Source: Obrimoposthia wandeli | Taxonomy: Eukaryota | Direction of reading: 5' to 3' | NCBI GenBank assembly: GCA_977020255.1 | Contig: CDROCS010000636.1 | Location: forward strand, 1-64,000 | DNA length: 64,000 bases | Translations under genes and position numbers: made by a program | Notes under the pieces: model-generated | What the model saw: the letters and a program-made list of their open reading frames with translations, nothing else | Told to the model about the DNA's origin: nothing | The model's database searches: none | In this document: piece by piece, positions 1 through 64,000 of the stretch | Layout of the letters: the number at the start of each line of letters is the position of its first letter | How positions within the stretch are numbered: position 1 is the first letter of the stretch

Positions 1-676
1 ACCAACCTCAGTTCCGCCTAGGACATCTTCCATAGCTTGACACTCTTGTTCTGTGCTTTAGAGTCCATCCACGTCGTTGTCAGCTCGCGAAAAAAGAACC
101 TTCAGCTGACTGGCCCAGAGTTCTACTGCTGTTCAGATTCTGCAATCTCGTTAGAACCGAGCCCCCAAAATATGGTGGTATGTTGCTGCATAAATAACAT
201 TTAAGAATAAAACATACAAGGAGTTTCTGTTCAATAAAATATATATTTTTTAATTATTTGTATAGAAACAATTTAAAATAACATTAAACTAGGCTACAAT
301 CCAAACGACGCTATTATTTAGCTCAAATACATTAATATACACACCACTTTAATTGAAGTAATAAACTGGGTGATAATTCGTTTTAGATAAATAAATTTAA
401 AAATCGAATAAACAGTTTTATTTAATAAATACAATGTAAAAATATATTAAAGTGATAACAGAATCTGTATACAAAGGAAGAATGGTATATGCCAATCATT
501 AAAAATCTTATTGTATCATTAAAGTATCTAAATACACAGAAAAGCTAAGCACACATGTAAAAAGCATTATCGAAATAAAGTTAAATGAAAATATAAATTT
601 AATCACTTTTTAAAATCTATTTTGAACAATTAAAATATACACAAACTAAGTATTTTGATATACCATCATTCCTCAC

Positions 677-863
677 CTGTGCTGATCCAGCGATAGCAAC
701 TATTCCGGACAAATCTATCTTCTTGAACTTATCGACTCCAAAGAGCATATCAGTCGCCTAAATTCAACAAAAAAGTCGTTGTCATTTAGTTTGACATACC
801 TCCACCACAGCAAAGTTGGAGCGACAACTCTCCCATCCCACGCACATAACTCCATGCTTTGTT
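677..863 (-). CDS. Two probable host-gene exons (863-800 and 757-677), product unknown
   Basis: Canonical AG/GT sites with a 42-nt intron; phases join into an open frame TKHGVMCVGWESCRSNFAVVE|ATDMLFGVDKFKKIDLSGIVAIAGSAQ; donor GTGAGG. Confidence 0.4.
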
Positions 864-2794
864 CTGAATTATGTATATTTACCAAATCTAAACACAGTTG
901 TATTATAAATTTTATACAATTTTCAAAATAACTATTCAAACATTAGTATCAAAGTGAAAATTGTGATTTAAAGCACTGTTGGAGATTTCCAAGTAATAAA
1001 TCAAACTAACCTATAATGTGATAGATCTGTATCGTAAGTAATAATTTCTTCGAAACATATTCTACTATTGTGATTAATCAGAACTGCTTAACTATAAGAT
1101 TATTTAAATATCATAACTGCAGTTAGTTATACTTGTTGTGTACTGTAATCTAAACTTCAAAACTGCATTCAAAACTACTTAGTAAAAAATCCTAAAAATT
1201 CACTCAAATTAAAAAAGTAAGTTTTTCAATTATAATTTTACAAATAGAGGTTAGCGAGTTTTCACTGAAAAATGTTTAGTCTAAATTATAAACACATGAC
1301 TAAATAACAATTATTAAATTTTGAAATAACAACAAACATTTACAACAGAACAGCAGATCCCAATAAATTTATTCACTTAGTAACACAGTAAGATTTTCCC
1401 TACCAAGTACATAATTCAAATTTTAAAATATATATAATAGATTTATTTGTCAAAATTTTTGTTATATAGATGTGCAGATATCTTGTTGAATAACAAATAC
1501 TAAATTTTAAAATATAAGAAACGTTTTGCAACAAAGCAGACAATTCTAATAAAATTTATTTAACTTAATAAAACTGTAAATCTAAAGATATATACTTTTT
1601 CAAGTAAGAATAAATATAATTTAACCTATAATATATATATTTGTCCAAATTTTGTCTTATAGGTATACAAATATCTTGACAAATAAAAACTTTTAAAATA
1701 TGAAGGATAAAATACATTTTTTCAACGGCACATCAGTTACCAATAAAATTCTAACAATGATTGCAAAAAGAAACAATTATTATAATGACTAGTACTCTTT
1801 ACAGATTTTCTCAAGCAACAATCAGGAAGATTGTTAATAATGATTTAATCATAGAAGCCTATATTAAAAACTTTTACCGATAAACACTTCAAGTTCTGAT
1901 CAACAGAGACAATACGTCGACAAACGGTTATGATATAACCTAAAAGATACAATCATATGCAAATAGAAAAGCGTCTCGTCAAACAAAGAGAACATATTAT
2001 TTACTAATTTTGAACAAACTCATCTAGTCGTCTGTATTACAGCTCTTATTCTTAAAATATTGTGATCCTGGCTTCAAAGGTTCATTCTGTTCTCAAACAC
2101 GGTACCAAAGGTAAAAGTATTACGCCTTATTGTAGATTTTAACCACCTTAAAGGAAAATATAGATGCAAAATGTTTAGAAGATTAAACAAATTACCCAAT
2201 AGACTAGAGCTAAAGGCATCCCCAGACAGAAGTGTAATCTTAAATAGCGTTCAAAATAAACCAACGGAATGAAGATTGCTGGAGTAGTACATTCCTCAAG
2301 ATGCACAAATGTTGAGATCCAAATAACAAAAACGCTATTTTTCAGTCCTATTGTTGCAAAATCACTCTTACTGGTTAAAGAAACACCAGATAAAATCCGG
2401 CTTAAAGATCCGTTTATCTGGCGGATACGATATACTCTTTTAAGTACTCTTTATAACCTGAAATTACTCTTTGTACTCTTCTTTGTTCCTCTGATTCTGG
2501 GAATAACTCATAATGTAATAAGGTTTTCCTATTCTTATCGTTATACGTTGAAAATCAAGTCAAATTCATTTTAAAACATTATTTATATCATTTAATAACA
2601 AAAGTTTGCTATAAACGAAGGTTCAAAAATGTATTTTTCTTTTGAATCAACCAATCATATCAATTTTTTATCTTATTTACTTTTTTTGGACAACAAGTAA
2701 TAGTCACAGAGAAAAAACTGAGTAATCGTGACACCACATCATTCCTTTTTTTGTTGCAAAAACGTCGGAGGTCCGGTTGATTTACCTATATAAT

Positions 2795-3090
2795 GGTTGG
2801 GGTTTCTATATGAAACTCTAAGATGAATCCTCTGGAGGCATCAACGTGAGTTCTATAAGTAAGGCTTGCAGTTGTTTGTGACTGCATTGTGCTTACCTGT
2901 CTCAATTCTTATCTGAGGTTTATTTATGTCTAGGTGTTGTGGAATGTAACAACGCTGTTTAGTTATTAGGAAATCTTTATTCTTTAACACACTAGTTACG
3001 TTCTAAAAATATAGGTTCTAAAATGACAACAGCTAATCCTAGTACTTTTCACAAAGTCTACACAAGTGAGGACATGTCAAATTTTAAAAG
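2795..3090 (-). mobile_element. Old, diverged LTR 3'-end remnant related to the giant element's LTR, inverted
   Basis: The reverse complement has, in order, blocks matching the LTR's last ~300 bp: tcctcacttgtgtagactt, ctatatttttagaa, tagtgtg..aataaagatttccta, cctcagataagaattgagacagg, aactcacgttg, atagaaaccccaac. Confidence 0.6.
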
Positions 3091-3099
3091 TGTTGGTTT

Positions 3100-3690
3100 T
3101 AGTTCAACAGAGTCTTTACTCTAAAAATATGGGCGATGTAATTTAGTTAATTTTAGTAGAGTTGTTTACTCTAAAATTACATGGGGAGGATGGATTTGGA
3201 GTTTATTTTGTAGAGTACTCACTCTAAAAATATGAGCAGTTTAGTTTGTTTATTTTGGGTAGAATTAATCACTCTAAAATATGGGCAGTATAGTTTATTT
3301 GTTTTTAATTTAGTTTCAAAATTCTGCTGCAAAATTGCCAACAAAACTGTGGCCATCTTCCTATATCAATTGATATCAGGAGCTATATCAGGATTATATC
3401 AAAATTATACTGGTACCATATCAAAATGATTTAGAACTTTATCAGAATTATAGCAGAATTATACCAATTTTTATATCAAAAATGTTTCAGAACTTTATCG
3501 AATTATAGCAGAATTATACCAATTTTATATCAAAATGATCAGAACTTTATCGGAATTATAGCAGAATTATACCAATTTTATATCAAAAATGTTTCAGAAC
3601 TTTATCGGAATTATAATGAGATTATACCAAATTTTTATATCAAAAATGATCGCAAGAACTTTATCGGAATTATAGCAGAATTATGCAATT
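3100..3690. repeat. Degenerate tandem repeats (actctaaaaatatggg-type at 3100-3290; ~60-bp agaactttatcggaattatagcagaattatacc unit at 3400-3690)
   Basis: Direct inspection; about 5 copies of the ~60-bp unit. May be internal arrays of the old inverted LTR. Confidence 0.7.
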
Positions 3691-3754
3691 TTTAAGTGAA
3701 ATGGTTAGATTTTATCAAGATTCTAGGCATCACAACAGCTCACTCTGGACTTAC

Positions 3755-3889
3755 CTGGATCTCTTTTCGAAGCCTCTCTTCGAGATCACGGTCATAGTTT
3801 GCTCCTTCAGACACGGTTGGGTTCGGCCGTCTGCTGTCCCTCGTTCGATCTCTCCACAGCGACAAGTTGGATGGTCCCAGGCACATTTT
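3755..3889 (-). CDS. Probable host-gene exon, product unknown
   Basis: 135-nt phase-0 exon KMCLGPSNLSLWRDR...RDLEKRLRKEIQ ending in a strong CAG|GTAAGT donor; GC-richer than its flanks. Confidence 0.45.
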
Positions 3890-5063
3890 CTTGTAATTTC
3901 GTTTTCCTTAGCAGAATTGACACTCTTGTCCACAGGAACAATTGATGTGGTCAGGCAATCAATTCTTGTAAAAGGTTTCTTTCTGCTTCTTTTATTTCGG
4001 GCCTATGACATTTCAAGGTCCTAAATATTTTTGATAACTTATATTTAAATTTATATTTTATTTTATTTTAACATGCTTTTCAGGATTTATTTCACTATTT
4101 AATAAATAATTATTTTCATGAACACAGTAAATTTCTAATCTAACATCATTATTGGGAATACAACCAATAGCTTTTATTAAAACTTAAAATTTTCATCAAT
4201 TAATAAATAAAATGTTTAAAAAATCAAACGCTTGAGAATAAAACCAATTAATTTCACAATAAACTAGAAATGCCCACAGTTTGAGAGTGACTATTTTCAA
4301 CCTCCGATGGGCTTCATACCATCGGCTCTTAAAACTTTTTCTCTGATAGTGTAGTAAGGCCTTGTTTTTGTTTTGCCGAATTTTAAGATTAACATTACTA
4401 TTATTTTTACAATTTATTCAATTGAAGTTTGAATGTAAATCTAATTTTCCTTAAAATTGTTCAAAATTGAAATATTCCAAAATTTCTAGTTTTAATTAAT
4501 TAATTAAAATTATTTACCGAAGCAGTTTTCAAACAGCTGCAGCCAAATTTAGGCCATTTGTTCGGCCAGACTCGCCAGGGTGTCGGCCGGCTGTTATCTC
4601 CTGCTTCTCGGTGGCAAAAATTGTCTTCAAAAGTATGTCGCTTTAGAAGTATGAGATAAAATATAAAATTAACTGCCTCTATATTTTTTCCTAATACCCA
4701 TTGTCAAGTGTACACACACAAATCTGCAATTTCACTAATTCTGTATGTAGAAGTGGAGCCGATTTACGTGTATGTCTACAAATTAATATAATGTCACTTG
4801 ACAAGAAAAATAAATATTAAATTGGTTAGCATAGTCAGATTTGTCATATTTGCTAAGGTTCATTTTAAATTGTTATAAAAAGAATAAATTATTGCTGACC
4901 ATAATTTTTTACTGTTTCTAGAAAAAATAATTATTGATGACCATATTTATTACTTATTACAGAAAAATAAAAATTTGTTGAGAATTTAAATTGTTCCTTA
5001 ATTGAAAATCTTTTTAAAAAATCCCATAAATTAATTTTAATTGAAGAATTCACTTTGGCATTT

Positions 5064-7170
5064 TGTTAGATTTAGAAATTGAAATTGATAAAAAATTAAA
5101 TAATTTATACTAAAATAAAATCATGAAAACAAGGTTAATAATATTTAAAATTAAGTTAAAATATTTAGAGGATAAAATCAGGGGTAAATATTAATAGGAC
5201 CACGAGGTGGTAGCAATCACCGTTATATATAAGGTTAAGTTAATTAAGTAAAAGTGCAAAAAAGAAATCAGCAAACAAACTATAGAAAAGGAAAGTCAAA
5301 GATTAATCAAATCAAAAGAAAATCCAGAAAGAAGAAATTATTGTAAGTTGCGATTATTGATTAAAATCCGTTTTACTTTCTTTTTAGCTGTCAATCTTAG
5401 TGACAGGAAACGTCACAACCAAAATTTCAATTTCTATATTTTCAGCTGTCAGGATAGAGTGGCTTTGAGTGACAGGAAACGTCACAGCCAAAATTTCCAA
5501 TTTCTATATTTTCAGCTGTCCAGGATAAGTGGCTACAGCGCTCTAGCCTAAGTGGGTAAAATTACTATAGAACAATTTTCTTTAAGTCAACTAATTTAGA
5601 AAAAAAACAAATTGAAGTCGAATGAAATCGAATATAATTGAAAGGTTGAAACAAATAATTGAAGTCAATATAATTGAAAGGTAGGAAACAAATAATTGAA
5701 ATCAATATAATTGAAAGGTTGAAACAAATAGTGAAGTCGAATATAATTGAATTGGAAAAGACAAATAATTGAATACAAATAATTGAAGAGTCGTTGAATA
5801 CAAATAATTGAAGTCGAATCTAATTGAATAGTTGGAAACAAATAATTGAAGTCAGAATATAAGTCGAAGAAGGTTGGAGACAAGTGAAATCGAATATAAT
5901 TGAAGTAAAATCTGGATTGAATAAAGACAAATTGAAGTCGAGACAAATTGACGGACAGACCAACATATCTCCGACAAATCATTAACCGAGAGTCCAAGCA
6001 GAGCCAACCCTCTGACAGCCCACGGATCCAGATCTCGGGAAAAACTCTAGGATTGGATAGGTAAGACGACTCATATAAATTCATTCATTGTCAGAAGTTG
6101 ACAATTCGATTACTCTCATTCATTGTCCGAAAGTGACAATTCGTTACTCTAATTCATTGTCCAGGTGACAATTCGTTACTCTCATTCATTGTCAGAAGGT
6201 GACAATTCGAAATACTCTCATTCGTTGTCGAAAGGCGTGTTCGTTACTCTCATTCATTGTCAGAAGGTGACAATTCGATCTCATTCATTGTCAAAGGTGA
6301 CAGTCATTCGATCTCAATTTATTGTCAAAGGTGACAATTCAAATTACTCTCATTCAAATTGTCCAGAAGATGACAATTCGATACTCTCATTCATTGTCGA
6401 AGGTGACAATTGATACTCTCATTCATTGTCCGAAGGTGGCAATTCGTTACTCCATACAAATCATTGTCCACAGTTGACAATTCGGCCTCCATACAAATCA
6501 TTGTCCACAGTTGACAATTAGGCTTTTATACGAATCATTGTCCACAGTTGACAATTCTCGTCTGAATTCATAACACTAGAATGAAAGTTACCCAAGTTAA
6601 AAAGCTTTACCCAACACGATCTAAGTTTAAGTTGAAAGAAAGTTTTAAAAGAGTTGTGTTATAAATTAACCAACCTAGAAAGAAGTTTTGCATTCGCACC
6701 TTTATTGTCATAAGAATAAAGGTTTAACCTCAAAGTTCAAGCCGATAGCAAAGTTAAATTGTTGAGAATCTGTAACGTGAGCTTATTCTCGAGTCAGAGG
6801 AATAACTCTAAAATCTCGATCACCCCGAACACGTAAAATCGAGTACGTGGTTCATCCCCACTTGTTGTAGAGACTTACAGAAGTCTTAGGAATTTTACTA
6901 TACTTTTTAGAAAATACGTACATAAACGTATTGTTGTGTTCAGTTTAGTGTGCTACCAATAAACGATTTCCTACATTAGAAAACGCGTTGTTTTTGAACC
7001 TTCAGATTAAAGACGTCAAACCAAACACCTTCAGATAAACAAGAGAGATAGGCAACCATAACACTAAGTAGGCCACGACCAACTTTAAGACCTGCTTCTA
7101 TTCGAACTCACGTTGGGGCCCTCCGCACATAAGAGGATCTGTACAAGTTCATCGTATAGAAACCCCAACA
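5064..7170 (+). repeat. 5' LTR (2107 bp)
   Basis: Starts TGTTAGATTTAG, ends AAACCCCAACA; collinear with 26747-29034; internal tandem arrays at ~5590-5940 and ~6085-6560. Confidence 0.92.
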
Positions 7171-7178
7171 TATTAAAG

Positions 7179-7196
7179 TGGTGCCCCGAGTGAGGA
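7179..7196 (+). promoter_or_regulatory. Primer-binding site, most similar to the complement of the elongator tRNA-Met 3' end
   Basis: TGGTGCCCCGAGTGAGGA, 8 nt after the LTR end. Its reverse complement ...CCTCACTCGGGGCACCA resembles metazoan elongator tRNA-Met 3' ends as I recall them (...CCTCACACGGGGCACCA). Confidence 0.75.
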
Positions 7197-7224
7197 CGCT
7201 CGTCGGACACAGCGAATTCACGTA

Positions 7225-8330
7225 GAATAAGTTTCAGATAATTGAGGAATAGAGTTTCAAGGTAAATAGAATAAGTTCAGATATTGAGAATAAGTTTCAG
7301 AGAATAGAGTAAGTTTCAGGTAAAATAGAATAAGTTCAGATATTGAGAATAAGTTTCAGAAAGTAGAATAAGTTTCAGGTAGAGAATAAGTTTCGGAGAT
7401 GTAAAATGAGAATAAGTTCAGATGGCTGAGAATAAGTTTCAGATAATTGAGAATAAGTTTCAGGTAAAATGAACAAGTTCAGATATTGAGAATAATTTCA
7501 GAGAAATAGATAAGTTCAGATATTGAGAATAAGTTTCAGATAATTGGTAAGTTTCAATTAAATAGAATAAGTTCAGATATTAAGAATAAGTTTCAGATAA
7601 ATTGAGAATAAGTTTCAGCAGAAGAAGATATAAGCAAATTTAGATAAGAATTTGATAAGTGTTGAGAAATCAGTAAGATTTGTTCCTCGAAGTTAAGATT
7701 TGATAAGTTTTGAAATCAGTAGATTTGTTCCTCGAAGTTAAGATTTGATAAGTTTTGAGAAATCAGGTGGGTGTTCCTCGAAGTTAAGAAAATTTGATAA
7801 GTTTTGAAATCGAGTAGAATTTGTTCCTCGAAGTTGAGAAATTTGATAAGTTTTGAGAAATCGAGTAGATTTGTTCCTCGAAGTTAAGAATTTGATAAGT
7901 TTTTGAGAAATCGAGTAGATTTGTTCCTCGAAGTTAAGAATTTGATAAGTTTTGAGAAATCGGTAGATTTGTTCCTCGAAGTTAAGAATTTGATAAGTTT
8001 TGAGAATCGAGTAGATTTGTTCCTCGAAGTTAAGAATTTGATAAGTTTTTGAAATCGGGTAGATTTGTTCCTCGAAGTTAGAATTTGATAAGTTTTGAGA
8101 AATCGAGGTAGATTTGTTCCTCGAAGTTAAGAATTTGATAAGTTTTGAAAATCGGGTAGATTTGTTCCTCGAAGTTAAGAGTTTGATAAGTTTTGAGAAA
8201 TCGGGTAGATTTGTTCCTCGAAGTAAGAATTCGATAAGTTTTGAGAAGTCGAGTGGATTTGTTCCTCGAGTCCAGTAAATTTGATAAAGTGAGAATCGAG
8301 TGGATTGATACTCGAGTGTAATTAATTGAA
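7225..8330 (+). repeat. 5'-leader tandem arrays (gagaataagtttcag-type at 7225-7640; ~48-bp unit at 7670-8290)
   Basis: The 48-bp unit gtagatttgTTCCTCGAAgttaagaattTGATAAgttttgagaaatcg; 12 intact TTCCTCGAA copies between 7683 and 8222. Confidence 0.9.
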
Positions 8331-8657
8331 TAGGTTAAGTCGGGAGACTGTGTCCTCGAACTAATTAAAGAGATAAAAAATCGTAAAATAAGAATTGTGA
8401 AATAAGATAAAATAATAAAATAAATTGATATCGTAAACGAATGCATAATTGATAAGACAACGGATAATAGAAAAGGACCCGCGTATAATACTAGAAGACA
8501 AAGTCAGATTCCCAGGAAGAGATAAATAATAATAAAGTTAACCGAATTGAACAGGTTCCCCAAACAGATAACAAAGTAACAGAAAAGACTAGAGTCGAAG
8601 AAAACGTATCAGAAAGAGACGTTAATCAATCAGCGGTTTCAACCGACAGCTTTTACT

Positions 8658-10375
8658 TTGACTGAATTATTTGGTGACATAAACCCAGAAGAATTTGAAA
8701 TTGCCAATCCAGTAGTGATTGAAGAAGTTCAAGCATTGAATAATATTGAAGAAATAGTTGAAGATATAGTTGAAAATATGGCTCACCCAGGAGCTCAAGC
8801 AGATATTAATGCAGGAAATAATGTAGGTGACATGAATGCCGAACAGTTGGCACAAGCCTAAATGCGACGTTGAGAACCCAATTTTTCAGGATCATTGCAG
8901 ATTACAAAGTTTAAAGGAGATGAGGAAAGTATTTGTGACTTCCTCGCAGAATATTCGAGTTGTGCAGATGTTCAAGGATGGAACGATAAAGAAAAATGTG
9001 TCCGAGTACAGGCACACTTAACCGGATTAGCACTTGAAGTGTATAAACATTTGACAGAAGCAGAACGTTTAGACTGGCCAACGTTGGAAAATGCTTTTAT
9101 TGGAAAATTGGTATTAGGAGACTTAGCCAAAGTAAATAAGCGACTCATGAGAGAACGGAAACAGAAACATGATGAAGGCGTGAATGAATACGCGTATGTT
9201 TTGAGAACCTTGGCCGCAAGAGCGTACCCAAGAAGAATAATGAGAAATCAGGACGGTAATCCTGTAGCTCAAGAAGCACAAGTAGCGGAAAATGACCGGA
9301 ACCAAAATGAAATGGCAGAGGTTTTGTTAGATATATTTAGAGGAGGATTGAAAAAGGATATTAAAGTGTTATTAGCAGTATCGGATACAAATGATTTTGA
9401 TAACGCCGTGCGAAAGGCGAGAGAGATTGAGAAAAATATAAAAATAACGCAGTATTGGCAATTTACGCAATGACTGCAGGTGACGACGATAAGACAAAGG
9501 TCTTCGTGAATAAAACAGAACTGAGTAATTTTCAGAATCGAAATTATGGACAAAATAAGTTTGAAAAAGTAGATGAATCCAGTAACGGAAATAGAGATAA
9601 TTTCCGAAGTAGGAATCGAGATGATTCCAGAGGTAGAAATAATAGTGAGTCTTGGAACAGGAATCGAGATGATTCAAGAGGTAGAAATGGTAATGATTCG
9701 TGGAATAGAAATAGAGATGATTCCAGGAATAGATTTAATAGAGATAATTCAGGAAATCGCCAACCTTGGAGAGGAGACGATAGGAATTATAACGCAAACA
9801 GAGGAGAGCGAAGTGACTCTCGATTTGGAAATAATACAGGAAGTAGTGACGGAAGATTCAATAATCGAGGAAGCGGTTTTGAATCGAATTTCCGAAGAAA
9901 TGATTTTAGAGGACGATATGATAATAGACAGAATAGTTGTCGAGTACAGTTCGCAGATGAACAAAATAAGATAGATATTCGAGGGAGAATAATGTGTTAC
10001 ACGTGTAAACAAATGGGTCACTATTCGAGAGACTGTACGAGGAGTAAAGAGTTCGGAACTAACAGATTTGGAAATAATAATTTCGGTAATAATAATTTTG
10101 GAAACAATTATAGAGGATATAATTCACCTCCGCCATGGAATAGAGGTGGTGGATATACTCCACAGCCATGGAGACCGAATAATCAGTATACAGATAGACA
10201 ACAGTCACCAGGTAGATACAATAACTATGCAGACAGACAGCAAGGAGCTGAGAGATACAATAATTACGTAGGACAGCAAGGAGCTGAGAGATATAATAAT
10301 TCCGGTAGATATAATAATAATAATGTTGACAAGACAAATAGTCGTGAGTTCGCCGAAACCGAAAGGAAATTTTAG
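8658..10375 (+). CDS. gag: Gag (capsid domain, R/N/G-rich linker, CCHC zinc knuckle), frameshifted
   Basis: FKGDEESICDFLAEYSSCADVQGW..K...HLTGLALEVY retrotransposon capsid pattern; CYTCKQMGHYSRDC (CX2CX4HX4C) at 9994-10036. The true start may lie upstream (~8440). Confidence 0.85.
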
Positions 10376-10907
10376 TTATGTAAACGATGACAGCGATAGG
10401 AATCGCGAGACCGAGCTTCGACGCGAAATAGATTTTGAGGATAGTGATAGTAAATTTGAACGAATGTTGGGAATAATTAAAGATTCACCACATACAAAGA
10501 TGGCGAATTCATCTACGTTGTCGAAACAAGAAAAAGGTCTACACTCGAGAGAAGAGATGAATGATTTAATGAATAAAATATTAGAAGCGTATGAGACACC
10601 AATAGAGAAAACGTGTAACGCACAACCTATGACTGAGCATGTAGAAGCAGCGAGAAATGCTACGAGTATGGAAAATGTAAAAAAGATAATTAGTGAAGCT
10701 AAGGAGACGTTAAATCAACCGTTAGATGAAACGAGTGAAGCTCCAGAAGTTTTGGCCAAATTGCAAACAATTAAAGTGCACCGATTGGAAGAAGTGCGAG
10801 CAGAATTGGTTAAACATAGTCATGATAACTTGGGTTACAAAGAAGTACCACGAGGACTATTGAAAGGTTATGGTCGTTACGTACAGAGATCAAACCAAAA
10901 AGGAACG

Positions 10908-11139
10908 ATGAAAATTTCGCTTCGATTAATTTCCGGACAGATAATACATGAAAAACTTAACGTGTATCAAACAATGAAAACGATTCGGAAAAAAGTTGGC
11001 CGAGAAACTTGAAATTGATGGAATGAATATGTTGTTCCATTATAAAGGGAGATCACTAGATGATGAGGACGTACCAGTCGAGTGTGGATATCCGATAGGA
11101 AATGAATTAGAGGAAAAAATTGATGTCATCACTGTAGGA
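10908..11139 (+). CDS. Ubiquitin-like domain in the polyprotein, split by a +1 frameshift at ~10998
   Basis: Removing one G joins MKISLRLISGQIIHEKLNVYQTMKTIRKKV-AEKLEIDGMNMLFHYKGRSLDD, which aligns without gaps to ubiquitin [52 protein letters not shown]. No C-terminal GG. Confidence 0.7.
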
Positions 11140-11819
11140 CGTCAAGAGTTAGTAGATAATGAAGGATTAACGGAGATATTAAATTCTGCGTTGGAAATGA
11201 TAAAAACGCCTATAGAAATTTTAGACAGTTCAAGCGAAAGCGGAGATAATGATGTAGCTGAAGCTTGGAACAAGACATCCACACCAGAACCACGTAGCTG
11301 AATTACAAGACATGAATTTAGAAAATGAGTTGACAACTCCAGTGGTCGAGGTACCGCCAGAACCAGATATAATTCAAATCAGACAAGATGAAGTCACGGA
11401 TACAGCTAACCAAGTGAGACAAAAACGAAAACCGTAACCCAACTAGTAGGAGAAGACGAAATCTCCGAAATTGTAGATTTAGATTCACCAATTTGGCATG
11501 CTGCATACAAAGATAGACAAGCGGAGCAGATGATGCGACAAAGTGAAGAGATTGGCCATGAAGAAGGACCAAGTCAAGAGATACAGTATAATGGTGAACC
11601 GTATGATCCAGGAGAGAATCAAACTGAGTATCAGTATTTTCGAAGAGGACCTGGAAGACCTAGAAAGGACGGAAGTATATTACGAAATGTTCTAACTGCA
11701 CCACAAACTGATGAAGAGAGACATCTAAGCATTGGACAGTTAGCAGCGTCATTAGAGCAGTATAGTGCAGAGAGGAATGAAGATATCAGAGGTGATATGA
11801 ATTCAGAAGCTCCAAGTAG

Positions 11820-12200
11820 TAAAGATATACTTACGGGAATTCTCAGGCAAGTGAAGCCGAAGTTGTTCAAAATGTACAGAGATGAAACAACCGATATAAC
11901 AGACAATTTGACTAAAGCAGTTAGATCACAGATGTCTGCAGTAAAGAGAATGACCGCGAATCATGTATACCATGCATCGATAGATAGATTTTACGACGGT
12001 GAAGTTTTAGCGAGATTATGTGGAAATCAGACTACAAATAAAAAGTTAATTACAGCAATCACATATCTATGTTTCCAATTGACGGAACGAACGAGCCAAC
12101 CTCACGAAGTCAAACAAGGAATAAATGAAGCGATGTATTTGATCGAGAATGTATTACAGAGACGAATTGACGAAAACGGAGGTTGGGCAAAATTAAGTGA
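11820..12200 (+). CDS. Putative Bcl-2-like domain in the polyprotein
   Basis: YLIENVLQRRIDENGGW resembles BH2 (TYLNDHLEPWIQENGGW in Bcl-xL); KLITAITY sits at BH1-like spacing upstream; the NWGR motif is degenerate; a hydrophobic segment follows. Confidence 0.55.
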
Positions 12201-12312
12201 CTACGCTAAAACCATTGTGGAAATGAACGAAGACGATGACGAACAATGTCATGAGAATCGTCAAAGAGAAAATAAACAATACCGTCCGAAAGAGAGAAAC
12301 AATCAACCAAAT

Positions 12313-14180
12313 ATGTCCACAACAATGATGATGATGTTAGTAATGTTCATGGGAATGCAACAGGAATCAGGACTGATAGCATACGACTGTAGCATACCAA
12401 AGATGGGACAAAAGTATTCACTGCTTGACAGCGAAGACTGTCCAGAATCACAACCGTCAAAATTAGAAGTTAAAGGTGTTGAAAACTACTTTGTGTATCA
12501 GGATGTTGATAAAGTACAAGTAGAAGTGAAAGAATGTTCAATCCATTCAAGTTATCACGAATTCTATTGTGGCCATAGAAGTTTTATGTCGGAAATCACA
12601 CCTACCACACCGTACAAAGCACATAAGGTTTTGCCGAGAGATTGCGAAGACGCATTTCGAACGGGAACAATAGAAGTAGACAAGAATTACAAACCTGATG
12701 TAAAAATTGGAGTAAGACGATACGAAACAGTCACGAGAGTCGGACAACGATGGGCTGATGGATCTTGTGACGGAGGAACAAAAAACGTGCGTGGAACCAA
12801 AGTAACAGAGTTAGTAATGGACGTAACTTACAAAATCGAATTAAAAACATGGACCGCCAATTTTGATAAAAAGACACAACTAATGATGAAGTATCCAGAA
12901 TGTAAAATGACAGATACATCTTGTTTTACAGGCGAATCCACAATTGTGTATCACGTGAATCCGAAACAATGCTCTTTAGTATTTTTGAAAGAGATTAGCT
13001 TTAACAAAATAAAAGGATTCCTGTATAATAAAGATGGAGAAGGATTCCTGTATAATAAAGTTGGAAAAGGATTGCTAAATGAAACAAGACCAATTCCAAT
13101 GACAAAGACACCTACACTGTTAATGGCAACATCAATAGAAGAAGGATTGATATTTATTAAAAAGAGAAACAAAGCGCGATGCGGAATGACTGTTAGTACT
13201 ACAAACTATCCAGCAATAGTTTTGTCCAAAGAAGCAATAGCATTGGCAGAAACCAAGCTAAAACCAAAAAATATGCAGCTACACACGTATTTTAATAATA
13301 AAATTGATTTCTATTATCATAAAGGATTGATGCAAATGGAACAGTTATATCGGATGATGATCGAAAGAGATTGCCAGCTAAACAAAGAGATCGTAAGAAC
13401 AAAGTTAGCATTAGCTATTACGAATCCAGACATGGTAGCACCATTATTACCCTTGGATGAAGGAGTATTTGCTAAAACCATGGGAGAAGTATTGTATACT
13501 TACAAGTGTAATAAAGTAGAGGTACAGTTGAGAAAAACAGATCGATGTACGAGTGAATTGGCAGTAACGTATAATTTAAAAGATCTTTTGTTGAACCAAT
13601 CACGAGAATGATACTTCCAAAAGACACTCCAACTAAAGAAATCAGCTGCTCTAATATAATGGCACCTGAATATCAGATGACGAATGATCTATGGATAACG
13701 TTACCTGATCGAAAGCCAACGCAAAACCCCAGCGATGATAAAAATGACGAATCTTAAAGGTAAAATGAAATTCGAAGCGGTGGAAAATATGGAGAACGCA
13801 GGATTGTACAATGAAAAAGACTTAAAAGCGGCATGGAACGAAATAATGTTTCCAGTAAAAAGAGCCAGAGTACTTACGGAGATGGTACATCGAGCATTAC
13901 CGCCAGGAGCTAGATATGCGAATTTTGATATGTTGTTATCGCCAAGTCATTTCAAGGAAGCAGCACATCAGACACTTAGAAAGTTGTGGGGGAAATTCCT
14001 TGTTTTAGGACAATTATTTTCGGGTATCATAGGTATTTATGTTATAATTAAATTTGTGCAGGTAATTATAGCCCAGGTGTTGTCTACGTATAGTTTATAC
14101 AGGATAACCGGAATCACCTGGCAACTTATAATTGGATGTTTTCCATTTTTAGCAAAATATCTAATGCACCATCATCACGA
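12313..14180 (+). CDS. env: Envelope glycoprotein of chuvirus (Jingchuvirales G)-like type, two frameshifts (~13595, ~13730)
   Basis: Internal signal-like MMMMLVMFMG then LIAYDC; Cys-rich ectodomain (YCG, GSC, CG..TTNYP, LY..MI..DCQL...KLALA..NPD, GEVLY.YKC..VEV..R.T..C..EL.V); C-terminal TM pair FLVLGQLFSGIIGIYVIIK...G.TW..I. Confidence 0.8.
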
Positions 14181-14529
14181 GAACGAGTTGCAAGCCCTCA
14201 AGAAGGAACAACACCAAACGAGAACCATGATGCGAGAACCAAAAAACTATCGAGACGACAACGACGACGATAATGATAGCCCAGGAGTATATGCAAAGAT
14301 ACCAGGAAAACCAAAGATTCCGTTACCAGACAAGGAAGAAGTGGCGTTAAACCTATATCCAATGAAGGAACTAAAGGAAGAGAAGGAAAAGTTCAAGAGA
14401 GGCATCTTAATGATAAGATGGCCTAAAGTGAGCTACAGTGAGATTCCACAAGCAGAGGGAAAAGACAAAAAAGATAATTCCAGAAGAATTCTGAAGTCTA
14501 GGATATCAAATGAGAATCCAAATGCTCCA

Positions 14530-14830
14530 CCCCAAGTAGCAGTAACATTGAACGGAAGAGAATATCTTGCCGAAGTTGATACTGGATCCGCAGTATCAGT
14601 ACTGAGTAAAGAAATCTTGTCATCAAAAGAATTAAGAGAAGTATGTCCTAGAAAATAGACATTTGTTAACGTAAATGGTACAGATGTAGTGTCGGAAGGA
14701 ACACTGAAATGTTCATTGAATATCGATGGAAGAGCATTGCAGTTAAATGCTAGAATATTCACAGATTGCGGTAGTCCAGTCATGATTGGGATGGACGTAA
14801 TAAGAATGTTTGAAGGAATAATTATACTAC
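14530..14830 (+). CDS. Retropepsin-like aspartic protease, copy 1 (in-frame TAG at 14656)
   Basis: LAEVDTGSAVSVL (DTG at 14578), VNG flap-like segment and IGMD; same frame on both sides of the stop. Confidence 0.8.
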
Positions 14831-15059
14831 CAAACAACAAGAGTTATAAGAATGACAGTTCAGTGAGAGAGATAAAAATGTTGAGAGGACCTATAGTCGA
14901 AAAGGAAAAATACACTACGTTCCGTATGGGAAATTTGTACCAAGACAAAAAACAGGAAGCGCTAGTAAAGTCGATACTTCACTACAAAAACGTAAACCTC
15001 GGACCACAAGAGATGACGAGGAGAAAAATAACATATGTGAATCTGTCAGAAAAGGATCC

Positions 15060-16050
15060 CATGAGATTCGAGAAAAAGAGACGAAATATATTAGAACTGT
15101 ACTATTCAAAAGAAATGGCACGTAAAATGGCAAGATCAGGTTTAGAAATGTTAAACGCGACAAGCAGTTATGGTCATGAGATAGTAGTACGATGCGTATG
15201 GTGTAGAGTAAAGTTTAGAGAGTGGGAAAAGAATGAAAACCCAATGAGACGTCATAAAAGAGATGCACCAAATTGTCCATTTCTTTTGAAACTGAAAACG
15301 TCAAACGTACCAGAAATCCAAAAGGGAAAAGCACCCGATTTCGATTACAGCGACGAGATTCCAAAAGGAAAATCAGCTCTAATAACAGGTAGAGTAATAA
15401 CGAATAGTCGAATTGAAGACATATTCGAAGTTATGCGAGAAGTGAACGAATGTGACGAACAGTATCGAGAAATAACTTTCGAAGATCCAAGACTTAAAAA
15501 ATTGGCAAAAAGGGACTTTTGCTATAAAAAAGGATGGTAAAGACGTAATTAAATGCCACAAGTGTAAAAAAGAACGAATTATCGACAGATATACTCTTGA
15601 GCTACCTAAGAAAATTTTACATCATGAATTTTGCGAATTTTGTACTTTTAAAAACAAAATAAAGCAAAAAGAACAGAAAACCGAATGTATAATCGAATAC
15701 CAAATCACACGGAAAGAGATTTTGGCTCAACAAGACACACCGGTAGTGTCATTCGTGAGAAGGTTATATCCAAAAGAAGCAGAAAGAATCAGAGATTTGG
15801 TAGAATTAAAAATAAAAACTACGCGAAATGGATACGGGACAATTTTTGAATTACTAAAAGATAAAGATGACAGTACAATTGAAACAAAAGAGAAAGAGTA
15901 CATAAATGAACTAGAATACGTACTAGAAGATCCGGAATGCGCAGTTTGCATGGTCAACAAAATAGAAGTTGCCTTTCTACCATGCGGACATGTAAGAACA
16001 TGTCGGAGATGTGCGAATGAAATGGTATCATGTCCGATTTGTCGAAGAAT
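15060..16050 (+). CDS. IAP-like module: BIR1, diverged BIR2 and C3HC4 RING
   Basis: BIR1 CVWC-X16-H-X6-C (15193-15276). BIR2 LAKRDFCY..KDVIKCHKC-X18-H-X6-C (15502-15643), split by a frameshift in an A-run at ~15530 and then in frame with pol. RING CAVC...FLPCGH..TC..CA....CPICR (15938-16042). Confidence 0.85.
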
Positions 16051-16159
16051 AATAGATCGACAAGTGAGAAACATTAGATTTCACTATCCAAACAAAGGAA
16101 GTGGACCGACAGAGTGTAATAATTCGATAAATACAATATACCATATGGGAAATATAAAT

Positions 16160-19100
16160 GGAGCACAGCGACCAGCAGCTATCATTAGAGTAAATAATTT
16201 AAGAGTAAAAGCCTTAATTGATACAGGTGCTGTAGCTTCGATAGTAAGTGAAGACTGTTTGACAGAGGAACAGAAACGAACAATGGCAGAACCAGATGAA
16301 TTCTTGGTATCGGTCAATGGAGACCCTGTAAAAGTGACGGGAATATTACCATGTACATTTATAATTGGACGTAATACGATCACTATACCAGTTAGAATCA
16401 TGAAAGAATGTCCTGAACCTACAATTTTAGGAATGGATGTACTATCACAACTTAAAGGGATAAGTATTGATTTACAAGATCCAAGATTGAAGGATAGCAC
16501 ATCAAACAGACAAATAAACCAAATTGATGTAATTATAGAGAATCCTATAAAAATCGGTAAAAGATCACAATTTCTCATTCAAGGTCACACATTATCGGAA
16601 GATAAAGGACCAGTTGTGTTCGAACCATCACGAGATTTCATAGAGAAATACGAATTACCAGTTGTGAGTACAGTATGCCTGATCGAAAACCACAAAATAC
16701 CAGTTAGACTGATGAATACAACCAACAATGACATTCTATTATACAGAGGAATGAGGTTGGGAAAGATAGCACAAATGGAGAATCCCACCGTGTGTGCTAT
16801 GAAACTCGATAAAGATACGAATGATTACGAAGAGATAGTAATCCAATCAGAAAGACTGACAACTAGAGAAAAGAAACAATTACTTGATCTAATACATAAA
16901 TTTCCGAAAGTAATTGCAAAAAATCCATATGACATAGGAGAAACACCTGTCATAAAACATACAATACCACTGACAGAAGATAAAGTAGTCAGAAGAAGAC
17001 CATATCGAGTACCATTACAGTTACAAGATGAAGTAAAAAGTCAGATCGAAGATATGTCTAAAACAGGAGTAATTAGACCGAGTTTTTCGCCATTCTCAGC
17101 ACCTGTGGTGTTGGTAAAAAAGAAGGATGGGAAAATGAGATTCTGTATAGATTTCAGAGAACTGAACAAGATCACAAGAAAAGATGTGTATCCATTACCT
17201 AGAATCGAAGAGATGCTCGATAAATTGGGTAATTCAGATTATTTTACAACATTAGATTTGCAAAGTGGATACTGGCAAATCGAGATAGAGGAAGAGGATA
17301 AACACAAAACAGCCTTTTCCTGCGGAGATGGATTATACGAATGCGAAAAGATGCCATTCGGACTGACAGGAGCTCCAGCAACATTTCAGCGTTGCATGAA
17401 TTTTGTACTCGCATCGTGTGCAAACACGATGGTTTATATCGATGACATAATAATATTTTCGAAAACGTTCGAAGAACATTTAAAAAATCTTGAAGTTGTA
17501 TTTAAAAGACTGGAAAACGCTAAATTAAAAGTTAAACCTACAAAATGCGAATGGGCTAAAGAGCGAGTAACATTTTTAGGACATATAGTATCGAAAGAAG
17601 GCATTCGACCTGATCCGGCAAAGATCGAGAAAGTAAAAGCGCATTTAGCGCCAAAGACTGTTAAGGAGATACAGAGTTTTTTAGGTCTTGCGAATTATTA
17701 TAGACGATTTGTTGAACATTTTTCAGATATAGCAACACCATTGAGAAAGTTGACGAGAAAAGATGAGAAGTTCATATGGGGAGAAGAAGCACAACAAGCG
17801 TTCGAACATTTAAAAGAAAGACTGATAAAAGCACCAATATTAGCGTTTCTAGATATAAACCGACAATTCATACTCATGACAGATGCAAGTAACTATGCTG
17901 TAGGAGCAGTATTGGGACAAGAGGATGACGAAGGAAGAGAACACGTCATCGCGTATGCGAGTAGAGGATTAAACAGAGCTGAAAGAGGATACTCTGTTAT
18001 CGAAAAGGAATGTCTAGCCATAGTGTATTCATGTAGACAGTACAGACACTATTTGCTAGGACAAAAAGTATTCCTGTATACAGATCACAAACCACTACAG
18101 TTCTTATATAAACATAGAGATGAGATGAGTAGATTAAACAGATGGTTTCTAAAATTGGCCGAATTCGATCTAGAAATCCGTTATAGAACCGGAAAGTCGA
18201 ACGGCGGCGCAGATTGTTTGTCGAGATTGACAAATGTAGACGAGAAAGGAAACATAATTCCAGAAGAAGATGAAACCAATGACCAAAAAGGAGAAGCAAA
18301 TCTACTGACGATTTTGCTAAAGACGGGTAAAATAGACAAAGAGATCATCAAAGAACAGAAAGAAGATGAAGAACTGAGTCTAATCAAAGAATTGTTGGTG
18401 AAAGGAGACCTAAACGATGAAATGACGAAGAAATACTCGATAAAAGAAGGAATCTTGTATATTGTCAATAATGTCGGAAAGATAGTAGTAGTAATTCCGA
18501 AGTCATTGAAAACAGCAGTGATGATCCAGTATCACGATGGAACACTAGGAGGACATCTGTCAGGGCGAAAGACAATAGCCAGAATCAAAGAGAAGTACCA
18601 TTGGGATGGTATGGAAGACGACATAAAACAATGGTGTAAACAATGTAAAGTATGTTTAACCAGAAAAGACACCGGAACTCGTACTAAAGTTCCACTGAAA
18701 CCAATGCCAGTTCCTTTGGCACCAATGGAATTCACAGCGATGGATATATTGGGACCATTGAGAGAATCAAGTAAAGGAAACAAGTACGTCATAGTATTTA
18801 CGGACTTACATGACGAGATGGGTAGAAGCATATCCCATGCAGAACCAGAAAGCTGAAACAATAGCGCAGATCTTAGTGGAAGAGATAATATTTCGATACG
18901 GAGTGCCTAGAAAGTTGTTAACGGATCAAGGTAAGAACTTCACTGGAGAAGTAATAAAAGCAGTATCGAAGATATTCGGAATCATGAAGTTACAAACTTC
19001 ACCATATCACCCACAAACAGATGGTCTAGTAGAAAGGTTTAATAAAACTTTATGTATGATGGTACAATCCTATTGCTCAGACAAGCAAGAGGATTGGGAT

Positions 19101-19560
19101 AAATATTTACCTTCATGTTTATATGCTTACAGGAATTCAGTTCGAGAGGCGACGGGTCACACACCATTCTATCTGATGTATCTCAGACAGAACAATATGC
19201 CGATGGATCTGGAGTGGACCAAGCCAACATCTCAGTATCTAGAAACTGAACAATACATTGTCGTCATGAAGGAAAGATTACAAGATGCTTGGACCAAAGC
19301 CGGATTGAAGTTGAAATTCAATCAAGAAGGTTACAAGGAACAATACGACAAAAAAGCAAAACCACATGAATTTAGAGTCGGAGATCAAGTGATGATATTT
19401 TATCCAGTCATCGAACCAGGTCTATTGTTTAAACTTCATAGACCATACAAAGGACCATACAAGGTGATCCAGACAACCTCAACAAATTTGAAAGTAATCA
19501 ACGAGGAGAATCGGAACAAGGAACCGATGATTGTACATGCAAATCGATGTAAATTAGTAC
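16160..19560 (+). CDS. pol: Pol: protease 2, reverse transcriptase, RNase H, integrase with GPY/F motif (frameshift ~18810)
   Basis: LIDTGA (16220); RFCIDFRELN, LDLQSGYWQI, YIDD (17435); TDASNYAVGAVL, EKECLAIV, TDHKPL; HHCC zinc finger; MDILGP, TDQGKNF, YHPQTDGLVERFN; YKGPYKV. Confidence 0.97.
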
Positions 19561-19745
19561 CAAATAAAGATAATGCATCACGATATGAGTTAAGATCACA
19601 GAAATTGAAGCCAAATACCAATACCATTAAACTTACACGAATGGTAAGTGATCGGAACTACATAAACATGATGACGAGTGGTAGCGAGGAAAAACCAGCG
19701 AGAATTGGTATGCTCAGAATGAAGCACCAAGAGGAAAAGGAAGTA

Positions 19746-20712
19746 ATCCGACACATCGCACCACAAGAGATATTAGAAGAAGATGAAGAGATAATAGTTG
19801 TTTTCGAAAAAACACAACCAACAGATGTGGCTAAAGAAGTCATTGTGAAAGATGCACTGACAAACGAATTTCTGTGCGAACTTAGAGTGTCATACTACGA
19901 CGGAAATACATTAATCGCAGCACTATATCAAAACTCCAATGTGTTTACGACTGAGAAAGTGATAATCGAAATCACATTGACACCAAACATAGTTGCATGG
20001 CAGAACTATGACAGTACTGAAGCAGGACTAGCCAGTCAGGAAGAAAAGGAACCGGCCGGTGGTCACATACTGCATGGTACACCAAAAAGACTCAAACAAG
20101 AATACCACGATGTAATAATGGTATTACGTAATTCACATGGGAAAAGAGATATCATGAGAGTTCATTTAATCGACGCAGACACCGAAAAGATAATTTGTCA
20201 GATGGACACCAAATACTTTGACGGAAAGACAATTGTATGTTGTATACCAGAATCTCACCGGTTAGACACAGATCAAACGGAAGTATCTGTAAGGTTGAGC
20301 GTAATAGAAGGATTTCATTCGCCAACCCAACCGGAAGTGACCAACAATAAAATCATCAAAGCAACGGCAGAGTTACGCATTGACAGCGGATACCGGAAGT
20401 GGGAAGCTAAAAATAAAAAACCACAAAGAATCAATATGATCCGAGAACAAGTGACCAACTCAATCCAGCCAAAATATCATGCTGAAATAGTATCATCCGC
20501 GCCAAGTGTGATTACATCGATAAACGACGAAATTATAATTTTACTAAAAAATCGATGGCCGTCATCAACCGAGATACGAGTAAATTTAATTAATTATGCG
20601 AAAACACCGATATCTAAGCTGAATGTTACCTATTTCGATGGATTATCCATCATGGGTAAATTGGAAACAATTGTCATGTGCTATGGAGCACAGTTCCAAG
20701 TTGAGATACTTA
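19746..20712 (+). CDS. Three tandem ~80-aa beta-rich repeats, possibly TIG/IPT (Ig-like) domains, after integrase
   Basis: Repeats share I...P......(D/E)(E/V)I(I/M)(V/I)...N......V...........Y(Y/F)DG.(T/S)(L/I); Y(Y/F)DG at 19893, 20214 and 20631. Confidence 0.5.
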
Positions 20713-20912
20713 AAGATAGCGTAATACCGTATCCGATTCACAAATACGAAGGGGAAATCAATCCAATTATTCTAACCCCTTCATTAATTTCAGTTCAGAC
20801 AGACATACCAGAATACCCTTCGAGCGAGTCTAGTCAAGACAGCGAACCGGAAAGTAACGATACAGAATAAACAGAATCCGAAGATAACATAATAGAGCGA
20901 TTCGGAAGAACC

Positions 20913-21659
20913 ATGGAGGTTGAATTCGCTAAAGAGAACAGAAAAAGACAAAACATAGAATTCGTGAAACAGAATATACAAGAAAGACGAATTAAATCTG
21001 CAGAAGAAACCGAGTCGGAAGAAGACTCAACAAAGGAACAGACATCAGAGACAAAGATGAATATCTCTCCAGCAATACGAATGCTGAGAGGAAAGAAACT
21101 GGCGAAACTATCCAACATCGACGAACAGATAGAGAAGAGATTAGAAAGACTAAAACTCGAAGAGTCAGAATTATTGCCACCAATGAGCGAGATCATTCCA
21201 GATAAGTTATACCTCGGAAATGTGGAAGATGCAACAGATGAAAAGAAACTGTTGGAACAAGGGATAACATACGTGATCAACGTTACAATGAATCACAAAT
21301 CACAATATCAGACAATCAGAGCTATGACATTAAGAGTAAAAGACTCAATGGACGCTAATCTTCTCGAATGGTTCGTAGAAACAAACGAAATACTTCACAG
21401 AGAACTCCGAAACCAAGGAAAAGTGTTGGTACATTGTCAGAAAGGAATTTCTCGATCAGCAACTCTAGTATTAGCATATCTAATAAAGACTAGACGAATG
21501 CAGGTACTAGAAGCGCTGAAATACCTACAGGAGAGAAGAAGTATTGCAAACCCAAATCTTAATTTTTTGGGACAGTTGGCAAATTACCAACTTCTGTTGC
21601 AAGAACAAAGACGGATAGACGACATTCCTGAGGATCCAAAGGAAAAGAATTTCCTCTAA
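20913..21659 (+). CDS. Dual-specificity protein phosphatase, catalytic motif intact
   Basis: MSEIIPDKLYLG, GITYVINVT, V.D, VLVHCQKGISRSATLVLAYL (HC at 21432), NPNLNFLGQL. Confidence 0.92.
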   Translation: MEVEFAKENRKRQNIEFVKQNIQERRIKSAEETESEEDSTKEQTSETKMNISPAIRMLRGKKLAKLSNIDEQIEKRLERLKLEESELLPPMSEIIPDKLYLGNVEDATDEKKLLEQGITYVINVTMNHKSQYQTIRAMTLRVKDSMDANLLEWFVETNEILHRELRNQGKVLVHCQKGISRSATLVLAYLIKTRRMQVLEALKYLQERRSIANPNLNFLGQLANYQLLLQEQRRIDDIPEDPKEKNFL

Positions 21660-21668
21660 GCATTATCG

Positions 21669-22931
21669 TTGACCGGGTTATTCTTAGCCGGAGTCGACAA
21701 AATTACACAGATAATGCCAAAAGTATTTTTATGTCATCCAGGAGATATAGATACTGCTGGATTAAAGTTCCACAGTATCAACCGAGTAATCAACATTGTT
21801 GAAGTCGGAAACGAAATAATCAGTCTGTGTCAAAATACTGAAGATGACACCACTCGATACATACATGCTTCCAATCGAGAGATAAACGATGCACAACAAC
21901 ATCTGACGAAATTGACTCAAACCATCCAAGCCGAAGTCACAGAAGGAAACGGCGTTCTGATATATCAGAAAAAAGGTACAATGTTAGCGCCTACCATAGG
22001 TGTATCCTTGTTGGTAGAGTACCATGGTCACACGCCAGAAGAAGCGATGGTCTACATCAAACAGAATAGACCAGATACGGAATTCAAACCGTTACTCGTT
22101 CGAGAAATAGAGAAGTACGCCGAAAAGAGGAAGCAACAACGAGAAACAAATGAAGCTACAACAACAGTGCCCAGCTTTCAATACCAAAGATTGCTAGCGA
22201 TAGGCTTGTTAAGTTGTCTAATGCCGATAACGGGAGCACAAGAGATAGGCTCCAACCACGGAAATAGTTCCTGGTTCAACGAAATCCACAACTACACCAT
22301 ACAGTACCATACGCCGGCACTGATGATGCTATTAGTGTTGTTAGGATTAATTGATGTGTGGATCATCCGAAAATGTCTCCGATCTATGAGAACCGACAGT
22401 AAAAGATTTCAGTTTGTAAAGATGAAAAGACCAAATGGACCGACGAACAAAGTGCTTGTGTATCTAGACGAAAGGATCGAGGATAACATAGTAAATGAAG
22501 CGATATTTTATCCACAAAACAGAATACTGAATCAATTCCGAATAGATTACGAAGCTGACCGACAGCGCACACTTGACCGAATATCAACAACATTCGCCGG
22601 ATGCAAGCGAAGAAAACGAATTGTAAAGGAAATAAAAAAAGATGCTGATACAAAAGGACCGACGTATATATTCGACGGCGATGTCATCAAAACACGTGAG
22701 TATGGAAGTAAGAGAGTGATAATTGAAACGATGGAAGGACATAAAACATGCTTGTCCGCTAAAAATGGATTCGGAAAGTTGATGATACAAGGTAAACAGG
22801 TACAGTTGATTATCGGGAAAAATGGAATCGAGGAGATGTCAAAACAACGACAGACAACAAAACGATCCAATCAGAAACAGATATCTCTCAAACGAATGAT
22901 AATTAAAACCCTTTGCAAAAGGTCAGTCTAG
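21669..22931 (+). CDS. ORF with a catalytically dead DSP-like domain, a small signal+TM segment and an unknown basic domain
   Basis: ITQIMPKVFL..INRVINIV..GVLIYQKKGTMLAPTI..L..Y.G.T.EEAM.YIKQNRP parallels the upstream DSP but lacks the HCxxGxxR Cys and Arg. Hydrophobic stretches LLAIGLLSCLMPITGA and LMMLLVLLGLIDVWII follow. Confidence 0.6.
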   Translation: MTGLFLAGVDKITQIMPKVFLCHPGDIDTAGLKFHSINRVINIVEVGNEIISLCQNTEDDTTRYIHASNREINDAQQHLTKLTQTIQAEVTEGNGVLIYQKKGTMLAPTIGVSLLVEYHGHTPEEAMVYIKQNRPDTEFKPLLVREIEKYAEKRKQQRETNEATTTVPSFQYQRLLAIGLLSCLMPITGAQEIGSNHGNSSWFNEIHNYTIQYHTPALMMLLVLLGLIDVWIIRKCLRSMRTDSKRFQFVKMKRPNGPTNKVLVYLDERIEDNIVNEAIFYPQNRILNQFRIDYEADRQRTLDRISTTFAGCKRRKRIVKEIKKDADTKGPTYIFDGDVIKTREYGSKRVIIETMEGHKTCLSAKNGFGKLMIQGKQVQLIIGKNGIEEMSKQRQTTKRSNQKQISLKRMIIKTLCKRSV

Positions 22932-22955
22932 GCCCTGTGCACCGTTGCACAAGGA

Positions 22956-23621
22956 TTGATCTACGGAGTAGTAATTGGATTAGTACTACAAGCCATGCCA
23001 ACCAGTAAAGCTGAAATGATGACATTATACGAGTATAATCTACATTTGAGAAATCTAGACAACACCCTCGAAATAATCAAGACGTCCCACAGTAAAGCCG
23101 TAAGGATCATGTGTGTAAAAGGATGTCCAGGACGAATGTGTATAGTTCCAGCGACCGAAATGAAAACACTTAATGGACATTATGGAGTTAGTATTGTCAC
23201 ATGTGAAGACTACACATTTGGACAAACTAAAATAGTACTTCTCAGTGACATGTCCAACCAAAGTGCACACAAATTTAAAATATTAACCATCAAGAGTAAA
23301 TGAATACCAGCAGTACGTTATGGTATTCTAGAATTGGTTAATCCAATACTCGCACTGATCATTGGATTCATAATATTAATATTACTCATCTTGTTTTGTT
23401 GTACAAAGATAGAGTTGAGATCAAAAAAGAAACGTCATGATCTTGCAAGACGAACAGGTCAAATGAATTTACAAAAATTCAACACAAGTATACCAAGACC
23501 ACCATTCCTAGATGAACCAGCACCGGAGTACCAGCCAACGATATATGAACATATCGAGGAAAGACCGTACTATATGAGTAATTTGAGTTGTTTCATTGAA
23601 ATTCCTGAGTTTAGGAATTGA
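22956..23621 (+). CDS. Putative type-I membrane protein (signal, Cys-containing ectodomain, TM, Tyr-motif tail); in-frame TGA at 23301
   Basis: LIYGVVIGLVLQAMPTSKA signal-like; ILALIIGFIILILLILFCC TM followed by RSKKKR; tail contains TIYEHI. Confidence 0.5.
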
Positions 23622-23636
23622 ACGATCATAGGAATC

Positions 23637-24854
23637 ATGCTGATCATACAAATTACCACTACCAAGGCTAGTTATGAGATCATGATCAGTAAATGGAGAC
23701 AAGATGTAATACGGGCATTATACATAGAAATCCCTCTATTAAAAACAAATCACGTAGTAGACATTCATCTACAGACGTCAGCAACCGACAATATCGATCA
23801 GAAATTGTATGTCATCCGACAGGTCAGAATAAAGATCGACCAAAGTACACCTTACTACAAACTGATATTATTCAATCACGAAAGAGTGTTATACCTACGG
23901 ATAACGATATCAAAAAGGAAGCGGATTATCCAAAGTATCCGCACAAAGTCATTAATATTGCCTAGAGATGAGCGCATCTGGAAAATTGTCGACAGGATTA
24001 TGATCACAGGTAGACGACGTAAAGCCGTATGGAATTCCGTTAGAATATTTTTCAGATTACTAGAAACTGACAAAGTAACAGTATCGTGTCCCAATCCAGA
24101 TGGCGGAATCAGATTCGAAATCCAAAACCAAATGTTAGTACCACATTTTGATACAGAATGTCTGTGTAATCGAATTCCCAGTAACACTACAGAGACCTCG
24201 ACCATAATCATGGTAATAACAGGTGAAATATTCTACATAACTCTAAGATACCAGAACCGTCGATTTCGTAGGTCCGGTATAAGTATCAAACCCAGGAAAA
24301 TCATTCCCAAAAAACCAATCCTAGTCAAAAAGAAGGCAAAGGTAAACGAAAGTAAACACCATTCCAAAAAGCCGAAAGTGATCAGAACAAAGACAGAAGC
24401 GAAAGAAAAAGAGCTAAAATCCAGAAACCAAAGTACAGTTATTAAGAGGACAAGAGTGAGGGGAACGATCCCACTAGATCCCAAAAATTATTTCCAATCC
24501 AAAATAATAATACCTGTTCTACCAGAAACAAAACACCCAAATCCACGAATTTTTAGAAAATCGGACATAATACATGGAAACCGATCAAAACCCATGGAAA
24601 TGTCATTCGAACCGACAAACAACAAAATGAAGTATGAGTATCAATCATCAGATAGCAGAGTAACAGCGGTCAATGCTCTAATTGGAATGGCCGTAGTGTC
24701 AACAGCAGTGGTTCTATTGACAGTCGTGTGCGTGAAAGGCAGTCAAGTATGCCCAAGAATACGGCGAAAATGCGAAGGATTGCGATGCTGTGACATACCC
24801 ACCATGGAGGAAGTGGAATTGCGACCCTTACCTCCGCCTCCCATCAAGATATGA
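23637..24854 (+). CDS. Putative type-I membrane protein, unknown function
   Basis: 405-aa ORF with an N-terminal hydrophobic segment, Lys-rich region, TM ALIGMAVVSTAVVLLTVVCV and a Cys/polyproline tail. Confidence 0.55.
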   Translation: MLIIQITTTKASYEIMISKWRQDVIRALYIEIPLLKTNHVVDIHLQTSATDNIDQKLYVIRQVRIKIDQSTPYYKLILFNHERVLYLRITISKRKRIIQSIRTKSLILPRDERIWKIVDRIMITGRRRKAVWNSVRIFFRLLETDKVTVSCPNPDGGIRFEIQNQMLVPHFDTECLCNRIPSNTTETSTIIMVITGEIFYITLRYQNRRFRRSGISIKPRKIIPKKPILVKKKAKVNESKHHSKKPKVIRTKTEAKEKELKSRNQSTVIKRTRVRGTIPLDPKNYFQSKIIIPVLPETKHPNPRIFRKSDIIHGNRSKPMEMSFEPTNNKMKYEYQSSDSRVTAVNALIGMAVVSTAVVLLTVVCVKGSQVCPRIRRKCEGLRCCDIPTMEEVELRPLPPPPIKI

Positions 24855-24977
24855 TAAGTCAGAGGAGGTTGTAGATAAATTAGTGTGTGAAATATGTAGA
24901 AATATCTAGAAGCGATTGTACAAATAGTAGAAATATATAAAACTCATGTAGAAATTAATCATCATCATGTATTTAGA

Positions 24978-25277
24978 ATGTCCGAAGAATGCCCAATATG
25001 TTTGGAAGATCTCACCGAACGAAGAACAAGACCCGAAACCTGCAACCATTTACACCACGAGGAATGTTTATCAACATGGATCAGAACTTATGGACAGTTC
25101 GGACATCCAACATACCCTTGTTGCCCTGTATGCAGAAGACAATTCGCAAGATTCATCATGTTAGAACCCAACCAAGAGGATGTATATGTACAGGTGGTAT
25201 TCTGTTGGAAGAATTTCGGAGAGTGTTGGTGTTACTACTGTTTGTCAGAACGACAAAATCCGACCACTTTTGTGTAA
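24978..25277 (+). CDS. RING-H2 zinc-finger protein 1
   Basis: CPIC...CNHLHHEEC..W...CPVCR plus a C-terminal CWK....CWCYYC cluster. Confidence 0.85.
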   Translation: MSEECPICLEDLTERRTRPETCNHLHHEECLSTWIRTYGQFGHPTYPCCPVCRRQFARFIMLEPNQEDVYVQVVFCWKNFGECWCYYCLSERQNPTTFV

Positions 25278-25337
25278 ACATCACACAATCACCAGTCCTC
25301 AATCGAGCCCAAATTCAACATCAACCCTCTCACAGTA

Positions 25338-25643
25338 ATGTCTGGAGAATGTTCCATCTGCTACGAGAGCATCGTGGACCTCTACACCAAGCCCAACAAC
25401 TGCGACCACCTTTTCCACATCGAATGCCTCGAGACGTGGATTCCCATCGCCAACAGCAACAATCCCCTCGACTTCCCAACCTGCCCGATGTGCAGAGCGA
25501 CCTTCTCAGTGCACTACGTGTACAACCAGGACAGCCTCCAAGCAGTGGTACCCATAGTACACTGCTGGAAAACTATCTGCGATTGCTGGTGCTCGTTCTG
25601 CGTGGAGGAGCGACGCACAGGCCAGCCCAACTCCCAGCAATAA
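25338..25643 (+). CDS. RING-H2 zinc-finger protein 2 (paralog of 1)
   Basis: CSIC...CDHLFHIEC..W...CPMCR plus the same CWK....CWCSFC cluster. Confidence 0.87.
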   Translation: MSGECSICYESIVDLYTKPNNCDHLFHIECLETWIPIANSNNPLDFPTCPMCRATFSVHYVYNQDSLQAVVPIVHCWKTICDCWCSFCVEERRTGQPNSQQ

Positions 25644-25984
25644 TCGAAGGTAACTTTCTGACTTGAACGTGACATCATGAACTACCCTGTGTATCGCATA
25701 CCGCGATAAATTAGCTACCATAATTGTAATCATAATTGTATAATCTTGTGAAACTGTAAAATGACCATTACCATTTTTATGTATGTTGTTTAACTGAAAT
25801 TGTAATTATTATACTGAAATTCTAAAAGACAATTTTTTATGCCTAGTGTGAATGTGTAAACATGCCTAAAATCGGAACAAAACTCGGTAGGATTAAAAAA
25901 CTAAGGGTTCGTTTTGAAACTAGAATTTTAAACTTTATAAATTAACGACGAAAACAGTCGAAAAGGAATCATTATTTTGTGCAG

Positions 25985-26482
25985 ATGAAGTGTTCAGTCT
26001 GCCTGGAGAAAATTTGGACGGCATCGGCATCCCCTGTCGGCTGCCGTCACAAATTCCACGAGTCGTGCCTCTATACTTGGGCCCGACTTCGACCCGAAGG
26101 CCACGTCACATGTCCGTTGTGCCGTGCTCCCTTCGCGGAGTGGACACTACAATGTCGCGGACGCCACAAGGGCACTCATTCGCTCACCAGCTGTATTGGT
26201 GGCGAACATTACCAATGCCCCAACTGCATCGCGCGCCGTCGCGACGCGAAACTCGCCCTCCGCGAAAAATGGCGATCAACCCGTGACTGCCGCTCATGGC
26301 AACGTGGTCGCCAAATATGGATCCAGAACCGCGGGGTCCACGGGCGGTACACGACCCTCTTCCACCCCAATCAGCACCTCAGCATGCCCCAGCAGATGGC
26401 CCTGTTCGAAGGCAGGACTCCATCATATCCAGACCTACCACTGGAGCAGGTCTTGCTGTTCTTAAAAGACAGAAACAATTGA
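25985..26482 (+). CDS. RING-H2 zinc-finger protein 3
   Basis: CSVC...CRHKFHESC..W...CPLCR plus downstream C....H.QCPNC; ATG at 25985. Confidence 0.85.
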   Translation: MKCSVCLEKIWTASASPVGCRHKFHESCLYTWARLRPEGHVTCPLCRAPFAEWTLQCRGRHKGTHSLTSCIGGEHYQCPNCIARRRDAKLALREKWRSTRDCRSWQRGRQIWIQNRGVHGRYTTLFHPNQHLSMPQQMALFEGRTPSYPDLPLEQVLLFLKDRNN

Positions 26483-26746
26483 CAAATCCTCGACAATCAT
26501 CCCTTGATCCTTTCCCTTGTGTAATTTTTAGTTTGACGTAGTAATAATGTATAAATTGAGACTTGTTCCAAATTATGCATTATAATTCCCACTAAAAACC
26601 GGGTTTTGGAAAAAAATTTTTTGGGCATGTTTGATGAATTGAATGACTGATTTTTGTAGGGATGGACCTAAAATCAACAGCCAGAGGCTTATAAGAGTAA
26701 AATCGATACGTTCCGGGGACGTAACTTTTTTGGAACCCCCGAGATA

Positions 26747-29034
26747 TGTTAGATTTAGGAATTGAGAAATTATTAAAAAATTAAATAATTTATACTAAAA
26801 TAAAATCCTTGAAAGCAAGGTTGAAAATTAAATATTTAAAATTAAGTTAAAATATTAGAGAATAAAATCAGGGGTAAATATTAATAGGACCACGAAGGTC
26901 GTGTGTAATGCGTTATATATAAGGTTAAGTTAATTAAGTAAAAGTGCAAAAAAGAAATCAGCAAACAAACTAAGAAAAAGGAAAGTCAAAAAATTAATCA
27001 AATCAAAAAGAAATCCAGGAAAAGAAGAAATTATTGTAAGTTGCGATTATTGATTAAATCGTTTACTTTCTTTTTTCAGCTGCCAATATTGAGTGACAGG
27101 AAACGTCACAGCCAAAATTTCAATTTCTATATTTTCAGCTGTCTAGGATAAGTGGCTTTGAGTGACAGGAAACGTCACAGCCAAAATTTCAATTTCTATA
27201 TTTTCAGCTGTCCAGGATAAGTGGCTACAGCGCTCTAGCCTAAGTGGGTAAGAAATTACTATAAGAACAATTTTCTTTAATCAAATAATTGCAGAAAAAC
27301 AAATAATTGAAGTCGAATATAATTGAAAGGTTGGAAACAAATAATTGAAGTCGAATATAATTGAAAGGTTGGAAACAAATAATTGAAGTCGAATATAATT
27401 GAAAGGTTGGAAACAAATAATTGAAGTCGAATATAATTGAAAGGTTGGAAACAAATAATTGAAGTCGAATATAATTGAAAGGTTGGAAACAAATAATTGA
27501 AGTCGAATATAATTGAAAGGTTGGAAACAAATAATTGAAGTCGAATATAATTGAAAGGTTGGAAACAAATAATTGAAGTCGAATATAATTGAAAGGTTGG
27601 AGACAAATTGAAGTCGAGACAAATTGACAGACAGACCAACATATCTCCGACCAAATCATTAACCGAGAGTCCAAACAGAGCCAACCCTCTGACAGCCCAC
27701 GGATCCAGATCTCGGGAAAAAACTCTAGGATTGGATAGGTGAGACGACTCATATAAACACAAATCATTGTCCGCAGTTGACAATTAGGTTTTATACAAAT
27801 CATTGTCCGCAGTTGACAATTAGGTTTCACGCAAATCATTGTCCACAGTTGACAATTAGGTTTCACGCAAATCATTGTCCACAGTTGACAATTAGGTTTC
27901 ACGCAAATCATTGTCCGCAGTTGACAATTAGGTTTCCATATAAATTTTCATACAAATCATTGTCCGCAGTTGACAATTAGGTTTCACGCAAATCATTGTC
28001 CACAGTTGACAATTAGGTTTCCATATAAATTTTCATACAAATCATTGTCCGCAGTTGACAATTAGGTTTCACGCAAATCATTGTCCGCAGTTGACAATTA
28101 GGTTTCCATATAAATTTTCATACAAATCATTGTCCGCAGTTGACAATTAGGTTTCACGCAAATCATTGTCCGCAGTTGACAATTAGGTTTCACGCAAATC
28201 ATTGTCCACAGTTGACAATTAGGTTTCCATATAAATTTTCATACAAATCATTGTCCGCAGTTGACAATTAGGTTTCCCACAAATCATTGTCCACAGTTGA
28301 CAATTAGGTTCCATATAAATTTTCATACAAATCATTGTCCACAGTTGACAATTAGGTTCCATACAAATCATTGTCCACAGTTGACAATTAGGCTTTTATA
28401 CGAATCATTGTCCACAGTTGACAATTCTCGTCTGAATTCATAACAATAGAAAGTTACTCAAATTAAAGAAAGCTTTACCCAACACGATCTAAGTTTAAGT
28501 TGAAAGAAAGTTTTAAGAGAGTTGTGTTATAAATTAACCAACCTAGAAAGAAGATTTGCATTCGCACCTTTATTGTCATAAGAATAAAGGTTTAACCTCA
28601 AAAGTTCAAGCCGATAGCAAAGTTAAATTGTTGAGAAATCTGTAACGCGAGCTTATTCTCGAGTCAGAAGAATAACTCTAAAATCTCGATCACCCCGAAC
28701 GTAAAATCGATACGTGGTTCATCCCCACTTGTTGTAGAGACTTACAGAAGTCTTAGGAATTTTTACTATACTTTTTAGAAAATACGTACATAAACGTATT
28801 GTTGTGTTCAGTTTAGTGTGCTACCAATAAACGATTTCCTACATTAGAAAACGTTGTTTTAAACCTTCAGACCAACAGACGTCTAACCAAACACCTTCAG
28901 ATAAGAAATAGAGATAGGCAACCATAACACTAAGTAGGCCACGACCAACTTTAAGACCTGCTTCTATTCGAACTCACGTTGGGGCCCTCCGCACACAAGA
29001 GGATCTATACAAGTCTCGTATAGAAACCCCAACA
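26747..29034 (+). repeat. 3' LTR (2288 bp)
   Basis: TGTTAGATTTAG...AAACCCCAACA; holds 8 near-identical 38-bp units (27301-27604) and ~17 units of a 36/48-bp array (27760-28430). Confidence 0.93.
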
Positions 29035-29223
29035 AACGTATTGTTCTGGTCGTGTTCGAAATTTTAATTTGGATACATCATCTAAGCAAATTCCTTTATA
29101 ATTAATATTTGTTAACATTGTAAGTAAAATAATTAAATTATTGTATTTATATATATATTTTTTTTTATTCAGTATACAAATCAACCAATATCTCAAGTCC
29201 AATCAAATCAAACATATCATCAG

Positions 29224-32200
29224 ATGAGTATATGTAAAACTTATTCAAATTTTTGTCATTCGGATACACATTTTAATCCTCAAGAATGTCATGATATAAT
29301 GAAAAAATATTATGGTTATTCATACAAAAGGATAAATTATTTCATATGTCCACAATGTTTAAGCACTGAAAATGTTGATTACAACTTATTTTATAGTCGA
29401 CATGTTAGTCATTTAAAAGAATATGAAAATGATAGTAAGAAAAAATTATTTAAAGTACCGGCTTTAAGCAAAAGAACTGATATAATTAATGTACCATCAA
29501 ACATAGTAATTTCAGCTCCTACTCCGTCACGAAAACGTAAAATAAATGACAATATACATACTAAAACATCGTTAGAAAATAGTTATTCAATGATATCCAT
29601 GAAAGTAGATCATCTCAATCTTGTAAGTCTTAAGGTTCCAGTTTCATTATTAAACGAATTAGAAAGAATAGTGCAATTAATGGGAAAAGCAAAGATACAA
29701 TACATCATTAGAATGAGGTTTAAAAAGAATGATGGAGAAACTAAAGAATGGTATGCTTCGCATCGAGCAATGATTTTTTCACATGCTATAATTTCAGAAA
29801 TGGAAGATACAATGGAAAATAAAGTTGAAGAATATTCAGAAAAGGGTAGTGGTTGGAAATTGATGAATATACTTGAATATACATTTATTGCTACTAAATA
29901 TAGTCAAATTTGTGCATTGTCAGGTCATTCATATATTAAATCACCAAATTCTCTTACAAAATCTAAAGCAGTCGTCAATATTCAAAACTCTGATAATCTT
30001 TGCTTTATTTATGCAATATTGTCAATATTTAAATATAATGAAATAGAATTACATAGAAATAGACCAAGCCAATATGAAAGATTTTTAAATGATTTTGTAT
30101 ATAATTCCGAAGACATGCCTATGAAAATATCAAATATATCAAAATTTGAAATGCAAAATCCTGGTATAATAATAAATGTATTCATATTCAACGAGATAAG
30201 TGAAATAGAATCAAAAACTGATGTTATCAAGAATCCTTATATTGATATTGCATACAAATCAAAAATAAAGGAAGGAACTATAGTTAACTTATTGTTACTA
30301 GAATCCAAGGAACGATTTCATTATATAGGAATAACTTGTCTTAACCGGCTATTAAATATTCGAACTGGAACGACTAGAATTAGCAGAAAATGGTGTGAAA
30401 AGTGTTTACATGGTTTCAAAACCGATTTGTCATTAGAAAAGCATAAAGTTTTATGTGACTATAATCAAGAAAGCACTACAATGTATACTATGCCTAAGAA
30501 TAAGTACGTTAAATTCAACGATTGGTCAAAAACTATATCACCGAAATATGTCGTTTACGCTGATTTTGAATCTGTATTAGTACCAGATGAGAGTTATCAT
30601 CAAAAGCATATGCCTGTCGCATCTGGTATGTTATTTATGAGTACAGATGAAATTGAAACCCAGTATCAATATAATGTTGGTGATGACTGCATAGTTAAAT
30701 TTCTTCAGTCAATAGAGAACTTGGCTAAAGAAAAAGTTTTGCCATGGTATTTAGATGCTCTTAAAAACGTAATGATACCCTTAACAAATGCAGAGATTCA
30801 TACATTTAGCAATGCCGATGAATGTTATTTATGTCGCGAATCATCTGAAAAATATGTTAAAGATCATGATCACTTTACTGGCAAGTATCTAGGTCCTGCA
30901 TGCAATGAATGTAATTTATCAAGAAAACTTCGTCCAACTTTACCTATTGTGTTTCATAATCTCAGAGGTTATGATTTACATCATATTTTAAAACATGCAT
31001 TGAATAAATTTACTGACTGGGATATAAATATTATACCACAATCAACGGAAAAGTTTCAAGCCATGATTGTAAGATTAGGTCAAATAACTCTGAGATTTAT
31101 AGATTCTTTGCAATTTTTACAATCATCTTTGGAAAATTTAGCCGGTAAATTACCAACTATTCCATTAACAAGATCAGTTTTTCCATCTAAACTTATTGAT
31201 GGCAAAGGAATATTCCCATATGATTTTGCTACATCATTAAATGTCCTCCAGAATAAGTTAAGTTTACCAGTAAAATGGAATGATAAAATCACAGACACTG
31301 AATATCAAAAAGCACAAGATGTTTGGAAAATAACCAATTGTAGAAATATGTTGGATTATATGTTAGTTTACTTAAAGACTGACGTATATTTATTAGCTGA
31401 CGTATTTCAAACATTCAGAAGAAAAAGCTCTCAGTGAAGATGGTTTAGAACCACTTAACTTTTTTAGCATTCCTGGGTTGAGTTGGGCAAGTGCTCTAAA
31501 AATGTTAAAACATAAGGTTGAACTGATGCAGGATCCTGAAATGTACAACATGATTTCTTCGGGTATACGAGGAGGAATGACATTTGTCAATAAGCATCAT
31601 GTAGTCGCTGATGAAGAAACAAGTCTTTTATATATAGATGTTAATAATTTATATGGATGGGCTCTTGATCAACCTTTACCAAAAGGAGATTTTGAATGGA
31701 TTCTTGATGATATAAAATTAAACGAAATATTGCATGAAATGAAAAATGTGAACATGGAACATATTGAATATGGTTATTTTATGGAAGTAGACTTGGTAAT
31801 ACCAGAAAACCTTCATGACTTTTTAGATGATCTTCCTATAGCTCCAGAAAAGAAATGTCCACCTGGTAAAAAGTTGAAAAACTTTTAATGACGCATTCGC
31901 CAAAAAGTCATTATGTTATTCATTGGAGACTATTGCAGATGTATGTTAGTTTAGGAGCAGTGGTAACAATTATTCATCGAGCAGTAAAATTCTCTCAGGC
32001 TAAGATATTCGCAGAATATATAGAATATAATTCAGAAATGAGATCACAAGCAACGAATAAATGTGACAAAGATTTTTATAAACTTAAAAATGTTAGTTTG
32101 TATGGAAAGACCGTTGAAAATGTTAAGAAACGATTGAATCTTCACATCTGCACTAGTTCTACAAAATTAATTACATATACTAGCAAACCTATGTTTCAAC

Positions 32201-32862
32201 GAACAATTGAAATTCATGATAATTTAATAGCTGTTTTATTAAGAAAAGACTTTATTTGTCTCGATCGACCAAATTATATAGGTCAAGCTGTACTAGACCT
32301 TAGCAAATTACGAATGTATACTCTTCAGTATCATGATTTGCAAATATATCGTAATTTGTTCAATTGTTCAATTAATATAGTTGCCGGTGATACCGACTCA
32401 TTCTTTTTGGAATGTAAAAACGTTAATTTAAGAAAACAGTTGTTACCAAAAATGATTGCAGATGGATTATTAGATACGTCAAATTATAATGTGAATGATC
32501 CATTATATTCTAATAAATTTAATAGTAAAATAGGTTTATTTAAAGATGAATCGGAAGGACGAATGTATAAAGAATGGATTTTCTTACTTTGTAAATGTTA
32601 TTCACTTAAGTTTGAAGATGACTTTGAAAATAATAAAGCAAAAGGAGTAAATCTTAAGGGTTCAACGGTTGTACATCAAACATATTTAGACGTGTATGAA
32701 AACGGTATTGCATATACTATACCTCAAAAGAAGTTTGGAACAATAAATCATCAACTATACACGATCATAATACAAAAGACTGCTCTCAGCTCATCAGATG
32801 ACAAACGCTATTGGATCGAGAAAAATAGAAGCCGCGCTTATGGACATTATGAAATTACATAA
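29224..32862 (+). CDS. polB: Protein-primed family-B DNA polymerase (Polinton/Maverick/adintovirus type) with EndoVII-like insertion; two frameshifts (~31430, ~31885)
   Basis: Exo motifs YADFES, FHNLRGYD, YLKTD; IDS and KGIFPY; GIRGG; polymerase motifs YIDVNNLYG, KL.NVSLYGK, GDTDS, GLFKDE, KAKGV, DDKR; CYLC...DHDHFTGKYLGPACNECN at 30823-30915. Confidence 0.9.
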
Positions 32863-32965
32863 TAAATGTGTTTAATTTTGTATTATTCTCTGACTTCTTT
32901 CTTATTTTTTTTTTTGATTTAATACAAATTTTAACATAATTCTTTAGATGTGTAAGCCTAGGAAA

Positions 32966-33130
32966 AACTTTAGTCTAAATTTTCACATAGAATAGTATGT
33001 GTGTGATTACGTAATATATTCTTAACTGATAAGAGTGAACTTTAGTCTAAATTTTCACATAGAATAGTGTGTGTATGATTACGTCATTCATTCCTTAACT
33101 GATAAGAGTGAACTTTATCCTAAATTTTCA
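32966..33130 (+). repeat. About 2.3 copies of a 72-73-bp direct repeat downstream of polB
   Basis: aactttagtctaaattttcacatagaatagt... starts at 32966 and 33038, with a partial copy at 33111. Confidence 0.85.
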
Positions 33131-33139
33131 TTATGGACT

Positions 33140-33505
33140 AGATCACAAAAAAGAAGGGTGGAGACTAAGCCACTTGACCCTTTGAATTAATGGTTAGCCA
33201 AAAAGAAGGGTGGAGACTAGATCACAAAAAGAAGGGTGGAGACTAGACCACAAAAAGAAGGGTGGAGACTAGATCACAAAAAGAAGGGTGGAGACTAAGC
33301 CACTTGACCCTTTCATAGTGATATATCACAAAAAGAAGGGTGGAGACTAGACCACAAAAAGAAGGGTGGAGACTAAGCCACTTGACCCTTTCATAGTGAT
33401 ATATCACAAAAAGAAGGGTGGAGACTAAGCCACTTGACCCTTTGAATTATGGACGACCATAGTAGTTAGCCAAAAGAAGGGTGGAGACTAGATCACTTGA
33501 CCCCC
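33140..33505 (+). repeat. Iteron-like array: 9 copies of GAAGGGTGGAGACTA mostly spaced 26 or 52 bp apart
   Basis: Copies start at 33153, 33205, 33231, 33257, 33283, 33335, 33361, 33413 and 33476. Confidence 0.9.
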
Positions 33506-33526
33506 TCACCCTCTCCCCTCCCTCCT

Positions 33527-33659
33527 CCCCCTAAAGGGTGTCACACCATAAGGATGTCTTGCCACACCATAAGGGTATATGTTGCCTCACTAGAGGTGAG
33601 GCAACATATGCCCTTATGGTGTGGCAAGACATCCTTATGGTGTGACACCCTTTAGGGGG
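33527..33659. other. Near-perfect hairpin/palindrome (64-bp arms, 5-nt loop TAGAG, one G:T mismatch)
   Basis: 33527-33590 pairs with 33596-33659; the inverted symmetry continues to ~33686 against 33476-33505. Confidence 0.95.
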
Positions 33660-36125
33660 GGTCAAGTGGTCTAGACTCCATCCTTCTACCTACTCATGTC
33701 ATCAATACATCTTTAACAGATAAGACTTCGTATAAAAATTGAAATATACTAATGTCTTTGTAAACTCCAAATTATGTGAAACAATAATATAATATTACAA
33801 ACAGACTATTAATATGATTAAAGAAACTACAAATGATGGTAAGGTTTTAGTATGTAGTCATTATGGTAGTGTACATGCAGTTTGTATTGTTATCGAAATT
33901 TTATGTTTTCAATGGGTGTTAGTGCTGCTTCCAATCTTGTTACAGCTAATTGTAGTATTTCAGTTCCTAGTTAAAATAAGTTTGTTCCAATTCGTATTTT
34001 TAATCATTATCATGAAGCTATGTAACCTTTATTTTATTCTTTATGAGACCGTGTCTTTGTTAATCAGTATCCAATCAGATTTTAGTTATAGTATATAAAG
34101 AGATTAATTTTATTCCTACTTCATTATTATGTCTATTTCCAATCATTTCAAGCAAGATGTTGCAACAGTGACAAAGGAACATACAAGAAGAATGATTCAT
34201 AACAAGGCCGTCAAACAACTCTAGTTTCTAATCACTAGTTGTGTTTTAATAAAATATTTAAAGTAACAGTTTTTGTTTCAAAAACATTATCCCATCACTG
34301 GACTTTAAAAATAATTCAGTTCTTTAAATTGTAAACCTAGTGGTAGCCGGAAAATTCATAAGTTACTCTAAAAATAATAAATACTTTATATTCAAATTTA
34401 AAAATATATATTGGCATCAGGGTACGGATGGAGAAGCAGTTTTAACCTGTACAATTACTTACAGATACATTTTTATTGATTTTACCCAATATTGCCTTTA
34501 TGACTTAAGAGTTATATACTCAATCCAGTTGGTATTACCGCATATAAACAATTGAAGAAATCTGTTAAAATTATTAAATCAGAAGTTAAGAAATTGATTA
34601 AGTCAGTTCTAAGTGCAAGGAAAAATATTTAACCAATTGTTGCTCGAAAATTAAATAAGAAATCCAGGATTATTGCCAAATTCAATTTTCTTATGCGTGC
34701 ATCGCTTATTCGATGTCCAATTATTCTTAAATCATTCTCTACTTTTATAATATGATGCATAAAATTGTTTCCGATAAAGTATATGTTAAAATTAAAATGG
34801 ATCGCCTATACTTGCTTTGTTTTGTGCTAAACGTAAGGTATTGTATAAACAAAGTGGAGGATTTCTAGTTTCACTTGTGACTTCGGTTAAACTTTCAATT
34901 AGACCATTGATGTACAAAGCATTTATTTATTATTTGAATTTAAATGGGACTCATTTTGTTTCTAATTCCTTGAAACCATCGAGTAATTCACTAAACCCTG
35001 ATTTTTCCATTGTACACTAGTTTTTTAGAATCCATTTTATTTTCTCATTTATCCTTCCAGTATTATTTGTTCTAATTAAAAGAACTAAGGATTTCTACAT
35101 CGAGTTATAGATTTTCTGCGTAATGATGCTCTTTAGATTTTGTGTGATGTCCCTTAAATGTCCTTGACCAGAACTATAAATATAGGCAATCTAATCTCAT
35201 TCGAATTAAATTGTTTGAACTTGGGCCTTTACATTTTGAATTTTTAACATATTTATCGAAAACAGAAAGTACTATAATGTTGTATCAGAAAGAACATGCA
35301 TCCGATCGATGAATAAATTTGAAGATTTTTTTGTGAAGGATTGCCCTATGAAAGTGATTTCCATAATTTATATTTTCTTCAAATCAGAAAACCATGTCAC
35401 CGTTGAAAAGGTAGTAAACATTGATTACACTATTCTAAAATCCTCTACTTTATTCACGAGGCGTAGCTCATTTGCTTAAATACTAACTAGTCCAGAAGTG
35501 AAATGGTTTGCTTTCAAGCACCGCGTTAATTTCTGACACCATTTACGCTTTCACCACAAAGATGTCAAAAATTCATTGGTAATAAATGTGATTATTTTTA
35601 TTTAACCTTTAAATTTTAGTGATATTTACCAACATATTGTTATTGTCTACAATTCCTTAATGGGCTTTAGTTCATAGTTTTCTTCGTAATATTATTGAAT
35701 AACTTATCTAACACTATATATGTACACAAACGTGATTCAGTGTCTTGCTAAAGAGGAAACATAATAATTGGTTTGCTAAAATGAACGCACATTAATGACT
35801 TTGTACGTATTTTATTCATAAAAATTAACATAATAGGTAATTAAGCCATCATTAATTTAACTAGTGAAAATATCGATATTATTAATATGGAAAAACAAAA
35901 ACAAAATAAGAAAATATGTTAAATGCAAAGGATAACATCAAGGGCTGTTAAGGGGTAGTAGTTAAAATATGCGCAGCAGAATTAGGTCAATTTCCCAATT
36001 TTAGACCCAGCTTCTTAGACACAAAACTGCCCAAAAGCAGCCAAGCTATGGACAGGTCAACGAGGCGCATCTGAACCAGGGCAAGATTCATAGTGACACA
36101 GTAGGTCAACGAGGCGCATCTGAAC

Positions 36126-36278
36126 CTGGATCTGTTCGGGATCCATAGTGACACAAAAGCGTGACAATCCTGTGACAAGAGAGAGCTTTATTTGTTGCTC
36201 GGTGACAACTTGATCAAAAGAGCGAAGCACTTCGTCCAAATAAGATCGTTTTTTGTTCTGCCAAGCAAGCCATCGCGT
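36126..36278 (-). CDS. Possible host exon, product unknown
   Basis: atttcag acceptor, then open frame TRWLAWQNKKRSYLDEVLRSFDQVVTEQQIKLSLVTGLSRFCVTMDPEQIQ; the donor is weak. Confidence 0.4.
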
Positions 36279-39200
36279 CTGAAATATGAAGCATATTAGT
36301 CACACAAATCAAGAAAAATACAAATGGGATCTGGAATATATTTCCTTTTGAAAAATTATTAAACACATAATAAGTTACAAGTTGACAGCGACACTACTAA
36401 AGATTATAACCAGTAGCTCCCTACATCGAACTAACACATGAAGTTATTGTGGAAATCAAAAATATTTACAAAATATTCTCAAAAAAATAAACAGGAAATT
36501 TTTTTAAATATCAGCTCCAATAAAACATTATGTACAAATAAATAAAATTATTAATGTTATAGATTAAAATATAATTAAATGACAAAGGCAGGAATAACTG
36601 TAAAGAAATACTTAGAAGGTAAATACTAATTTCAATTTACAAAATGGGATTGCAGTTGTTAGAATTTAACTTCAGCATGTAAACATTAAGTTGTTGCATA
36701 ATTAATGTCGGGTTTCAATATCAGAATTGCAATGCAACTTCATACTAGTTTTAATGAATCAAATTTGGTATTCGTATTATTCATTTATTGCCTTTTTCTA
36801 GGTATGTTTTTATATGAGAAAACCAAATCAGAATTTTGTTTGGAACATAACCAAAATGGATTATTCTTTGCTAAAAACTAGGTCACACAGCAGCGATAAA
36901 AAACATATATATAAATATAGAGAGAGCGATTAGTGAAGGTTCTGTTGGGAAAAGTACCACTCAAATACAGTTTGAAAGGTTTACATCTGCCATCACTAGC
37001 TTCTGACCAAGTAAGTCCTATTATGCTCCTATTACAATGGATAAATACAACATAAAGTAAGCTGTTAAATTAAATCCTTAAACTACAAAGGTTTAAACAT
37101 ATTTAAATTTAATAAGCGGTTCTAAATGATATCAGCCCGTAAAAAGCCACTAGACTAAAAATACATTCAAAATAGCAACAAAAATAACAACTCAATAACT
37201 AAATGAGGCTGTGATTTTATACCAAAACATCAAACATTGCTTATATTACAAAAAGATTTTTCACAACATTGAAGCCGAGATTTGGATGCAAATAATACAC
37301 CAAGACTTGAGTTTCAAGATTATTTACTGTTTAAAATTCCAGTATATCAATTAAATCGCTTGTAAAACATTTAAACTAAGTTGTCAGAATTATATTCAGC
37401 TTGAAGAATTGAATTCCAGAATCTATTTATTATCTAGAAGGGTATTATCACACAAAATTGCAAATAATTATATGATCATCTGGAGCCTGTTGCAGTGAGC
37501 ATGTATATGCATCTGAGGAACAATGATGAAAATTCTCAAATAACAAGCAGAGTGAAATATTTACAATTTACCGATCAATACAAGAAACTGTAACCAAATT
37601 GAAAAATTTAGAAGCAGACGAAGACTTTACTATTCAAAAAACATTACAAAGCAAAATGGAAAACAGTAAGCACTTTTGAGTAATATATAATAGATTTATT
37701 AAAGGTAGCGCTATATAAAATATATATTATTGGTAGAAAAAGTATCAAAATGGAACTTAATATAGAGTTTACATACGACTAAATAACATACTCTGTTCAG
37801 ATTGTGGAAAACAATTGTTACGGTGTCATCTCACGTTTTTTAATATAATAAATCGCAGGCCAAATAATAAAAATAAATCATTTATTTCATTAAAAATAAG
37901 TAAATATATGTGCACATGTACTCGATAAGGAAGAAACAAGTATAATGCTTGTAGAATGTCCCCAGGGAATGAAGTAACGGGCCGCATTTGGGGCACCACA
38001 GGCTTACGAGATACAAACAAATAGTTGTAATTTACATTAGACGCTTAGTTAATAGTCTCGTTAAAGTGAGATCACCAAAAGAATCCTTATATACTTGTAG
38101 AGTTCGTTGTATAACTTTGTATGTACGACTTGTCTGCAAGCGATAGAATCGTTTGGACTATTTGACTAAACCCTTGTTATAATCCGTCCTTTGTCGATAG
38201 TAAAAAGTGTCTTTAAAATGTGACCTTAAGTAGTTCTTTGTAATCTAAGGATCCTTCAGTATATTCTATTACTTTTGCACAAGCAATCTTGATTATTTAA
38301 ACACGTGCAACCTTAAAAATGAAAGTTCTAACTGTATGAGCAATATTCAATCATAAAACTAACACTTAAAGGATAACAACTATATCCATCAACTAAACTT
38401 TTACAAAGGCAAAAGCAGTAAAATAATGAAATCAAGGATAAAGTCAATATTAGAATAAATTTATCTGCTTTAAACACAATGTAATAATATATAATGAATA
38501 AAACTTACACATTTTGTCTTATACTCTCCATATTTTTTGGTACTTATAGATCCAACTTCATCTAAAACAATTCAAAAATACAAATATATTCATTTTCAAC
38601 GATACCATCTTCAACTTTAACCATTTCATCATAACGCTTCCTCAGTTTTTTCTCTATTTTATTCTGTAAGTCTTCAAATTTCCGGATTTCTTCTTTCATC
38701 TTTTTATCATTTAGTAATTTGAAAATTGTATTACACTCATCTTCTGAAAATGTAGTACTAAGTAATTGCACATTAAATTTCTGAAATATTAAACTAACTT
38801 AGGAATCTTTAGAATTAAATGAGCTTTTAAATGTTCAATAGTATTCATTTTTTGTGTAATTTAAAATTTAAAATTGAATTATGATCAAGGTTTTTCTATT
38901 TCATTTATCATGTGTTTAGAAAATATTAAAATTAATAAATCTCAAAGTAACCTTAGAAAAAATATTATAATGAATAAATTTTAAAGTTACGATTTCATGT
39001 TACAAAATTAATTCAAGTTTATAGTATAAAAAATAATATCAGAAATTAATATATGTATAATTCCAACATATACTTTCTCAATAGCGTAGCCCAAAAGAAT
39101 AGAGAATGCATAACAATTCAAAAGGAAGGTAATACTAACAATATATATAAAAATTAAATTATAACATTGAAATTGTTGTAACTTGATAATATATAACCTA

Positions 39201-39861
39201 CTGTATTTTCTCTTTAAAATTTCTCACCTACAATGAAACCCAGGTTTCTAATTGAGTTCAGGTTTACGATAAAATTGAGATGAATTCTTTTTTGTAAATC
39301 CTTATAAATCCAATTAATAGTAATAAACATTGAATTTATTTGTATTTTTAAAATGAAACTTTTATGCGTTGAGCATAAAATAACAAAATTCAAAATGATT
39401 AAATAATAATTTATTACTTATATTAAAACAATTTATAATTAACATAAATGTTATCAAAAAAGTAAAACAAAAACTATGGGGAAACAATTTCAAAAGTTTC
39501 AGACTGCTTAATATTCTGTTAAGAATATAATATTCTACAATCCATCCATTCTCCTACCTTAGTTGAGGTCCATGAATGAAGACTTTGACGAATAAACTCT
39601 AACTTTTATTTAATTTACTAGACTCATATCCCAACATTTAGCTATTATTATGATTCTGTTGACTTACTGGCTTTAGAAAAAAGGTAATGTAATATTCATC
39701 CATTAACATGATTAATAACCTAAGAGAAAACCATGTGTAGGTGTGCATACGTTAGTATTGTAAAGGTTTATTTAGATTTTACTCTATAAGACTGTTTGAC
39801 ATGGTACTTTGCTGCCATCAACCATTTTAAACATCTGCAATTCTATAACACCTTTTCTTAG

Positions 39862-40363
39862 ATAGAAAAAGAGAATGGCTCGACACTCACAATCCGAAAC
39901 CTATCAGAGTTACTAAGAGACTGAACCGAAAAGTGCATTCATTTTTGACCATACGTGAGTACAACAAAATGATGGATAAAATTGTCTTGGATGAGATTAT
40001 TAGGTTTCACATTCAATTTAGGCAGTTGTCAGTTAGCTTTGGAATAGGAAACTGCAAAATTGGTCGCTTATGTAGGCCACAGGTAACCTGTAATTTATTT
40101 GTTTAAAGCATTATGTGCATTTGATCCACATAAATGACTTCTTCTTTTCAGAGAATTACGGGTACAATTTGAATCAACTCCAACATTAAGGGTTAAAAAT
40201 ATATACCTGTACATTGTAGGGCTTGATAATATCAAATATCACCAGATATCACAACGTTTGGGAAGGTAGTGAAAGGATGATTAATCCTGCTTACAGACCT
40301 AGCGAAACCTTATATTGCACTGTATGTGGTGGCGTCAGCGTGTGTCAAACGTTTCTTCTTCAA
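39862..40363 (+). CDS. Possible small multi-exon gene fragment on the + strand
   Basis: Exon-like segments 39862-39954 (cttag|...|GTGAGT) and 40220-40363 (gtag|GLIISNITRYHNVWEG...CTVCGGVSVCQ|GTATGG); no family recognised. Confidence 0.3.
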
Positions 40364-41178
40364 GTATGGCTCGGTATTGGCACCATTTTCATGCTTTATC
40401 TCTTTAGAACAAAACTGCTCTCATACTGTTCTTTCTTTACATTAACAGTACGTAAATATTGACTAGGAAATAAAATTATTTTCAAAAGATTACGCTTTAC
40501 CGTGAAAAACAGCAAAATTTTCAAATTTTTGCTGCGAAAATTCATTAAATTTGAAGGTTTATAAATTTTGAAAATATTGTCAAAATTGAAGAACATACAT
40601 ATTCTGACAATTTTTGATTTATACTATTCCGTTTGGTTGATTAGACATGGCATCTCATCTATAATATTTAAACAAAGCATTACAAGTTAAATAAAAGTTG
40701 ATCATGGCCATGTATAAGCTTATTAAATTATTTTCAATGAAACTCCAGCAACTTCAGCAACTCCAGTTGTTTTGCTATTTTTTTCTGCAGCACTTCATGA
40801 ACCTTTCTTTTGAAGCAGATAAGCAACAACTTGGAAAATTCTAAATGCGCTTCTCCGTATAGATATTTGAGTTTTAACATTGTTTTATTAACTTAATTGA
40901 TTAGCAATTTATGTTAACGATATTGTAGCAAACATGCAAATGCAATCAATTGAGCTACACTATAACCTTATTTTGGGGGAAAAGTAAATTAGTGAACATT
41001 ATCAGAGTTTTTAATCAATCTGAAACTTGACAAATTCGGTGATTATGATTACTTACTCAACATTGTGTTATTATTTAAACCGATTATATTTGTCAAAGGA
41101 ATATTTTGGATAAGGACCATAAAAAACTGAGAACGAACAAATCTTTAAATCTGCCCTACACTTTTCATTCATATAGAA

Positions 41179-41626
41179 CCGTGGTTCCCAAAAGGGGTCA
41201 TTAGCTAATTATGGGAGTCATGGAGAATCCAATATTTTGAGATTTTTATTAATGATATTTAATTTAAACTGCAACGAAAGTAAAATATCTGTATCAATAT
41301 TAATTAAATACTTTTTTGTTTAATTTTATCAATTTCATAAAAAGGTAAGTTTTATATACATTTTATTTCATTTTTAGAAGTTTTAACTACCAATCGATAT
41401 TTTATTTTGCTTTTGTCGAAGAAACTTACATACGATCAGAATTTTTCATCTTTGGCGTCTTATTGTTGTTAATCTTGATATTTTTTACTTTCGATTCTTA
41501 TTCATTGTAGATTATTTAAGAAACTAATTGTGAATAAAATAATTAAAAAAGTAGGTAGAATCCAGGGTTCAGTCTAAATCGAATTTTAGAAAATGGGTTA
41601 TAGAGTAAAAAAGTTTTGGAACCTCC
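41179..41626. mobile_element. Degenerate hAT-type MITE
   Basis: Ends ccgtggttcccaaa and aaaagttttggaacct resemble CAGTGGTTCCCAA-type TIRs; TSD unclear. Confidence 0.3.
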
Positions 41627-44600
41627 TAGAATAATTTCATCTTCTTCATTTTTTTCAAATTTATCTATTGTAGGCTCTTTTTATATCTAAACCTATACAT
41701 TTTTCATCAAGATATTCATCATTCTAGTCTTTGGATGAATATTAAATTTCGATAATATATCTATGTTGCAATTGAATATTTTGCGAGTCTTACTTGTTTG
41801 AATATTTTAATAATATAGTTACATTCGTAATTTAATACATGATATTTCGAATACATTTAAAGAATTCTTTTAATTCCTATCATTACATAACACATAATAT
41901 TGTCAAATTTTGAAATGTGAAAATATGATTTAAAACTATTATTAAAACAAACAAAAACGTAATAAATATAATTCAAAAAATATTTATATGAATTTTTGAA
42001 AACATTTCCAAAACATTAATAACTACATATATAATTAAAATTCACAGCAGTGAAAGGCGAATATTTTAACCGACAACTCGACTAACCAAAAGAATCACTT
42101 TGGGACATAGTAGAAAAAGGGAAAGCCTAAGTAAAGGTGTATTAAAATGTCAAAAGTGGATATTCATCAAGAAATACAAGTAATACATATACATCACTCA
42201 TACACATCGTTGGTTTAGCTTATGCATGACAACAAAAATTAAAAAAAGACACAGAAGCGAGAAAGGTAGCCAGTATTGAGGCTAGTGGGATATAGGGGAA
42301 ATATGGGAAGTGAAGGAGATATCGCAGGAGAGGTGATATGTCGACTGAGAGGCAGTGGAGGTTGAGAATGAGATTTCATCGGTATCATGGTATCAATTGG
42401 AGAGTTCAGAAATGGAGACTATGAAGAATGGTTTTGTCGAGCTCGGTGAGGCTATGATTTCTGGAGTCTCCAAGACCTGTATTAAGCATGGCATGAAATA
42501 TAGAAGTAACAAATTAAAAAGTGATGACAAGAACAATGGCAGTAAGTAATTGATCACTGCTTAAAACTGGGTTATCCAGTCTGGACAAAGGTTTAGCCAC
42601 GACTGCTCGAAAAGCCCGATTCTAAATATTTGTTTGCATGGGCTTTTTGTTGTAAATATTAAGAATACTTAAAATAATCATAATAAATCAGAACTTGGTA
42701 TTTAACACTTTTAAAATTGACATGCGAAAATGAATATTCACCACGCTAAAATTCTATTTGAAAATGTTATTTGAACCAAATTTTTATTTAATAATTTTCA
42801 CTTTGATGGATTTTTACAGTATAATAAATTTTATACTGCGTATAAGTCATTTAGTACAATAAAAAAGTTCAAAAAATATGAAGTTACCATTACCATGCTC
42901 TTGAATCAAGCTCATTCTAATTAACTTAAATATTTTGCAGTACTATGCTGCCAATCAAAAGCAAAGCAATGAAAAGTGTTTTTTGTCGTTGAACATGGGT
43001 TTAGCTATTTAATGTGCATGTTAATAATTTATACTTCCCTTCAAAAATTACTCACAAATGTTTTTTTTTAGATATTCACATTTAAAAATATATTAAATTT
43101 ACGTTTGTGATAATCAACGTAAACATAAATATTCATTTTTTATAAAATTGATATATAAACATAAATATATATATAAATATTTTTGAAGGATAAACAGCGT
43201 AACTAACAAAATGTTTTCATTTTATGTTAAATAAAAGTTAAGATTTTTAAAAATAATAATGAGTAAAAATTTATGGTCAATAAATTTTTTATTTTCTGAA
43301 CATTTCATAATTTAGTAGTCTAAAAAATTGAATTAACAATTATATATTTTTCTAAATCGAGTAGACACTAATCATTTAAACCCTTGTATATTTATATAAA
43401 TAAAGACAAATCGAAAGACAAACTTAATTACTCGTTGAAGTACATTAAACTAAAAATAAGTTAACCGTACTTTCGTAGGTACTACTAAACATACTTACAA
43501 GGGAATAATCCTCACTAAGCATTACTGAATATTAAATTAATCAATTTAAATAGATGTAAATATTTGTAAGACACCATTTTAATTATTCACTGGTAAATAC
43601 CTGTAAAAATTAAAGAAAAGATTAAATAAAACGATGAAATTAATTTTGTTTAAATAATATTATATAGCCAAACTTTTTAACGAAATTGGTTTTGAAATTT
43701 TTTTTTCTACAATTATGTATGCAAGTCATATTAAAAAAAGAATTTATATCAAATTTTCATATAAAAAATATTAATGCTTTTCAATTATTTAGAAATATCA
43801 AATTTATCTAACTCAAAATTATGTTAAACCTATTTAAAACCACAATTTTAAATAACCTATATAGGCTTATAATTTGAAATATAAAAAATTAAAACAAAAC
43901 TTTCAATCATCGTTGTTTGACGTCTTTTAGTAGGTATACAGATATTAAGAAACAGTAAGCATATATTCATCATCTATTTAATATTAAGATTGTTGGATAC
44001 CGCTTAGTATTGCCACAGTTGAAATAATACATTTTTTGCACAAAAAAGATAATATATATATATATATAAAACTGAAATTCTTGATATGGTTGGTATTGAA
44101 CAATTACTCCATTGATAGATAAATTTGTCTGTTACTTGGCTTATCACTTTTTTTACGACTTATATCATGTTTTTGTTCTTGCAAACATTTGACTCTACCA
44201 ACGATCTCGATCGTGGACGACAATATTTTGCTGTGACAATTGACCCAAAATTTAATTTCACATTTCTGGAATTATTATAAATAGATGTTCTTTGGGAAAC
44301 TTTTTGTTTCCTGTGAAATTGTGATAAATACGTTCTTGGCATTATTATTAGTTATTAGATTAAACTAAGTGTAATGTATTAATATACTAATATACTAACT
44401 TGGTAAATTATGTATTAACTTACGTAACTATTAATTAATAAATTATTAATCATTCAATAATCTCTTATAATTTGAAAAGTAGATTACTAAAATGTTTTAT
44501 TATTTTGGCAAACGTTTTTTTGTATTTCAAATCTTAAAATTAACATATAATTAATTTTTATATAAAAAGTTATCTTTTTATATAATAAACTTTTTAAATT

Positions 44601-47600
44601 TGATTTTGGAAATACCCTAATATAAAATATCGTTATAGATCTTTGATTACTGATTTATTAAAATTGATTATATATTTTATTAAATTAACTGACAATACAT
44701 AAATTTATTTCTATATATTTAATAACACGAACAATCTGAAACATATTTGAAATATGAGAAATCAAACGTTTTTAATCCACATACATAAATTTCAAACAAA
44801 TATTCATTTATTTCTTCTTAAAATATCAAAAAATTCAAGAATTCCTTTTATTACCCGACTTTTACACAAAAAGATGATATAAAAATTAACTAGATTTGCA
44901 TATGATGGAATCTTTTAAGAAGGCAGCAAAACACTAAATGTTGTTGAAAATAGTCAAATGAAAATTTTAATCGTTAGAGATTCGAGGAGGAACCTGCTAC
45001 ACGATAACAACTTAGAACTAACAGGTTCTAAGTATTTTAGTAAAAGTAAATTTAATCAACAGTAGCCAGATTTAAATATGTTATTATTTATACGTTTCTA
45101 ATTAATGTAGATAAGAGATTTCCGGATATTTTGGATAATTTAAATGATTGTGATTTATAGTTCATTTGAACTGACTGAAATATTTATGAAATATGGGATG
45201 ATCCGACTATTTTTATGATTTTTTCATTTAGTTCCGTTCTGCCGAGGAGTTTCAATACTCAAAACCTATTTGTAAAATACTTTTTATTTAAAGTACATAT
45301 TAGTTCAGATTGGATTTGGAACAACAATTTATGGATCAGGTATGTATTAGTAAGTATAATTCTTATTAAAATTAACTTACCACTTCTGTCACTCTGAAAG
45401 AAGAATCTGTTTTCACAATTTATCGTTGTAGAATATAATTGACAATATAATTACTCGTTTGAGATTCGCTTAACTCTCCGAGAATTTTCTTCACACACAC
45501 AAACTAACTTTACCTATCTTTATCATAATGTTGATTTTCTGTCAAAAAATTGTCTTACTCTAACTTAAAATAATACTTAATCATCCTAAAAATGTGAAAA
45601 ATATTTTAACTCAATTGCATAATTTGACTATCTTTTGAATAACGGAAGTTTTCTGATGGCATTTCCTACTCGAAATATGATAGTAATATATCAATTTTGA
45701 ACTGTTTTATTTTAATCCGATTCGATTAATATTTAAAAATTCAAATAAACACTTGATTGGTGCGAATTAATTAAAATTAATTAGTTTTTAAACAGCATTC
45801 TTAAACAAAATTCTTAACTTACCGTATTGGCACGATTTTAGCGTGACCTTGAATATGCTAAATTGCAACCAATTTTCGACCAAATATGTTAATATTTTCT
45901 AAAGTAGTTATTTACAAAGCTGACTGACCTTTCATGCCTATACCGTGGAACTTTACTATCACGGACGCTGTCTATTACGGACATAACTTTATTACGGAGA
46001 AGTAAAATAGTCCCAAGAAATTTCACACTAATCTTAATGTATTAGTTTTTTTGTATTAAAAACATTATGAAATGCGAATTGCGGACAAAAATTAAAATGA
46101 TAATATTAATAGATGTTTATTTTTCTTGTATTAGGGACAAAATTTTAGTCGACATATAACAAAAGGGTTGTGTATCTAAATCTTGTTTCTTTTGTTATCC
46201 TTTTCTGATTGATGAGCTGTGATGTGATTACGCAAAATGTGAACTTTGTAATTTTCTAAATTAATAGATTTTTTCCAATCTCGTGTGAATTTTATCTAAC
46301 ATACAAAAGATGACTGCAACTTGACGACTATTTAGATTTGGATTTCCCCCTAAGGTCGATAGAAGAACATCTGAAACTTCAATCGAATAAAAGTAAAAAA
46401 CACTCCTTGATACCCGGCTATTTTTCTCCTTAAATATTTGTTTGACTCCAAATAATTGTTTTTGTTTAATAATGCATCTAAAGATATGAAGAGTATTTAT
46501 ATAATTATTACAGTATTAGAAAAATTACAAAATTTATTAATTTTTTTGCCTTTATAATGGGGATAACTTTGTATTGCGGACAAATATATCATTCCAATAC
46601 ATGTATGTAAAAGATAAATGTCCCTGTATAAGATACCTTTATTCATAATATTCATCACATAAACAGAGAAATTGTAAAAAAAGAAAACTCCCTTTATAAT
46701 CGAACCAATCGATTAAATAAGTTGTGTTTTTTTCGATTTAATTTAAGCTTAAACTGATCATTAATATATTTCTTTAAACAAGAAAGTAAAATAAAAGAAA
46801 GCCGCCACATGAACTACTTGCCTGACATAGATTAGAAATAAATTATCCGAAGGAAGAAATTGATTGAGTCAATTAAAAAGTCATAAATATACAATTATGG
46901 TTTAAAAGATATAATTCAAGGGAAATCTTTCTTTAATTTATATAAAAGACGAATTCAATATTATTAGAAAATCAATTCAGTATATTAATTAATAAAATTA
47001 ATATTTTGGACAACCATCAATTAATAATAACTTCTTTTTTTTTACGAAATAGCAAATTTCTAGTTTAAATTTTTCAGCTTATTACCAAAAAATTCTATAT
47101 CGTCACGATTTTGAAATATAGATATAGTCAAAAAACACATTTTATAACCTAAATAACGATTTGACATACATATAAAACAGTATATTTATTATCACAATTA
47201 ACTGATAGGGATGATATGTTACGAGAACGAGCTTGTATTAGTTTCTAATAGAGACCATTATTGCAAACGTGTGGCAAGTAAATTTCCGTTTACCGTTTAG
47301 AAAGATTCAAATAATTTAACTGACCCTGACCTATATAGATATAGAATTTTTACAAATTACAGTAACAATTTAATTAAATAAGAATTAAAATATTAAAAAT
47401 TAATTTCTAGAATCCAAATCATAAATTAAAAATATTTTCATTATAAGGAGGAAAAAAATTCGTTTAGCTCTAATGATCCTGAAAAAAAACTCATTTTAGA
47501 ATTTTGAAGTTTGAAAAGTATGGTAAAAAACGTTGTAAAGTACATCAAGTATACGATTAAAATAATTGTTTTGATATGTAGAAGTACAATAGAATTTGAC

Positions 47601-47727
47601 TATGTCAGTGATTTTAAATTCCTAATTAAAAAATAGATGGTAAATGTATAATTACTTTAATAAATTTTAATATTTAAAGAGTTTTAAAAAAAGAAATCCT
47701 AAAATTTGTGTAAATATTGCTCTAGAT

Positions 47728-48066
47728 CAGTGATTCCCAATCTATGCGTCGCGACACACTAGTGTGTCGCCAAGCATATATAAGTGTGTCGCGAAAATTT
47801 TTAAATTGCTATATGATTTCAAATTTGGAATTATTTTCGAATTATGAATTGTAATTTTCAAATTGTGAATTATCATTTTCCAATTGAGAACTATTATTAA
47901 AGCGAATAATAAAGTGACGAATTATTTAATAATCCATTTTTTATTTATTTAGCATTTATATCCATTTGTAACTGGTTTAGTTTCTTAAAATTTTAAATTT
48001 GATGTGTCGCGACATTAAGCGAAAAAAAAAAGTGTGTCGTTATTAAAAAAAGATTGGGAAACACTG
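47728..48066. mobile_element. hAT (Buster/Charlie-type) MITE
   Basis: TIRs CAGTGATTCCCAA / TTGGGAAACACTG flanked by a perfect 8-bp TSD CTCTAGAT with central TA. Confidence 0.88.
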
Positions 48067-48859
48067 CTCTAGATACTGCAGCTGTCGCGCATGAAACTAA
48101 ATCCTATGAGTCTTTTGACCAGTTTTACTTTACTCAGAATAATCTAATTGACGAGGATCATGATTCTGAAATAGAACCAACAGTCAAAGTTCTGATAATC
48201 AATGATCTAGTTATGATTTTCTTATCTTGTCTTATCTTATCTTAGTTAAAATTGGAAGATTCTCATGTTAATAAAAACTCTGACAGATAAAAAAGCGGAC
48301 TTACAATGATAACCATTAAAAATATAATTACCGAGATATTGTTTTGCCTATTTTTTCTGTATATTTCTCACAATACAAGTCACAGACGTATAATATTTTA
48401 AAATTGACTTCTTTTTTTCTTCCTCAATTCTGCTTGCAAAATGTTAACTATCATATTTGTTATTTAAAATAAATTTATTTACTTATTTATTTGTTAGTTT
48501 AAGTTAAAATTGAAAGAAATTTAAGTCACTTTTAAAAATTAAAACGAATAACTACTTTTAATTATTCAATAATTTATTTTGACAATTAGCCTAACCTCAA
48601 TAATTTGCGACGGTTTATACGAGATCTCTAAATTGTTTTCAAATCCATAAATTTATAAAACTATTAGAAACGCAGCATTTTTGTAATTCGATTAAACTAT
48701 ATTTCTTATAATGTTTTTGGAGAGCTAATAATTTAGAATGACTTTTGAAATAATTTTGTAAGCATGAAGAAAATTTGTGATTTGAACTTCGATATCCCCC
48801 GATAGTTTAATACTTTAGAAATTTCATTTATACGCGAAAAATATATTGTACCAATAAAA

Positions 48860-49310
48860 CTAAATTTGGTCAAATGTTGTTAATGATTCATATACTGTAG
48901 TGTCTTTCAAATGTTCTAGCGACAGTAACTCTTCAGTAATTTCGAAATTCTCATCAATTCCTTTAATAAACACAGAAGTAGCACAGTATCTTGTATACCA
49001 CACAAAAGATTGTCCGGCTTCGAGTAGCCGTTCTGACAGATTATGAGCAATTCCTCCAATACGACGTACTATAATAGTTCCTGTTGACCGAAAAAAACGT
49101 TTAATTTTGTCATTTAATGTCAACAGCATCAAGCATACACTCCTTTACAAATTCTTCGCCACAATTATATTCCTTGAAAACGGAAACACTCTCTGGCATA
49201 CTCACACGGCTTTACATCCCAAAGTTGTGAAAAAATACTTGCATGTCCATTCCGTATTAAACACGCGGCATTCACTTTCTACTTTCCGCTTTTTGATGCA
49301 CTCGTTGTCA
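48860..49310 (-). pseudogene. Internally deleted hAT transposase remnant (SPIN/GTF2IRD2-like)
   Basis: KKRKVESECRVFNTEWT.KYFF and FIKGIDENFEITEELLSLEHLKDTT motifs. Confidence 0.8.
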
Positions 49311-49339
49311 AGGTAGCACTATGGTGTGTACTCACCAGT

Positions 49340-49700
49340 TCCCTTCCATCTCTTGTGATGAGTATCAGCCTTCATTCTCCCAAAAATCCATAACTCACCC
49401 ATAGTTATTAATTGATCAAGAAAATTGTTTCACATTATCTTCTGAAGATTTTCATCTGAGAGTCTGGGACAATTGTTCATTTCTACCTTAGAGAAAGTTA
49501 ATGGGAACCATTTAAATGTCAAATACAATTTACCCATTGATTTTATGTGTATCCAAACTGCAGAAAGACTGCAAGTAACGTAATGGTTTTCTACCAAACA
49601 TTCTTCGACTCGTTCGTCAACTGTTTCAGCCCTAGGTCGACCTTTTCTCTCCTGTTTGCTTTAAATAAGTTTGGGAATATAAGATAGACAGATCTGGCTT
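49340..49700 (-). pseudogene. Degenerate mariner-like transposase remnant
   Basis: Fragments GRPRAETVDERVEECLVENHYVT, KWFPL (cf. WVPH) and FLDQLITMGE.W (cf. FL.RIVTGDE.W). Confidence 0.5.
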
Positions 49701-49986
49701 GTGACAATGTTATTGCACTCCTTGGGACATTTCATTCCCAATGGCTGAAGTGCCCAACAATTGTAACCCGATTCCCGAGTGTATTTTAGAGCCATCGGAA
49801 TATTTTATTTAATAAGTTAAAACATTTTATCTAATAATTAAATGAACTTCAAATCTATTTATATCTTTCCTTTAAATTCCGTAAAGCGGATAAAAACCTT
49901 CGGAAACAAGTCTATATAATACGAGCTCGTTCGTACTGCACAGTTATGTCAAATGACCAATGCTAATTTTAATTAGCGGGACTAAC

Positions 49987-52900
49987 TTGGCTGACGACGC
50001 AGCATACGCTTCAGTAGGTCCATGGCGATGACAGCGTCACCACTGGTGGCGTCGTTAGGGACGCAATGATTGCCTCGTAACGCTATATTAGGGGTCATCA
50101 CCACTGCTGGCTTTGAGGGCTCCTCATCTCCGGATGAAGGAGAGTCCCAGTCACTGGATGAGGCTCCTGATGACGATGATGCCAAGTCGTGGCCTGAGCC
50201 TACGTCAGCCGAGTCTCCGTCATGGTATCCGGGCTGCAATTAAACCGAGAGATATTTGACCATAGACCTTTTGGTTGTTTGGGCATTTTATCATTGTATT
50301 GCCCTAAAATTAAGTTTGAAATAAGACAATATTTTATTATACTTCAGATTTAAAATGAAACCATCCACTGGTCAGCCGGAAAATAATAATTTTATTTTAT
50401 ACAAAATTTCTAATTATTTAAATTTTCAGCTGCAAAAAGCAATTTAAAGTATTTATTCATTGAATCATACTTATTTTGTATCAGATTGAGTAATTCTGAA
50501 GTATATTGAAACGTTAAACTTAAATGATACATAAATATATTACTTAAAAATTAAATCAGTAAGTTATACACAAAAAGTCTTTAATTTATCAGGGAACTAT
50601 TCAGAATAAAAGTAACTAAGTGAGCAAATTTATTAATTGAATGGCAAACACCTCTTCTTATCTAAGACATTTTTCAAAAAATCTCTCTTATATGATTGTA
50701 GCAAGCTCTTAGAACATTGTAATCTTTAAGCTTGAGCTTCTCTTCCACAATTTTAGCCATGTTATTTACTCGATCTTGAGTTGTTTCTTCAAGTATAACA
50801 TGTCCGTTCATTTTCTTTCTGTATTCTTGTTTAGTTAGAAACTAACCATTTTTACATTCAGAAAATTGAACATAGTCATTGGCGTACATCACATTGACCG
50901 AGCCTCCAGAAAGTTCGCCGTATCTCGAAGGGACATAACGGAGATTTATCTAATTCGATCATTAGCAAGTTTCCTGCCACCTCTGTGGTGTTGAGTTTTG
51001 AACTGCCTCTCGGACCTCATATAATCTCGTGTTTGTGTGTGTCTAGATTTGAATACGATAAATCTCGCACATTTTAATGGTTTTTAGATATAATACTAAG
51101 AAACTTCATAAGTAACCGAATTCAACTATTGTTAAATTTACCATATGACTTGTTCAACATTGCAGAAGACCCAGTTTAACTGAGCTATCAGATAATTGAC
51201 CTCTAACCCTGTAACATTACGCTATTGCTATGTTACGTTAATATCCCTAGTTTGAAGTGAATCTCAATCTTGATAATTGCACATGACAAACAGAGATTAA
51301 TGCGAGTATAAATAAAGGTTTACCTGGATCAAAGTATCGAAGCTCACTTTGCCGAACGAGTCGCCGATGCCGGGGTGATTGGAGGATGAATATGTGGCAG
51401 GGTGCTTGGCTCGGCGGTGACCATTGGAATCCATGGACGTAGTTAGCCCTGTTACCATGCCGACACTCCCGCAACTGATGGTGTTGGCATGCCGCGGGGA
51501 CGACAGCACATGCGACTCCTGATACTTGCCCAGCTTCTCTGTTCAGCACAATCAGAGTCCAATTTCAACTAGCCATATATTCAATTGAATTTGATATTGT
51601 GTGTAATTTGTGTAAATTATATTTCTATAGATTTCATTATTTTAGATTCCAATTCAACGAAGACCATACTATGCATGTGATAAACTTGTAATTGTTAATT
51701 AAGTGCAAGAATTAAATATTATCATAGCTACTTCAGTGAAATATGAAATGGATGCAAACAAGAATAGAATGTGGTCTGTGTTAGAAACTATCCTTGGTCT
51801 ATTCAACCAACTAGAAACTTACAAAATTTTGCACTTACTTGCATCAACCAACCAGAACACGCACATCTTCACATACATTCATGTTTCGTCCAAATATAAA
51901 CATGTACACATGCACCCACTCTCTTTGTTCCTTTCATCCAATCAGAAACGTGCAAAATTTTGCAAATATTTGCACAATCAATCAGAAAACGTACATCTAC
52001 ACATACATTCATGTTTTAGCAAGATTAGCAAAAACGAGTTGGAAGCATATGGAGATTATTTGCATTCTGACTGATTTTAGTATAAATATTATTGTTTTTT
52101 TATGTTTAATACATAGTTTTAGAAAATTATCTTGTGTATTTTTCGTATACTTAAAATGAATAATACGGATTTAAAAAGTTTTACAAAGGTTATTTATAAC
52201 AAAAAGATTTTACAACAAAATGTTTACAACAAAAAGTTTTTACAAAAGATATTACAACGGAATATTTTTATCAAAGATTTAACACACTTTTGAAATCCTG
52301 CTCACTGAAATTGATGAAGTAAAACAAAAAGGCATATTTAAAAATGAATTAAATATAATACAAATATGATCTCGATTATTAAATCATATGCACTATAACA
52401 AAATGTGACCTTCACTGATAATTATCTTGAAAAAATAGATGTATCATAGAATGTTTTTAAATTTGGATGCACAAAAATTGATGCGTTTAAACAGAAAACG
52501 CCTAAATTTAAACTAAAATCACCAAAAAACAGCCGTATTATAGTATAAGGTGACCTAATTATGAATTTAACCCTCGAAATCATGTGTACTATAACAAAAT
52601 GTGACCTATTTTTGACTTTGACCTTAAAAAAGGACGTACTATAGAGCGTTTTTAAAATTTGCGCGACATTTTTTTAGTTATCGCTAGGGGGAACTGAACA
52701 CATCCCTCCTTGTGTCAAGTGAAACATTAAGCGTTTTTAGTAGGTTTGAATTTTCACGTTAATGGTAGATAAAAATGATCGAAAATGTTATAAAATATAA
52801 TCGTGAATAAATAAATGAACTATATTCGTATTTCGCAGAAATGTCCCTAATGGATTCAACAAATAAATGTGGTTTATGTGATGGTGATTCTTGACAGTTA

Positions 52901-55900
52901 AAGTTAACCCTTTATACTTAAAATTTAATAGAATCCTTGATATTTGAAACCTTTTAATATATTCGATTTTTCATTAACGATTTTTGTAATTTAAGTCTTT
53001 TGCCGTACTAATGAGGAACAAGTTGCAAATAAAAAGAATACCATTTAAAACTGAATATAGAAAAAAAAATTTAAAACCAAAATTGAAACTGTTATCATGG
53101 AAGGAATTCAAAGAACCAACATTTGGTAACTTAGGTTATGGTTGACTACCCGCTAAGATTTCAGTACCGGGAGCCCGAATTTACTGCCCACTGGAGTAAA
53201 TACTCACCCCCAAAAAACAGGGTAATTATTTTAAAATTCATGATTTCTTTGCAACATGATGAAAATATGAGGTTCATAAATCCTTCATAAAACGGTCAAA
53301 TCGATCACCAGACATATATTAAGGGACAAAATACTAATCAAGTCATCTAGTAGCAGATTCCATATAAAGTTTACCCCAGGATGGCTGGTATTTGGAACGT
53401 TATTGTATCTGGTAAAGCGGGTGTTTATGTTTCTCATATATTTAATTGAACAATTTCTTTTAGTAATTTAACACACATTTTTAATTTACTGAAAAATCAT
53501 TTACTCTCGAAGTGTGCAGTCATTTGTTATGTGTTCACTACGTAGTGCAGATCAAAATGGCAATATCTCACCGTCATCGGAGTCGTTGGGGGAGTCGTTA
53601 TCGCTGACGTACTCAACTCGGTCGCTGGGCACGGCTGCTTGACTACTGAAGAGGTGGATGTTGCTGGTGGTCTCCTGGCGCAAGAAAGGATGGCTAGCAG
53701 ATGCAGCAGCGGCGGAGGACGCAGCCAACTGTCCGGGTTCAGCCACCACGCTGAGACGGCCTCTCTCGCGAGGTAACTTTTGTTGGGGCTCCTCTACACT
53801 CTCTACGTCGATGTCGCTATTGTCTTCTTCCGAAACCAGTTGTCGTATTTGACTGAGACCTGCATGACAGTGTGGCACAAGTCAATCTCAACAGTAGAGA
53901 GCGAGAATGACAGCTCACATTGAATGCAATGATCAATCATGTTCACACTTTTATATCCTCCACTGATCAACGACATCATAACACGCCTGAAGCGAAATGA
54001 AAATAATTCAACATCTACTTGAGAATACAAATTTAGTATTCATTAGCACAAAATTATATTTAAAATGTAGATTGGTTTAAGACAAAGAATATAGTATACT
54101 TTTAAATTTTCGAATATTTTGAAGTACATAATATCAAATTGCTTATAGCTAATATATTTGTTTTTATAAACTCAACAGCAACACAAACTAACAGAAATTC
54201 GTTATATAATAAGGTGTATGATGGCTGTTTTGGCATGTTCTGTTCTACTAATATTAACTGGTGATATGGGAGTCAATGCTGCCGAAAACAACAGCATCGT
54301 TCAGGCGTGTTATGATGTCGTTGATCAGTTTAAAGATAAAATATTTGTCAACAAACAATAATCAGGCCAAAGATTGTTAAATTTTGTATTTGTTTTCTCA
54401 AATAAGTCCAATATACGGATTTAATTAAATAATATATTGTCATAAATAGCACACAATTAGAGTTCAATTTGCAATGATGCTGAAAATTATTATTTTACCC
54501 AATCACTTCCTAGCCTTCACTCTTAATATTACCCAATATCACTTCCACTCTTACTTATTATCAATCTAACTGTCACTGACGTGCTCTTACTTGCAATATC
54601 AATTGCATTCATACTCTCTTACTGTTATTCTTATTTAAACTTACATTTCATCTTTCTTGTACATGATTTCGCTCTTCTTACTTTAAATACTACCCAATCT
54701 TTGTTTTACGATGACTTACTCTCACTCGTAGTCTTACTGTCACTTAGTATCACCTTAATTCATACTCTCCAACTCTTATTTTATTTTACTAGCAGTCTGA
54801 CTTACACCCCTATTCATTCATTTTCCTTCACTTTATACTCAGAAGTAAACGTGCACTGTCCTTCTCATTCAATTAGACTTGCCGTGTTGCACTCACTTGC
54901 TGACACCCTTTCTATTTTTCACATGCACTCGCATTCATTCACATTCATACTTGTATTCATTCATGCCTGCACTTTACAATCAATTATTTCACACTCGTAG
55001 TTATTCATACTTTAAACACTCACTTTCACAAGAGATTTTGAATATTTTCAGAAAGTTGAATAATAGATTGAAATAGTAAGTTAAAATTCGAATATGCAGA
55101 CTATTTGATTTATTCACATATTAAACATTATGATAAAAGATTTGATATTCTAATTTATTGACAAAGCCTTTAGAAGACTTTGAATAAAATGTATTTAGAA
55201 ATTAATTTGCAGTATTAGACAGAGATTATAAATACTTTGAGTTAATTTGTATGTTTAAAAGATAGTTTTGAATATCTAAATAAAGGATTAAAAAATGAAA
55301 ATATTCAAATTATATACAGTTTTGAAATTCAGCTTCTTTGAAAATTAAAGATTCAAATAACTATAACCTTTAATAAAATATTTGAATTAATAATATCGAA
55401 CGAGTGAATGTACATGTGTATGAACTTTATCGAGTGTTTAAGTGCAATTATAGGAAAATAAAAATACAAAATGAATTTAACTGATATTAAATTTCTTATT
55501 TTCTTCAATGATTGTTAGTATTAGTTTGATAATTAGCTGGTAAACATCAAATTTATGTTTTTGTTGTTAAATTTACTTTATAATTATTTAAGTTTGTTCT
55601 AATATTTTCATCAATGTTTTAAGACATAAATTACAAGCATTAAAGAGCGTAATTTTAATAAATCATGTTTGTTTTTGAATATTCATTTGTTTAAATACAT
55701 CTTGGGACAATAGAAAACTAGCAATAACTTAAATATTTTTTAGAAACTTTTATCTTTAAACAAAATGGACGCTAAATATGCAAAGATATGTACAAATGAG
55801 TTAATATTTTATGTTGTTTTATTGTATTATTTTTAAGTAAAGTTTTGTTTTAGTAGTTTATTGTTATGCTTGAAATAATTAAAAAATATACTATGAAATT

Positions 55901-58900
55901 ATTATTTAGAATTAATATAAAGGGCATTGAATTTGAATTAAAAAGTTCTTATCACCGTATTAATACATTAATTGTACACAATAAAAAGCGTCATTTTTAA
56001 ATTGATAATTTTCTGAAGTTACACTTGATTTTTGAATAAAGATAAAGTGTTTCGGATGTACATTTGTATCAATACCTCAATAGAGACGAAAGAATTCTTG
56101 AGGTAAGTTAAATATTTATCAAATTGTTAATTATTAAGTTCTTTTACAATTTTGTTGTATTATTAACATATGTTTGATATTTATATTTCGAAACAATTTT
56201 TAAAATAAATCAATGAAAAACTTACGCAAATTTAAATATTTGCCAAAACTAGTGAAGTATTTTGAGTAATATAAAATTTGTTTAATTTTTATTTTTAAAA
56301 ATGCATTTTAATATTTTATTTAACAAAAGTTTTGTTGTAAATTAAAATTTGTTTAACTCTAACAGATGTCAACAAATCAATTTGGTATATATTTAATCAT
56401 TTAATCATTTTATTCATTTTTTAAATTAGAGAAAGGTATTTAAACACATCAAATGTAAATGATAAAACCTCGCGAGGAATTATTAATTTAAAATATTTAT
56501 TTTTGAAAATTACAATACTTAATTCTTTTACCAGAACCTGTTAAGGTATGGTTGAACTCATTTTGATAGACAAACCCAACCATGTAATAAAATAGTCATG
56601 TTTGTGCAGACTTTGATCCTTACTTTGTGGACAATATATACATGGTGTAACTAAACAAAATCGTGGATTTAAAACTTTATAATTCCAACTTTTTTATCTT
56701 TAGATCAATCATACTCTTTTTATTGAACTTACCTTCTGAAGATGAACCTAACTATGTATTCAGACCTTGACGTTTGAAACTTAATTTCGCATTTTACCGA
56801 AACCCCTCATCTAGGATCGACGACAACCATTTTGATGCGTGGCCCAACCATAGACAGTCACAACCATACTTTCAAATCTTAAAGTCATACTGATTTCGTT
56901 ACCCTCATATATGGTCAACCATAACCATTTAGATGCATTGCCCAACCATACCTTCAATTATACCTTCAAACTTCCATAGCACTTCTCAGCCAGACTCTTA
57001 TGGAGAGGATGATCATTATTGTGTGATTACGTATATGTATTTTAGAAGCAACAACGGTGACTACAGAATGATTAAAAAAAATCTCAGAAGCAGTGATGGA
57101 ATGTTTGAAATCAATGCTCTGAATCTTTACTATAATCTACCGATGAAAATAAGAATATTTAAGAATGTTAAAATAAGCAGGAAGTTGTCGCAGACTTTAG
57201 TATTCAGAAAATATTGTGAAAAACAATAGAAAACAGGAAGCGCTTTTGAATTTTTAGACATTAGCACCATATTAAATATATCATTGTTATTGTTAAAATC
57301 ACATTTAAAAAAACTCCTAAAGTAGATAATTTGAAATATTCCTAACTGGGAACTATACTTCAAATATTTTGACTGATTGTTGTTCTTTAACTCGATATAT
57401 TTATACAAATAGTAAGAATATATTCACCTTCAATTTAATATTATTAACCTGTAAAATAATTTTGAATATGATTTGAATTATTCTTTTGTTAAGGTAAATT
57501 TCCAAATCTGTAAATATTTAAATAGTTGCAAAATATTTTATTTCTCGAATGCTTCTTTTTTAGATGGCAAAACAAATATTTTAATATATTTTTTTCAAAA
57601 TCATAGATATACTAACTTTTACTGAATGCCAGAATCGGCTTATGATTGTCGCCGGCGATGGTTGCCCGTCTGCGGTCCTGTGATGAGTGCATCCTCCGCA
57701 GTAGCGCAGAGAATGCCGGCAAGATGTGGCTGTTGAAGTTGCTAAATTGGATATCTCCTTTCGGAGAAGACTGCTGGTCTTCCTGCCAGGCCAGAACCAG
57801 CTCCAGTAGCTGCAACATCCAGCATGTACTCAGCCGGATACTCTGAGCATCGATGTCAGAATCAACTTACACACGCCCATACACTTTTATTCTTTGATTA
57901 TTTGAAATCGATAATTAATTAATTCTGTCATAATTTCCATTGAGCCATGAAAATGAGTAAAAAAACTAAAACTAAAATATAAATAAATTGCTTTTTTACA
58001 AGGTTAGCATTCGACCTTGATTGCTCTAAATGGAACACAAATAGGTGAGAACGTTGAGGCAAATGATTTATCAGAAATGTTTTCAACGGATAGTCTCACA
58101 AAGTTGAGCAATTTAATAAATCCTTACTCAGATGTTCGCTAATTCGAGATCTAAACTTGAAAAATACTAAATTTAACTTGCTTAACATTAGAACAGATAT
58201 CATATCTACATATCCTCAATCTATATTTTTAGCTCTTTGAGAAAATCATAACTATAAAACCCATTCTAAATATATACAAACATAACACATAAACAATCTT
58301 CGATAGTTTCCCTAAAAGTTGGAACCGGCTCGTTCCACCGATAAATTAAAAAATATTAAAAGTTTTTTTAAAATTTAAGCTTTTCTGTATGAAGCATTTC
58401 TCAAGAAGCATTTTAAGATTCTGATATAAATAAACATCATCTAAACATGATTTTATTTTTCATATTGTTTAATTGATTTTGTAAAAATACAAAATATTCA
58501 AAATTTAAATTGTACACAATGTATTACTTATAAATAAAAGTAGTACATTTTGCAAAAGTAATAAAACAGAAAATGTGTATTTTTAAAATATACTTGTCGA
58601 TACTGGCTTTATCAATATTTTAATATTGATTTTAAATGATAATTTTCATCATAAACAATAAACAATACTTGATAATTATGTGTCGAGTATTATACTGACT
58701 TTTGATTTCCTCGGTGATGCTGATTCATCATAAACTTTATAGTCTTATAAACATAATCTTCCTTTTTATGTGAATAGTTGTTGCGAAAATATCCACTCAA
58801 CTACTCCTTCAATATTCACCTTATTGCGGATGTAGTCTGCCCCCACAGCCACTGTTCTGGACACTTCTTTCATCACGACAGGTCTCAAGTCCGGATTTAT

Positions 58901-61541
58901 TCTGCACACCTCCAAGAGCAACCTCGACAGTCCTGAGAGTCTGTATCAGTAAATAATAGTCAACATCAATCTATCTACAGTTATCAGCAGTAGATATTGT
59001 TCTAATATTACTATAACAGATTAGTATAAATATTTTTATGAAATTTCTCGATAGTGACGCACATTTTGAGAATATCGCGGAGGTGGCGAGCTGCATCGCC
59101 CCGCATTTCAGATATTGGGAGCACCCAGGAGGCTAGAAGCGGCAGCATTGGCGCCAGGGCGGGGCCAATCAACTCCGGGCTGTAATAACTTGTGGCTCCA
59201 GAGTTACCGAGACGTTGCCACCACTCCAACAGAGCGTCCCTGCAACAGTCCACCAGTTGAACTGCGTACTCCAAACCGGCGTTGGCAGACGCAGACTGGC
59301 TACTGATGCTATGGGGAGGGGTTGCAGCTTACATTTGCTCTTGTATATATCCAACCACACACAATATAGAATACGAGGCCTTTATCCTCCATCCTTCACT
59401 CCCACCATCTGTGACTTCATACATTCCCTCCTCAGCCATTCCTCACTTCATTGTATCATCCATTCTTCCCTCCCACCATTCCCATCTAATCATCCCTCTT
59501 TTCTTCTCATCATCTTTTTCATTCAATTGTCCTTCCAATCAACTATCCCCTCATCCATTCATTCATCACTTCTTAGAATCGATTCTTCTCCCTTATATAT
59601 ATATCTTCCATCTCCACAAGCACTTCCTTTCCTTAGTCTATCCATCCATTTCATCTGGAAAACTCCTCAAAACATACTTAGAGTGAAGATCGAAGCTGTA
59701 CACCGTGGGACCTTCGGCTCCATTAGACTGCAAATTCTGGTCAAGCCGAATGAAAGTCTCCACCACACTCTTACAAAGAGCCGTCTGCAAACAAGACAGA
59801 AGTTTAAAATGATAATATCAATATACTCGTCAGACAGAAACCGACAAGTATTTTTAGTTAAAATAAAATAAATTAAAACAGAGAGTACCTCCTACCTCAG
59901 GTACGAGGGCTGGGCAGTGGGTCATGGCTGCAACGCAGATCTGGATTGATGTCGGTGTTATGCAGTCAAGCTCCGTATCGCGATCCAGATAATGCTGACA
60001 CGAGCGGATCCAGATTGGCAGGTTAGAGTCTATATTGGTGATCAAGTTCCGCACGGTGTTTCCAGCCACGTTCGGCTGAGCGTAGATTTTTCTGTTTGTT
60101 ATAGTGAGTAAATGAATTCAAATGATATTATTGATTTTTGAAATTCAATTAAAGCCCAAATGTTTCTGCAGGTAATCCAGATAAATCACCTGCCAACTGG
60201 ACGGCGGACGGGCCAGAAGGAAGCGCAATCGACCGCAGTGGAGAACCGCCTCCAACAGAAGACGTAGTGCGACGTGAGTCATGAGGCTTGGCTCCGCAGT
60301 GAGGTGGGTGTCAATGATACCGGCGAGCAGCGAGGGCTCCAGCCAGCGCAGCAGCTCACCCAGCGGTGGCAGACATTGCCTCGACATCCGACGTAGCTCC
60401 CATTGTGGGTCGATGAGGCTCTCGGCCGTCGTATGTAGCATCCGTGACACAAGCGACCGGAACGTAGGCAACTGCTGATTCTGAGACGGTGCATGATGAC
60501 CACTCGTAGCCAGCAACTGCACACAGAAGTGCCTGTTACAGGGCTTTCTCGAATGCGGCCGAATATTACAATCCTAGATTCGGTTGTATCTGTTGTATCG
60601 GAAAATCCAAAGTTTTCAGGTATTTCATATCTGTCATTCAACGTTAATTAACATGATGCAGATAAATAACCCCACGTGAAGCAACATACTCTCAGAGAAT
60701 GTTGCGCCAAGAAAAGCTTTGATTATATTAAATATGGATATACAGAGTGGTCCAAATTAAGTGGTACACAATTTTTTATAGCTTTTATTAAAGTCAAATG
60801 GCATTCAATACAGGACCCATTAACAGCAAGGCCCGATCATGTCGAATGTTTTACTTTTCCAAATGTTTTCTTAGGCACCTCTCTTGGGATTCGACACAGC
60901 TGGTATTCAATCGTTTCGTTGGGATACGTTTTCATATCTTCTAATATACACTTTACTTCTCACATGGCCACACGAATAATAATCTACGTGGGTCAAACCA
61001 AGAGCAGGGTATTCACAAAAAATCACTCTTCACCGTATCCACCTCCTCTATTAATCTTTTCTCTGTCCCCCTTAACTTGTGCTACTCTGTATAAACATAC
61101 AATCTAAGCGTAACAATATAACACATTTAAACAACTGCCATGAATCCCCAACTCTCCAGCATCAATGTGGTATCGTAATTTCAATAAATTAATTTTACTC
61201 AAAATTTAAGATTTTTTTAATGCATTTTGTACGCTAGGGATGAAAATAAGAAAAATATTAAAAATCTTTCATTGAATCACATTTTTAATATTGTTGTTAT
61301 TTTGTTTTTGAGTTTTTTTTGCTAGGAAAGGTAAAATATGCATAACCCTTAAGTTAGAATCATCTAATGCTCATTGACAATTTTCATATTACTACTAACG
61401 CTTTCAGCATCATCTATCTCCTTGACATTGACGAGGAAAGAAGAGTGCTGGAGTACTTGACCTCGATTGTGAGAAACTAAACCGCGTCTGGAGGAGGTAG
61501 AAGATGTCGAAGTGGATGTCAGGTTCTTCAGCGACGGCAGT
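49987..61541 (-). CDS. Multi-exon host gene, large probably helical protein, unidentified
   Basis: GC-rich exons with canonical splice sites: 61541-61483, 60532-60190, 60075-59896, 59784-59704, ~59295-59065, 58940-58820, 57842-~57625, 53859-53572, 51538-51324, 50233-49987. Several junctions are phase-consistent, e.g. SDD-G|AG-KLG and LIQ|PGY. Confidence 0.7.
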
Positions 61542-61574
61542 CTGAATAATGATGATAATTATGTATCACAATTG

Positions 61575-62220
61575 ATGTTATGTCATAACGATGTTGTATC
61601 ATATCGATGTTGTATCATATCGATGTTGTGTCATATCGATGTTGTGTCATATCGATGTTGTGTCAGTAGGTGGATGTGTCCGGACAGAAGGGGGGTGTGG
61701 ATTAGACCGGACACATCCACCTACTTGTGTCATATCGATGTTGTGTCATATCGATGTTGTGTCAGTAGGTGGATGTGTCCGGACAGAAGGGGGGTGTGGA
61801 TTAGACTGGACACATCCACCTACTTGTGTCATATCGATGTTGTTTCATATCGATGTTGTTTCATATCGATGTTGTGTCATATCGACGTTGTGTCATATCG
61901 ATGTTGTGTCATATCGATGTTGTGTCAGTAGGTGGATGTGTCCGGACAGAAGGGGGGTGTGGATTAGACTGGACACATCCACCTACTTGTGTCATATCGA
62001 TGTTGTTTCATATCGATGTTGTTTCATATCGATGTTGTGTTATATCGAGGTTGTGTCATATCGATATTGTTTCATATCGATGTTGTTTCATATCGATGTT
62101 GTTTCATATCGATGTTGTTTCATATCGATGTTGTTTCATATCGATGTTGTTTCATATCGATGTTGTTTCATATCGATGTTGTGTCATATCGAGCTTGTGT
62201 CATAACAAGGTTGTGTCATA
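61575..62220. repeat. 16-bp minisatellite (ATATCGATGTTGTGTC) with three embedded 61-bp inverted-repeat elements
   Basis: Elements at 61665-61725, 61764-61824 and 61927-61987 have 19-bp arms AGTAGGTGGATGTGTCCGG / CCGGACACATCCACCTACT (copies 2 and 3 have one mismatch). Confidence 0.9.
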
Positions 62221-62619
62221 TCAGGATTAGTTAAGATATGTATTGTATGAAATCCCAGGAAGCCGATACAAGCAATGACTCACTTTTCTATGATTCTGGG
62301 AATTGTAGACCGGATGTCGTGGCTCTTTCGTCTTTGCTGAAGTGAAAGCAGGGTTCTCAATATGTAGCATTGATCCTATAAAGATCTACATTGGAACTAC
62401 GATAATATAGGGCATCACATCATGCAGGTATACGATCGTTTATGCAGGCAAGAAACTACAGTCAGGACATTCAAACTTCAGTCGGAGGTAAAGCCCGAAG
62501 CCAGAAATTGTTTCGATTAGATATGAAATTACAACATTAAATATCCTGATGTTAGATATAAAGAAATTTGATATTTTCTGTCTAAAATAAAAAAAATATA
62601 TTAGTTTTTTATAATATTA

Positions 62620-63320
62620 CACTGGCCTGCGTGACCTAAAATGTCAATGCTATTTTTACTGTTATTAGATCAGTTTTCCAAGCTGATTTCAATAATCGTA
62701 TCCAAATTTTCGATCAGGTCAATTTTCCGTAATAAAACATTTTTTCAAAATGCTAATTTTTCATATTATTGTTAGATTTTTGACTCTTCCTTGTAAAAAC
62801 GCTCATTCTGCTATTCATCGAAGTCTCCACAATTGTCCGTAAAAGTGGTCCAGACGAGATCTGAGAAAGTGCATTTTCACAGACATCCGTGCACCCAATC
62901 GCAGAAACTCTTCTTCAGTTCATCAACTATAGTATGATACTCTGAACGATGCTTATCCAAAAGGTTTGCGATGATCGACGCCAGAGCCAGTCAAGTAGAA
63001 AGTTCACTGTCACTCAATAATTCATCAAAGTGAGTGTTTCGATAAGCTCTCATATCTGAGCACCATCAAATATCCATACCTTCAATTTCTCTCACCTTTT
63101 TCTTGGAAACTTGTCAACCAAAAAACTGATTCCCCCACCCCTCTTTGTTGAGTGGCTTCTCAAAGTTGGTCATGTGCAATGACGGGAGTAGTATCTTATG
63201 CGGTTTGAGCAAAACACGAGACAGAACATTCCAAGGGCTGGGGTGTAACCCTTGCTTAGACTGCCACTCTCGTCTGACATAATGCTGATAATCTACTTGA
63301 CCGTCGCACAGGCACACATA
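62620..63320 (-). pseudogene. Degenerate DNA-transposase remnant (probably CMC/Chapaev3-like; family uncertain)
   Basis: LC....D.QHYVRREW....L.P...NV....L.KP.KILLP.LH and LGARMSVKMHFLRSRLDHF..NCGDF.E*QNERF; CACTG-type end at 62620. Confidence 0.6.
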
Positions 63321-64000
63321 TTATGGATGTTTCGATACATGGAGAAACACTAGGAAAATTATCGTTCACCATTAGAAAATTGCGTTTAAACTAAATTAGA
63401 TAAATTGATCAATTTACGTTGTTTTTTAAAATTTCAATAATTAGTAATGCACCATACAAGTAGAGCAGTCTCAGTCCAGCGAGCTAATTATAAGAACAGT
63501 TAGTAACATTCCTACATCATCATTTTCTTTGAATTGAAATGTACCAAAATTATAAAAAAGTTTAAATCCTTACAGATTATGGAATCGAATTAATTTATAT
63601 AAATATAGATACTGCATCCCAAAACGATTTCCCTATCTACATTGTTATATGAAACTTTAAATGTTTATATTGCAATGGCTTGAAATTTAGATAGGTTGGA
63701 GTTAACATAATTGTTAATGTTTATCGAAGGAAATATTTCGTTAAGGTTTCGTGTAGCCATATAAATAAAAAGAAATTTTAAATAATTAATTTGTCTCAAA
63801 AAGATTTCCCTATGACATATATTAACACAAATTAAACAAAAGCAAAAAGCAAAAGTCAAAATATTCTCAGTATTTCTTCAGTCAAATATGATTCATTATT
63901 TTTAACTTCCTTCAAACATTTTTCTGGAAACATCTTGAAAAGTTCTTTTACGTCGTTTTCAGATAACTTATTCCATTCTTTAATATTTGCTCTGTGTCTT

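Follow-up and report, generated by a model that had tools for sequence, protein, structure and literature searches.

A probable Burro-type Ty3/gypsy element with additional signalling cargo in the flatworm Obrimoposthia wandeli

The window analysed, a 64,000-nt stretch of contig CDROCS010000636.1 (assembly GCA_977020255.1), contains a Ty3/gypsy LTR element at positions 5064-29034, of 23,971 nt in all and 19.6 kb internally. Its features are the following:

5064-7170, plus strand: 5' LTR, TG...CA termini, tandem arrays within; from another insertion than the 3' LTR
7179-7196, plus strand: primer-binding site, 18 nt, 8 nt past the LTR, complementary to the 3' end of host tRNA-Met(CAT)
7224-8287, plus strand: two tandem arrays in the 5' leader (19/59-nt and 48-nt units)
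8778-24854, plus strand: single polyprotein frame at the family level, about 5,360 codons, interrupted in the copy at 5064-29034 by stops and frameshifts
8778-10036, plus strand: Gag, with a capsid resembling Retrotrans_gag and a single CCHC knuckle at 9995-10036
10902-11133, plus strand: ubiquitin/SUMO-like domain; C-terminal di-glycine absent, as judged from the sequence
11815-12216, plus strand: Bcl-2-like domain with BH1-like (12034) and BH2-like (12163) motifs
12313-14166, plus strand: class III (gB/chuvirus-type) Env glycoprotein (PF24664), with signal-like segment, ectodomain and two C-terminal hydrophobic segments
14530-14835, plus strand: first aspartic protease (DTG), immediately 3' of Env
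15070-16045, plus strand: IAP module, with BIR1 (15070-15285), degenerate BIR2 (15463-15649) and C3HC4 RING (15938-16045)
16175-19562, plus strand: second protease, RT (YIDD), RNase H and integrase (D, D, E intact)
19740-20717, plus strand: three tandem IPT/TIG immunoglobulin-like repeats, Rel-dimerisation-domain-like
21207-21590, plus strand: dual-specificity phosphatase (DUSP), MKP-like, HCxxGxSRS motif intact
21726-22109, plus strand: pseudophosphatase, catalytic Cys and Arg missing in 9/9 copies
22188-24854, plus strand: three tandem signal-peptide/ectodomain/transmembrane units, the tail of the second with a PPxY-like motif (23517)
24978-25277, plus strand: RING-H2 gene a, own ORF, YAG acceptor 1 nt 5' of the ATG
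25338-25643, plus strand: RING-H2 gene b, own ORF, YAG acceptor 2 nt 5' of the ATG
25985-26482, plus strand: RING-H2 gene c, own ORF, YAG acceptor abutting the ATG
26747-29034, plus strand: 3' LTR, TG...CA; agrees with the 5' LTR and target site of an insertion in contig C1933

The assignment to Ty3/gypsy (Metaviridae) is based on the TG...CA LTRs (2.1-2.3 kb), the tRNA primer site, the short target duplications of other copies, and the PR-RT-RH-IN order with intact catalytic motifs. The junction between LTR and primer-binding site has 4,626 exact matches in the assembly, and 4-bp, integrase-type target duplications flank 3/3 paired and 6/6 solo LTRs of other copies; none was found around the copy at 5064-29034. 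This copy is a chimera of two insertions, its 5' and 3' LTRs differing by 16 substitutions and 12 gap blocks per 589 nt, and it was inserted within a Polinton. A purine tract adjoining the 3' LTR is absent here and in 5/5 other 3' LTRs inspected, and no tRNA or Rfam matches were obtained within the 64-kb window.

The breaks interrupting this copy are read through in other copies and, therefore, the family encodes one polyprotein of ~5,360 codons, whose start ATG at 8778 is kept in 13/13 copies. Its order is Gag, ubiquitin-like, Bcl-2-like, class III Env, protease, BIR-BIR-RING, protease, RT-RH-IN, three IPT/TIG repeats, active and dead DUSP, and three membrane proteins, while the three RING-H2 genes stand as separate ORFs 3' of it. 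The continuous ORF that the initial annotation proposed to look for was thus recovered by bridging the breaks across copies, but not in any single copy: none of the 150 scored is fully open, the longest open frame being 4,722 codons. The Env break at 13611/13699 is open in only 5/12 copies. At the BIR2 site (15476-15540), the offset of the copy at 5064-29034 was kept in 12/12 copies from long-query searches, a count that is misleading because the long-query sample is biased. A programmed frameshift was rejected here, as 10/13 copies retrieved with a short query avoiding the site read through, and no stable RNA structure was detected 3' of the site (z 0.66).

The domains of the N-terminal part were identified with varying strength. 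Gag matches Pfam Retrotrans_gag below the cut-off (E 0.003), with one CCHC knuckle in 12/14 copies and zero in 2/14. The ubiquitin-like domain reaches E 0.0015 in Pfam, and its PDB matches, using a natural copy as query, are nearly all ubiquitin, ISG15 or SUMO. The Bcl-2-like domain retrieved no match when searched as a single sequence; a four-sequence profile, whose aligned regions were picked partly by motif, matches Bcl-xL over BH1-BH2 (E 0.007). The best 10 Foldseek matches of this domain are all Bcl-2 family members, though with E 0.29-0.65, and Bcl-xL ranks above poxviral Bcl-2. Env is matched by Pfam Monjiviricetes_fusion (E 1e-52 and 6e-28), and a multicopy element whose class III fusion Env lies between gag and pol corresponds to the HSV/gB-type GAG-ENV-POL errantiviruses, described from flatworms in the available text of PMC13524379. 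The ubiquitin-like, Bcl-2-like and Env motifs had been read from the sequence in the initial annotation, and the searches agree, for the ubiquitin- and Bcl-2-like domains through weak but concordant E-values.

The first protease is weak by Pfam (E 0.018), yet its DTG is kept in 20/22 copies, and a protease-like domain occupies the post-Env position in 7/10 Env-bearing relatives. In the IAP module, Pfam recognised BIR (E 4e-10; PDB matches NAIP/DIAP1/XIAP) and RING (E 1e-11), and the degenerate BIR2 fell below the cut-off (E 0.006). Pfam matches also cover the CCHC, protease, RT, RNase H and integrase. The BIR-BIR-RING arrangement and second protease suspected earlier are thus present, albeit with a degenerate second BIR. 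Burro carries a dUTPase-like domain between protease and RT; an 84-codon region of fitting size at that place here (16526-16777) gave no Pfam match, whereas PMC6431247 relied on HHpred.

Downstream of the integrase, the IPT repeats are predicted to adopt an IPT/TIG fold: the structure model has a pLDDT of 81.5, and IPT/TIG folds rank first in both structure searches. Regarding their kinship to Rel, a single Rel-homology protein was matched (E 3e-4). The VIA search tied bacterial, plexin, Met, BCAP and NF-kB domains (Z 8.2-6.8), IPT folds being common, the Atlas search matched TIG clusters weakly (0.89-0.90, low recognition), and the IPT profile had no match among PDB sequences. A search of the host for a Rel gene with PF00554 gave no match, the control being equally silent; seven divergent RHD factors are given for S. 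mediterranea in the accessible part of PMC13563047. DSPc was detected twice by Pfam (E 2e-34 and 8e-6), and the catalytic Cys/Arg of the active-type DUSP are present in 9/9 copies. All 60 PDB matches listed for the phosphatase are cellular, MKP5 being first. Among the proteins of 460-2,000 aa retrieved with it, a size range that excludes long polyproteins, an RT domain occurs in 1/120 listed and an integrase in 0/120. The signals of the membrane units were judged by eye and their transmembrane segments by hydropathy. The second unit shows a weak match to poxvirus 2L_N (E 0.003) and the terminal ectodomain one to Pfam neurexophilin (E 0.02), both below the cut-off. This ectodomain has no detectable similarity to the relatives' tails; a heparinase-like identity was discarded, since the Atlas matches to bacterial clusters share few features and were taken as chance. 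The RING-H2 fingers are matched by Pfam at E 5e-9 to 3e-8. The TIG-like repeats, active and dead phosphatases, membrane proteins and three RING-H2 proteins initially proposed were therefore all recovered.

Exact matches in the assembly number 5,604 for the RT and 5,381 for the phosphatase cargo. The family is young and comprises about 5,500 copies; its paired LTRs (n=3) differ at 0, 1 and 3 positions per ~595 nt. At roughly 20 kb each, these copies would amount to about 110 Mb, an estimated 8% of the 1.35-Gb assembly, which contains bacteria and possibly both haplotypes. The pN/pS ratios range from 0.09 to 0.45 across 16/16 regions tested (0.00-0.24 counting shared variants), so that all of these regions, cargo included, are under purifying selection.

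The host mitochondrion uses code 9, and the COX1 tree places the host on the triclad side (UFBoot 96) and outside Geoplanidae (support 100), in a tree without dugesiid or marine-triclad references. No listed COX1 is close to that of the host, the highest identity being 71%. Contigs C109 and C5 hold both nuclear copies of host mitochondrial DNA and the element.

The initial annotation left undecided whether this is a new family or a Burro relative. The published Burro polyprotein comprises Gag, Ub/SUMO, BCL2, an in-frame Env, protease and pol, plus BIR (PMC6431247), and the front two-thirds of our element reproduce this layout. Given this layout and the triclad-like flatworm host, the element seems to be a Burro-type variant rather than a new kind, a placement for which we relied on the layout, the host and an Env alignment compared by eye instead of on named Burro sequences. 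Indeed, Burro/GYPSM1 of Schmidtea and Dugesia is likewise a giant LTR element with thousands of copies, a single polyprotein of ~5,000 aa, tandem repeats and a triclad host, and shares Gag-CCHC, Ub/SUMO-like followed by BCL2-like domains, the in-frame mononegavirus-like Env, protease, RT-RH-IN and BIR (PMC6431247). In contrast, Burro exceeds 30 kb against 24 kb here, our internal length is slightly below the 20-kb internal limit for Burro, and Burro1 has MATH, ankyrin and two or three CCHC, all variable within the Burro family (PMC6431247); neither MATH nor ankyrin had a Pfam match in our element. The match to the described family is thus close in the front two-thirds and not exact beyond them, where the three IPT repeats, DUSP and pseudo-DUSP, three membrane units and three RING-H2 genes are additional to Burro as given in PMC6431247. 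In the literature searched, we found no Burro with Rel-like IPT, an MKP-like phosphatase pair or RING-H2 behind splice acceptors, although Grohme 2018, Lee 2026 and Repbase Burro-2/3/4 may list such cargo, and no Burro host outside land planarians (possibly marine here). According to the portion of PMC13465017 at hand, the BIR-RING protein of Burro1, B-IAP, protects stem cells from apoptosis (Lee et al. 2026, cited therein), and Burro expansion is confined to land and freshwater planarians. B-IAP joins BIR and RING inside the element as here, where there are two BIRs, the second degenerate.

In the RT-RH tree, the element groups with 11 database relatives (support 1.0), 10/11 of which are fused gag-env-pol. 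These metagenome polyproteins (P0015-P0017, P0019-P0023, P0029, P0031 and P0035) carry extra proteases, as here, and 10/11 have a terminal membrane-anchored unit 3' of the integrase; P0023 has one IPT-like repeat 5' of ankyrins. Env is collinear with that of six S. mediterranea GAG-ENV-POL elements (35/100 gap-free positions identical by eye to Smed_errantivirus_4, against 32-38% in 5/6 pairs listed). The coding spans given in the available text of PMC13524379 are 14.5-18.0 kb for these six elements and 14.3-14.4 kb for two polyclad elements. The words 'Burro', 'accessory' and 'apoptosis' are absent from that paper, which therefore does not treat the cargo; its Smed elements are probably Burros.

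Overall, a Burro-type GAG-ENV-POL Ty3/gypsy element recently spread in a triclad-like flatworm, with the cargo mechanism proposed below, is the explanation that we consider likely. A much less probable one is a sister flatworm GAG-ENV-POL lineage which gained a Burro-like layout and BIR-RING independently. The element is indeed the deepest of the 12 clade members, with an RT-RH identity of 56-62%, a Pfam BIR or DSPc match occurs in 0/11 relatives, and GAG-ENV-POL elements are not monophyletic, being found in a polyclad and Macrostomum (PMC13524379, as far as available). Nevertheless, the order of Ub/SUMO, Bcl-2 and Env and the BIR are shared with Burro (PMC6431247), Ub-like and Bcl-2-like domains recur among the relatives, and the host is on the triclad side. 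A reading compatible with Burro membership, less probable than its opposite but to be taken seriously, is that Env has no entry role, the element moving only inside cells and its cargo being kept for the benefit of the host. The mutualism reported for Burro1 (in the part of PMC13465017 seen) favours this idea, while the pN/pS of Env (0.13; shared variants 0.08) is comparable to that of protease and RT, and Env is retained at 34-41% identity in 10/10 full-length relatives.

Baculo-, pox- and polydnaviruses carry accessory genes such as IAP, vBcl-2, VH1, RING ligases and IkB-like proteins. These hit the same host pathways, but here the cargo lies mostly within a polyprotein and its matches favour cellular proteins. 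A large-DNA-virus or Polinton origin of the cargo is very improbable, as is a unit created artefactually by assembling nested elements, even though this chimeric copy lies in a Polinton and the 2L_N match hints at poxviruses. The artefact is refuted by the cargo order, collinear in the first 21 copies retrieved save single internal deletions in three, by the nearly equal RT and DUSP counts, and by the short-read contigs of a second sample, which cover 29/30 bins of the element. The single LTR-bounded unit of the initial annotation therefore holds, and the cargo-less copies, nesting or misassembly that it named as contrary outcomes were not encountered. In contrast, a DNA-virus source for the toolkit was not supported: cellular proteins are the best matches of the phosphatase (MKP5), the BIR (NAIP/DIAP1/XIAP) and the Bcl-2-like domain (Bcl-xL), in a ranking resting on the PDB, which is skewed to human proteins, so 'DNA-virus-like' is an analogy.

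For the Burro-type element, we infer the following cleavage, topology and functions. The polyprotein would be threaded across the ER membrane and cut by its own two proteases together with the signal peptidase of the host. Cargo would occupy two slots that vary among relatives, one flanked by the two proteases (holding the IAP module here, and ankyrins or zinc fingers in relatives) and one between integrase and terminal membrane protein (three IPT repeats and the DUSP pair here). The freed pieces may keep the cell that makes them alive and quiet: the Bcl-2-like domain and BIR-BIR-RING would block apoptosis, the Env signal segment possibly doubling as Bcl-2 membrane anchor; the DUSP would damp JNK/p38-type stress signalling, its dead copy serving as trap or scaffold; and the IPT repeats could act as decoys towards IPT-type dimers of the host (Rel/NFAT). 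Spliced mRNAs, perhaps SL-trans-spliced, would give rise to the RING-H2 ligases, and Env may allow passage between cells, e.g., into stem or germ cells. The host cell-death role first suggested is plausible and has been reported for the Burro1 BIR-RING (PMC13465017, in the section available). The joint reading is doubtful, namely an infectious, cell-to-cell retrovirus-like flatworm element combining protease-flanked exchangeable cargo slots with Rel/NFAT decoys, with a MAP-kinase phosphatase paired to a dead one, and with E3 ligase genes that use the host spliced-leader machinery for expression, in which Burro-type elements with a full counter-immunity kit are older than the land and freshwater planarian radiation.

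Burro1 is a transposon reported to aid regeneration via a captured IAP, and the variant described here shows which further cargo selection maintains in such elements. Among this cargo, the phosphatase and the IPT repeats point to the stress and immune pathways that limit retroelements in flatworms, for which it is not known which transcription factors act downstream of TBK1 (according to the consulted part of PMC13563047), and the intact DUSP and IPT domains could be used as baits for these pathways. If the host does lie outside both Dugesiidae and Geoplanidae, this would give a date for the clade's origin and, if the joint retrovirus-like reading is true, Burro-type elements would predate the radiation of land and freshwater planarians.

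The retroelement is bounded by LTRs at 5064-7170 and 26747-29034, and it is a real and young element of Burro type, abundant in the assembly, whose signalling cargo is enlarged.

5064-29034, forward strand: LTR-bounded Ty3/gypsy element, 23,971 nt

An 18-nt primer site at 7179, separated from the LTR by 8 nt, matches the host tRNA-Met(CAT) genes. The stretch leading into the 3′ LTR (26700-26746) is a C-rich run and not a purine tract, as is the case for the five other 3′ LTRs (5/5). On contig C2252, the tRNA-Met gene used for priming is repeated in long tandem arrays at a spacing of ~284 nt, and there are 54 matches in all (C2252 and C2837). Tandem arrays with 69, 37/38, 32/36 and 85 nt units occur inside both LTRs, their unit types and numbers differing between the two; others lie beyond the element at 3384-3694 (55 nt), 33136-33449 (26/78 nt) and 61562-62222 (16 nt). 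Pieces ~70-73% like the ends of the LTR, at 2796-3177 and at 273-515 and 1679-2006 of locus L097 (C1933:67000-76900), suggest that older related LTR families lie nearby.

The initial annotation placed cargo and pol in one LTR-bounded unit, and this holds across the assembly: the first 21 copies fetched were collinear (97-98% identity; internal deletion in 3/21), and exact pattern counts gave 5,604 matches for RT versus 5,381 for the phosphatase and 4,626 LTR-primer junctions, with zero matches for control patterns. Target duplications of 4 bp flank 3/3 paired elements and 6/6 solo LTRs, 11 of the 20 flanks fetched being unscorable (3′ LTRs or unpaired 5′ LTRs). LTR pairs differ at 0, 1 and 3 of ~595 nt and transposition is therefore recent. 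Short-read contigs cover the internal region in 30/30 bins for the source sample and 29/30 for a marine metagenome. Diverged copies (L029-L044), with identity down to 78% across the BIR-RING region, show that older subfamilies also carry this IAP module.

The window copy has no target duplication. An insertion on contig C1933 matches its 3′ LTR (one difference in 595 nt from the C1933 5′ LTR), its 4-nt target site (identical) and its interior (1-11 substitutions per kb over 9000-17000, with a common stop at 14656), and does not match its 5′ LTR. The window copy (compared over 5064-9000 as well) is a join of two insertions, due to either mis-assembly or ectopic recombination; the chimerism concerns this copy alone and the family architecture is unaffected. 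The C1933 insertion sits within a Polinton. A Polinton/Maverick-like element surrounds the retroelement (window 29035-33660 and L097), with endonuclease VII and PolB matches (Pfam) and terminal repeats in the window's right flank, and ORFs resembling, by eye, integrase, capsid, protease and ATPase in the C1933 left flank, whose repeats are an inverted match to window 32909-33564.

The frame of the window copy is broken, and read-through was seen in other copies. The Gag-region breaks are open in 10/13, 10/14, 11/13 and 10/13 copies, those at 11301/11410 in 3/5, at 13611/13699 in 5/12, at 14658 in 12/12 and in the integrase in 18/20, while five stops between 20870 and 23621 are each open in 8 or 9 of 9. 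Therefore, a family-level frame of ~5,360 codons, starting at ATG 8778, is reconstructed. Of 150 phosphatase copies scored, none had a complete open frame, eight lying within natural frames of at least 3,000 codons (longest 4,722). A frame offset within BIR2, at first apparently common to all copies (12/12), was a sampling artefact, as 10/13 independently found copies read through. In copies picked by BLAST from a noisy assembly, pN/pS was 0.09-0.45 in 16/16 regions, and 0.00-0.24 for variants common to at least two copies.

Stops at 24854 and 25277 are common to 9/9 copies, and the RING-H2 genes are therefore separate from the polyprotein. A YAG ends 0-2 nt upstream of each RING-H2 ATG in 9/9 copies, compared with 50/442 ATGs element-wide (joint probability about 0.001, for a pattern spotted post hoc). 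Since planarians have spliced-leader trans-splicing (accessible part of PMC10899757), the accessory RING-H2 mRNAs are probably spliced.

Pfam identified CCHC, a Monjiviricetes-type fusion protein, BIR, RING, protease, RT, RNase H and integrase, together with two DSPc domains, three further RING fingers and a weak Gag match. The ubiquitin-like domain is backed by Pfam (E 0.0015) and PDB matches. The Bcl-2-like domain gave no match when searched as a single sequence; its profile matches Bcl-xL (E 0.007), and all ten top Foldseek matches belong to the Bcl-2 family (E 0.29-0.65). Three repeats 3′ of the integrase have a predicted IPT/TIG fold (pLDDT 81.5), with BCAP-DBB, TonEBP and NFAT1 as best Foldseek matches. 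In VIA, Z was 8.2-6.8, a range also reached by plexin, Met and bacterial domains. Against 1.84 billion representatives, their profile matched only the IPT part of P0241 (E 3e-4), a divergent 267-aa Rel-homology protein without a sequence match in PDB, which could itself be mobile-element-borne. The DUSP is closest in PDB to DUSP10/MKP5 (E 5e-25); catalytic motifs are retained across copies and the second phosphatase is dead in 9/9.

Burro polyproteins (4,873-5,140 aa) comprise Gag-CCHC, Ub/SUMO-like, BCL2-like, in-frame mononegavirus-like Env, protease, dUTPase-like and RT-RH-IN domains, with further BIR, ankyrin and MATH domains (Arkhipova and Yushenova, PMC6431247). This layout corresponds to the front two-thirds of our element, which lacks MATH and ankyrin. 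Whether it was a Burro relative or a new family had been left undecided; it is most likely a Burro relative with an enlarged signalling cargo. Our literature searches turned up no account of this tail cargo, part of which may have been recorded before. Burro1 BIR-RING is reported to guard stem cells and the Burro expansion is placed in land and freshwater planarians (Lee et al. 2026, cited in PMC13465017), BURRO1 is under piRNA control (PMC8532177), and Burro is mentioned once in PMC11410931. In the RT-RH tree (36 sequences), the element and 11 of 120 listed pol relatives form one clade (support 1.0). Because these relatives keep the extra proteases and terminal membrane unit and vary the cargo, a two-slot cargo model is proposed. 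A metagenomic relative, P0023, carries protease, IPT-like repeat, ankyrins and protease 3′ of the integrase, an NF-κB/IκB-like arrangement.

The dominant animal mitochondrion of the assembly uses genetic code 9 and its closest COX1 matches are triclads (69-71%). In a COX1 tree of 19 sequences, with dugesiid and marine-triclad references absent, it fell on the side of the triclads (UFBoot 96) and outside Geoplanidae (100). Contigs C109 and C5 each hold the element and nuclear copies of this mitochondrion; a marine habitat is tentatively suggested by one metagenome sample. Besides the flatworm, the assembly contains numerous bacteria as well as another animal mitochondrion (code 5, joining a snail in the COX1 tree), and the flatworm has many long nuclear mitochondrial copies, with nad1 adjoining cox1.

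The initial annotation regarded the cargo as DNA-virus-like. However, DUSP, BIR and the Bcl-2-like domain all match cellular proteins best and, judged by these matches, animal genes are a likelier source of the captured domains than DNA viruses. The data show the element's priming site and its integration signature, one family-level frame, the selection acting on it and the folds of its domains. Gypsy elements and membrane polyproteins are known to use protease and signal-peptidase cleavage and class III fusion, and the polyprotein would be cut and Env would fuse accordingly. The Bcl-2-like domain and IAP may block apoptosis, the MKP-like DUSP may damp stress kinases, and the RING-H2 proteins are putative ubiquitin ligases. 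The IPT repeats might sequester Rel/NFAT-type dimers of the host; in S. mediterranea, seven divergent RHD factors are described (accessible part of PMC13563047).

Env could mediate cell-to-cell spread. The accessible part of PMC13524379 records gB-type GAG-ENV-POL elements in S. mediterranea, with an Env collinear, by eye, with ours, and in a polyclad and Macrostomum, which makes a wider host range less novel. The most far-reaching picture, in which the element is infectious, carries Rel decoys and trans-spliced ligases and belongs to a clade that predates freshwater planarians, is conceivable, and we consider it rather unlikely.

Follow-up and report, generated by a model that had tools for sequence, protein, structure and literature searches.

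Giant Ty3/gypsy elements of planarians have been described under the names Burro and GYPSM1 (Jurka 2007 and Grohme et al. 2018, as cited in PMC6431247). According to this source, the planarian elements contain one ORF of about 4,900-5,100 aa, which comprises Gag, a ubiquitin/SUMO-like motif 5' of BCL-2, and BIR. The BCL2-like motif was noted by Grohme et al. 2018, an in-frame Env matching mononegavirus fusion glycoproteins is located from BCL2 to the protease, and the cargo varies among the elements described. Meddling of Burro with apoptosis is suggested there as a possibility that needs experimental confirmation (PMC6431247). BURRO1 has been reported to be expressed upon PIWI loss (PMC8532177). 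Errantiviruses with GAG-ENV-POL order and an HSV/gB-type Env are known from Platyhelminthes, Nematoda and Bryozoa (PMC13524379); the main text of that paper leaves cargo domains aside and contains none of the terms "Bcl", "BIR", "Burro" and "apoptosis". The viral Bcl-2 proteins reviewed in PMC11209288 originate from dsDNA viruses.

To this background we compare a locus in the window, i.e. the whole stretch of 64,000 nucleotides that was analyzed. It harbors an LTR element of 23,971 bp (5064-29034) with the ends TG...CA, as determined by blastn of the element ends and from the end sequences. The features are:

5064-7170, + strand: 5' LTR, TG...CA, with internal tandem arrays (blastn of element ends, end sequences)
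8874-10375, + strand: Gag, comprising Retrotrans_gag (Pfam PF03732, E 0.003) and one CCHC knuckle (PF00098, E 2.7e-6), in two frames in this copy
10908-11100, + strand: ubiquitin-like domain 5' of the Bcl-2 domain, a weak match, broken in this copy, bounds approximate
11641-11667, + strand: basic GRPRK motif (sequence; P0003, P0004, P0005, P0006)
11812-12231, + strand: predicted Bcl-2-fold domain of ~140 aa (AF2, Foldseek, VIA-align, profile matches to Bcl-xL)
12025-12081, + strand: central helix at the BH1 position (alignment A2 and profile alignment to Bcl-xL, read by eye)
12154-12186, + strand: BH2 motif LQRRIDENGGW (sequence, alignment)
12232-12312, + strand: charged linker from the domain to the signal (BH2 to h-region 27-58 aa in nine homologues)
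12313-12372, + strand: predicted internal Env signal peptide, cut site immediately 5' of LIAYDC
12373-14256, + strand: Env, a mononegavirus/chuvirus-like (HSV gB-type) fusion glycoprotein (PF24664, E 1e-52 and 6e-28)
14536-16459, + strand: block of protease-like 1, BIR, RING and protease 2 (Pfam)
15109-15285, + strand: BIR (Pfam E 4e-10)
15929-16060, + strand: RING (Pfam E 1e-11)
16166-16459, + strand: protease 2 (Pfam E 1e-7)
17114-19013, + strand: reverse transcriptase, RNase H and integrase in Ty3/gypsy order (Pfam)
21207-22109, + strand: two dual-specificity phosphatase (DSP) domains 3' of integrase (PF00782, E 1.6e-34 and 8e-6)
26747-29034, + strand: 3' LTR (blastn of element ends, end sequences)

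The Pfam matches and the LTR ends identify a Ty3/gypsy LTR element with PR-RT-RH-IN order, the full order being Gag, CCHC, Env (PF24664), protease-like, BIR, RING, protease, RT, RNase H, integrase, two DSP and a last RING. Outside the tandem arrays the two LTRs differ by ~3% substitutions. No target-site duplication was seen at the element ends (5064 and 29034), and this copy may thus have arisen by recombination or be a mosaic of the assembly. Tandem units of 36-49 nt occur in both LTRs (5400-6560 and 27090-28450) in differing numbers, and the 5' leader contains further arrays (7260-8300). A primer-binding-site-like sequence starting with TGG (7179-7196) lies 8 nt past the 5' LTR. Two aspartic-protease-like domains, the first with a Pfam E value of 0.018, bracket BIR and RING (14536-16459); two to three proteases downstream of Env were also found in the homologous polyproteins P0004, P0005, P0006 and P0069. 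In the DSP pair, the catalytic motif is intact in the first domain and degenerate in the second. The interval from the polyprotein to the 3' LTR (22932-26482) contains unannotated frames, one of them Cys-rich-looking, and a RING ORF (25946-26482). Directly 3' of the 3' LTR, a Polinton/adintovirus-type protein-primed DNA polymerase B and an endonuclease VII-like domain are encoded in three frames (29137-32862, + strand; Pfam E 9e-8 and 2.5e-6). Positions 33148-33659 contain tandem repeats of 26 nt and, after them, an inverted repeat of 64 bp (98%, 5-nt loop).

The window copy of the element is split into many frames, and its Env frame is broken near 13611. One ORF (11410-13611) holds all features named in an earlier note on this DNA, namely LQRRIDENGGW, a BH1-spaced helix without NWGR, a hydrophobic stretch and LIAYDC, so that these observations stood. 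Among four 10-kb copies that had been chosen for long frames, in three a single open frame runs from Gag through RT, and residues 1017-1156 form the domain; in the fourth, the frame is open from the knuckle region onward. All 150 scored genomic matches, out of 10,994 first-look candidates, are identical over the 140-aa domain. The element family is young and present in high copy number. As to the host, a multi-copy COX1 in the assembly reads AAA as Asn, ATA as Ile and TGA as Trp, a pattern that fits flatworms or echinoderms. The assembly is mixed and also contains a COX1 of bacterial origin and another one of animal type; one contig carries both the multi-copy COX1 and the element. Fifteen Bcl-2-family matches were found in the assembly (L031-L045), most with a recognisable BH1 and none inside this element.

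In common with Burro, the element has a huge ORF, Gag, ubiquitin/SUMO-like and BCL2-like domains, an in-frame Env and PR-RT-RH-IN, furthermore BIR and RING cargo, a polyprotein of ~5,000 aa and a very high copy number (PMC6431247). As in Burro, the mononegavirus-like Env is situated in frame between Gag and protease (Pfam, genomic copies). The BCL2-like domain lies directly 5' of Env and is preceded by the ubiquitin-like domain, a weak match below the Pfam cut-off (E 0.019, in an unbroken genomic copy mapped onto the window); BIR cargo is present as well. The mitochondrial code of the presumed host is of the flatworm/echinoderm type, which would fit a flatworm, as the planarian hosts of Burro are, but also an echinoderm. 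On the other hand, this element is 24 kb long with LTRs of ~2.1-2.3 kb while Burro exceeds 30 kb, one CCHC knuckle was found instead of two or three, and the two DSP domains are absent from the list given in the Burro review (PMC6431247). The stretches of the element that were scanned gave no Pfam match to MATH or ankyrin, the cargo that together with a length of more than 30 kb marks Burro. Because length and cargo differ, the element is classed as Burro-type rather than Burro proper, a likeness of architecture as described and not of named sequences. The statement of the earlier note that no retrotransposon-borne Bcl-2 was known is superseded by published Burro elements that combine an in-frame Env with BIR and a BCL2-like motif (PMC6431247).

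The AF2 model of the domain (pLDDT 88.1, pTM 0.85) was matched to Bcl-2 structures by Foldseek and VIA-align. The prediction is a bundle of helices surrounding a hydrophobic central one, and it can be superposed on Bcl-2/Bcl-xL, the outcome on which the earlier note had staked its proposal of a Bcl-2-like domain. The bounds given there had to be corrected to about 11812-12231. Profile searches matched the domain to Bcl-xL. Used alone, the window sequence remained under the cut-off of the Pfam Bcl-2 family (E 0.085 and 0.041), and none of six matches at E<=10 in a PDB sequence search was a Bcl-2 protein. For PF00452, whose curated cut-off is 31.4 bits, the window scored 14.9 bits and the best member reached E 2.5e-5; none of ten sequences attained the cut-off. 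Profiles and model raise the Bcl-2 assignment well above chance, and judging from the model, the domain almost certainly has a Bcl-2 fold. Its identity to cellular Bcl-2/Bcl-xL and to viral KsBcl-2, BHRF1, A179L and GIV66 is just 7-17%. Unlike these cellular and viral proteins, it lacks NWGR and is embedded in a polyprotein, and any C-terminal anchor would be the Env signal instead of a tail anchor belonging to the domain.

The BH1 region is remodelled. In all nine sequences the Trp and the Gly of NWGR are lost, the Gly position being occupied by larger polar residues, and a basic residue is kept at the Arg position. Mutation of the BH1 Gly in Bcl-2/Bcl-xL abolishes Bax binding. BH2 is better conserved: regarding the canonical W..GGW pattern, Gly was found in ten of ten sequences and the final Trp in nine of ten. 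The first BH2 Trp, kept by eight of nine homologues, is Arg in this element family. The C-terminal end of the motif is GGW in six homologues, QGW in two and GGL in one, and the conservation of GGW that the earlier note had made a test was hence borne out. Purifying selection on the domain was computed, yet pN/pS of the linker (7:1) is as low as that of the Bcl-2 domain and the constraint is therefore not domain-specific. No tail anchor of its own was detected near BH2; the hydrophobic stretch 27-58 aa past BH2 is the Env signal.

This stretch is Met-rich (12313-12357) and followed by LIAYDC (12373-12390). Within the h-region, a run of Met codons (12319-12336) varies in length, in frame, among copies. 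The stretch as a whole had been called the single hydrophobic one, which is correct in so far as it is the top 13-mer of the ORF by Kyte-Doolittle (1.72); the central helix buried in the domain comes near (1.58), and with a value of just 1.16 over 19 residues the stretch would make a weak transmembrane anchor. Sixteen of 18 hand-picked homologues satisfy the signal-peptidase (-3,-1) rule if the cut is placed five residues ahead of the first cysteine of Env, compared to 0-5 of 18 at 11 other registers. The rule held in all 59 genomic copies, with the window copy off at one position. Between BH2 and the stretch, three of nine domain-bearing homologues have no Met, so in these the stretch must serve as an internal signal. 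It is thus very probable from sequence that the stretch acts as Env signal peptide. A C-terminal membrane segment of Env is indicated by hydropathy near 14000-14080. Errantiviruses likewise have Env between gag and pol, its ectodomain lying between either a signal peptide or a first membrane segment on one side and a C-terminal membrane segment on the other (PMC13524379). In NCBI, P0010, the polyprotein of an animal retroelement of Gag-Env-Pol type, carries the label of a Flavobacteriaceae MAG protein and is probably a binning contaminant.

In nine homologues without the Bcl-2 domain, the corresponding position holds a stretch of equal hydrophobicity, and in three close relatives (P0004-P0006) the basic motif is followed by the signal with no domain between. 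The GRPRK motif is presumably AT-hook-like; relatives with the domain and relatives without it have similar motifs ahead of the Env signal. Since relatives lacking the domain keep the stretch, the latter is part of Env, with the Bcl-2 domain as an optional cassette in front; as the domain is present in just nine of the 76 homologues of Env, it is also dispensable. Consequently, the idea that a Bcl-2 tail anchor was recruited as the signal had to be abandoned, while the behavior as an Env signal, the other half of the claim that the anchor doubles as signal, was retained. The literature search found no proposal of a dual role of anchor and signal; the dual-use anchor is a reasonable, modest and apparently unpublished hypothesis.

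Taken together, we favor, with a probability of roughly 0.55, a captured, highly divergent Bcl-2-fold domain within the single polyprotein of a Burro-type element whose order is Gag-Env-Pol. Fold, in-frame position, purifying selection and conserved cut site are computed; topology and function are what we infer. Gag-Ubl-Bcl2 would be made in the cytosol, the stretch would enter the ER as an internal signal with Env passing to the lumen, and the Env membrane segment would bring PR-BIR-RING-Pol back to the cytosol. Lumenal-side cleavage in a polyprotein leaves the upstream chain anchored in the ER, and the flavivirus capsid anchor and the hepacivirus core signal are cut on this side by signal peptidase. 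By analogy with the flavivirus capsid anchor, signal peptidase might leave Gag-Ubl-Bcl2 held on the ER by the signal. The flavivirus and hepacivirus segments are short, too, and join a cytosolic protein to a glycoprotein in a polyprotein (bioRxiv 10.1101/2020.11.13.381988, PMC7601889); the analogy to the flavivirus anchor is one of topology only, not of homology. On or near the ER membrane, the domain could damp the death of host cells at a step before the caspases, the target that the IAP-like BIR-RING would block, and expressing cells might survive while particles form. That the domain remains tethered for its functional period is slightly less than an even bet. Whether there is a putative pro-survival activity via the BH3 groove is evenly balanced; the loss of BH1 Trp and Gly in all nine sequences and of the first BH2 Trp in this family speaks against it.

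With the same fold and signal, the domain may instead be freed, either by signal-peptide peptidase or by a cut of the element protease behind helix 8, and act as a factor that is soluble or seeks mitochondria; the stretch would then be a signal peptide only. We regard this as a tentative but serious alternative. It would match the flavivirus anchor, which is later cut off the capsid. With ~13 residues, a 19-residue Kyte-Doolittle value of 1.16 and a position far from BH2, the short h-region is a poor lasting anchor, and the long, charged linker differs among homologues in both length and sequence. A candidate element-protease motif, [IV]xxM, is found right past helix 8 (12214-12225), in 57 of 59 copies; further occurrences lie close to the borders presumed, as judged by eye, for capsid/nucleocapsid, protease-2 and RT. 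However, this motif is present 19 times in 3,332 aa, often within domains, the chance of one occurrence in 45 aa is 0.16, and only one of nine homologues has it in the linker. Soluble viral Bcl-2 folds do exist, N1L having no TM (PMC11209288).

It is conceivable, though unlikely, that the fold was kept with the BH3 groove unused and acts on innate-immune, autophagy or ER-calcium partners in the manner of poxvirus A52/B14/N1-type folds. The loss of BH1 Trp and Gly in all members would fit this, as would the other signalling cargo (DSP, RING, ubiquitin-like) and the NF-kappaB inhibition reported as the main role of N1L (PMC11209288). Quite doubtful is a far-reaching extension of the favored reading. 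Here the Env signal would have become a true tail anchor and the fusion site would have been selected for its free membrane address, yielding an ER- or virion-membrane Bcl-2 with a remodelled groove (Lys/Arg kept, Trp-Gly lost). Such a protein, maybe particle-borne into new cells, would pair with the IAP module in a two-level death block of a reverse-transcribing virus, possibly in a marine host lineage outside freshwater planarians. A purely structural role, in which the membrane-tethered domain is a matrix-like spacer coupling Gag to Env at the budding membrane without affecting cell death, is improbable. The domain does lie in one chain between Gag and the Env signal, and the proposed topology would tie Gag to the membrane via this signal, but the Env relatives P0004-P0006 (35% identity) pass from basic motif to signal without the domain, and BIR-RING in the same element suggests cell-death control. 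A helical spacer resembling Bcl-2 by chance is extremely improbable and already largely refuted, since profile, reciprocal host-gene and structure searches alike returned Bcl-2, even though the single sequence was not significant in Pfam or PDB and ESM Atlas gave DUF6532, with a low recognition value, instead.

That a retrotransposon can contain Bcl-2 has already been published for planarian Burro (PMC6431247) and will not surprise the specialist. What is added here for the captured domain is structure-level support, from a predicted model, for a motif previously only listed, a family alignment revealing the remodelled BH1, the adjoining hydrophobic stretch as an internal Env signal at which the domain is an optional cassette, and a testable topology. 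Being a domain of 140 aa that is predicted to be well folded, it makes the question of apoptosis easy to test. To our knowledge, no functional Bcl-2 mimic from a reverse-transcribing element has been known so far; if both tethering and BH3 binding proved true, this domain would be the first.

Follow-up and report, generated by a model that had tools for sequence, protein, structure and literature searches.

The giant LTR retroelement found in the window, by which we mean the whole stretch of 64,000 nucleotides analysed here, encodes within its gag-env-pol polyprotein a module composed of a BIR domain (BIR1), a degenerate second BIR (BIR2), a UBA-like helical bundle and a RING, and this module is retained by purifying selection while the element replicates. 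We estimate a probability of roughly 0.55 for the explanation that joins most of the evidence, namely that a constrained module of a Burro-type, env-bearing gypsy polyprotein is cut free and acts as a ubiquitin ligase that damps caspase-dependent death, and that it belongs to a lineage shared with Polintons. The core of this idea, an anti-apoptotic IAP in a giant planarian retroelement, is already published.

The element covers 23,971 bp of the forward strand (5064-29034), on which all its features described here are encoded. It is bounded by TG...CA-type LTRs of 2.1 kb (5' LTR, 5064-7170, with tandem repeats inside) and 2.3 kb (3' LTR, 26747-29034) that are 93.7% identical over 2,044 aligned nt and 96.9% identical over the last 590 nt, and no target-site duplication was seen flanking it. 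A putative primer-binding site (7179-7195) begins with TGG 8 nt beyond the LTR. Pfam profile searches gave the domain order gag/CCHC, fusion glycoprotein, protease, BIR, RING, protease, RT, RNase H, integrase, two phosphatases and three RINGs. The gag region (8874-10375), fragmented in the window copy, gave a retrotrans_gag-like match of 18.3 bits, which is below the cut-off, and has one CCHC knuckle (zf-CCHC, 27.7 bits). Directly 5' of env lies a weak BCL2-like region (11890-12201), for which the Bcl-2 profile scored 14.7 bits in the window and 20.7 bits (E 6e-4) in an 84%-identical older copy, compared to a cut-off of 31.4; neither a related Atlas family nor a related sequence match in the PDB was found for it. 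This region would be a second module of cell-death type in the polyprotein that contains the IAP module. The env gene (12370-14256), broken by frameshifts in the window copy, encodes a Monjiviricetes-type fusion glycoprotein (179.5 and 97.7 bits). Aspartic protease 1 (14536-14860; VDTG at 14575), which in the window copy is interrupted by a premature stop at 14656-14658, and aspartic protease 2 (16184-16450; IDTG at 16217) lie on either side of the module, and two protease stretches were found in a natural copy, too. RT, RNase H and integrase follow at 17114-19013, the integrase being frameshifted near 18810-18856, and further downstream there are two dual-specificity-phosphatase domains (21207-22109; HCx5R kept in the first) and three more small RING ORFs (24987-26125) in the 3' region. 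The stretch with these RING ORFs (24900-26482) has a raised GC content and is located between the long ORF and the 3' LTR. Directly 3' of the 3' LTR, a broken region for a protein-primed DNA polymerase B (29137-32862) is 38-60% identical to Polinton polymerases elsewhere in the genome, and a 64-nt inverted repeat with a 5-nt spacer, adjoined by short tandem repeats, was noted at 33527-33659.

The family is large, with 4,865 first-look candidates in the genome, the best 40 of which were scored and were all 97-100% identical. One natural 9-kb stretch reads as a single frame of 2,999 aa comprising CCHC, env (317 bits), both proteases, BIR, RING and RT, and the longest open frame listed for the family has 5,026 aa. 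Burro/GYPSM1 elements possess a giant single ORF of 4,873-5,140 aa, in which env lies in frame after BCL2 and ahead of the protease, and their BIR and BCL2-like motifs were first noted in 2007 (PMC6431247). The window element shares with Burro1/GYPSM1 of Schmidtea mediterranea the character of a giant triclad LTR element, a very long gag-to-pol ORF of about 5,000 aa, a BIR plus RING region, and the order gag, BCL2-like part (weak and below the cut-off in our case), mononegavirus-type env in frame before the protease, and then pol. It differs in length (24 kb compared to more than 30 kb for Burro1), in that one CCHC knuckle was found instead of the two or three of Burro, in that two proteases bracket the module, and in the phosphatase domains and extra RING ORFs. 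The MATH/TRAF, SUMO-like, ankyrin and dUTPase-like motifs published for Burro elements, which vary between elements and were in part recognised by HHpred, had no Pfam match in the window element.

The start of the module had been placed at 15060 by an earlier note on this DNA, and homology to P0009 and P0032, two unnamed homologues, moves it to near 14980; the resulting N-terminal extension (14980-15060) is common to the Polinton and the unnamed homologues. BIR1 (15061-15312) contains the canonical zinc motif that had been recognised before (Cx2Cx16Hx6C at 15193-15276) and matched Pfam BIR with 40.6 bits (E 4e-10). Its fold matches, at Z 11-13, were BIRC6 (Z 13.0, rmsd 2.2 Å, 86 residues), DIAP1 BIR1 (Z 11.7, rmsd 2.4 Å, 90 residues) and survivin, and with one BIR having both this motif and the BIR fold, the module belongs with the IAPs.

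BIR2 (15445-15645) has the ligand pattern Cx2Cx18Hx3C at 15554-15634. The downstream frame of the window alone gave no Pfam BIR match for it. In natural open-frame copies, BIR was the best Pfam match of BIR2 in all seven tested, with scores of 17.2-17.3 bits (E about 0.007) that stay below the cut-off of 22.9 and cover model positions 15-45 only. A profile of 446 cellular BIRs gave 15.1 bits for BIR2, compared to a maximum of 12.0 in the 956 scored of 1,000 shuffles, and neither a BIR match in the PDB by sequence nor a related Atlas family was obtained. Within an 8-row family alignment, the spacing Cx2Cx18Hx3C occurs in six rows, x19 in one, and the domain is deleted in one. BIR2 lacks the W...P..EH half, which is the groove-forming half. 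In its predicted model, for which the underlying alignment contained many cellular BIRs, two helices are followed by three strands and further helices, which is a BIR-like order, with a pLDDT of about 90 for the first 40 residues and of 60-80 thereafter; a single-sequence model had a pLDDT of 48, and the fold-match lists of the module were filled by BIR1 and RING. The second BIR that had been read across the frameshift therefore appears to be real, as judged from seven out of seven natural copies, but degenerate, scoring below the Pfam cut-off and having a non-canonical zinc spacing.

A UBA-like helical bundle (15722-15886) had been missed in the earlier description of the module as a complete BIR-BIR-RING protein. 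The match is weak (6.7 bits to the cIAP1 UBA, 3T6P; Z 3.5, rmsd 2.4 Å over 54 residues with the XIAP UBA, 2KNA) and the MGF loop is absent. The IAP-type C3HC4 RING and its tail lie at 15938-16084; the RING (15938-16042) matched zf-C3HC4_3 with 44.8 bits, and its best PDB matches are the RINGs of cIAP1, cIAP2 and XIAP; the tail is common to stand-alone Polinton IAPs. In the LTR element, the RING tail is followed by a variable linker and then by a conserved stretch ahead of protease 2. Other parts of the earlier reading are borne out as well: the RING runs without a stop into protease 2 and RT in a 1,126-aa frame (15476-18856) and on through RNase H and the integrase zinc finger, and in most natural copies sampled away from the junction the IAP-type module, flanked by the two aspartic proteases, is in frame.

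The window copy itself is broken at several places and is unable to make the protein, because protease 1 contains a stop and the frame shifts near 15530. This shift splits BIR2 in a homopolymer-rich stretch at about 15496-15532, and we considered whether it could be a programmed frameshift that yields a BIR1-only product besides the full one. Such a reading would agree with the first search, in which a query spanning the junction returned 30 loci, the window included, that were all out of frame. However, this query selected copies of equal length, and these 30 loci reach that length via differing homopolymer indels. When queries avoiding the junction were used, most copies were in frame: 21 of 29 other copies with an upstream-only query, 12 of these 29 with a single frame that runs through BIR1, BIR2 and RING without a stop, and, with a downstream-only query, 9 of the 13 copies that were covered (16 fetched, mostly older; none of the 13 with all three motifs unbroken). 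A set picked by protein score, and hence biased to intact copies, was in frame in 10 of 15 cases. A programmed shift, the probability of which we consider negligible, is rejected as an effect of ascertainment, and the shift is a lesion or an assembly error of the window copy. Contigs of three sequencing runs, when aligned with the window, differ from it by indels in several of the homopolymer runs at the junction, and the single contig of a second study that spans it shows two gaps at a depth under 5, which is weak evidence. Single-base indels recur at homopolymer runs across the copies L001-L077.

In order to quantify constraint, pairwise NG86 dN/dS values were calculated between 86 young and 40 older copies after removal of 13 duplicate loci, counting codon states present in at least three copies of a group. 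As the copies had been chosen by similarity, values within the young group are lowered, an effect that is smaller for the comparison of young with older copies. From the mutation spectrum observed, neutral values of 0.64-0.87 are expected. For the whole module, for which a value near 1 had been named beforehand as the refuting test, dN/dS was 0.28 (0.21-0.38). The UBA-like part had 0.29, BIR2 0.15 (0.07-0.32), the RING and both proteases 0.14 each, and the RT side 0.07. Among the domains, constraint is lowest in BIR1 (0.44), the interval of which (0.24-0.77) comes close to its baseline of 0.81. At least 83 of the 86 young copies retain all eight RING ligands. The module is under purifying selection during replication of the element. 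That it is a neutral passenger, kept since the frame to Pol must stay open, is very improbable: the linker preceding BIR1 evolves near neutrality (0.63; baseline 0.68), so that in-frame filler does occur, but BIR2, RING and the UBA-like part lie far under the baseline, which largely refutes this explanation, and the ligand spacing of BIR2 is common to 30%-identical homologues.

How the module might act depends on the groove of BIR1. E/Q319 and W323 are described as lining the IBM groove, whereas type I BIRs have Lys/Arg and Leu/Val at these positions and bind signalling adaptors, not caspases (PMC6360406). The equivalents in BIR1 are Arg in 84 and Asp in 85 of the 86 young copies, and among up to 40 older copies they are Leu in 29 and Lys in 34, so that BIR1 lacks the E/Q319 and W/H323 equivalents of a type II IBM groove and its groove residues are type-I-like. 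Among 417 cellular BIRs, 278 have an acid or Gln and 250 an aromatic residue at these sites, and the combination of a basic with a non-aromatic residue found in BIR1 occurs in 75. With these residues in the groove, direct caspase capture by BIR1 in the manner of DIAP1 is doubtful, and action via the RING ubiquitin ligase would be more likely.

These data bear on the proposal that the module is a DIAP1/Op-IAP3-like inhibitor, both BIRs of which capture the N-termini of caspases or their antagonists in IBM grooves. Several likenesses speak for it: DIAP1 BIR1 provides the best single-domain sequence matches of BIR1 (E 2e-8) and is among its best fold matches (Z 11.4-11.7), the viral fold-match list is filled by viral IAPs, BIR1 keeps Trp310 and the acid at the 314 equivalent, and the domain order, the BIR1 fold and the IAP-type RING are the same in DIAP1 and Op-IAP3. 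Yet DIAP1 BIR1 aligns Glu and Trp with the Arg and Asp of the module, residues that are also unlike those of most cellular BIRs, and BIR2 lacks its groove-forming half, scores under the Pfam cut-off and found no BIR in the PDB by sequence; in one Polinton family it is deleted. The module does not have two canonical BIR domains, considering the score (17.3 bits), the spacing and the missing groove half of BIR2. Moreover, DIAP1 and Op-IAP3 have a canonical BIR2 and no UBA-like domain, and their RING ends the primary product, which is otherwise in the module. We therefore regard a DIAP1-like inhibitor as unlikely, and the two-canonical-BIR layout of Op-IAP3 and DIAP1, which the earlier note had assigned, does not describe the module. 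Since a UBA-like domain is present, the domain plan appears closer to that of XIAP and cIAP, which have a UBA before the RING and provide the closest solved RINGs; the module differs from them in having one canonical BIR only, no MGF loop and no CARD. By analogy, we classify it as B-IAP-like of the Burro1 type and not as a member of the two-canonical-BIR group.

For dimer formation, IAP RINGs rely on a short C-terminal tail that has to be free. The RING of the module is predicted to become C-terminal only after cleavage, and the protease or proteases of the element may cut the module out at both of its flanks, so that it would end near the point at which the stand-alone Polinton homologues end. 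Similar short motifs follow protease 1 and the integrase and stand on either side of protease 2; a candidate cleavage motif had 9 matches, compared to 3.9 ± 2.0 in shuffles of which 6 out of 500 reached this number, although the motif was picked after seeing the sites, so that this is no real test. Once freed, the protein could be a RING ubiquitin ligase whose BIR surfaces bind targets, and general IAP biology together with the report on Burro1, which is a different element, suggests that it may damp caspase-dependent death in the cell that makes the particles, by ubiquitination or indirect binding rather than through a canonical IBM groove. The B-IAP of Burro1, consisting of BIR and RING, is stated to shield stem cells against apoptosis mediated by caspases (Lee et al., 2026, Dev Cell, as cited in PMC13465017). 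A ubiquitin ligase with a non-apoptotic job, which degrades restriction or immune-signalling factors or functions in particle assembly or release, either free or attached to the polyprotein, is a minority possibility that we take somewhat more seriously than capture by both BIRs. It would suit the type-I-like groove of BIR1, given that type I BIRs are described as binding signalling adaptors (PMC6360406), as well as the stronger constraint on the RING than on BIR1 and the presence of three extra RING ORFs and two phosphatase domains in the element. The BCL2-like region in the same polyprotein and the account of Burro1 in PMC13465017 (citing Lee et al., 2026), however, point to control of cell death, and a freed ligase damping caspase-dependent death remains our preferred reading.

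The relatives of the module connect it to Polintons. The best genomic BIR matches (best 150 scored of 12,110 candidates, 30 inspected) were mostly stand-alone ORFs of 341 and 301 aa, and all four IAP ORF regions examined had Polinton-type neighbours (a packaging ATPase, an integrase, a jelly-roll-like capsid or a protein-primed polymerase). Two high-copy Polinton families carry stand-alone IAPs that are 35-39% identical over the module and have the same tail, and in all 28 matches these ORFs end 4 codons past the shared tail. Adintoviruses are likewise described as including IAP and Bcl2 homologues (PMC8502044). In the two Polinton families the IAPs are separate genes with a stop just past the RING, whereas the window module is a segment of a polyprotein. 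Because BIR2 is more eroded in these Polintons than in the LTR element, the LTR module is not derived from these present-day Polinton families. In two Polinton regions (L108-L109 and L114-L115), a block of 4-5 kb with an IAP and a phosphatase is present twice, the two blocks being inverted relative to each other and more than 99.6% identical; they surround ATPase, integrase and capsid-like genes, and the IAP copies are about 10.5 kb apart. The first phosphatase of the window (20871-21656) is 30% identical (E 4e-23) to that beside a Polinton IAP (L115:4968-5702), which is without the HCx5R motif.

When 1.84 billion protein representatives were searched, P0009 and P0010 matched along the module (E < 1e-30) and three further representatives in one stretch only, none of the five having an informative name or context. 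Relatives of P0010 were found in none of 156 stretches of a metagenome scan, and a viral scan gave 12 distant IAP loci. A tree of BIR1 plus RING was calculated from 54 rows and 143 columns, with 45 cellular IAPs taken as the first by id and no triclad host IAP among the rows; P0014 and P0032 were dropped for a missing motif and P0112 was left out. The LTR and Polinton sequences together with P0009, P0010 and P0159 formed one clade (100/100) apart from the 45 cellular IAPs, although with a long stem (1.1) and only 143 columns long-branch attraction is possible. The inner order of the clade is weak (LTR with P0010, 51.5/93). The closest relatives are Polinton-borne IAPs and not baculoviral ones. 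A lineage common to LTR elements and Polintons of the host would imply transfer between element classes or capture from a common source. No BIR-RING gene of the host was noticed among the best genomic candidates, which is a weak negative as the list is swamped by element copies. Two odd candidates proved to be a deleted Polinton copy (L241) and a deleted LTR copy (L242), in which in-frame deletions have brought the RING closer to BIR1 or to the beginning of BIR2. Two single-BIR matches (L078:1381-1872 and L079:1450-1686) are unlike the element family and probably represent host genes; we take them to be survivin-like and BIRC6-like. We found no report of a Burro-Polinton IAP link or of Burro in marine triclads; Lee et al. 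(2026) with its supplements may cover anatomy or origin.

The host was placed by COX1. A TGA-containing COX1, one of eight near-equal matches in large contigs, is sensible under genetic code table 9 and not under table 5, and its best named relatives are triclads (69-71%). In a tree of 23 rows it fell among the triclads (92/93) as a separate branch that belongs neither to the land-planarian clade (97/92) nor to the Bdellocephala clade, and it lies outside Geoplanidae; no dugesiid was present in the tree or among the 120 listed matches. One of five sequencing runs with matching sequence is a marine metagenome (10 contigs aligned), and we infer that the host is a marine triclad. RNA data sets are absent from the runs listed, which does not bear on expression. 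Its triclad placement is likely and not proven because the assembly also contains other organisms. It includes many COX1 sequences of bacterial type, which lack TGA, and another animal COX1, which reads under table 5. The expansion of Burro1 is described for Geoplanidae and Dugesiidae (PMC13465017, citing Lee et al., 2026), and judging from COX1 the present host seems to be outside these families.

In summary, this case extends what has been described for Burro1 by three testable points: ancestry in common with Polintons, a host range that probably exceeds the two triclad families reported for it, and groove residues that speak for action as a ubiquitin ligase rather than for direct caspase capture. 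The first two of these deserve to be followed up. Tentatively, and with somewhat less than even odds, a RING-IAP lineage of the BIR-UBA-RING type may exist only in triclad mobile elements and may have moved between Polintons, where it is a stand-alone gene, and Burro elements, where it is a part of the polyprotein flanked by duplicated proteases, perhaps together with a phosphatase gene. If so, the 'mutualistic' B-IAP of Burro1 would be of virus-like-element origin and not a host gene, and flatworms, the annotated host genomes of which reportedly lack RING-IAPs, would obtain such activity from this lineage. Platyhelminths are stated to have lost RING-containing IAPs (PMC13159474, the main text of which does not mention Schmidtea or planarians), and if this loss extends to the present host, its only proteins of this kind would be those encoded by thousands of mobile-element copies.

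Follow-up and report, generated by a model that had tools for sequence, protein, structure and literature searches.

An active-looking DSP phosphatase and a dead DSP-fold neighbour carried by a giant Burro-like Ty3/gypsy element

Burro and GYPSM1 are giant gypsy elements of planarians (PMC6431247). As that review outlines them, they exceed 20 kb, have a CCHC-type gag and a mononegavirus-type env between gag and pol, follow a long polyprotein design with accessory ORFs, and carry BIR and RING domains as part of an apoptosis- and ubiquitin-related cargo. The review's outline makes no mention of a phosphatase. Captured phosphatases are instead a known feature of DNA viruses, in which baculovirus PTP, poxvirus VH1 and the DSPs of giant viruses sit beside IAP-type genes.

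Two kinds of non-catalytic phosphatase domain are also pertinent. The A domain of Cdc14 has the DSP fold. This domain contributes to substrate specificity (PMC7038166), Cdc14 has a docking pocket (PMC13637742), and the D2 domain of receptor PTPs is a non-catalytic partner that aids substrate recognition (PMC8269279). The second kind is represented by STYX, MK-STYX and STYXL2. These have a DSP fold without the catalytic Cys, but STYX-domain proteins keep the Gly, Ile, Ser and Arg of the loop (PMC8269279).

Here we describe an active-looking and a dead DSP domain, DSP1 and DSP2, side by side in a 64,000-nt stretch of Obrimoposthia wandeli DNA (the window). Its source is eukaryotic, AT-rich and probably an invertebrate. 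The pair is cargo of a Ty3/gypsy LTR element of about 24 kb (5064-29034) with a Burro-like design. All features of the element are on the forward strand. Its likeness to Burro/GYPSM1, judged from the published description, covers the traits listed above, including a probable long polyprotein design. There are differences. The window element has the DSP pair, no ankyrin or MATH domain was found in it, its LTRs measure 2.1-2.3 kb, and the copy is broken. The Burro-type single ORF of about 5000 aa is in pieces here, although the pieces are collinear with single-ORF relatives. A search for the dUTPase-like domain that Burro has between protease and RT gave no Pfam match at E values up to 5; the region itself is present and aligns with relatives. 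The element type is already known; its DSP cargo seems to be new. Among the titles and abstract openings searched, which did not include the original Burro paper, none described a DSP carried by an LTR retroelement or an active-plus-dead tandem in one. An earlier note on this DNA had drawn on viral DSPs and proposed a damping of signalling; a virus-like, host-modulating context is borne out by the presence of BIR, RING and env in the same element. The retroelement and the stop codon between the two domains were both absent from that note.

The element is bounded by a 5' LTR (5064-7170, TGTT...AACA, with tandem arrays inside) and a 3' LTR (26747-29034), both with TG...CA ends. A candidate PBS-like TGG motif lies 8 nt past the 5' LTR (7179-7196). 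No target-site duplication was found and the element's flanks differ, which suggests recombination, decay or mis-assembly of the insertion. The LTR arrays differ in regularity: in the 5' LTR they are ragged, with a match of 78-94%, and in much of the 3' LTR they are near-perfect (up to 99%). When the two LTRs are compared, indels are about as frequent as substitutions. The two halves of the element may come from different copies, or may have been assembled with unequal quality.

Inside the LTRs the first domain is gag (8580-10375; Retrotrans_gag with a CCHC knuckle), which is interrupted by stops and frame switches. Burro elements place ubiquitin-like and Bcl-2-like domains ahead of env, and two weak candidates for these follow. 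One is a possible ubiquitin-like domain (10881-11130; UBX, E 0.063) that a frame switch divides in two. It matches three relatives by blastp (E 0.002-0.003), whereas phmmer with a relative's ubiquitin-like domain as query gave no match. The other is a possible Bcl-2-like domain (11800-12240) for which Pfam Bcl-2 is the top match (E 0.048); PDB and ESM Atlas searches lent it no support. Next comes env, a Monjiviricetes-type fusion glycoprotein between gag and pol (12376-14257; PF24664, E 1e-52 and 5.6e-28). Its frame is broken at about 13611-13699, and its identity to relatives' env is 35-47%. A first aspartic protease (14536-14830) with a stop inside at 14656 precedes a BIR domain and an IAP-type RING (15109-16061; BIR E 3.9e-10, zf-C3HC4_3 E 1.1e-12). 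Then come a second protease (16170-16460), RT, RNase H and integrase (16170-19600 in all), in the Ty3/gypsy order according to Pfam and with a frame switch at about 18795-18856. Many relatives likewise have two or three proteases, one of them past the integrase.

The region after the integrase opens with a 422-codon tail (19602-20870) that ends at TAA 20868. It contains three repeats of about 75 aa, which matched no family. The repeats (19780-20750) share a [YF][FY]DG motif, and their pairwise scores were reached by 0, 2 and 1 of 2000 shuffles. DSP1 and DSP2 follow, and after them three abutting segments in the same frame with signal- or TM-like stretches and a weak poxvirus 2L-N match (22932-24854). 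Part of this (22932-23621) reads as a signal-like stretch and a 102-aa domain that gives the 2L-N match (E 0.003-0.006). Past a stop there are a TM helix, a di-Cys, a basic run and a Pro/Tyr-rich tail with a weak match to orthoreovirus p10 (E 0.006). The series closes with three small RING-H2 ORFs, each with its own ATG (24978-26482; zf-RING_2, E 3e-9, 8e-9 and 2e-8). The GC3 of RING ORFs 2 and 3 (25338-26482), 0.78 and 0.65, exceeds the roughly 0.3-0.4 of the rest of the element, which suggests that they were captured more recently. PHROGs matched none of seven segments. Neither tRNA genes nor a further internal copy turned up in the 64-kb window.

What are the element's closest relatives? 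A pol search among proteins of 1972-5000 aa gave 548 matches, of which the best 120 were examined. Twelve of these have the same env and pol in one ORF and one more is a partial member (together P0058, P0059, P0062, P0064, P0072, P0074, P0082, P0096, P0098, P0099, P0111, P0116 and P0122). The RT-RNase H of the window is 56-62% identical to these 13 and at most 48% identical to 20 others compared, and it forms a clade with all 13 (SH-aLRT 99; 33 rows). The relatives resemble the window element in their env, extra proteases and variable cargo after the integrase. Unlike it, they have no DSPc or BIR within their polyprotein ORFs, and their tails have no similarity to its tail. A DSP profile matched none of the 120 listed polyproteins. 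The cargo of P0072, P0096 and P0116 includes ubiquitin-like and ankyrin repeats and an Ig domain. Two members of this eukaryotic clade, L001 (1-4655) and P0111, come from metagenome-assembled genomes of bacteria, which host DNA has most likely contaminated. The membership of the clade seems broader than the Burro set published so far.

The first of the two phosphatase domains appears to be a working enzyme. DSP1 is a 248-aa ORF (20913-21659) with a charged N-terminal arm and an intact DSP domain, and its first ATG has a strong Kozak context (ACCATGG). The match to Pfam DSPc (E 1.4e-34) exceeds the curated cut-off. The P-loop HCQKGISRS (21432-21458) fits HCx5R with Cys and Arg intact, and the general-acid Asp (codon at 21342) is 31 aa ahead of the Cys in an invariant column, as defined from 46 named cellular DSPs. 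The active DSP of the earlier note is thus upheld at the level of sequence: DSP1 is a captured atypical DSP with a complete Asp/Cys/Arg triad, and is predicted to be catalytic. Among the best 60 of 77 PDB matches, the top scores belong to the catalytic domains of MKPs (DUSP10 at 91 bits, DUSP4 and DUSP1 at 84), and neither poxvirus VH1 nor baculovirus PTP is present. Viral DSPs differ in this respect as well as in residing in DNA viruses, because DSP1 is nearer to cellular MKP domains within those 60 matches. A tree with a single MKP reference gave no clear grouping of DSP1 with the MKPs.

MAP kinase phosphatases are defined by an N-terminal rhodanese/KIM domain. Pfam finds no such domain in the DSP1 arm, which has one loose docking-like string, noted without a chance control. 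The KIM is described for MAP kinase phosphatases in PMC8269279. DSP1 gave 347 matches among 624 candidates; identity is at most 42% in the 120 listed, and no element-borne copy was recognised among these. Could the pair simply be a host cellular gene? This is ruled out, as the pair lies between the LTRs, is in frame with the integrase and has the A-rich third codon position of the element.

The second domain is of a different kind. DSP2 (21696-22148) has the loop YQKKGTMLA at 21963-21989, in the same frame as the loop of DSP1. Both domains and both loops described in the earlier note are therefore real and share a frame. What does not stand is an uninterrupted tandem, since an in-frame TAA (21657-21659) in the linker makes DSP1 and DSP2 two ORFs as assembled. 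Whether the second domain has a DSP fold at all had been set beforehand as a test, and several results say that it does. Its match to Pfam DSPc (E 1.4e-6, 28.6 bits) is under the cut-off of 33.5. Against a profile built from the 46 named cellular DSPs, without any sequence from the window, it scores 30.1 bits, compared with 7.6 for the top shuffle (1000 shuffles, 979 scored). The pattern of the core is kept: of 43 core columns 33 are hydrophobic, whereas outside the core the figure is 20 of 85 (p 1e-8). Given a DSP alignment, AlphaFold2 reaches a pLDDT of 79.7, but this model is not independent of the alignment because the single-sequence fold, with no alignment, failed (pLDDT 43). All listed Foldseek matches to the model in the PDB are DSP- or PTP-type chains (TM about 0.6-0.7), and the ESM Atlas is in agreement at 0.94. 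The best PDB sequence matches are DUSP28-type chains with weak E-values, and identity to viral DSPs is merely 10-20%.

The active site of DSP2 is another matter. Where the aligned columns have Asp, His, Cys, Ser, Arg and Ser, DSP2 has N, Y, Q, M, L and A, respectively. The catalytic Cys is thus absent, with Gln in its column, and the loop reads G-T-M-L against G-I-S-R, so that only Gly of the four is kept. As modelled, DSP2 is a DSP fold without the phosphate-binding residues or the general acid. The ORF continues through a signal-like segment (22191-22241) and a TM-like segment (22317-22367) to TAG 22929. Relatives of this ORF number zero among 4589 candidates of 742-2115 aa. A search of 1.84 billion representatives gave five matches at E <=0.001 (best 2e-5), all inside the DSP domain; P0003, which is among them, contains a pair of DSPc domains and no retroelement domain. 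A second copy of DSP1 or DSP2 was found nowhere in the protein and genome-contig searches. Scanning the genome contigs with integrase alone yielded nothing, and scanning with the pol alignment yielded two short loci, both without a DSP.

Is DSP2 a duplicate of DSP1? The earlier note's word paralogous finds little backing if taken this way. The two are 21% identical over 136 columns, DSP1 comes only 16th among the 46 targets reported when DSP2 is the query, and the tree neither unites nor separates them (p-AU 0.134). One weak hint in favour of duplication is a Lys directly before the loop Gly, present in both domains and in none of the 46 reference DSPs.

A further question is whether DSP2 was ever under selection. 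It might be a functionless relic of a duplication or of a second capture. The DSP2 branch is very long (8.8 changes per column), the element copy is decayed and no conserved relatives were found, all of which would suit a relic. The retained hydrophobic core would not. Furthermore, the six active-site codons are at least 10 of 18 bases away from canonical, far above the 1-2% of recent decay, and the frame is nevertheless open; selection probably went on acting on the fold once catalysis had gone. In a simulation that presupposes an origin from DSP1, a stretch of 150 codons remained free of stops in 1 of 2000 runs of neutral drift to <=25% identity. We consider a relic very improbable, the least probable of the roles weighed here. 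Selection probably maintained the fold of DSP2 during the active life of the element.

How, then, were the two domains made? Over 2020 codons (18795-24854) one frame is interrupted by 6 stops, compared with 196 and 108 in the other frames. Each segment after the integrase opens straight after the previous stop, and the chance of five junctions sharing one frame is 0.004 if frames are independent. This arrangement suggests that the DSP pair was probably once in one polyprotein that has since decayed. Coding-like sequence also lies 5' of the first ATG in several places: the first strand of DSP2, and hydrophobic stretches after the stops at 22929 and 23301. An acidic run flanks the stop at 20868 on both sides, and a further stop sits within protease 1, besides those after the integrase. 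All 13 single-ORF relatives extend in frame for 301-1337 aa past the integrase, 12 of them with hydrophobic segments. L001 has an in-frame signal-ectodomain-TM extension after the integrase; one stop falls in this extension and another in its pol. The LTRs differ by 2.6-4.6% in substitutions, from which roughly 4-6 nonsense changes would be expected in the frame, and five are seen; the lack of a target-site duplication makes this LTR clock shaky. A decayed polyprotein is the reading we favour, with reasonable though not firm confidence, and the stops at 20868 and 21657 most likely represent decay. The module is then probably not expressed as such today.

What if the stops are genuine? DSP1 would be an accessory phosphatase in its own right, 248 aa long with its start at 20913, which we regard as rather unlikely. 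DSP2 would form the cytosolic head of a membrane protein of its own, 405 aa long with its start at 21714, a part to which we give the same modest weight. The common frame would be the relic of an older polyprotein that was later subdivided, which is no better placed. In support, the stops lie in linkers and DSP1 starts with ACCATGG. The first stop comes 422 codons past the integrase, a distance similar to the 301-709 at which 12 of the 13 relatives' polyproteins end. There are five frame switches upstream and none after 18856, leaving 6 kb without one. The three RING ORFs are clearly separate, and in the review's outline Burro accessory domains are either ORFs or parts of the polyprotein (PMC6431247). 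All five stops are at or near domain borders, and two of the five precede a hydrophobic stretch by no more than 20 codons (p 0.03, in a post hoc test). About 1100 codons of pol have no stop where 2-3 would be expected, and a 733-codon piece of env has none against about 2. Observations that do not fit are the DSP2 profile match, which begins 6 codons before the first ATG (21714), the signal- or TM-like stretches that precede the first ATG of two segments further downstream, and the stop count, which matches decay. The decayed polyprotein thus stays our preferred reading.

Two other explanations of the stops are ruled out. A reassigned genetic code would not produce all three stop types alongside a pol free of stops over about 1100 codons. 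Classical programmed read-through is ruled out by the three stop types and the lack of a context in common, as judged against leaky stop contexts.

What might the pair do? Our explanation, which as a whole we offer tentatively and at slightly short of even confidence, is that it is an element-borne host-control pair. DSP1 and DSP2 would be made as a single chain within the in-frame extension after the integrase and then freed by proteolysis. The signal- and TM-like segments after DSP2 suggest a membrane tether, and together DSP2 and the signal-like segment could hold DSP1 on the cytosolic face of the membrane. DSP2 may in addition supply a docking surface, by analogy with the Cdc14 A domain or receptor-PTP D2. 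A separate docking module would make sense, since DSP1 is MKP-like but lacks a rhodanese/KIM domain. DSP1 might then dephosphorylate host stress kinases, namely JNK/p38-type MAPKs; judging from its sequence, MAPK damping is plausible. The outcome would be blunted apoptosis in the cell that makes the particles, alongside the BIR-RING, the possible Bcl-2-like domain and the RING ligases. Like the window pair, Cdc14 A/B and receptor-PTP D1/D2 combine an active phosphatase with a non-catalytic partner, but this is an analogy only. The window order is active then dead, unlike Cdc14, and the fold is that of a DSP rather than of a classical PTP, unlike D2. Pfam names a DSPn family, which DSP2 does not match.

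The earlier note had a different role in mind: DSP2 as a STYX-type trap for phospho-substrates, acting jointly with DSP1 to dampen signalling through MAPK or JAK/STAT. A DSP fold without the Cys and a virus-like context would accommodate this, and STYX competes for ERK binding (PMC8269279). However, DSP2 has lost the general acid together with two loop residues, Ser and Arg, which are retained in all three STYX proteins (PMC8269279). With Gly alone remaining of G-I-S-R, DSP2 is unlikely to trap phospho-substrates and is not classed here as STYX type. Its position beside an active DSP in a mobile element also sets it apart from STYX, MK-STYX and STYXL2. DSP1 also shows no affinity to VH1 among the best 60 of 77 PDB matches, and nothing in the analysis points to JAK/STAT. 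We think this trap highly improbable; by analogy, a non-catalytic docking or anchor partner fits DSP2 better.

Another alternative is that the domains serve the particle, either as structural or assembly partners or as a phosphatase that acts on proteins or RNA of the element itself. There is precedent in baculoviruses. The PTP of BmNPV is a structural protein of the virion whose activity is not needed (PMC3320614), and that of AcMNPV dephosphorylates RNA and protein in vitro (PMC3471939). The membrane segments behind DSP2 might be taken the same way. Conversely, the host effect of AcMNPV requires an active enzyme (PMC3471939), and the top scores of DSP1 are MKP domains (best 60 of 77 PDB matches). 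Moreover, none of the 13 relatives has a DSP in its polyprotein, from which it follows that a DSP is not a core part of the particle. A particle role seems improbable, if a little less so than the trap, and the host-control pair is still our preferred explanation.

If DSP1 does act on host kinases, Burro-like elements would manipulate phospho-signalling besides apoptosis and ubiquitin pathways. That would strengthen the published idea that they are present or past infectious proviruses. DSP2 would add a rare pseudophosphatase, one in which the entire phosphate pocket is lost and the fold kept. As the DSP1 ORF is intact, the idea is directly testable. A bolder scenario, which we consider unlikely, is that an env-bearing retroelement lineage built a DNA-virus-like toolkit (IAP, Bcl-2-like, RING, membrane proteins and the DSP tandem) as one giant frame. 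The tandem would then be an independently evolved Cdc14- or D2-like phosphatase, and perhaps the five border stops were retained to tune expression of the cargo.

The element has neighbours in the window. Pieces of a family B DNA polymerase begin about 100 nt past the 3' LTR. They belong to a forward-strand region (29137-32862) in which Pfam recognises a polymerase of the protein-primed type and an endonuclease VII domain in three frame pieces, and which we take to be probably a Polinton-like element. Further along there are a 64-nt inverted repeat with a 5-nt spacer (33527-33659) and tandem arrays at 33136-33512 and 61555-62301.

Follow-up and report, generated by a model that had tools for sequence, protein, structure and literature searches.

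The 3′ end of the internal region of a giant LTR element carries a cassette of three RING-H2 genes, and genomic copies that have lost the intron between the second and the third gene argue strongly that this cassette is spliced. The window, the whole 64,000-nt stretch of Obrimoposthia wandeli DNA analysed here, contains a 24-kb copy of this element, which is an env-bearing, Burro-like member of the gypsy lineage with env in frame and has the RING cassette as its cargo. The reading we favour, to which we attach somewhat better than even probability, is that of a 3′ accessory region in which three predicted RING-H2 ligases and a likely overprinted gene (ORF-X) would be expressed by alternative cis-splicing from the LTR promoter. 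The original prediction, which saw three genes each preceded by a splice acceptor, was incomplete in that it overlooked both the intron between genes 2 and 3 and the overprinted frame spanning the genes. Giant env-bearing gypsy elements were thought to pack their cargo into one polyprotein, to which the present family would add a spliced and separately expressed region.

Table 1. Positions in the window of the element, its cassette and the associated splice signals
Feature	Position	Strand	Description
5′ LTR	5064..7170	+	TG...CA; AATAAA at 6958
Primer-binding site (PBS)	7179..7195	+	8 nt behind the LTR
Candidate major splice donor	7259..7267	+	AAG/GTAAAT; exon ends at 7261; first of several in a tandem array
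Giant polyprotein gene	8778..24854	+	putative single frame of ~5,350 codons
Acceptor 1	24955..24976	+	branch-point-like TTAAT (24955-24959) plus TAG; putative use
RING gene 1	24978..25277	+	99 aa; RING-H2 and Cys4 tail
ORF-X exon 1	24989..25649	+	+2 frame covering genes 1 and 2 and the 60-nt spacer between them
Acceptor 2	25324..25335	+	C-rich tract plus CAG, no clear branch point; putative use
RING gene 2	25338..25643	+	101 aa; RING-H2 and Cys4 tail
Intron	25650..25984	+	GT-AG, 335 nt; begins 6 nt past the gene-2 stop and ends directly before the gene-3 ATG
RING gene 3	25985..26482	+	165 aa; RING-H2, Cys4 tail, Arg-rich helix, C-terminal extension
ORF-X exon 2	25985..26286	+	+2 frame of gene 3, 99 codons open
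3′ LTR	26747..29034	+	aligned blocks 87-95% alike between the two LTRs

The host element and its polyprotein

The element has the LTRs, the PBS and the PR-RT-RH-IN order of Ty3/gypsy elements, and a pattern spanning the LTR-PBS junction has 5,258 matches in the genome and none in the control. All 40 DNA candidates scored for the element are 96-100% alike, as are all 150 candidates scored for gene 2 (98-100%). Between subfamilies, the LTRs are alike over roughly their first 200 and last 340 nt, the middle being hypervariable and containing tandem arrays. No target-site duplication was found when the flanks of the window copy were compared (CATTT versus AACGT), and no purine run that would represent a polypurine tract precedes its 3′ LTR.

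Several further observations concern the LTRs and their surroundings. The LTR middle (5260-6800 and 26950-28700) is swapped wholesale between subfamilies while the LTR ends and the internal region stay alike, and a TATA-like motif ~170 nt into the LTR is retained in many subfamily copies. The AAATCGATACGT motif opens the conserved 3′ block of the LTR (6834-6847) and recurs at 26698-26712, about 50 nt before the 3′ LTR, where the polypurine tract was not seen. Short TGTAGAAA repeats are conserved between the end of the polyprotein gene and gene 1 (24860-24955). Read depth drops to about one-sixth over 25856-27085, that is, gene 3 and beyond, showing that copies differ much more in gene 3 and at the start of the LTR than elsewhere in the element. 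One copy (L178) has an insert in its 3′ LTR that by eye resembles a fragment of mitochondrial cox1.

In the window copy, the polyprotein frame is interrupted by several stops and frameshifts. Four sister copies are broken at other places, with open frames of up to 3,286 codons and none unbroken, which argues for one polyprotein ending at 24854. Its domains, as detected by Pfam, are in order Gag-CCHC, a Monjiviricetes-type fusion protein representing the env (PF24664, E 8e-53 and 4e-27, upstream of PR), BIR (PF00653, E 3e-10), RING, PR, RT, RH, IN and two DSP phosphatases, and the protein ends in a C-terminal hydrophobic segment. Weaker features are a Bcl-2-like stretch (E 0.17, below the cut-off) and a weak poxvirus 2L_N match, while a ubiquitin-like candidate has no match in Pfam. 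The two dual-specificity phosphatase domains behind the integrase (20913-22931) are apparently part of the polyprotein, and the second looks degenerate. The closest relatives of the RT-RH region are 56-61% alike, two of them carrying env before RT. In P0168 and P0169, which are 58% like the element's RT-RH, a fusion-protein env stands ahead of PR-RT in one frame, and the same architecture thus exists elsewhere.

Three RING-H2 genes

The three ORFs are intact, each scores above the Pfam zf-RING_2 cut-off with a C3H2C3 ligand pattern and, judged by their sequences, the genes are paralogues. When 22 natural copies of the three genes are aligned, the RING ligands are conserved, as are the Trp, Pro and linchpin Arg positions, which we take to have the same functional roles as in known RINGs. 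The Cys tail originally noted in genes 1 and 2 is present in both but is not limited to them, since in this alignment gene 3 has it too (C-x5/6-C-x-C-x2-C); the gene 3 of the window has Tyr at the second Cys position of the tail. Gene 3 is the most variable between subfamilies, with about 45-68% identity.

A model of the gene-2 product (pLDDT 80) consists of a RING plus a β-hairpin, with a low-confidence Cys4 tail (pLDDT about 60), while the gene-3 model (pLDDT 53) was too poor for structure search. Structure comparison of the gene-2 model with the PDB returned RING domains only (best Z 7.0, rmsd 2.2, 68 aligned) and barely covered the Cys4 tail, and Foldseek against the PDB gave no match at E<=0.001. 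Nine viral models did match at E<=0.001, led by baculovirus PE38, IE2 and CG30 and including giant-virus RINGs, with ICP0 entries at E 0.002-0.01, and small viral RING clusters rank first among the language-model neighbours in Atlas. Homologue searches found none for gene 2 or for the 22-sequence alignment; for gene 1 they found 188 relatives that match the RING part only, and the Cys4 tail is in none of the 150 relatives listed. The three products are predicted ubiquitin ligases. In 5 of 13 gene-3 variants, but not in the gene 3 of the window, the C-terminus is IDLT, which presumably is SIM-like.

An intron between genes 2 and 3

The original prediction of a spliced or trans-spliced cassette, fed from a donor in the leader, stands in part: acceptor 3 is spliced, as ten intron-less copies indicate, but the donor sits behind gene 2. 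This donor (AAG/GTAAC) is found across subfamilies, 305-365 nt before the gene-3 ATG, in 24 of 26 rows, the remaining two being false matches, and the 3′ part of the intron diverges between subfamilies while donor and intron length stay. Among nine matches to gene-3 starts with an altered -3 base, one is the exact exon-exon junction, in a near full-length copy that is 97% like the window. A general junction pattern found ten copies, from several subfamilies, that lack exactly 25650-25984, and none in the control. All ten keep genes 1 and 2 and acceptors 1 and 2. Nine are distinct (two are identical), the gene-3 halves of the distinct copies being 63-92% alike, and for six of the nine an intron-bearing copy is a closer match than any of the other intron-less ones. 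Measured by such pairwise likeness, rather than by a tree, there would have been at least six or seven independent intron losses. Both intron ends share AG, but for losses that recur with exactly the same ends, splicing and subsequent reverse transcription offer the best explanation. From these genomic copies, we regard it as proven that acceptor 3 is real and used in cis with the donor at 25649/25650, and trans-splicing is then not needed at this acceptor. Such genomic fossils prove one splice without recourse to RNA.

Other uses of this region were considered and rejected. In-frame readthrough from gene 2 into gene 3 is not conserved, one lineage having a 1-nt offset. When further partners of the gene-2 donor were sought, 98 matches came up, most of them to another repeat; no element match was seen at 10 of 12 inspected loci, and the element-like rows contain local indels only. 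The 5′ end of the intron (25668-25712) is a conserved block with a small TATCGC/GCGATA hairpin, the arms of which vary, and this block folds no better than shuffles (z -0.19).

ORF-X, a frame overprinted on the cassette

Unspliced, ORF-X starts 11 nt after the gene-1 ATG and encodes 225 aa, ending at 25666. The gene-2 donor cuts it in phase 1 and the splice joins both exons in frame, giving about 320 codons; in one intron-less natural copy (L175), the frame is uninterrupted over 318 aa. Among the intron-less copies, it continues for at least 70 codons past the junction in 8 of 10, and the whole ORF is open in 3. No stop in ORF-X is common to more than 8 of 87 copies, a set that includes up to 29 near-identical sisters, compared with up to 72 for the third frame and 76 for the +2 frame of the polyprotein. 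A T that would create a stop in the +2 frame is common at none of 36 third positions versus 52 of 133 others (p 3e-7), a purging of synonymous changes that would introduce stops. When dinucleotides are matched, the difference is clear for TGA (0/12 versus 14/20, p 1e-4), while for TAA/TAG (0/24 versus 3/21, p 0.09) it is not separable from TpA avoidance, and the polyprotein-tail control leans in the same direction (6/19 versus 25/41, p 0.05). The spacer between genes 1 and 2 is 60 nt long in 36 of 43 copies and has no codon-position pattern (0.164, 0.167, 0.152). On these sequence statistics, ORF-X is probably functional. It has no family match in Pfam or Atlas: the Atlas matches to RING clusters (0.86-0.87) were discarded as off-frame shadow, and its Leu-rich runs were rejected as export signals since they follow automatically from Cys/Trp codons.

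A possible though doubtful alternative is that ORF-X is only a shadow of base composition, cast by C-ending codons and by TpA avoidance, and that the intron serves RNA export, stability or exon definition. This would fit the GC3 of genes 2 and 3 (0.78 and 0.65, against 0.31 in pol and env), the chance of 0.16 that gene 2 has a stop-free +2 frame under its own base use, the stop-poor +1 frames of genes 2 and 3, and the early stops that cut exon 2 short in some lineages (at codon 49 in two copies, at codon 22-24 in six). In one lineage, moreover, acceptor 3 is displaced by 1 nt. Gene 1 seems difficult to reconcile with such a shadow: it is not GC-rich (GC3 0.41), its +2 frame is nevertheless open, with a chance of 0.006-0.03, and divergence at its four-fold sites is half that in the polyprotein tail (0.137 versus 0.277). 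The specific avoidance of TGA and the intron phase, which preserves the frame, also speak for a functional ORF-X. It would be unusual in any retroelement for one coding frame to overlie three paralogous genes and an intron.

Acceptors 1 and 2 and the leader donor

As originally noted, a YAG lies 0-2 nt before each RING ATG (tttAG-a, 24978; cacAG-ta, 25338; gcAG, 25985). In the internal region, 49 of 438 ATGs have a YAG at this distance, and 3/3 would arise by chance with a probability of ~0.0014 if independent, a value that overstates the significance because the three genes are paralogues. The AG is retained in 29, 30 and 29 of 30 near-identical copies, window included (genes 1, 2 and 3, respectively), counts that are uninformative at 98% identity. 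The pattern that collected diverged copies, from which the subfamily's own codons were excluded, had 569 matches, some of them unrelated repeats, and the 70 diverged loci scored comprise 30 delivered with the pattern and 40 picked by eye for diversity from 100 listed. The raw AG counts of 43/46, 46/52 and 26/38 became 43/44, 46/47 and 28/34 after the removal of 11 mis-set anchors by a fixed rule, the gene-3 count being scored at offset 0 or 1. The AGs are thus conserved among diverged copies. For gene 3 this is informative because the surrounding upstream sequence has diverged (agreement with the window is found in 3-63% of copies at positions -40 to -10 and in 74-79% for the CAG). Upstream of genes 1 and 2 most positions are conserved, so that the AG is not distinctive, and here it doubles as the -3 purine of the start context. 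A YTRAY motif occurs 10-40 nt upstream in 41/44 copies of gene 1, 3/47 of gene 2 and 19/34 of gene 3. Acceptors 1 and 2 are conserved, then, and may well be used in splicing.

The leader donor originally proposed at 7261/7262 has a counterpart (MAG/GTRA at that distance, in the variants GTAAAT and GTGAAT) in 19 of 30 leaders, but it sits in a tandem array and is not universal: of the other 11 leaders, five contain a different donor-like site, and in the remaining six no such site lies within 460 nt of the PBS. In diverged copies, the leader region was located in 3 of 20 guessed places. Likewise, the genes are cargo of an LTR element, as was predicted, but a leader-to-RING junction was found in no genomic copy searched. 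The leader is joined to gene 1 in none of 40 variants, to gene 2 in none of the 100 listed of 153 variants (a separate pattern search had no matches) and to gene 3 in none of four candidate copies. Among the latter, L178, which joins LTR sequence to gene 3, was ascribed to deletion and not to splicing, since a GT is absent from the break point in the other LTR of this copy; L180 represents a short deletion of local extent, and L179 and L181 are unrelated. Other donors were also discarded: CAG/GTGGTA inside gene 1 and ATT/GTAAGT at 5342/5343 in the LTR are not conserved, and, by eye, the GT sites that follow the polyprotein stop differ from copy to copy. Four public runs from one sample have flat, DNA-like depth, with no GT-AG skip among 15 joints listed of 353. 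Retroviral leader-spliced RNAs lose the packaging signal; if this holds here, no leader-joined copies are expected, and the rival explanations predict the same.

According to the first of these rivals, which we consider unlikely, the gene 2-3 intron alone is real, and the AGs of genes 1 and 2 are left over from duplication as part of the start context. The genes would be translated by reinitiation from a polycistronic RNA, made from an internal promoter or supplied by genomic RNA, with the start of gene 3 lying 6 nt past the stop of gene 2. Splicing does give gene 3 an A at -3 and this 6-nt stop-start gap, acceptor 2 has no branch motif, and the AG is not prominent in the upstream regions of genes 1 and 2, which are conserved throughout. 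However, acceptor 1 has its YTRAY in nearly all copies, and the ATG itself is no better preserved than the AG (AG 43 versus ATG 39 of 44 for gene 1, 46 versus 40 of 47 for gene 2). Where the -3 position varies it is C in 34 of 40 copies, whereby YAG is kept, although transition bias would also explain this. Reinitiation after ORFs of 100 codons is usually poor without a dedicated signal, which was counted against this explanation.

It is improbable, and less likely than alternative cis-splicing, that acceptors 1 and 2 (at times 3) receive a host spliced leader (SL) in trans, in an operon-like manner, only the gene 2-3 intron being spliced in cis. The cassette does resemble the SL operons of flatworms and nematodes in its close co-oriented genes with an AG just before the ATG (PMC12582326, PMC8629364). 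That the leader donor is not universal and that leader-joined genomic copies were not found would also fit. Burro was described from planarians (PMC6431247, in part), and flatworms trans-splice, their cis- and trans-splicing sharing acceptors (PMC12582326, in part), so that a mixed mode is possible if the host trans-splices. Unlike such operons, however, the cassette lies inside an LTR transcription unit and its one proven splice is in cis. Moreover, there is no AATAAA or ATTAAA between genes 1 and 2 and, before the LTR, only one ATTAAA, inside the intron, and foreign upstream sequence is in none of the 40 listed gene-1 and 100 listed gene-2 variants.

Proposed expression and function

Alternative cis-splicing would proceed as follows. 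The gene-2 donor is joined to acceptor 3 in element RNA that is later reverse-transcribed, as the intron-less copies indicate, and this splice would, on statistical grounds, join the two exons of a +2-frame ORF-X. The leader donor behind the PBS would be joined to acceptor 1, 2 or 3, so that each RING gene has an mRNA in which its ATG is the first; ribosomes are unlikely to scan on to the following gene because of the internal ATGs in genes 1 and 2 (nine and three, respectively). The acceptor-1 mRNA would yield RING1 and, by leaky scanning to the start shortly downstream, ORF-X, much as HTLV Tax and Rex come from one mRNA. The RING proteins might then recruit host E2 enzymes and remove host restriction or silencing factors, in the manner of the viral ICP0, IE2 and PE38.

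Counter-silencing is the likeliest role of the RING products, by inference only, because their likeness to viral RINGs and the IDLT ends echo ICP0, a SUMO-targeted ligase directed against intrinsic defence (PMC3174244, in part). How giant gypsy elements escape silencing at thousands of copies is a question that the cassette touches, and it names four small candidate counter-defence proteins. It is conceivable, but quite improbable, that a gypsy-lineage endogenous virus has independently evolved a full complex-retrovirus regulatory region, in which three ligases from spliced mRNAs would disarm silencing and ORF-X would act like Rev/Rex, shifting spliced to unspliced, packageable RNA.

Comparison with known systems

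Burro (GYPSM1) comprises giant gypsy-like LTR elements of planarians, >30 kb long and in thousands of copies (PMC6431247, in part). The present family shares with it, in layout, the thousands of copies, a length >20 kb, a putative single giant polyprotein with N-terminal Gag, an env between Gag and PR that is related to mononegaviral fusion proteins, a BIR and possibly a BCL2-like stretch, and cargo tied to apoptosis and ubiquitin (same source). It differs in its length of 24 kb and in the DSP phosphatases behind IN, while the dUTPase and ankyrin of Burro were not found in it (PMC6431247, in part). The available part of the Burro account (PMC6431247) describes no downstream three-RING-H2 cassette, cis intron or overprinted ORF. 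Such a cassette is not described in the literature searched, to which the original Burro paper, Repbase and supplements did not belong, and a prior description is possible.

In the best reading, the accessory region works like HTLV-1 pX without being a member of that family. In pX, overlapping 3′ ORFs are expressed by alternative splicing, Tax and Rex sharing an mRNA, and the likeness to pX and to the HIV-1 accessory genes lies in the overlapping 3′ ORFs, the alternative splicing and the two frames per mRNA (PMC3185809, in part). In contrast to deltaretroviruses and HIV-1, the present element belongs to the gypsy lineage, not to Retroviridae, its env lies inside the polyprotein and before pol, its cargo consists of predicted RING ligases with no sequence likeness to Tax/Rex implied, and its leader splicing is putative.

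The ICP0 type of ligase is RING-HC. The predicted fold of a RING followed by a β-hairpin is shared with viral RING ligases (PE38, IE2, CG30, ICP0 and small NCLDV RINGs), whereas the present genes are RING-H2, not RING-HC, and their Cys4 tail sets them apart from the relatives listed. The IDLT end of some gene-3 variants may echo the SUMO-targeted activity of ICP0 (PMC3174244, in part).

Neighbouring sequences

Directly to the right of the 3′ LTR (29224-32862) lie broken ORFs that by eye are protein-primed PolB-like, together with an Endonuclease VII match, and this stretch is probably a Polinton-like element. Elsewhere, the window contains unrelated tandem arrays and a 64-nt inverted repeat (33148-33659, 53962-54329, 61555-62301).
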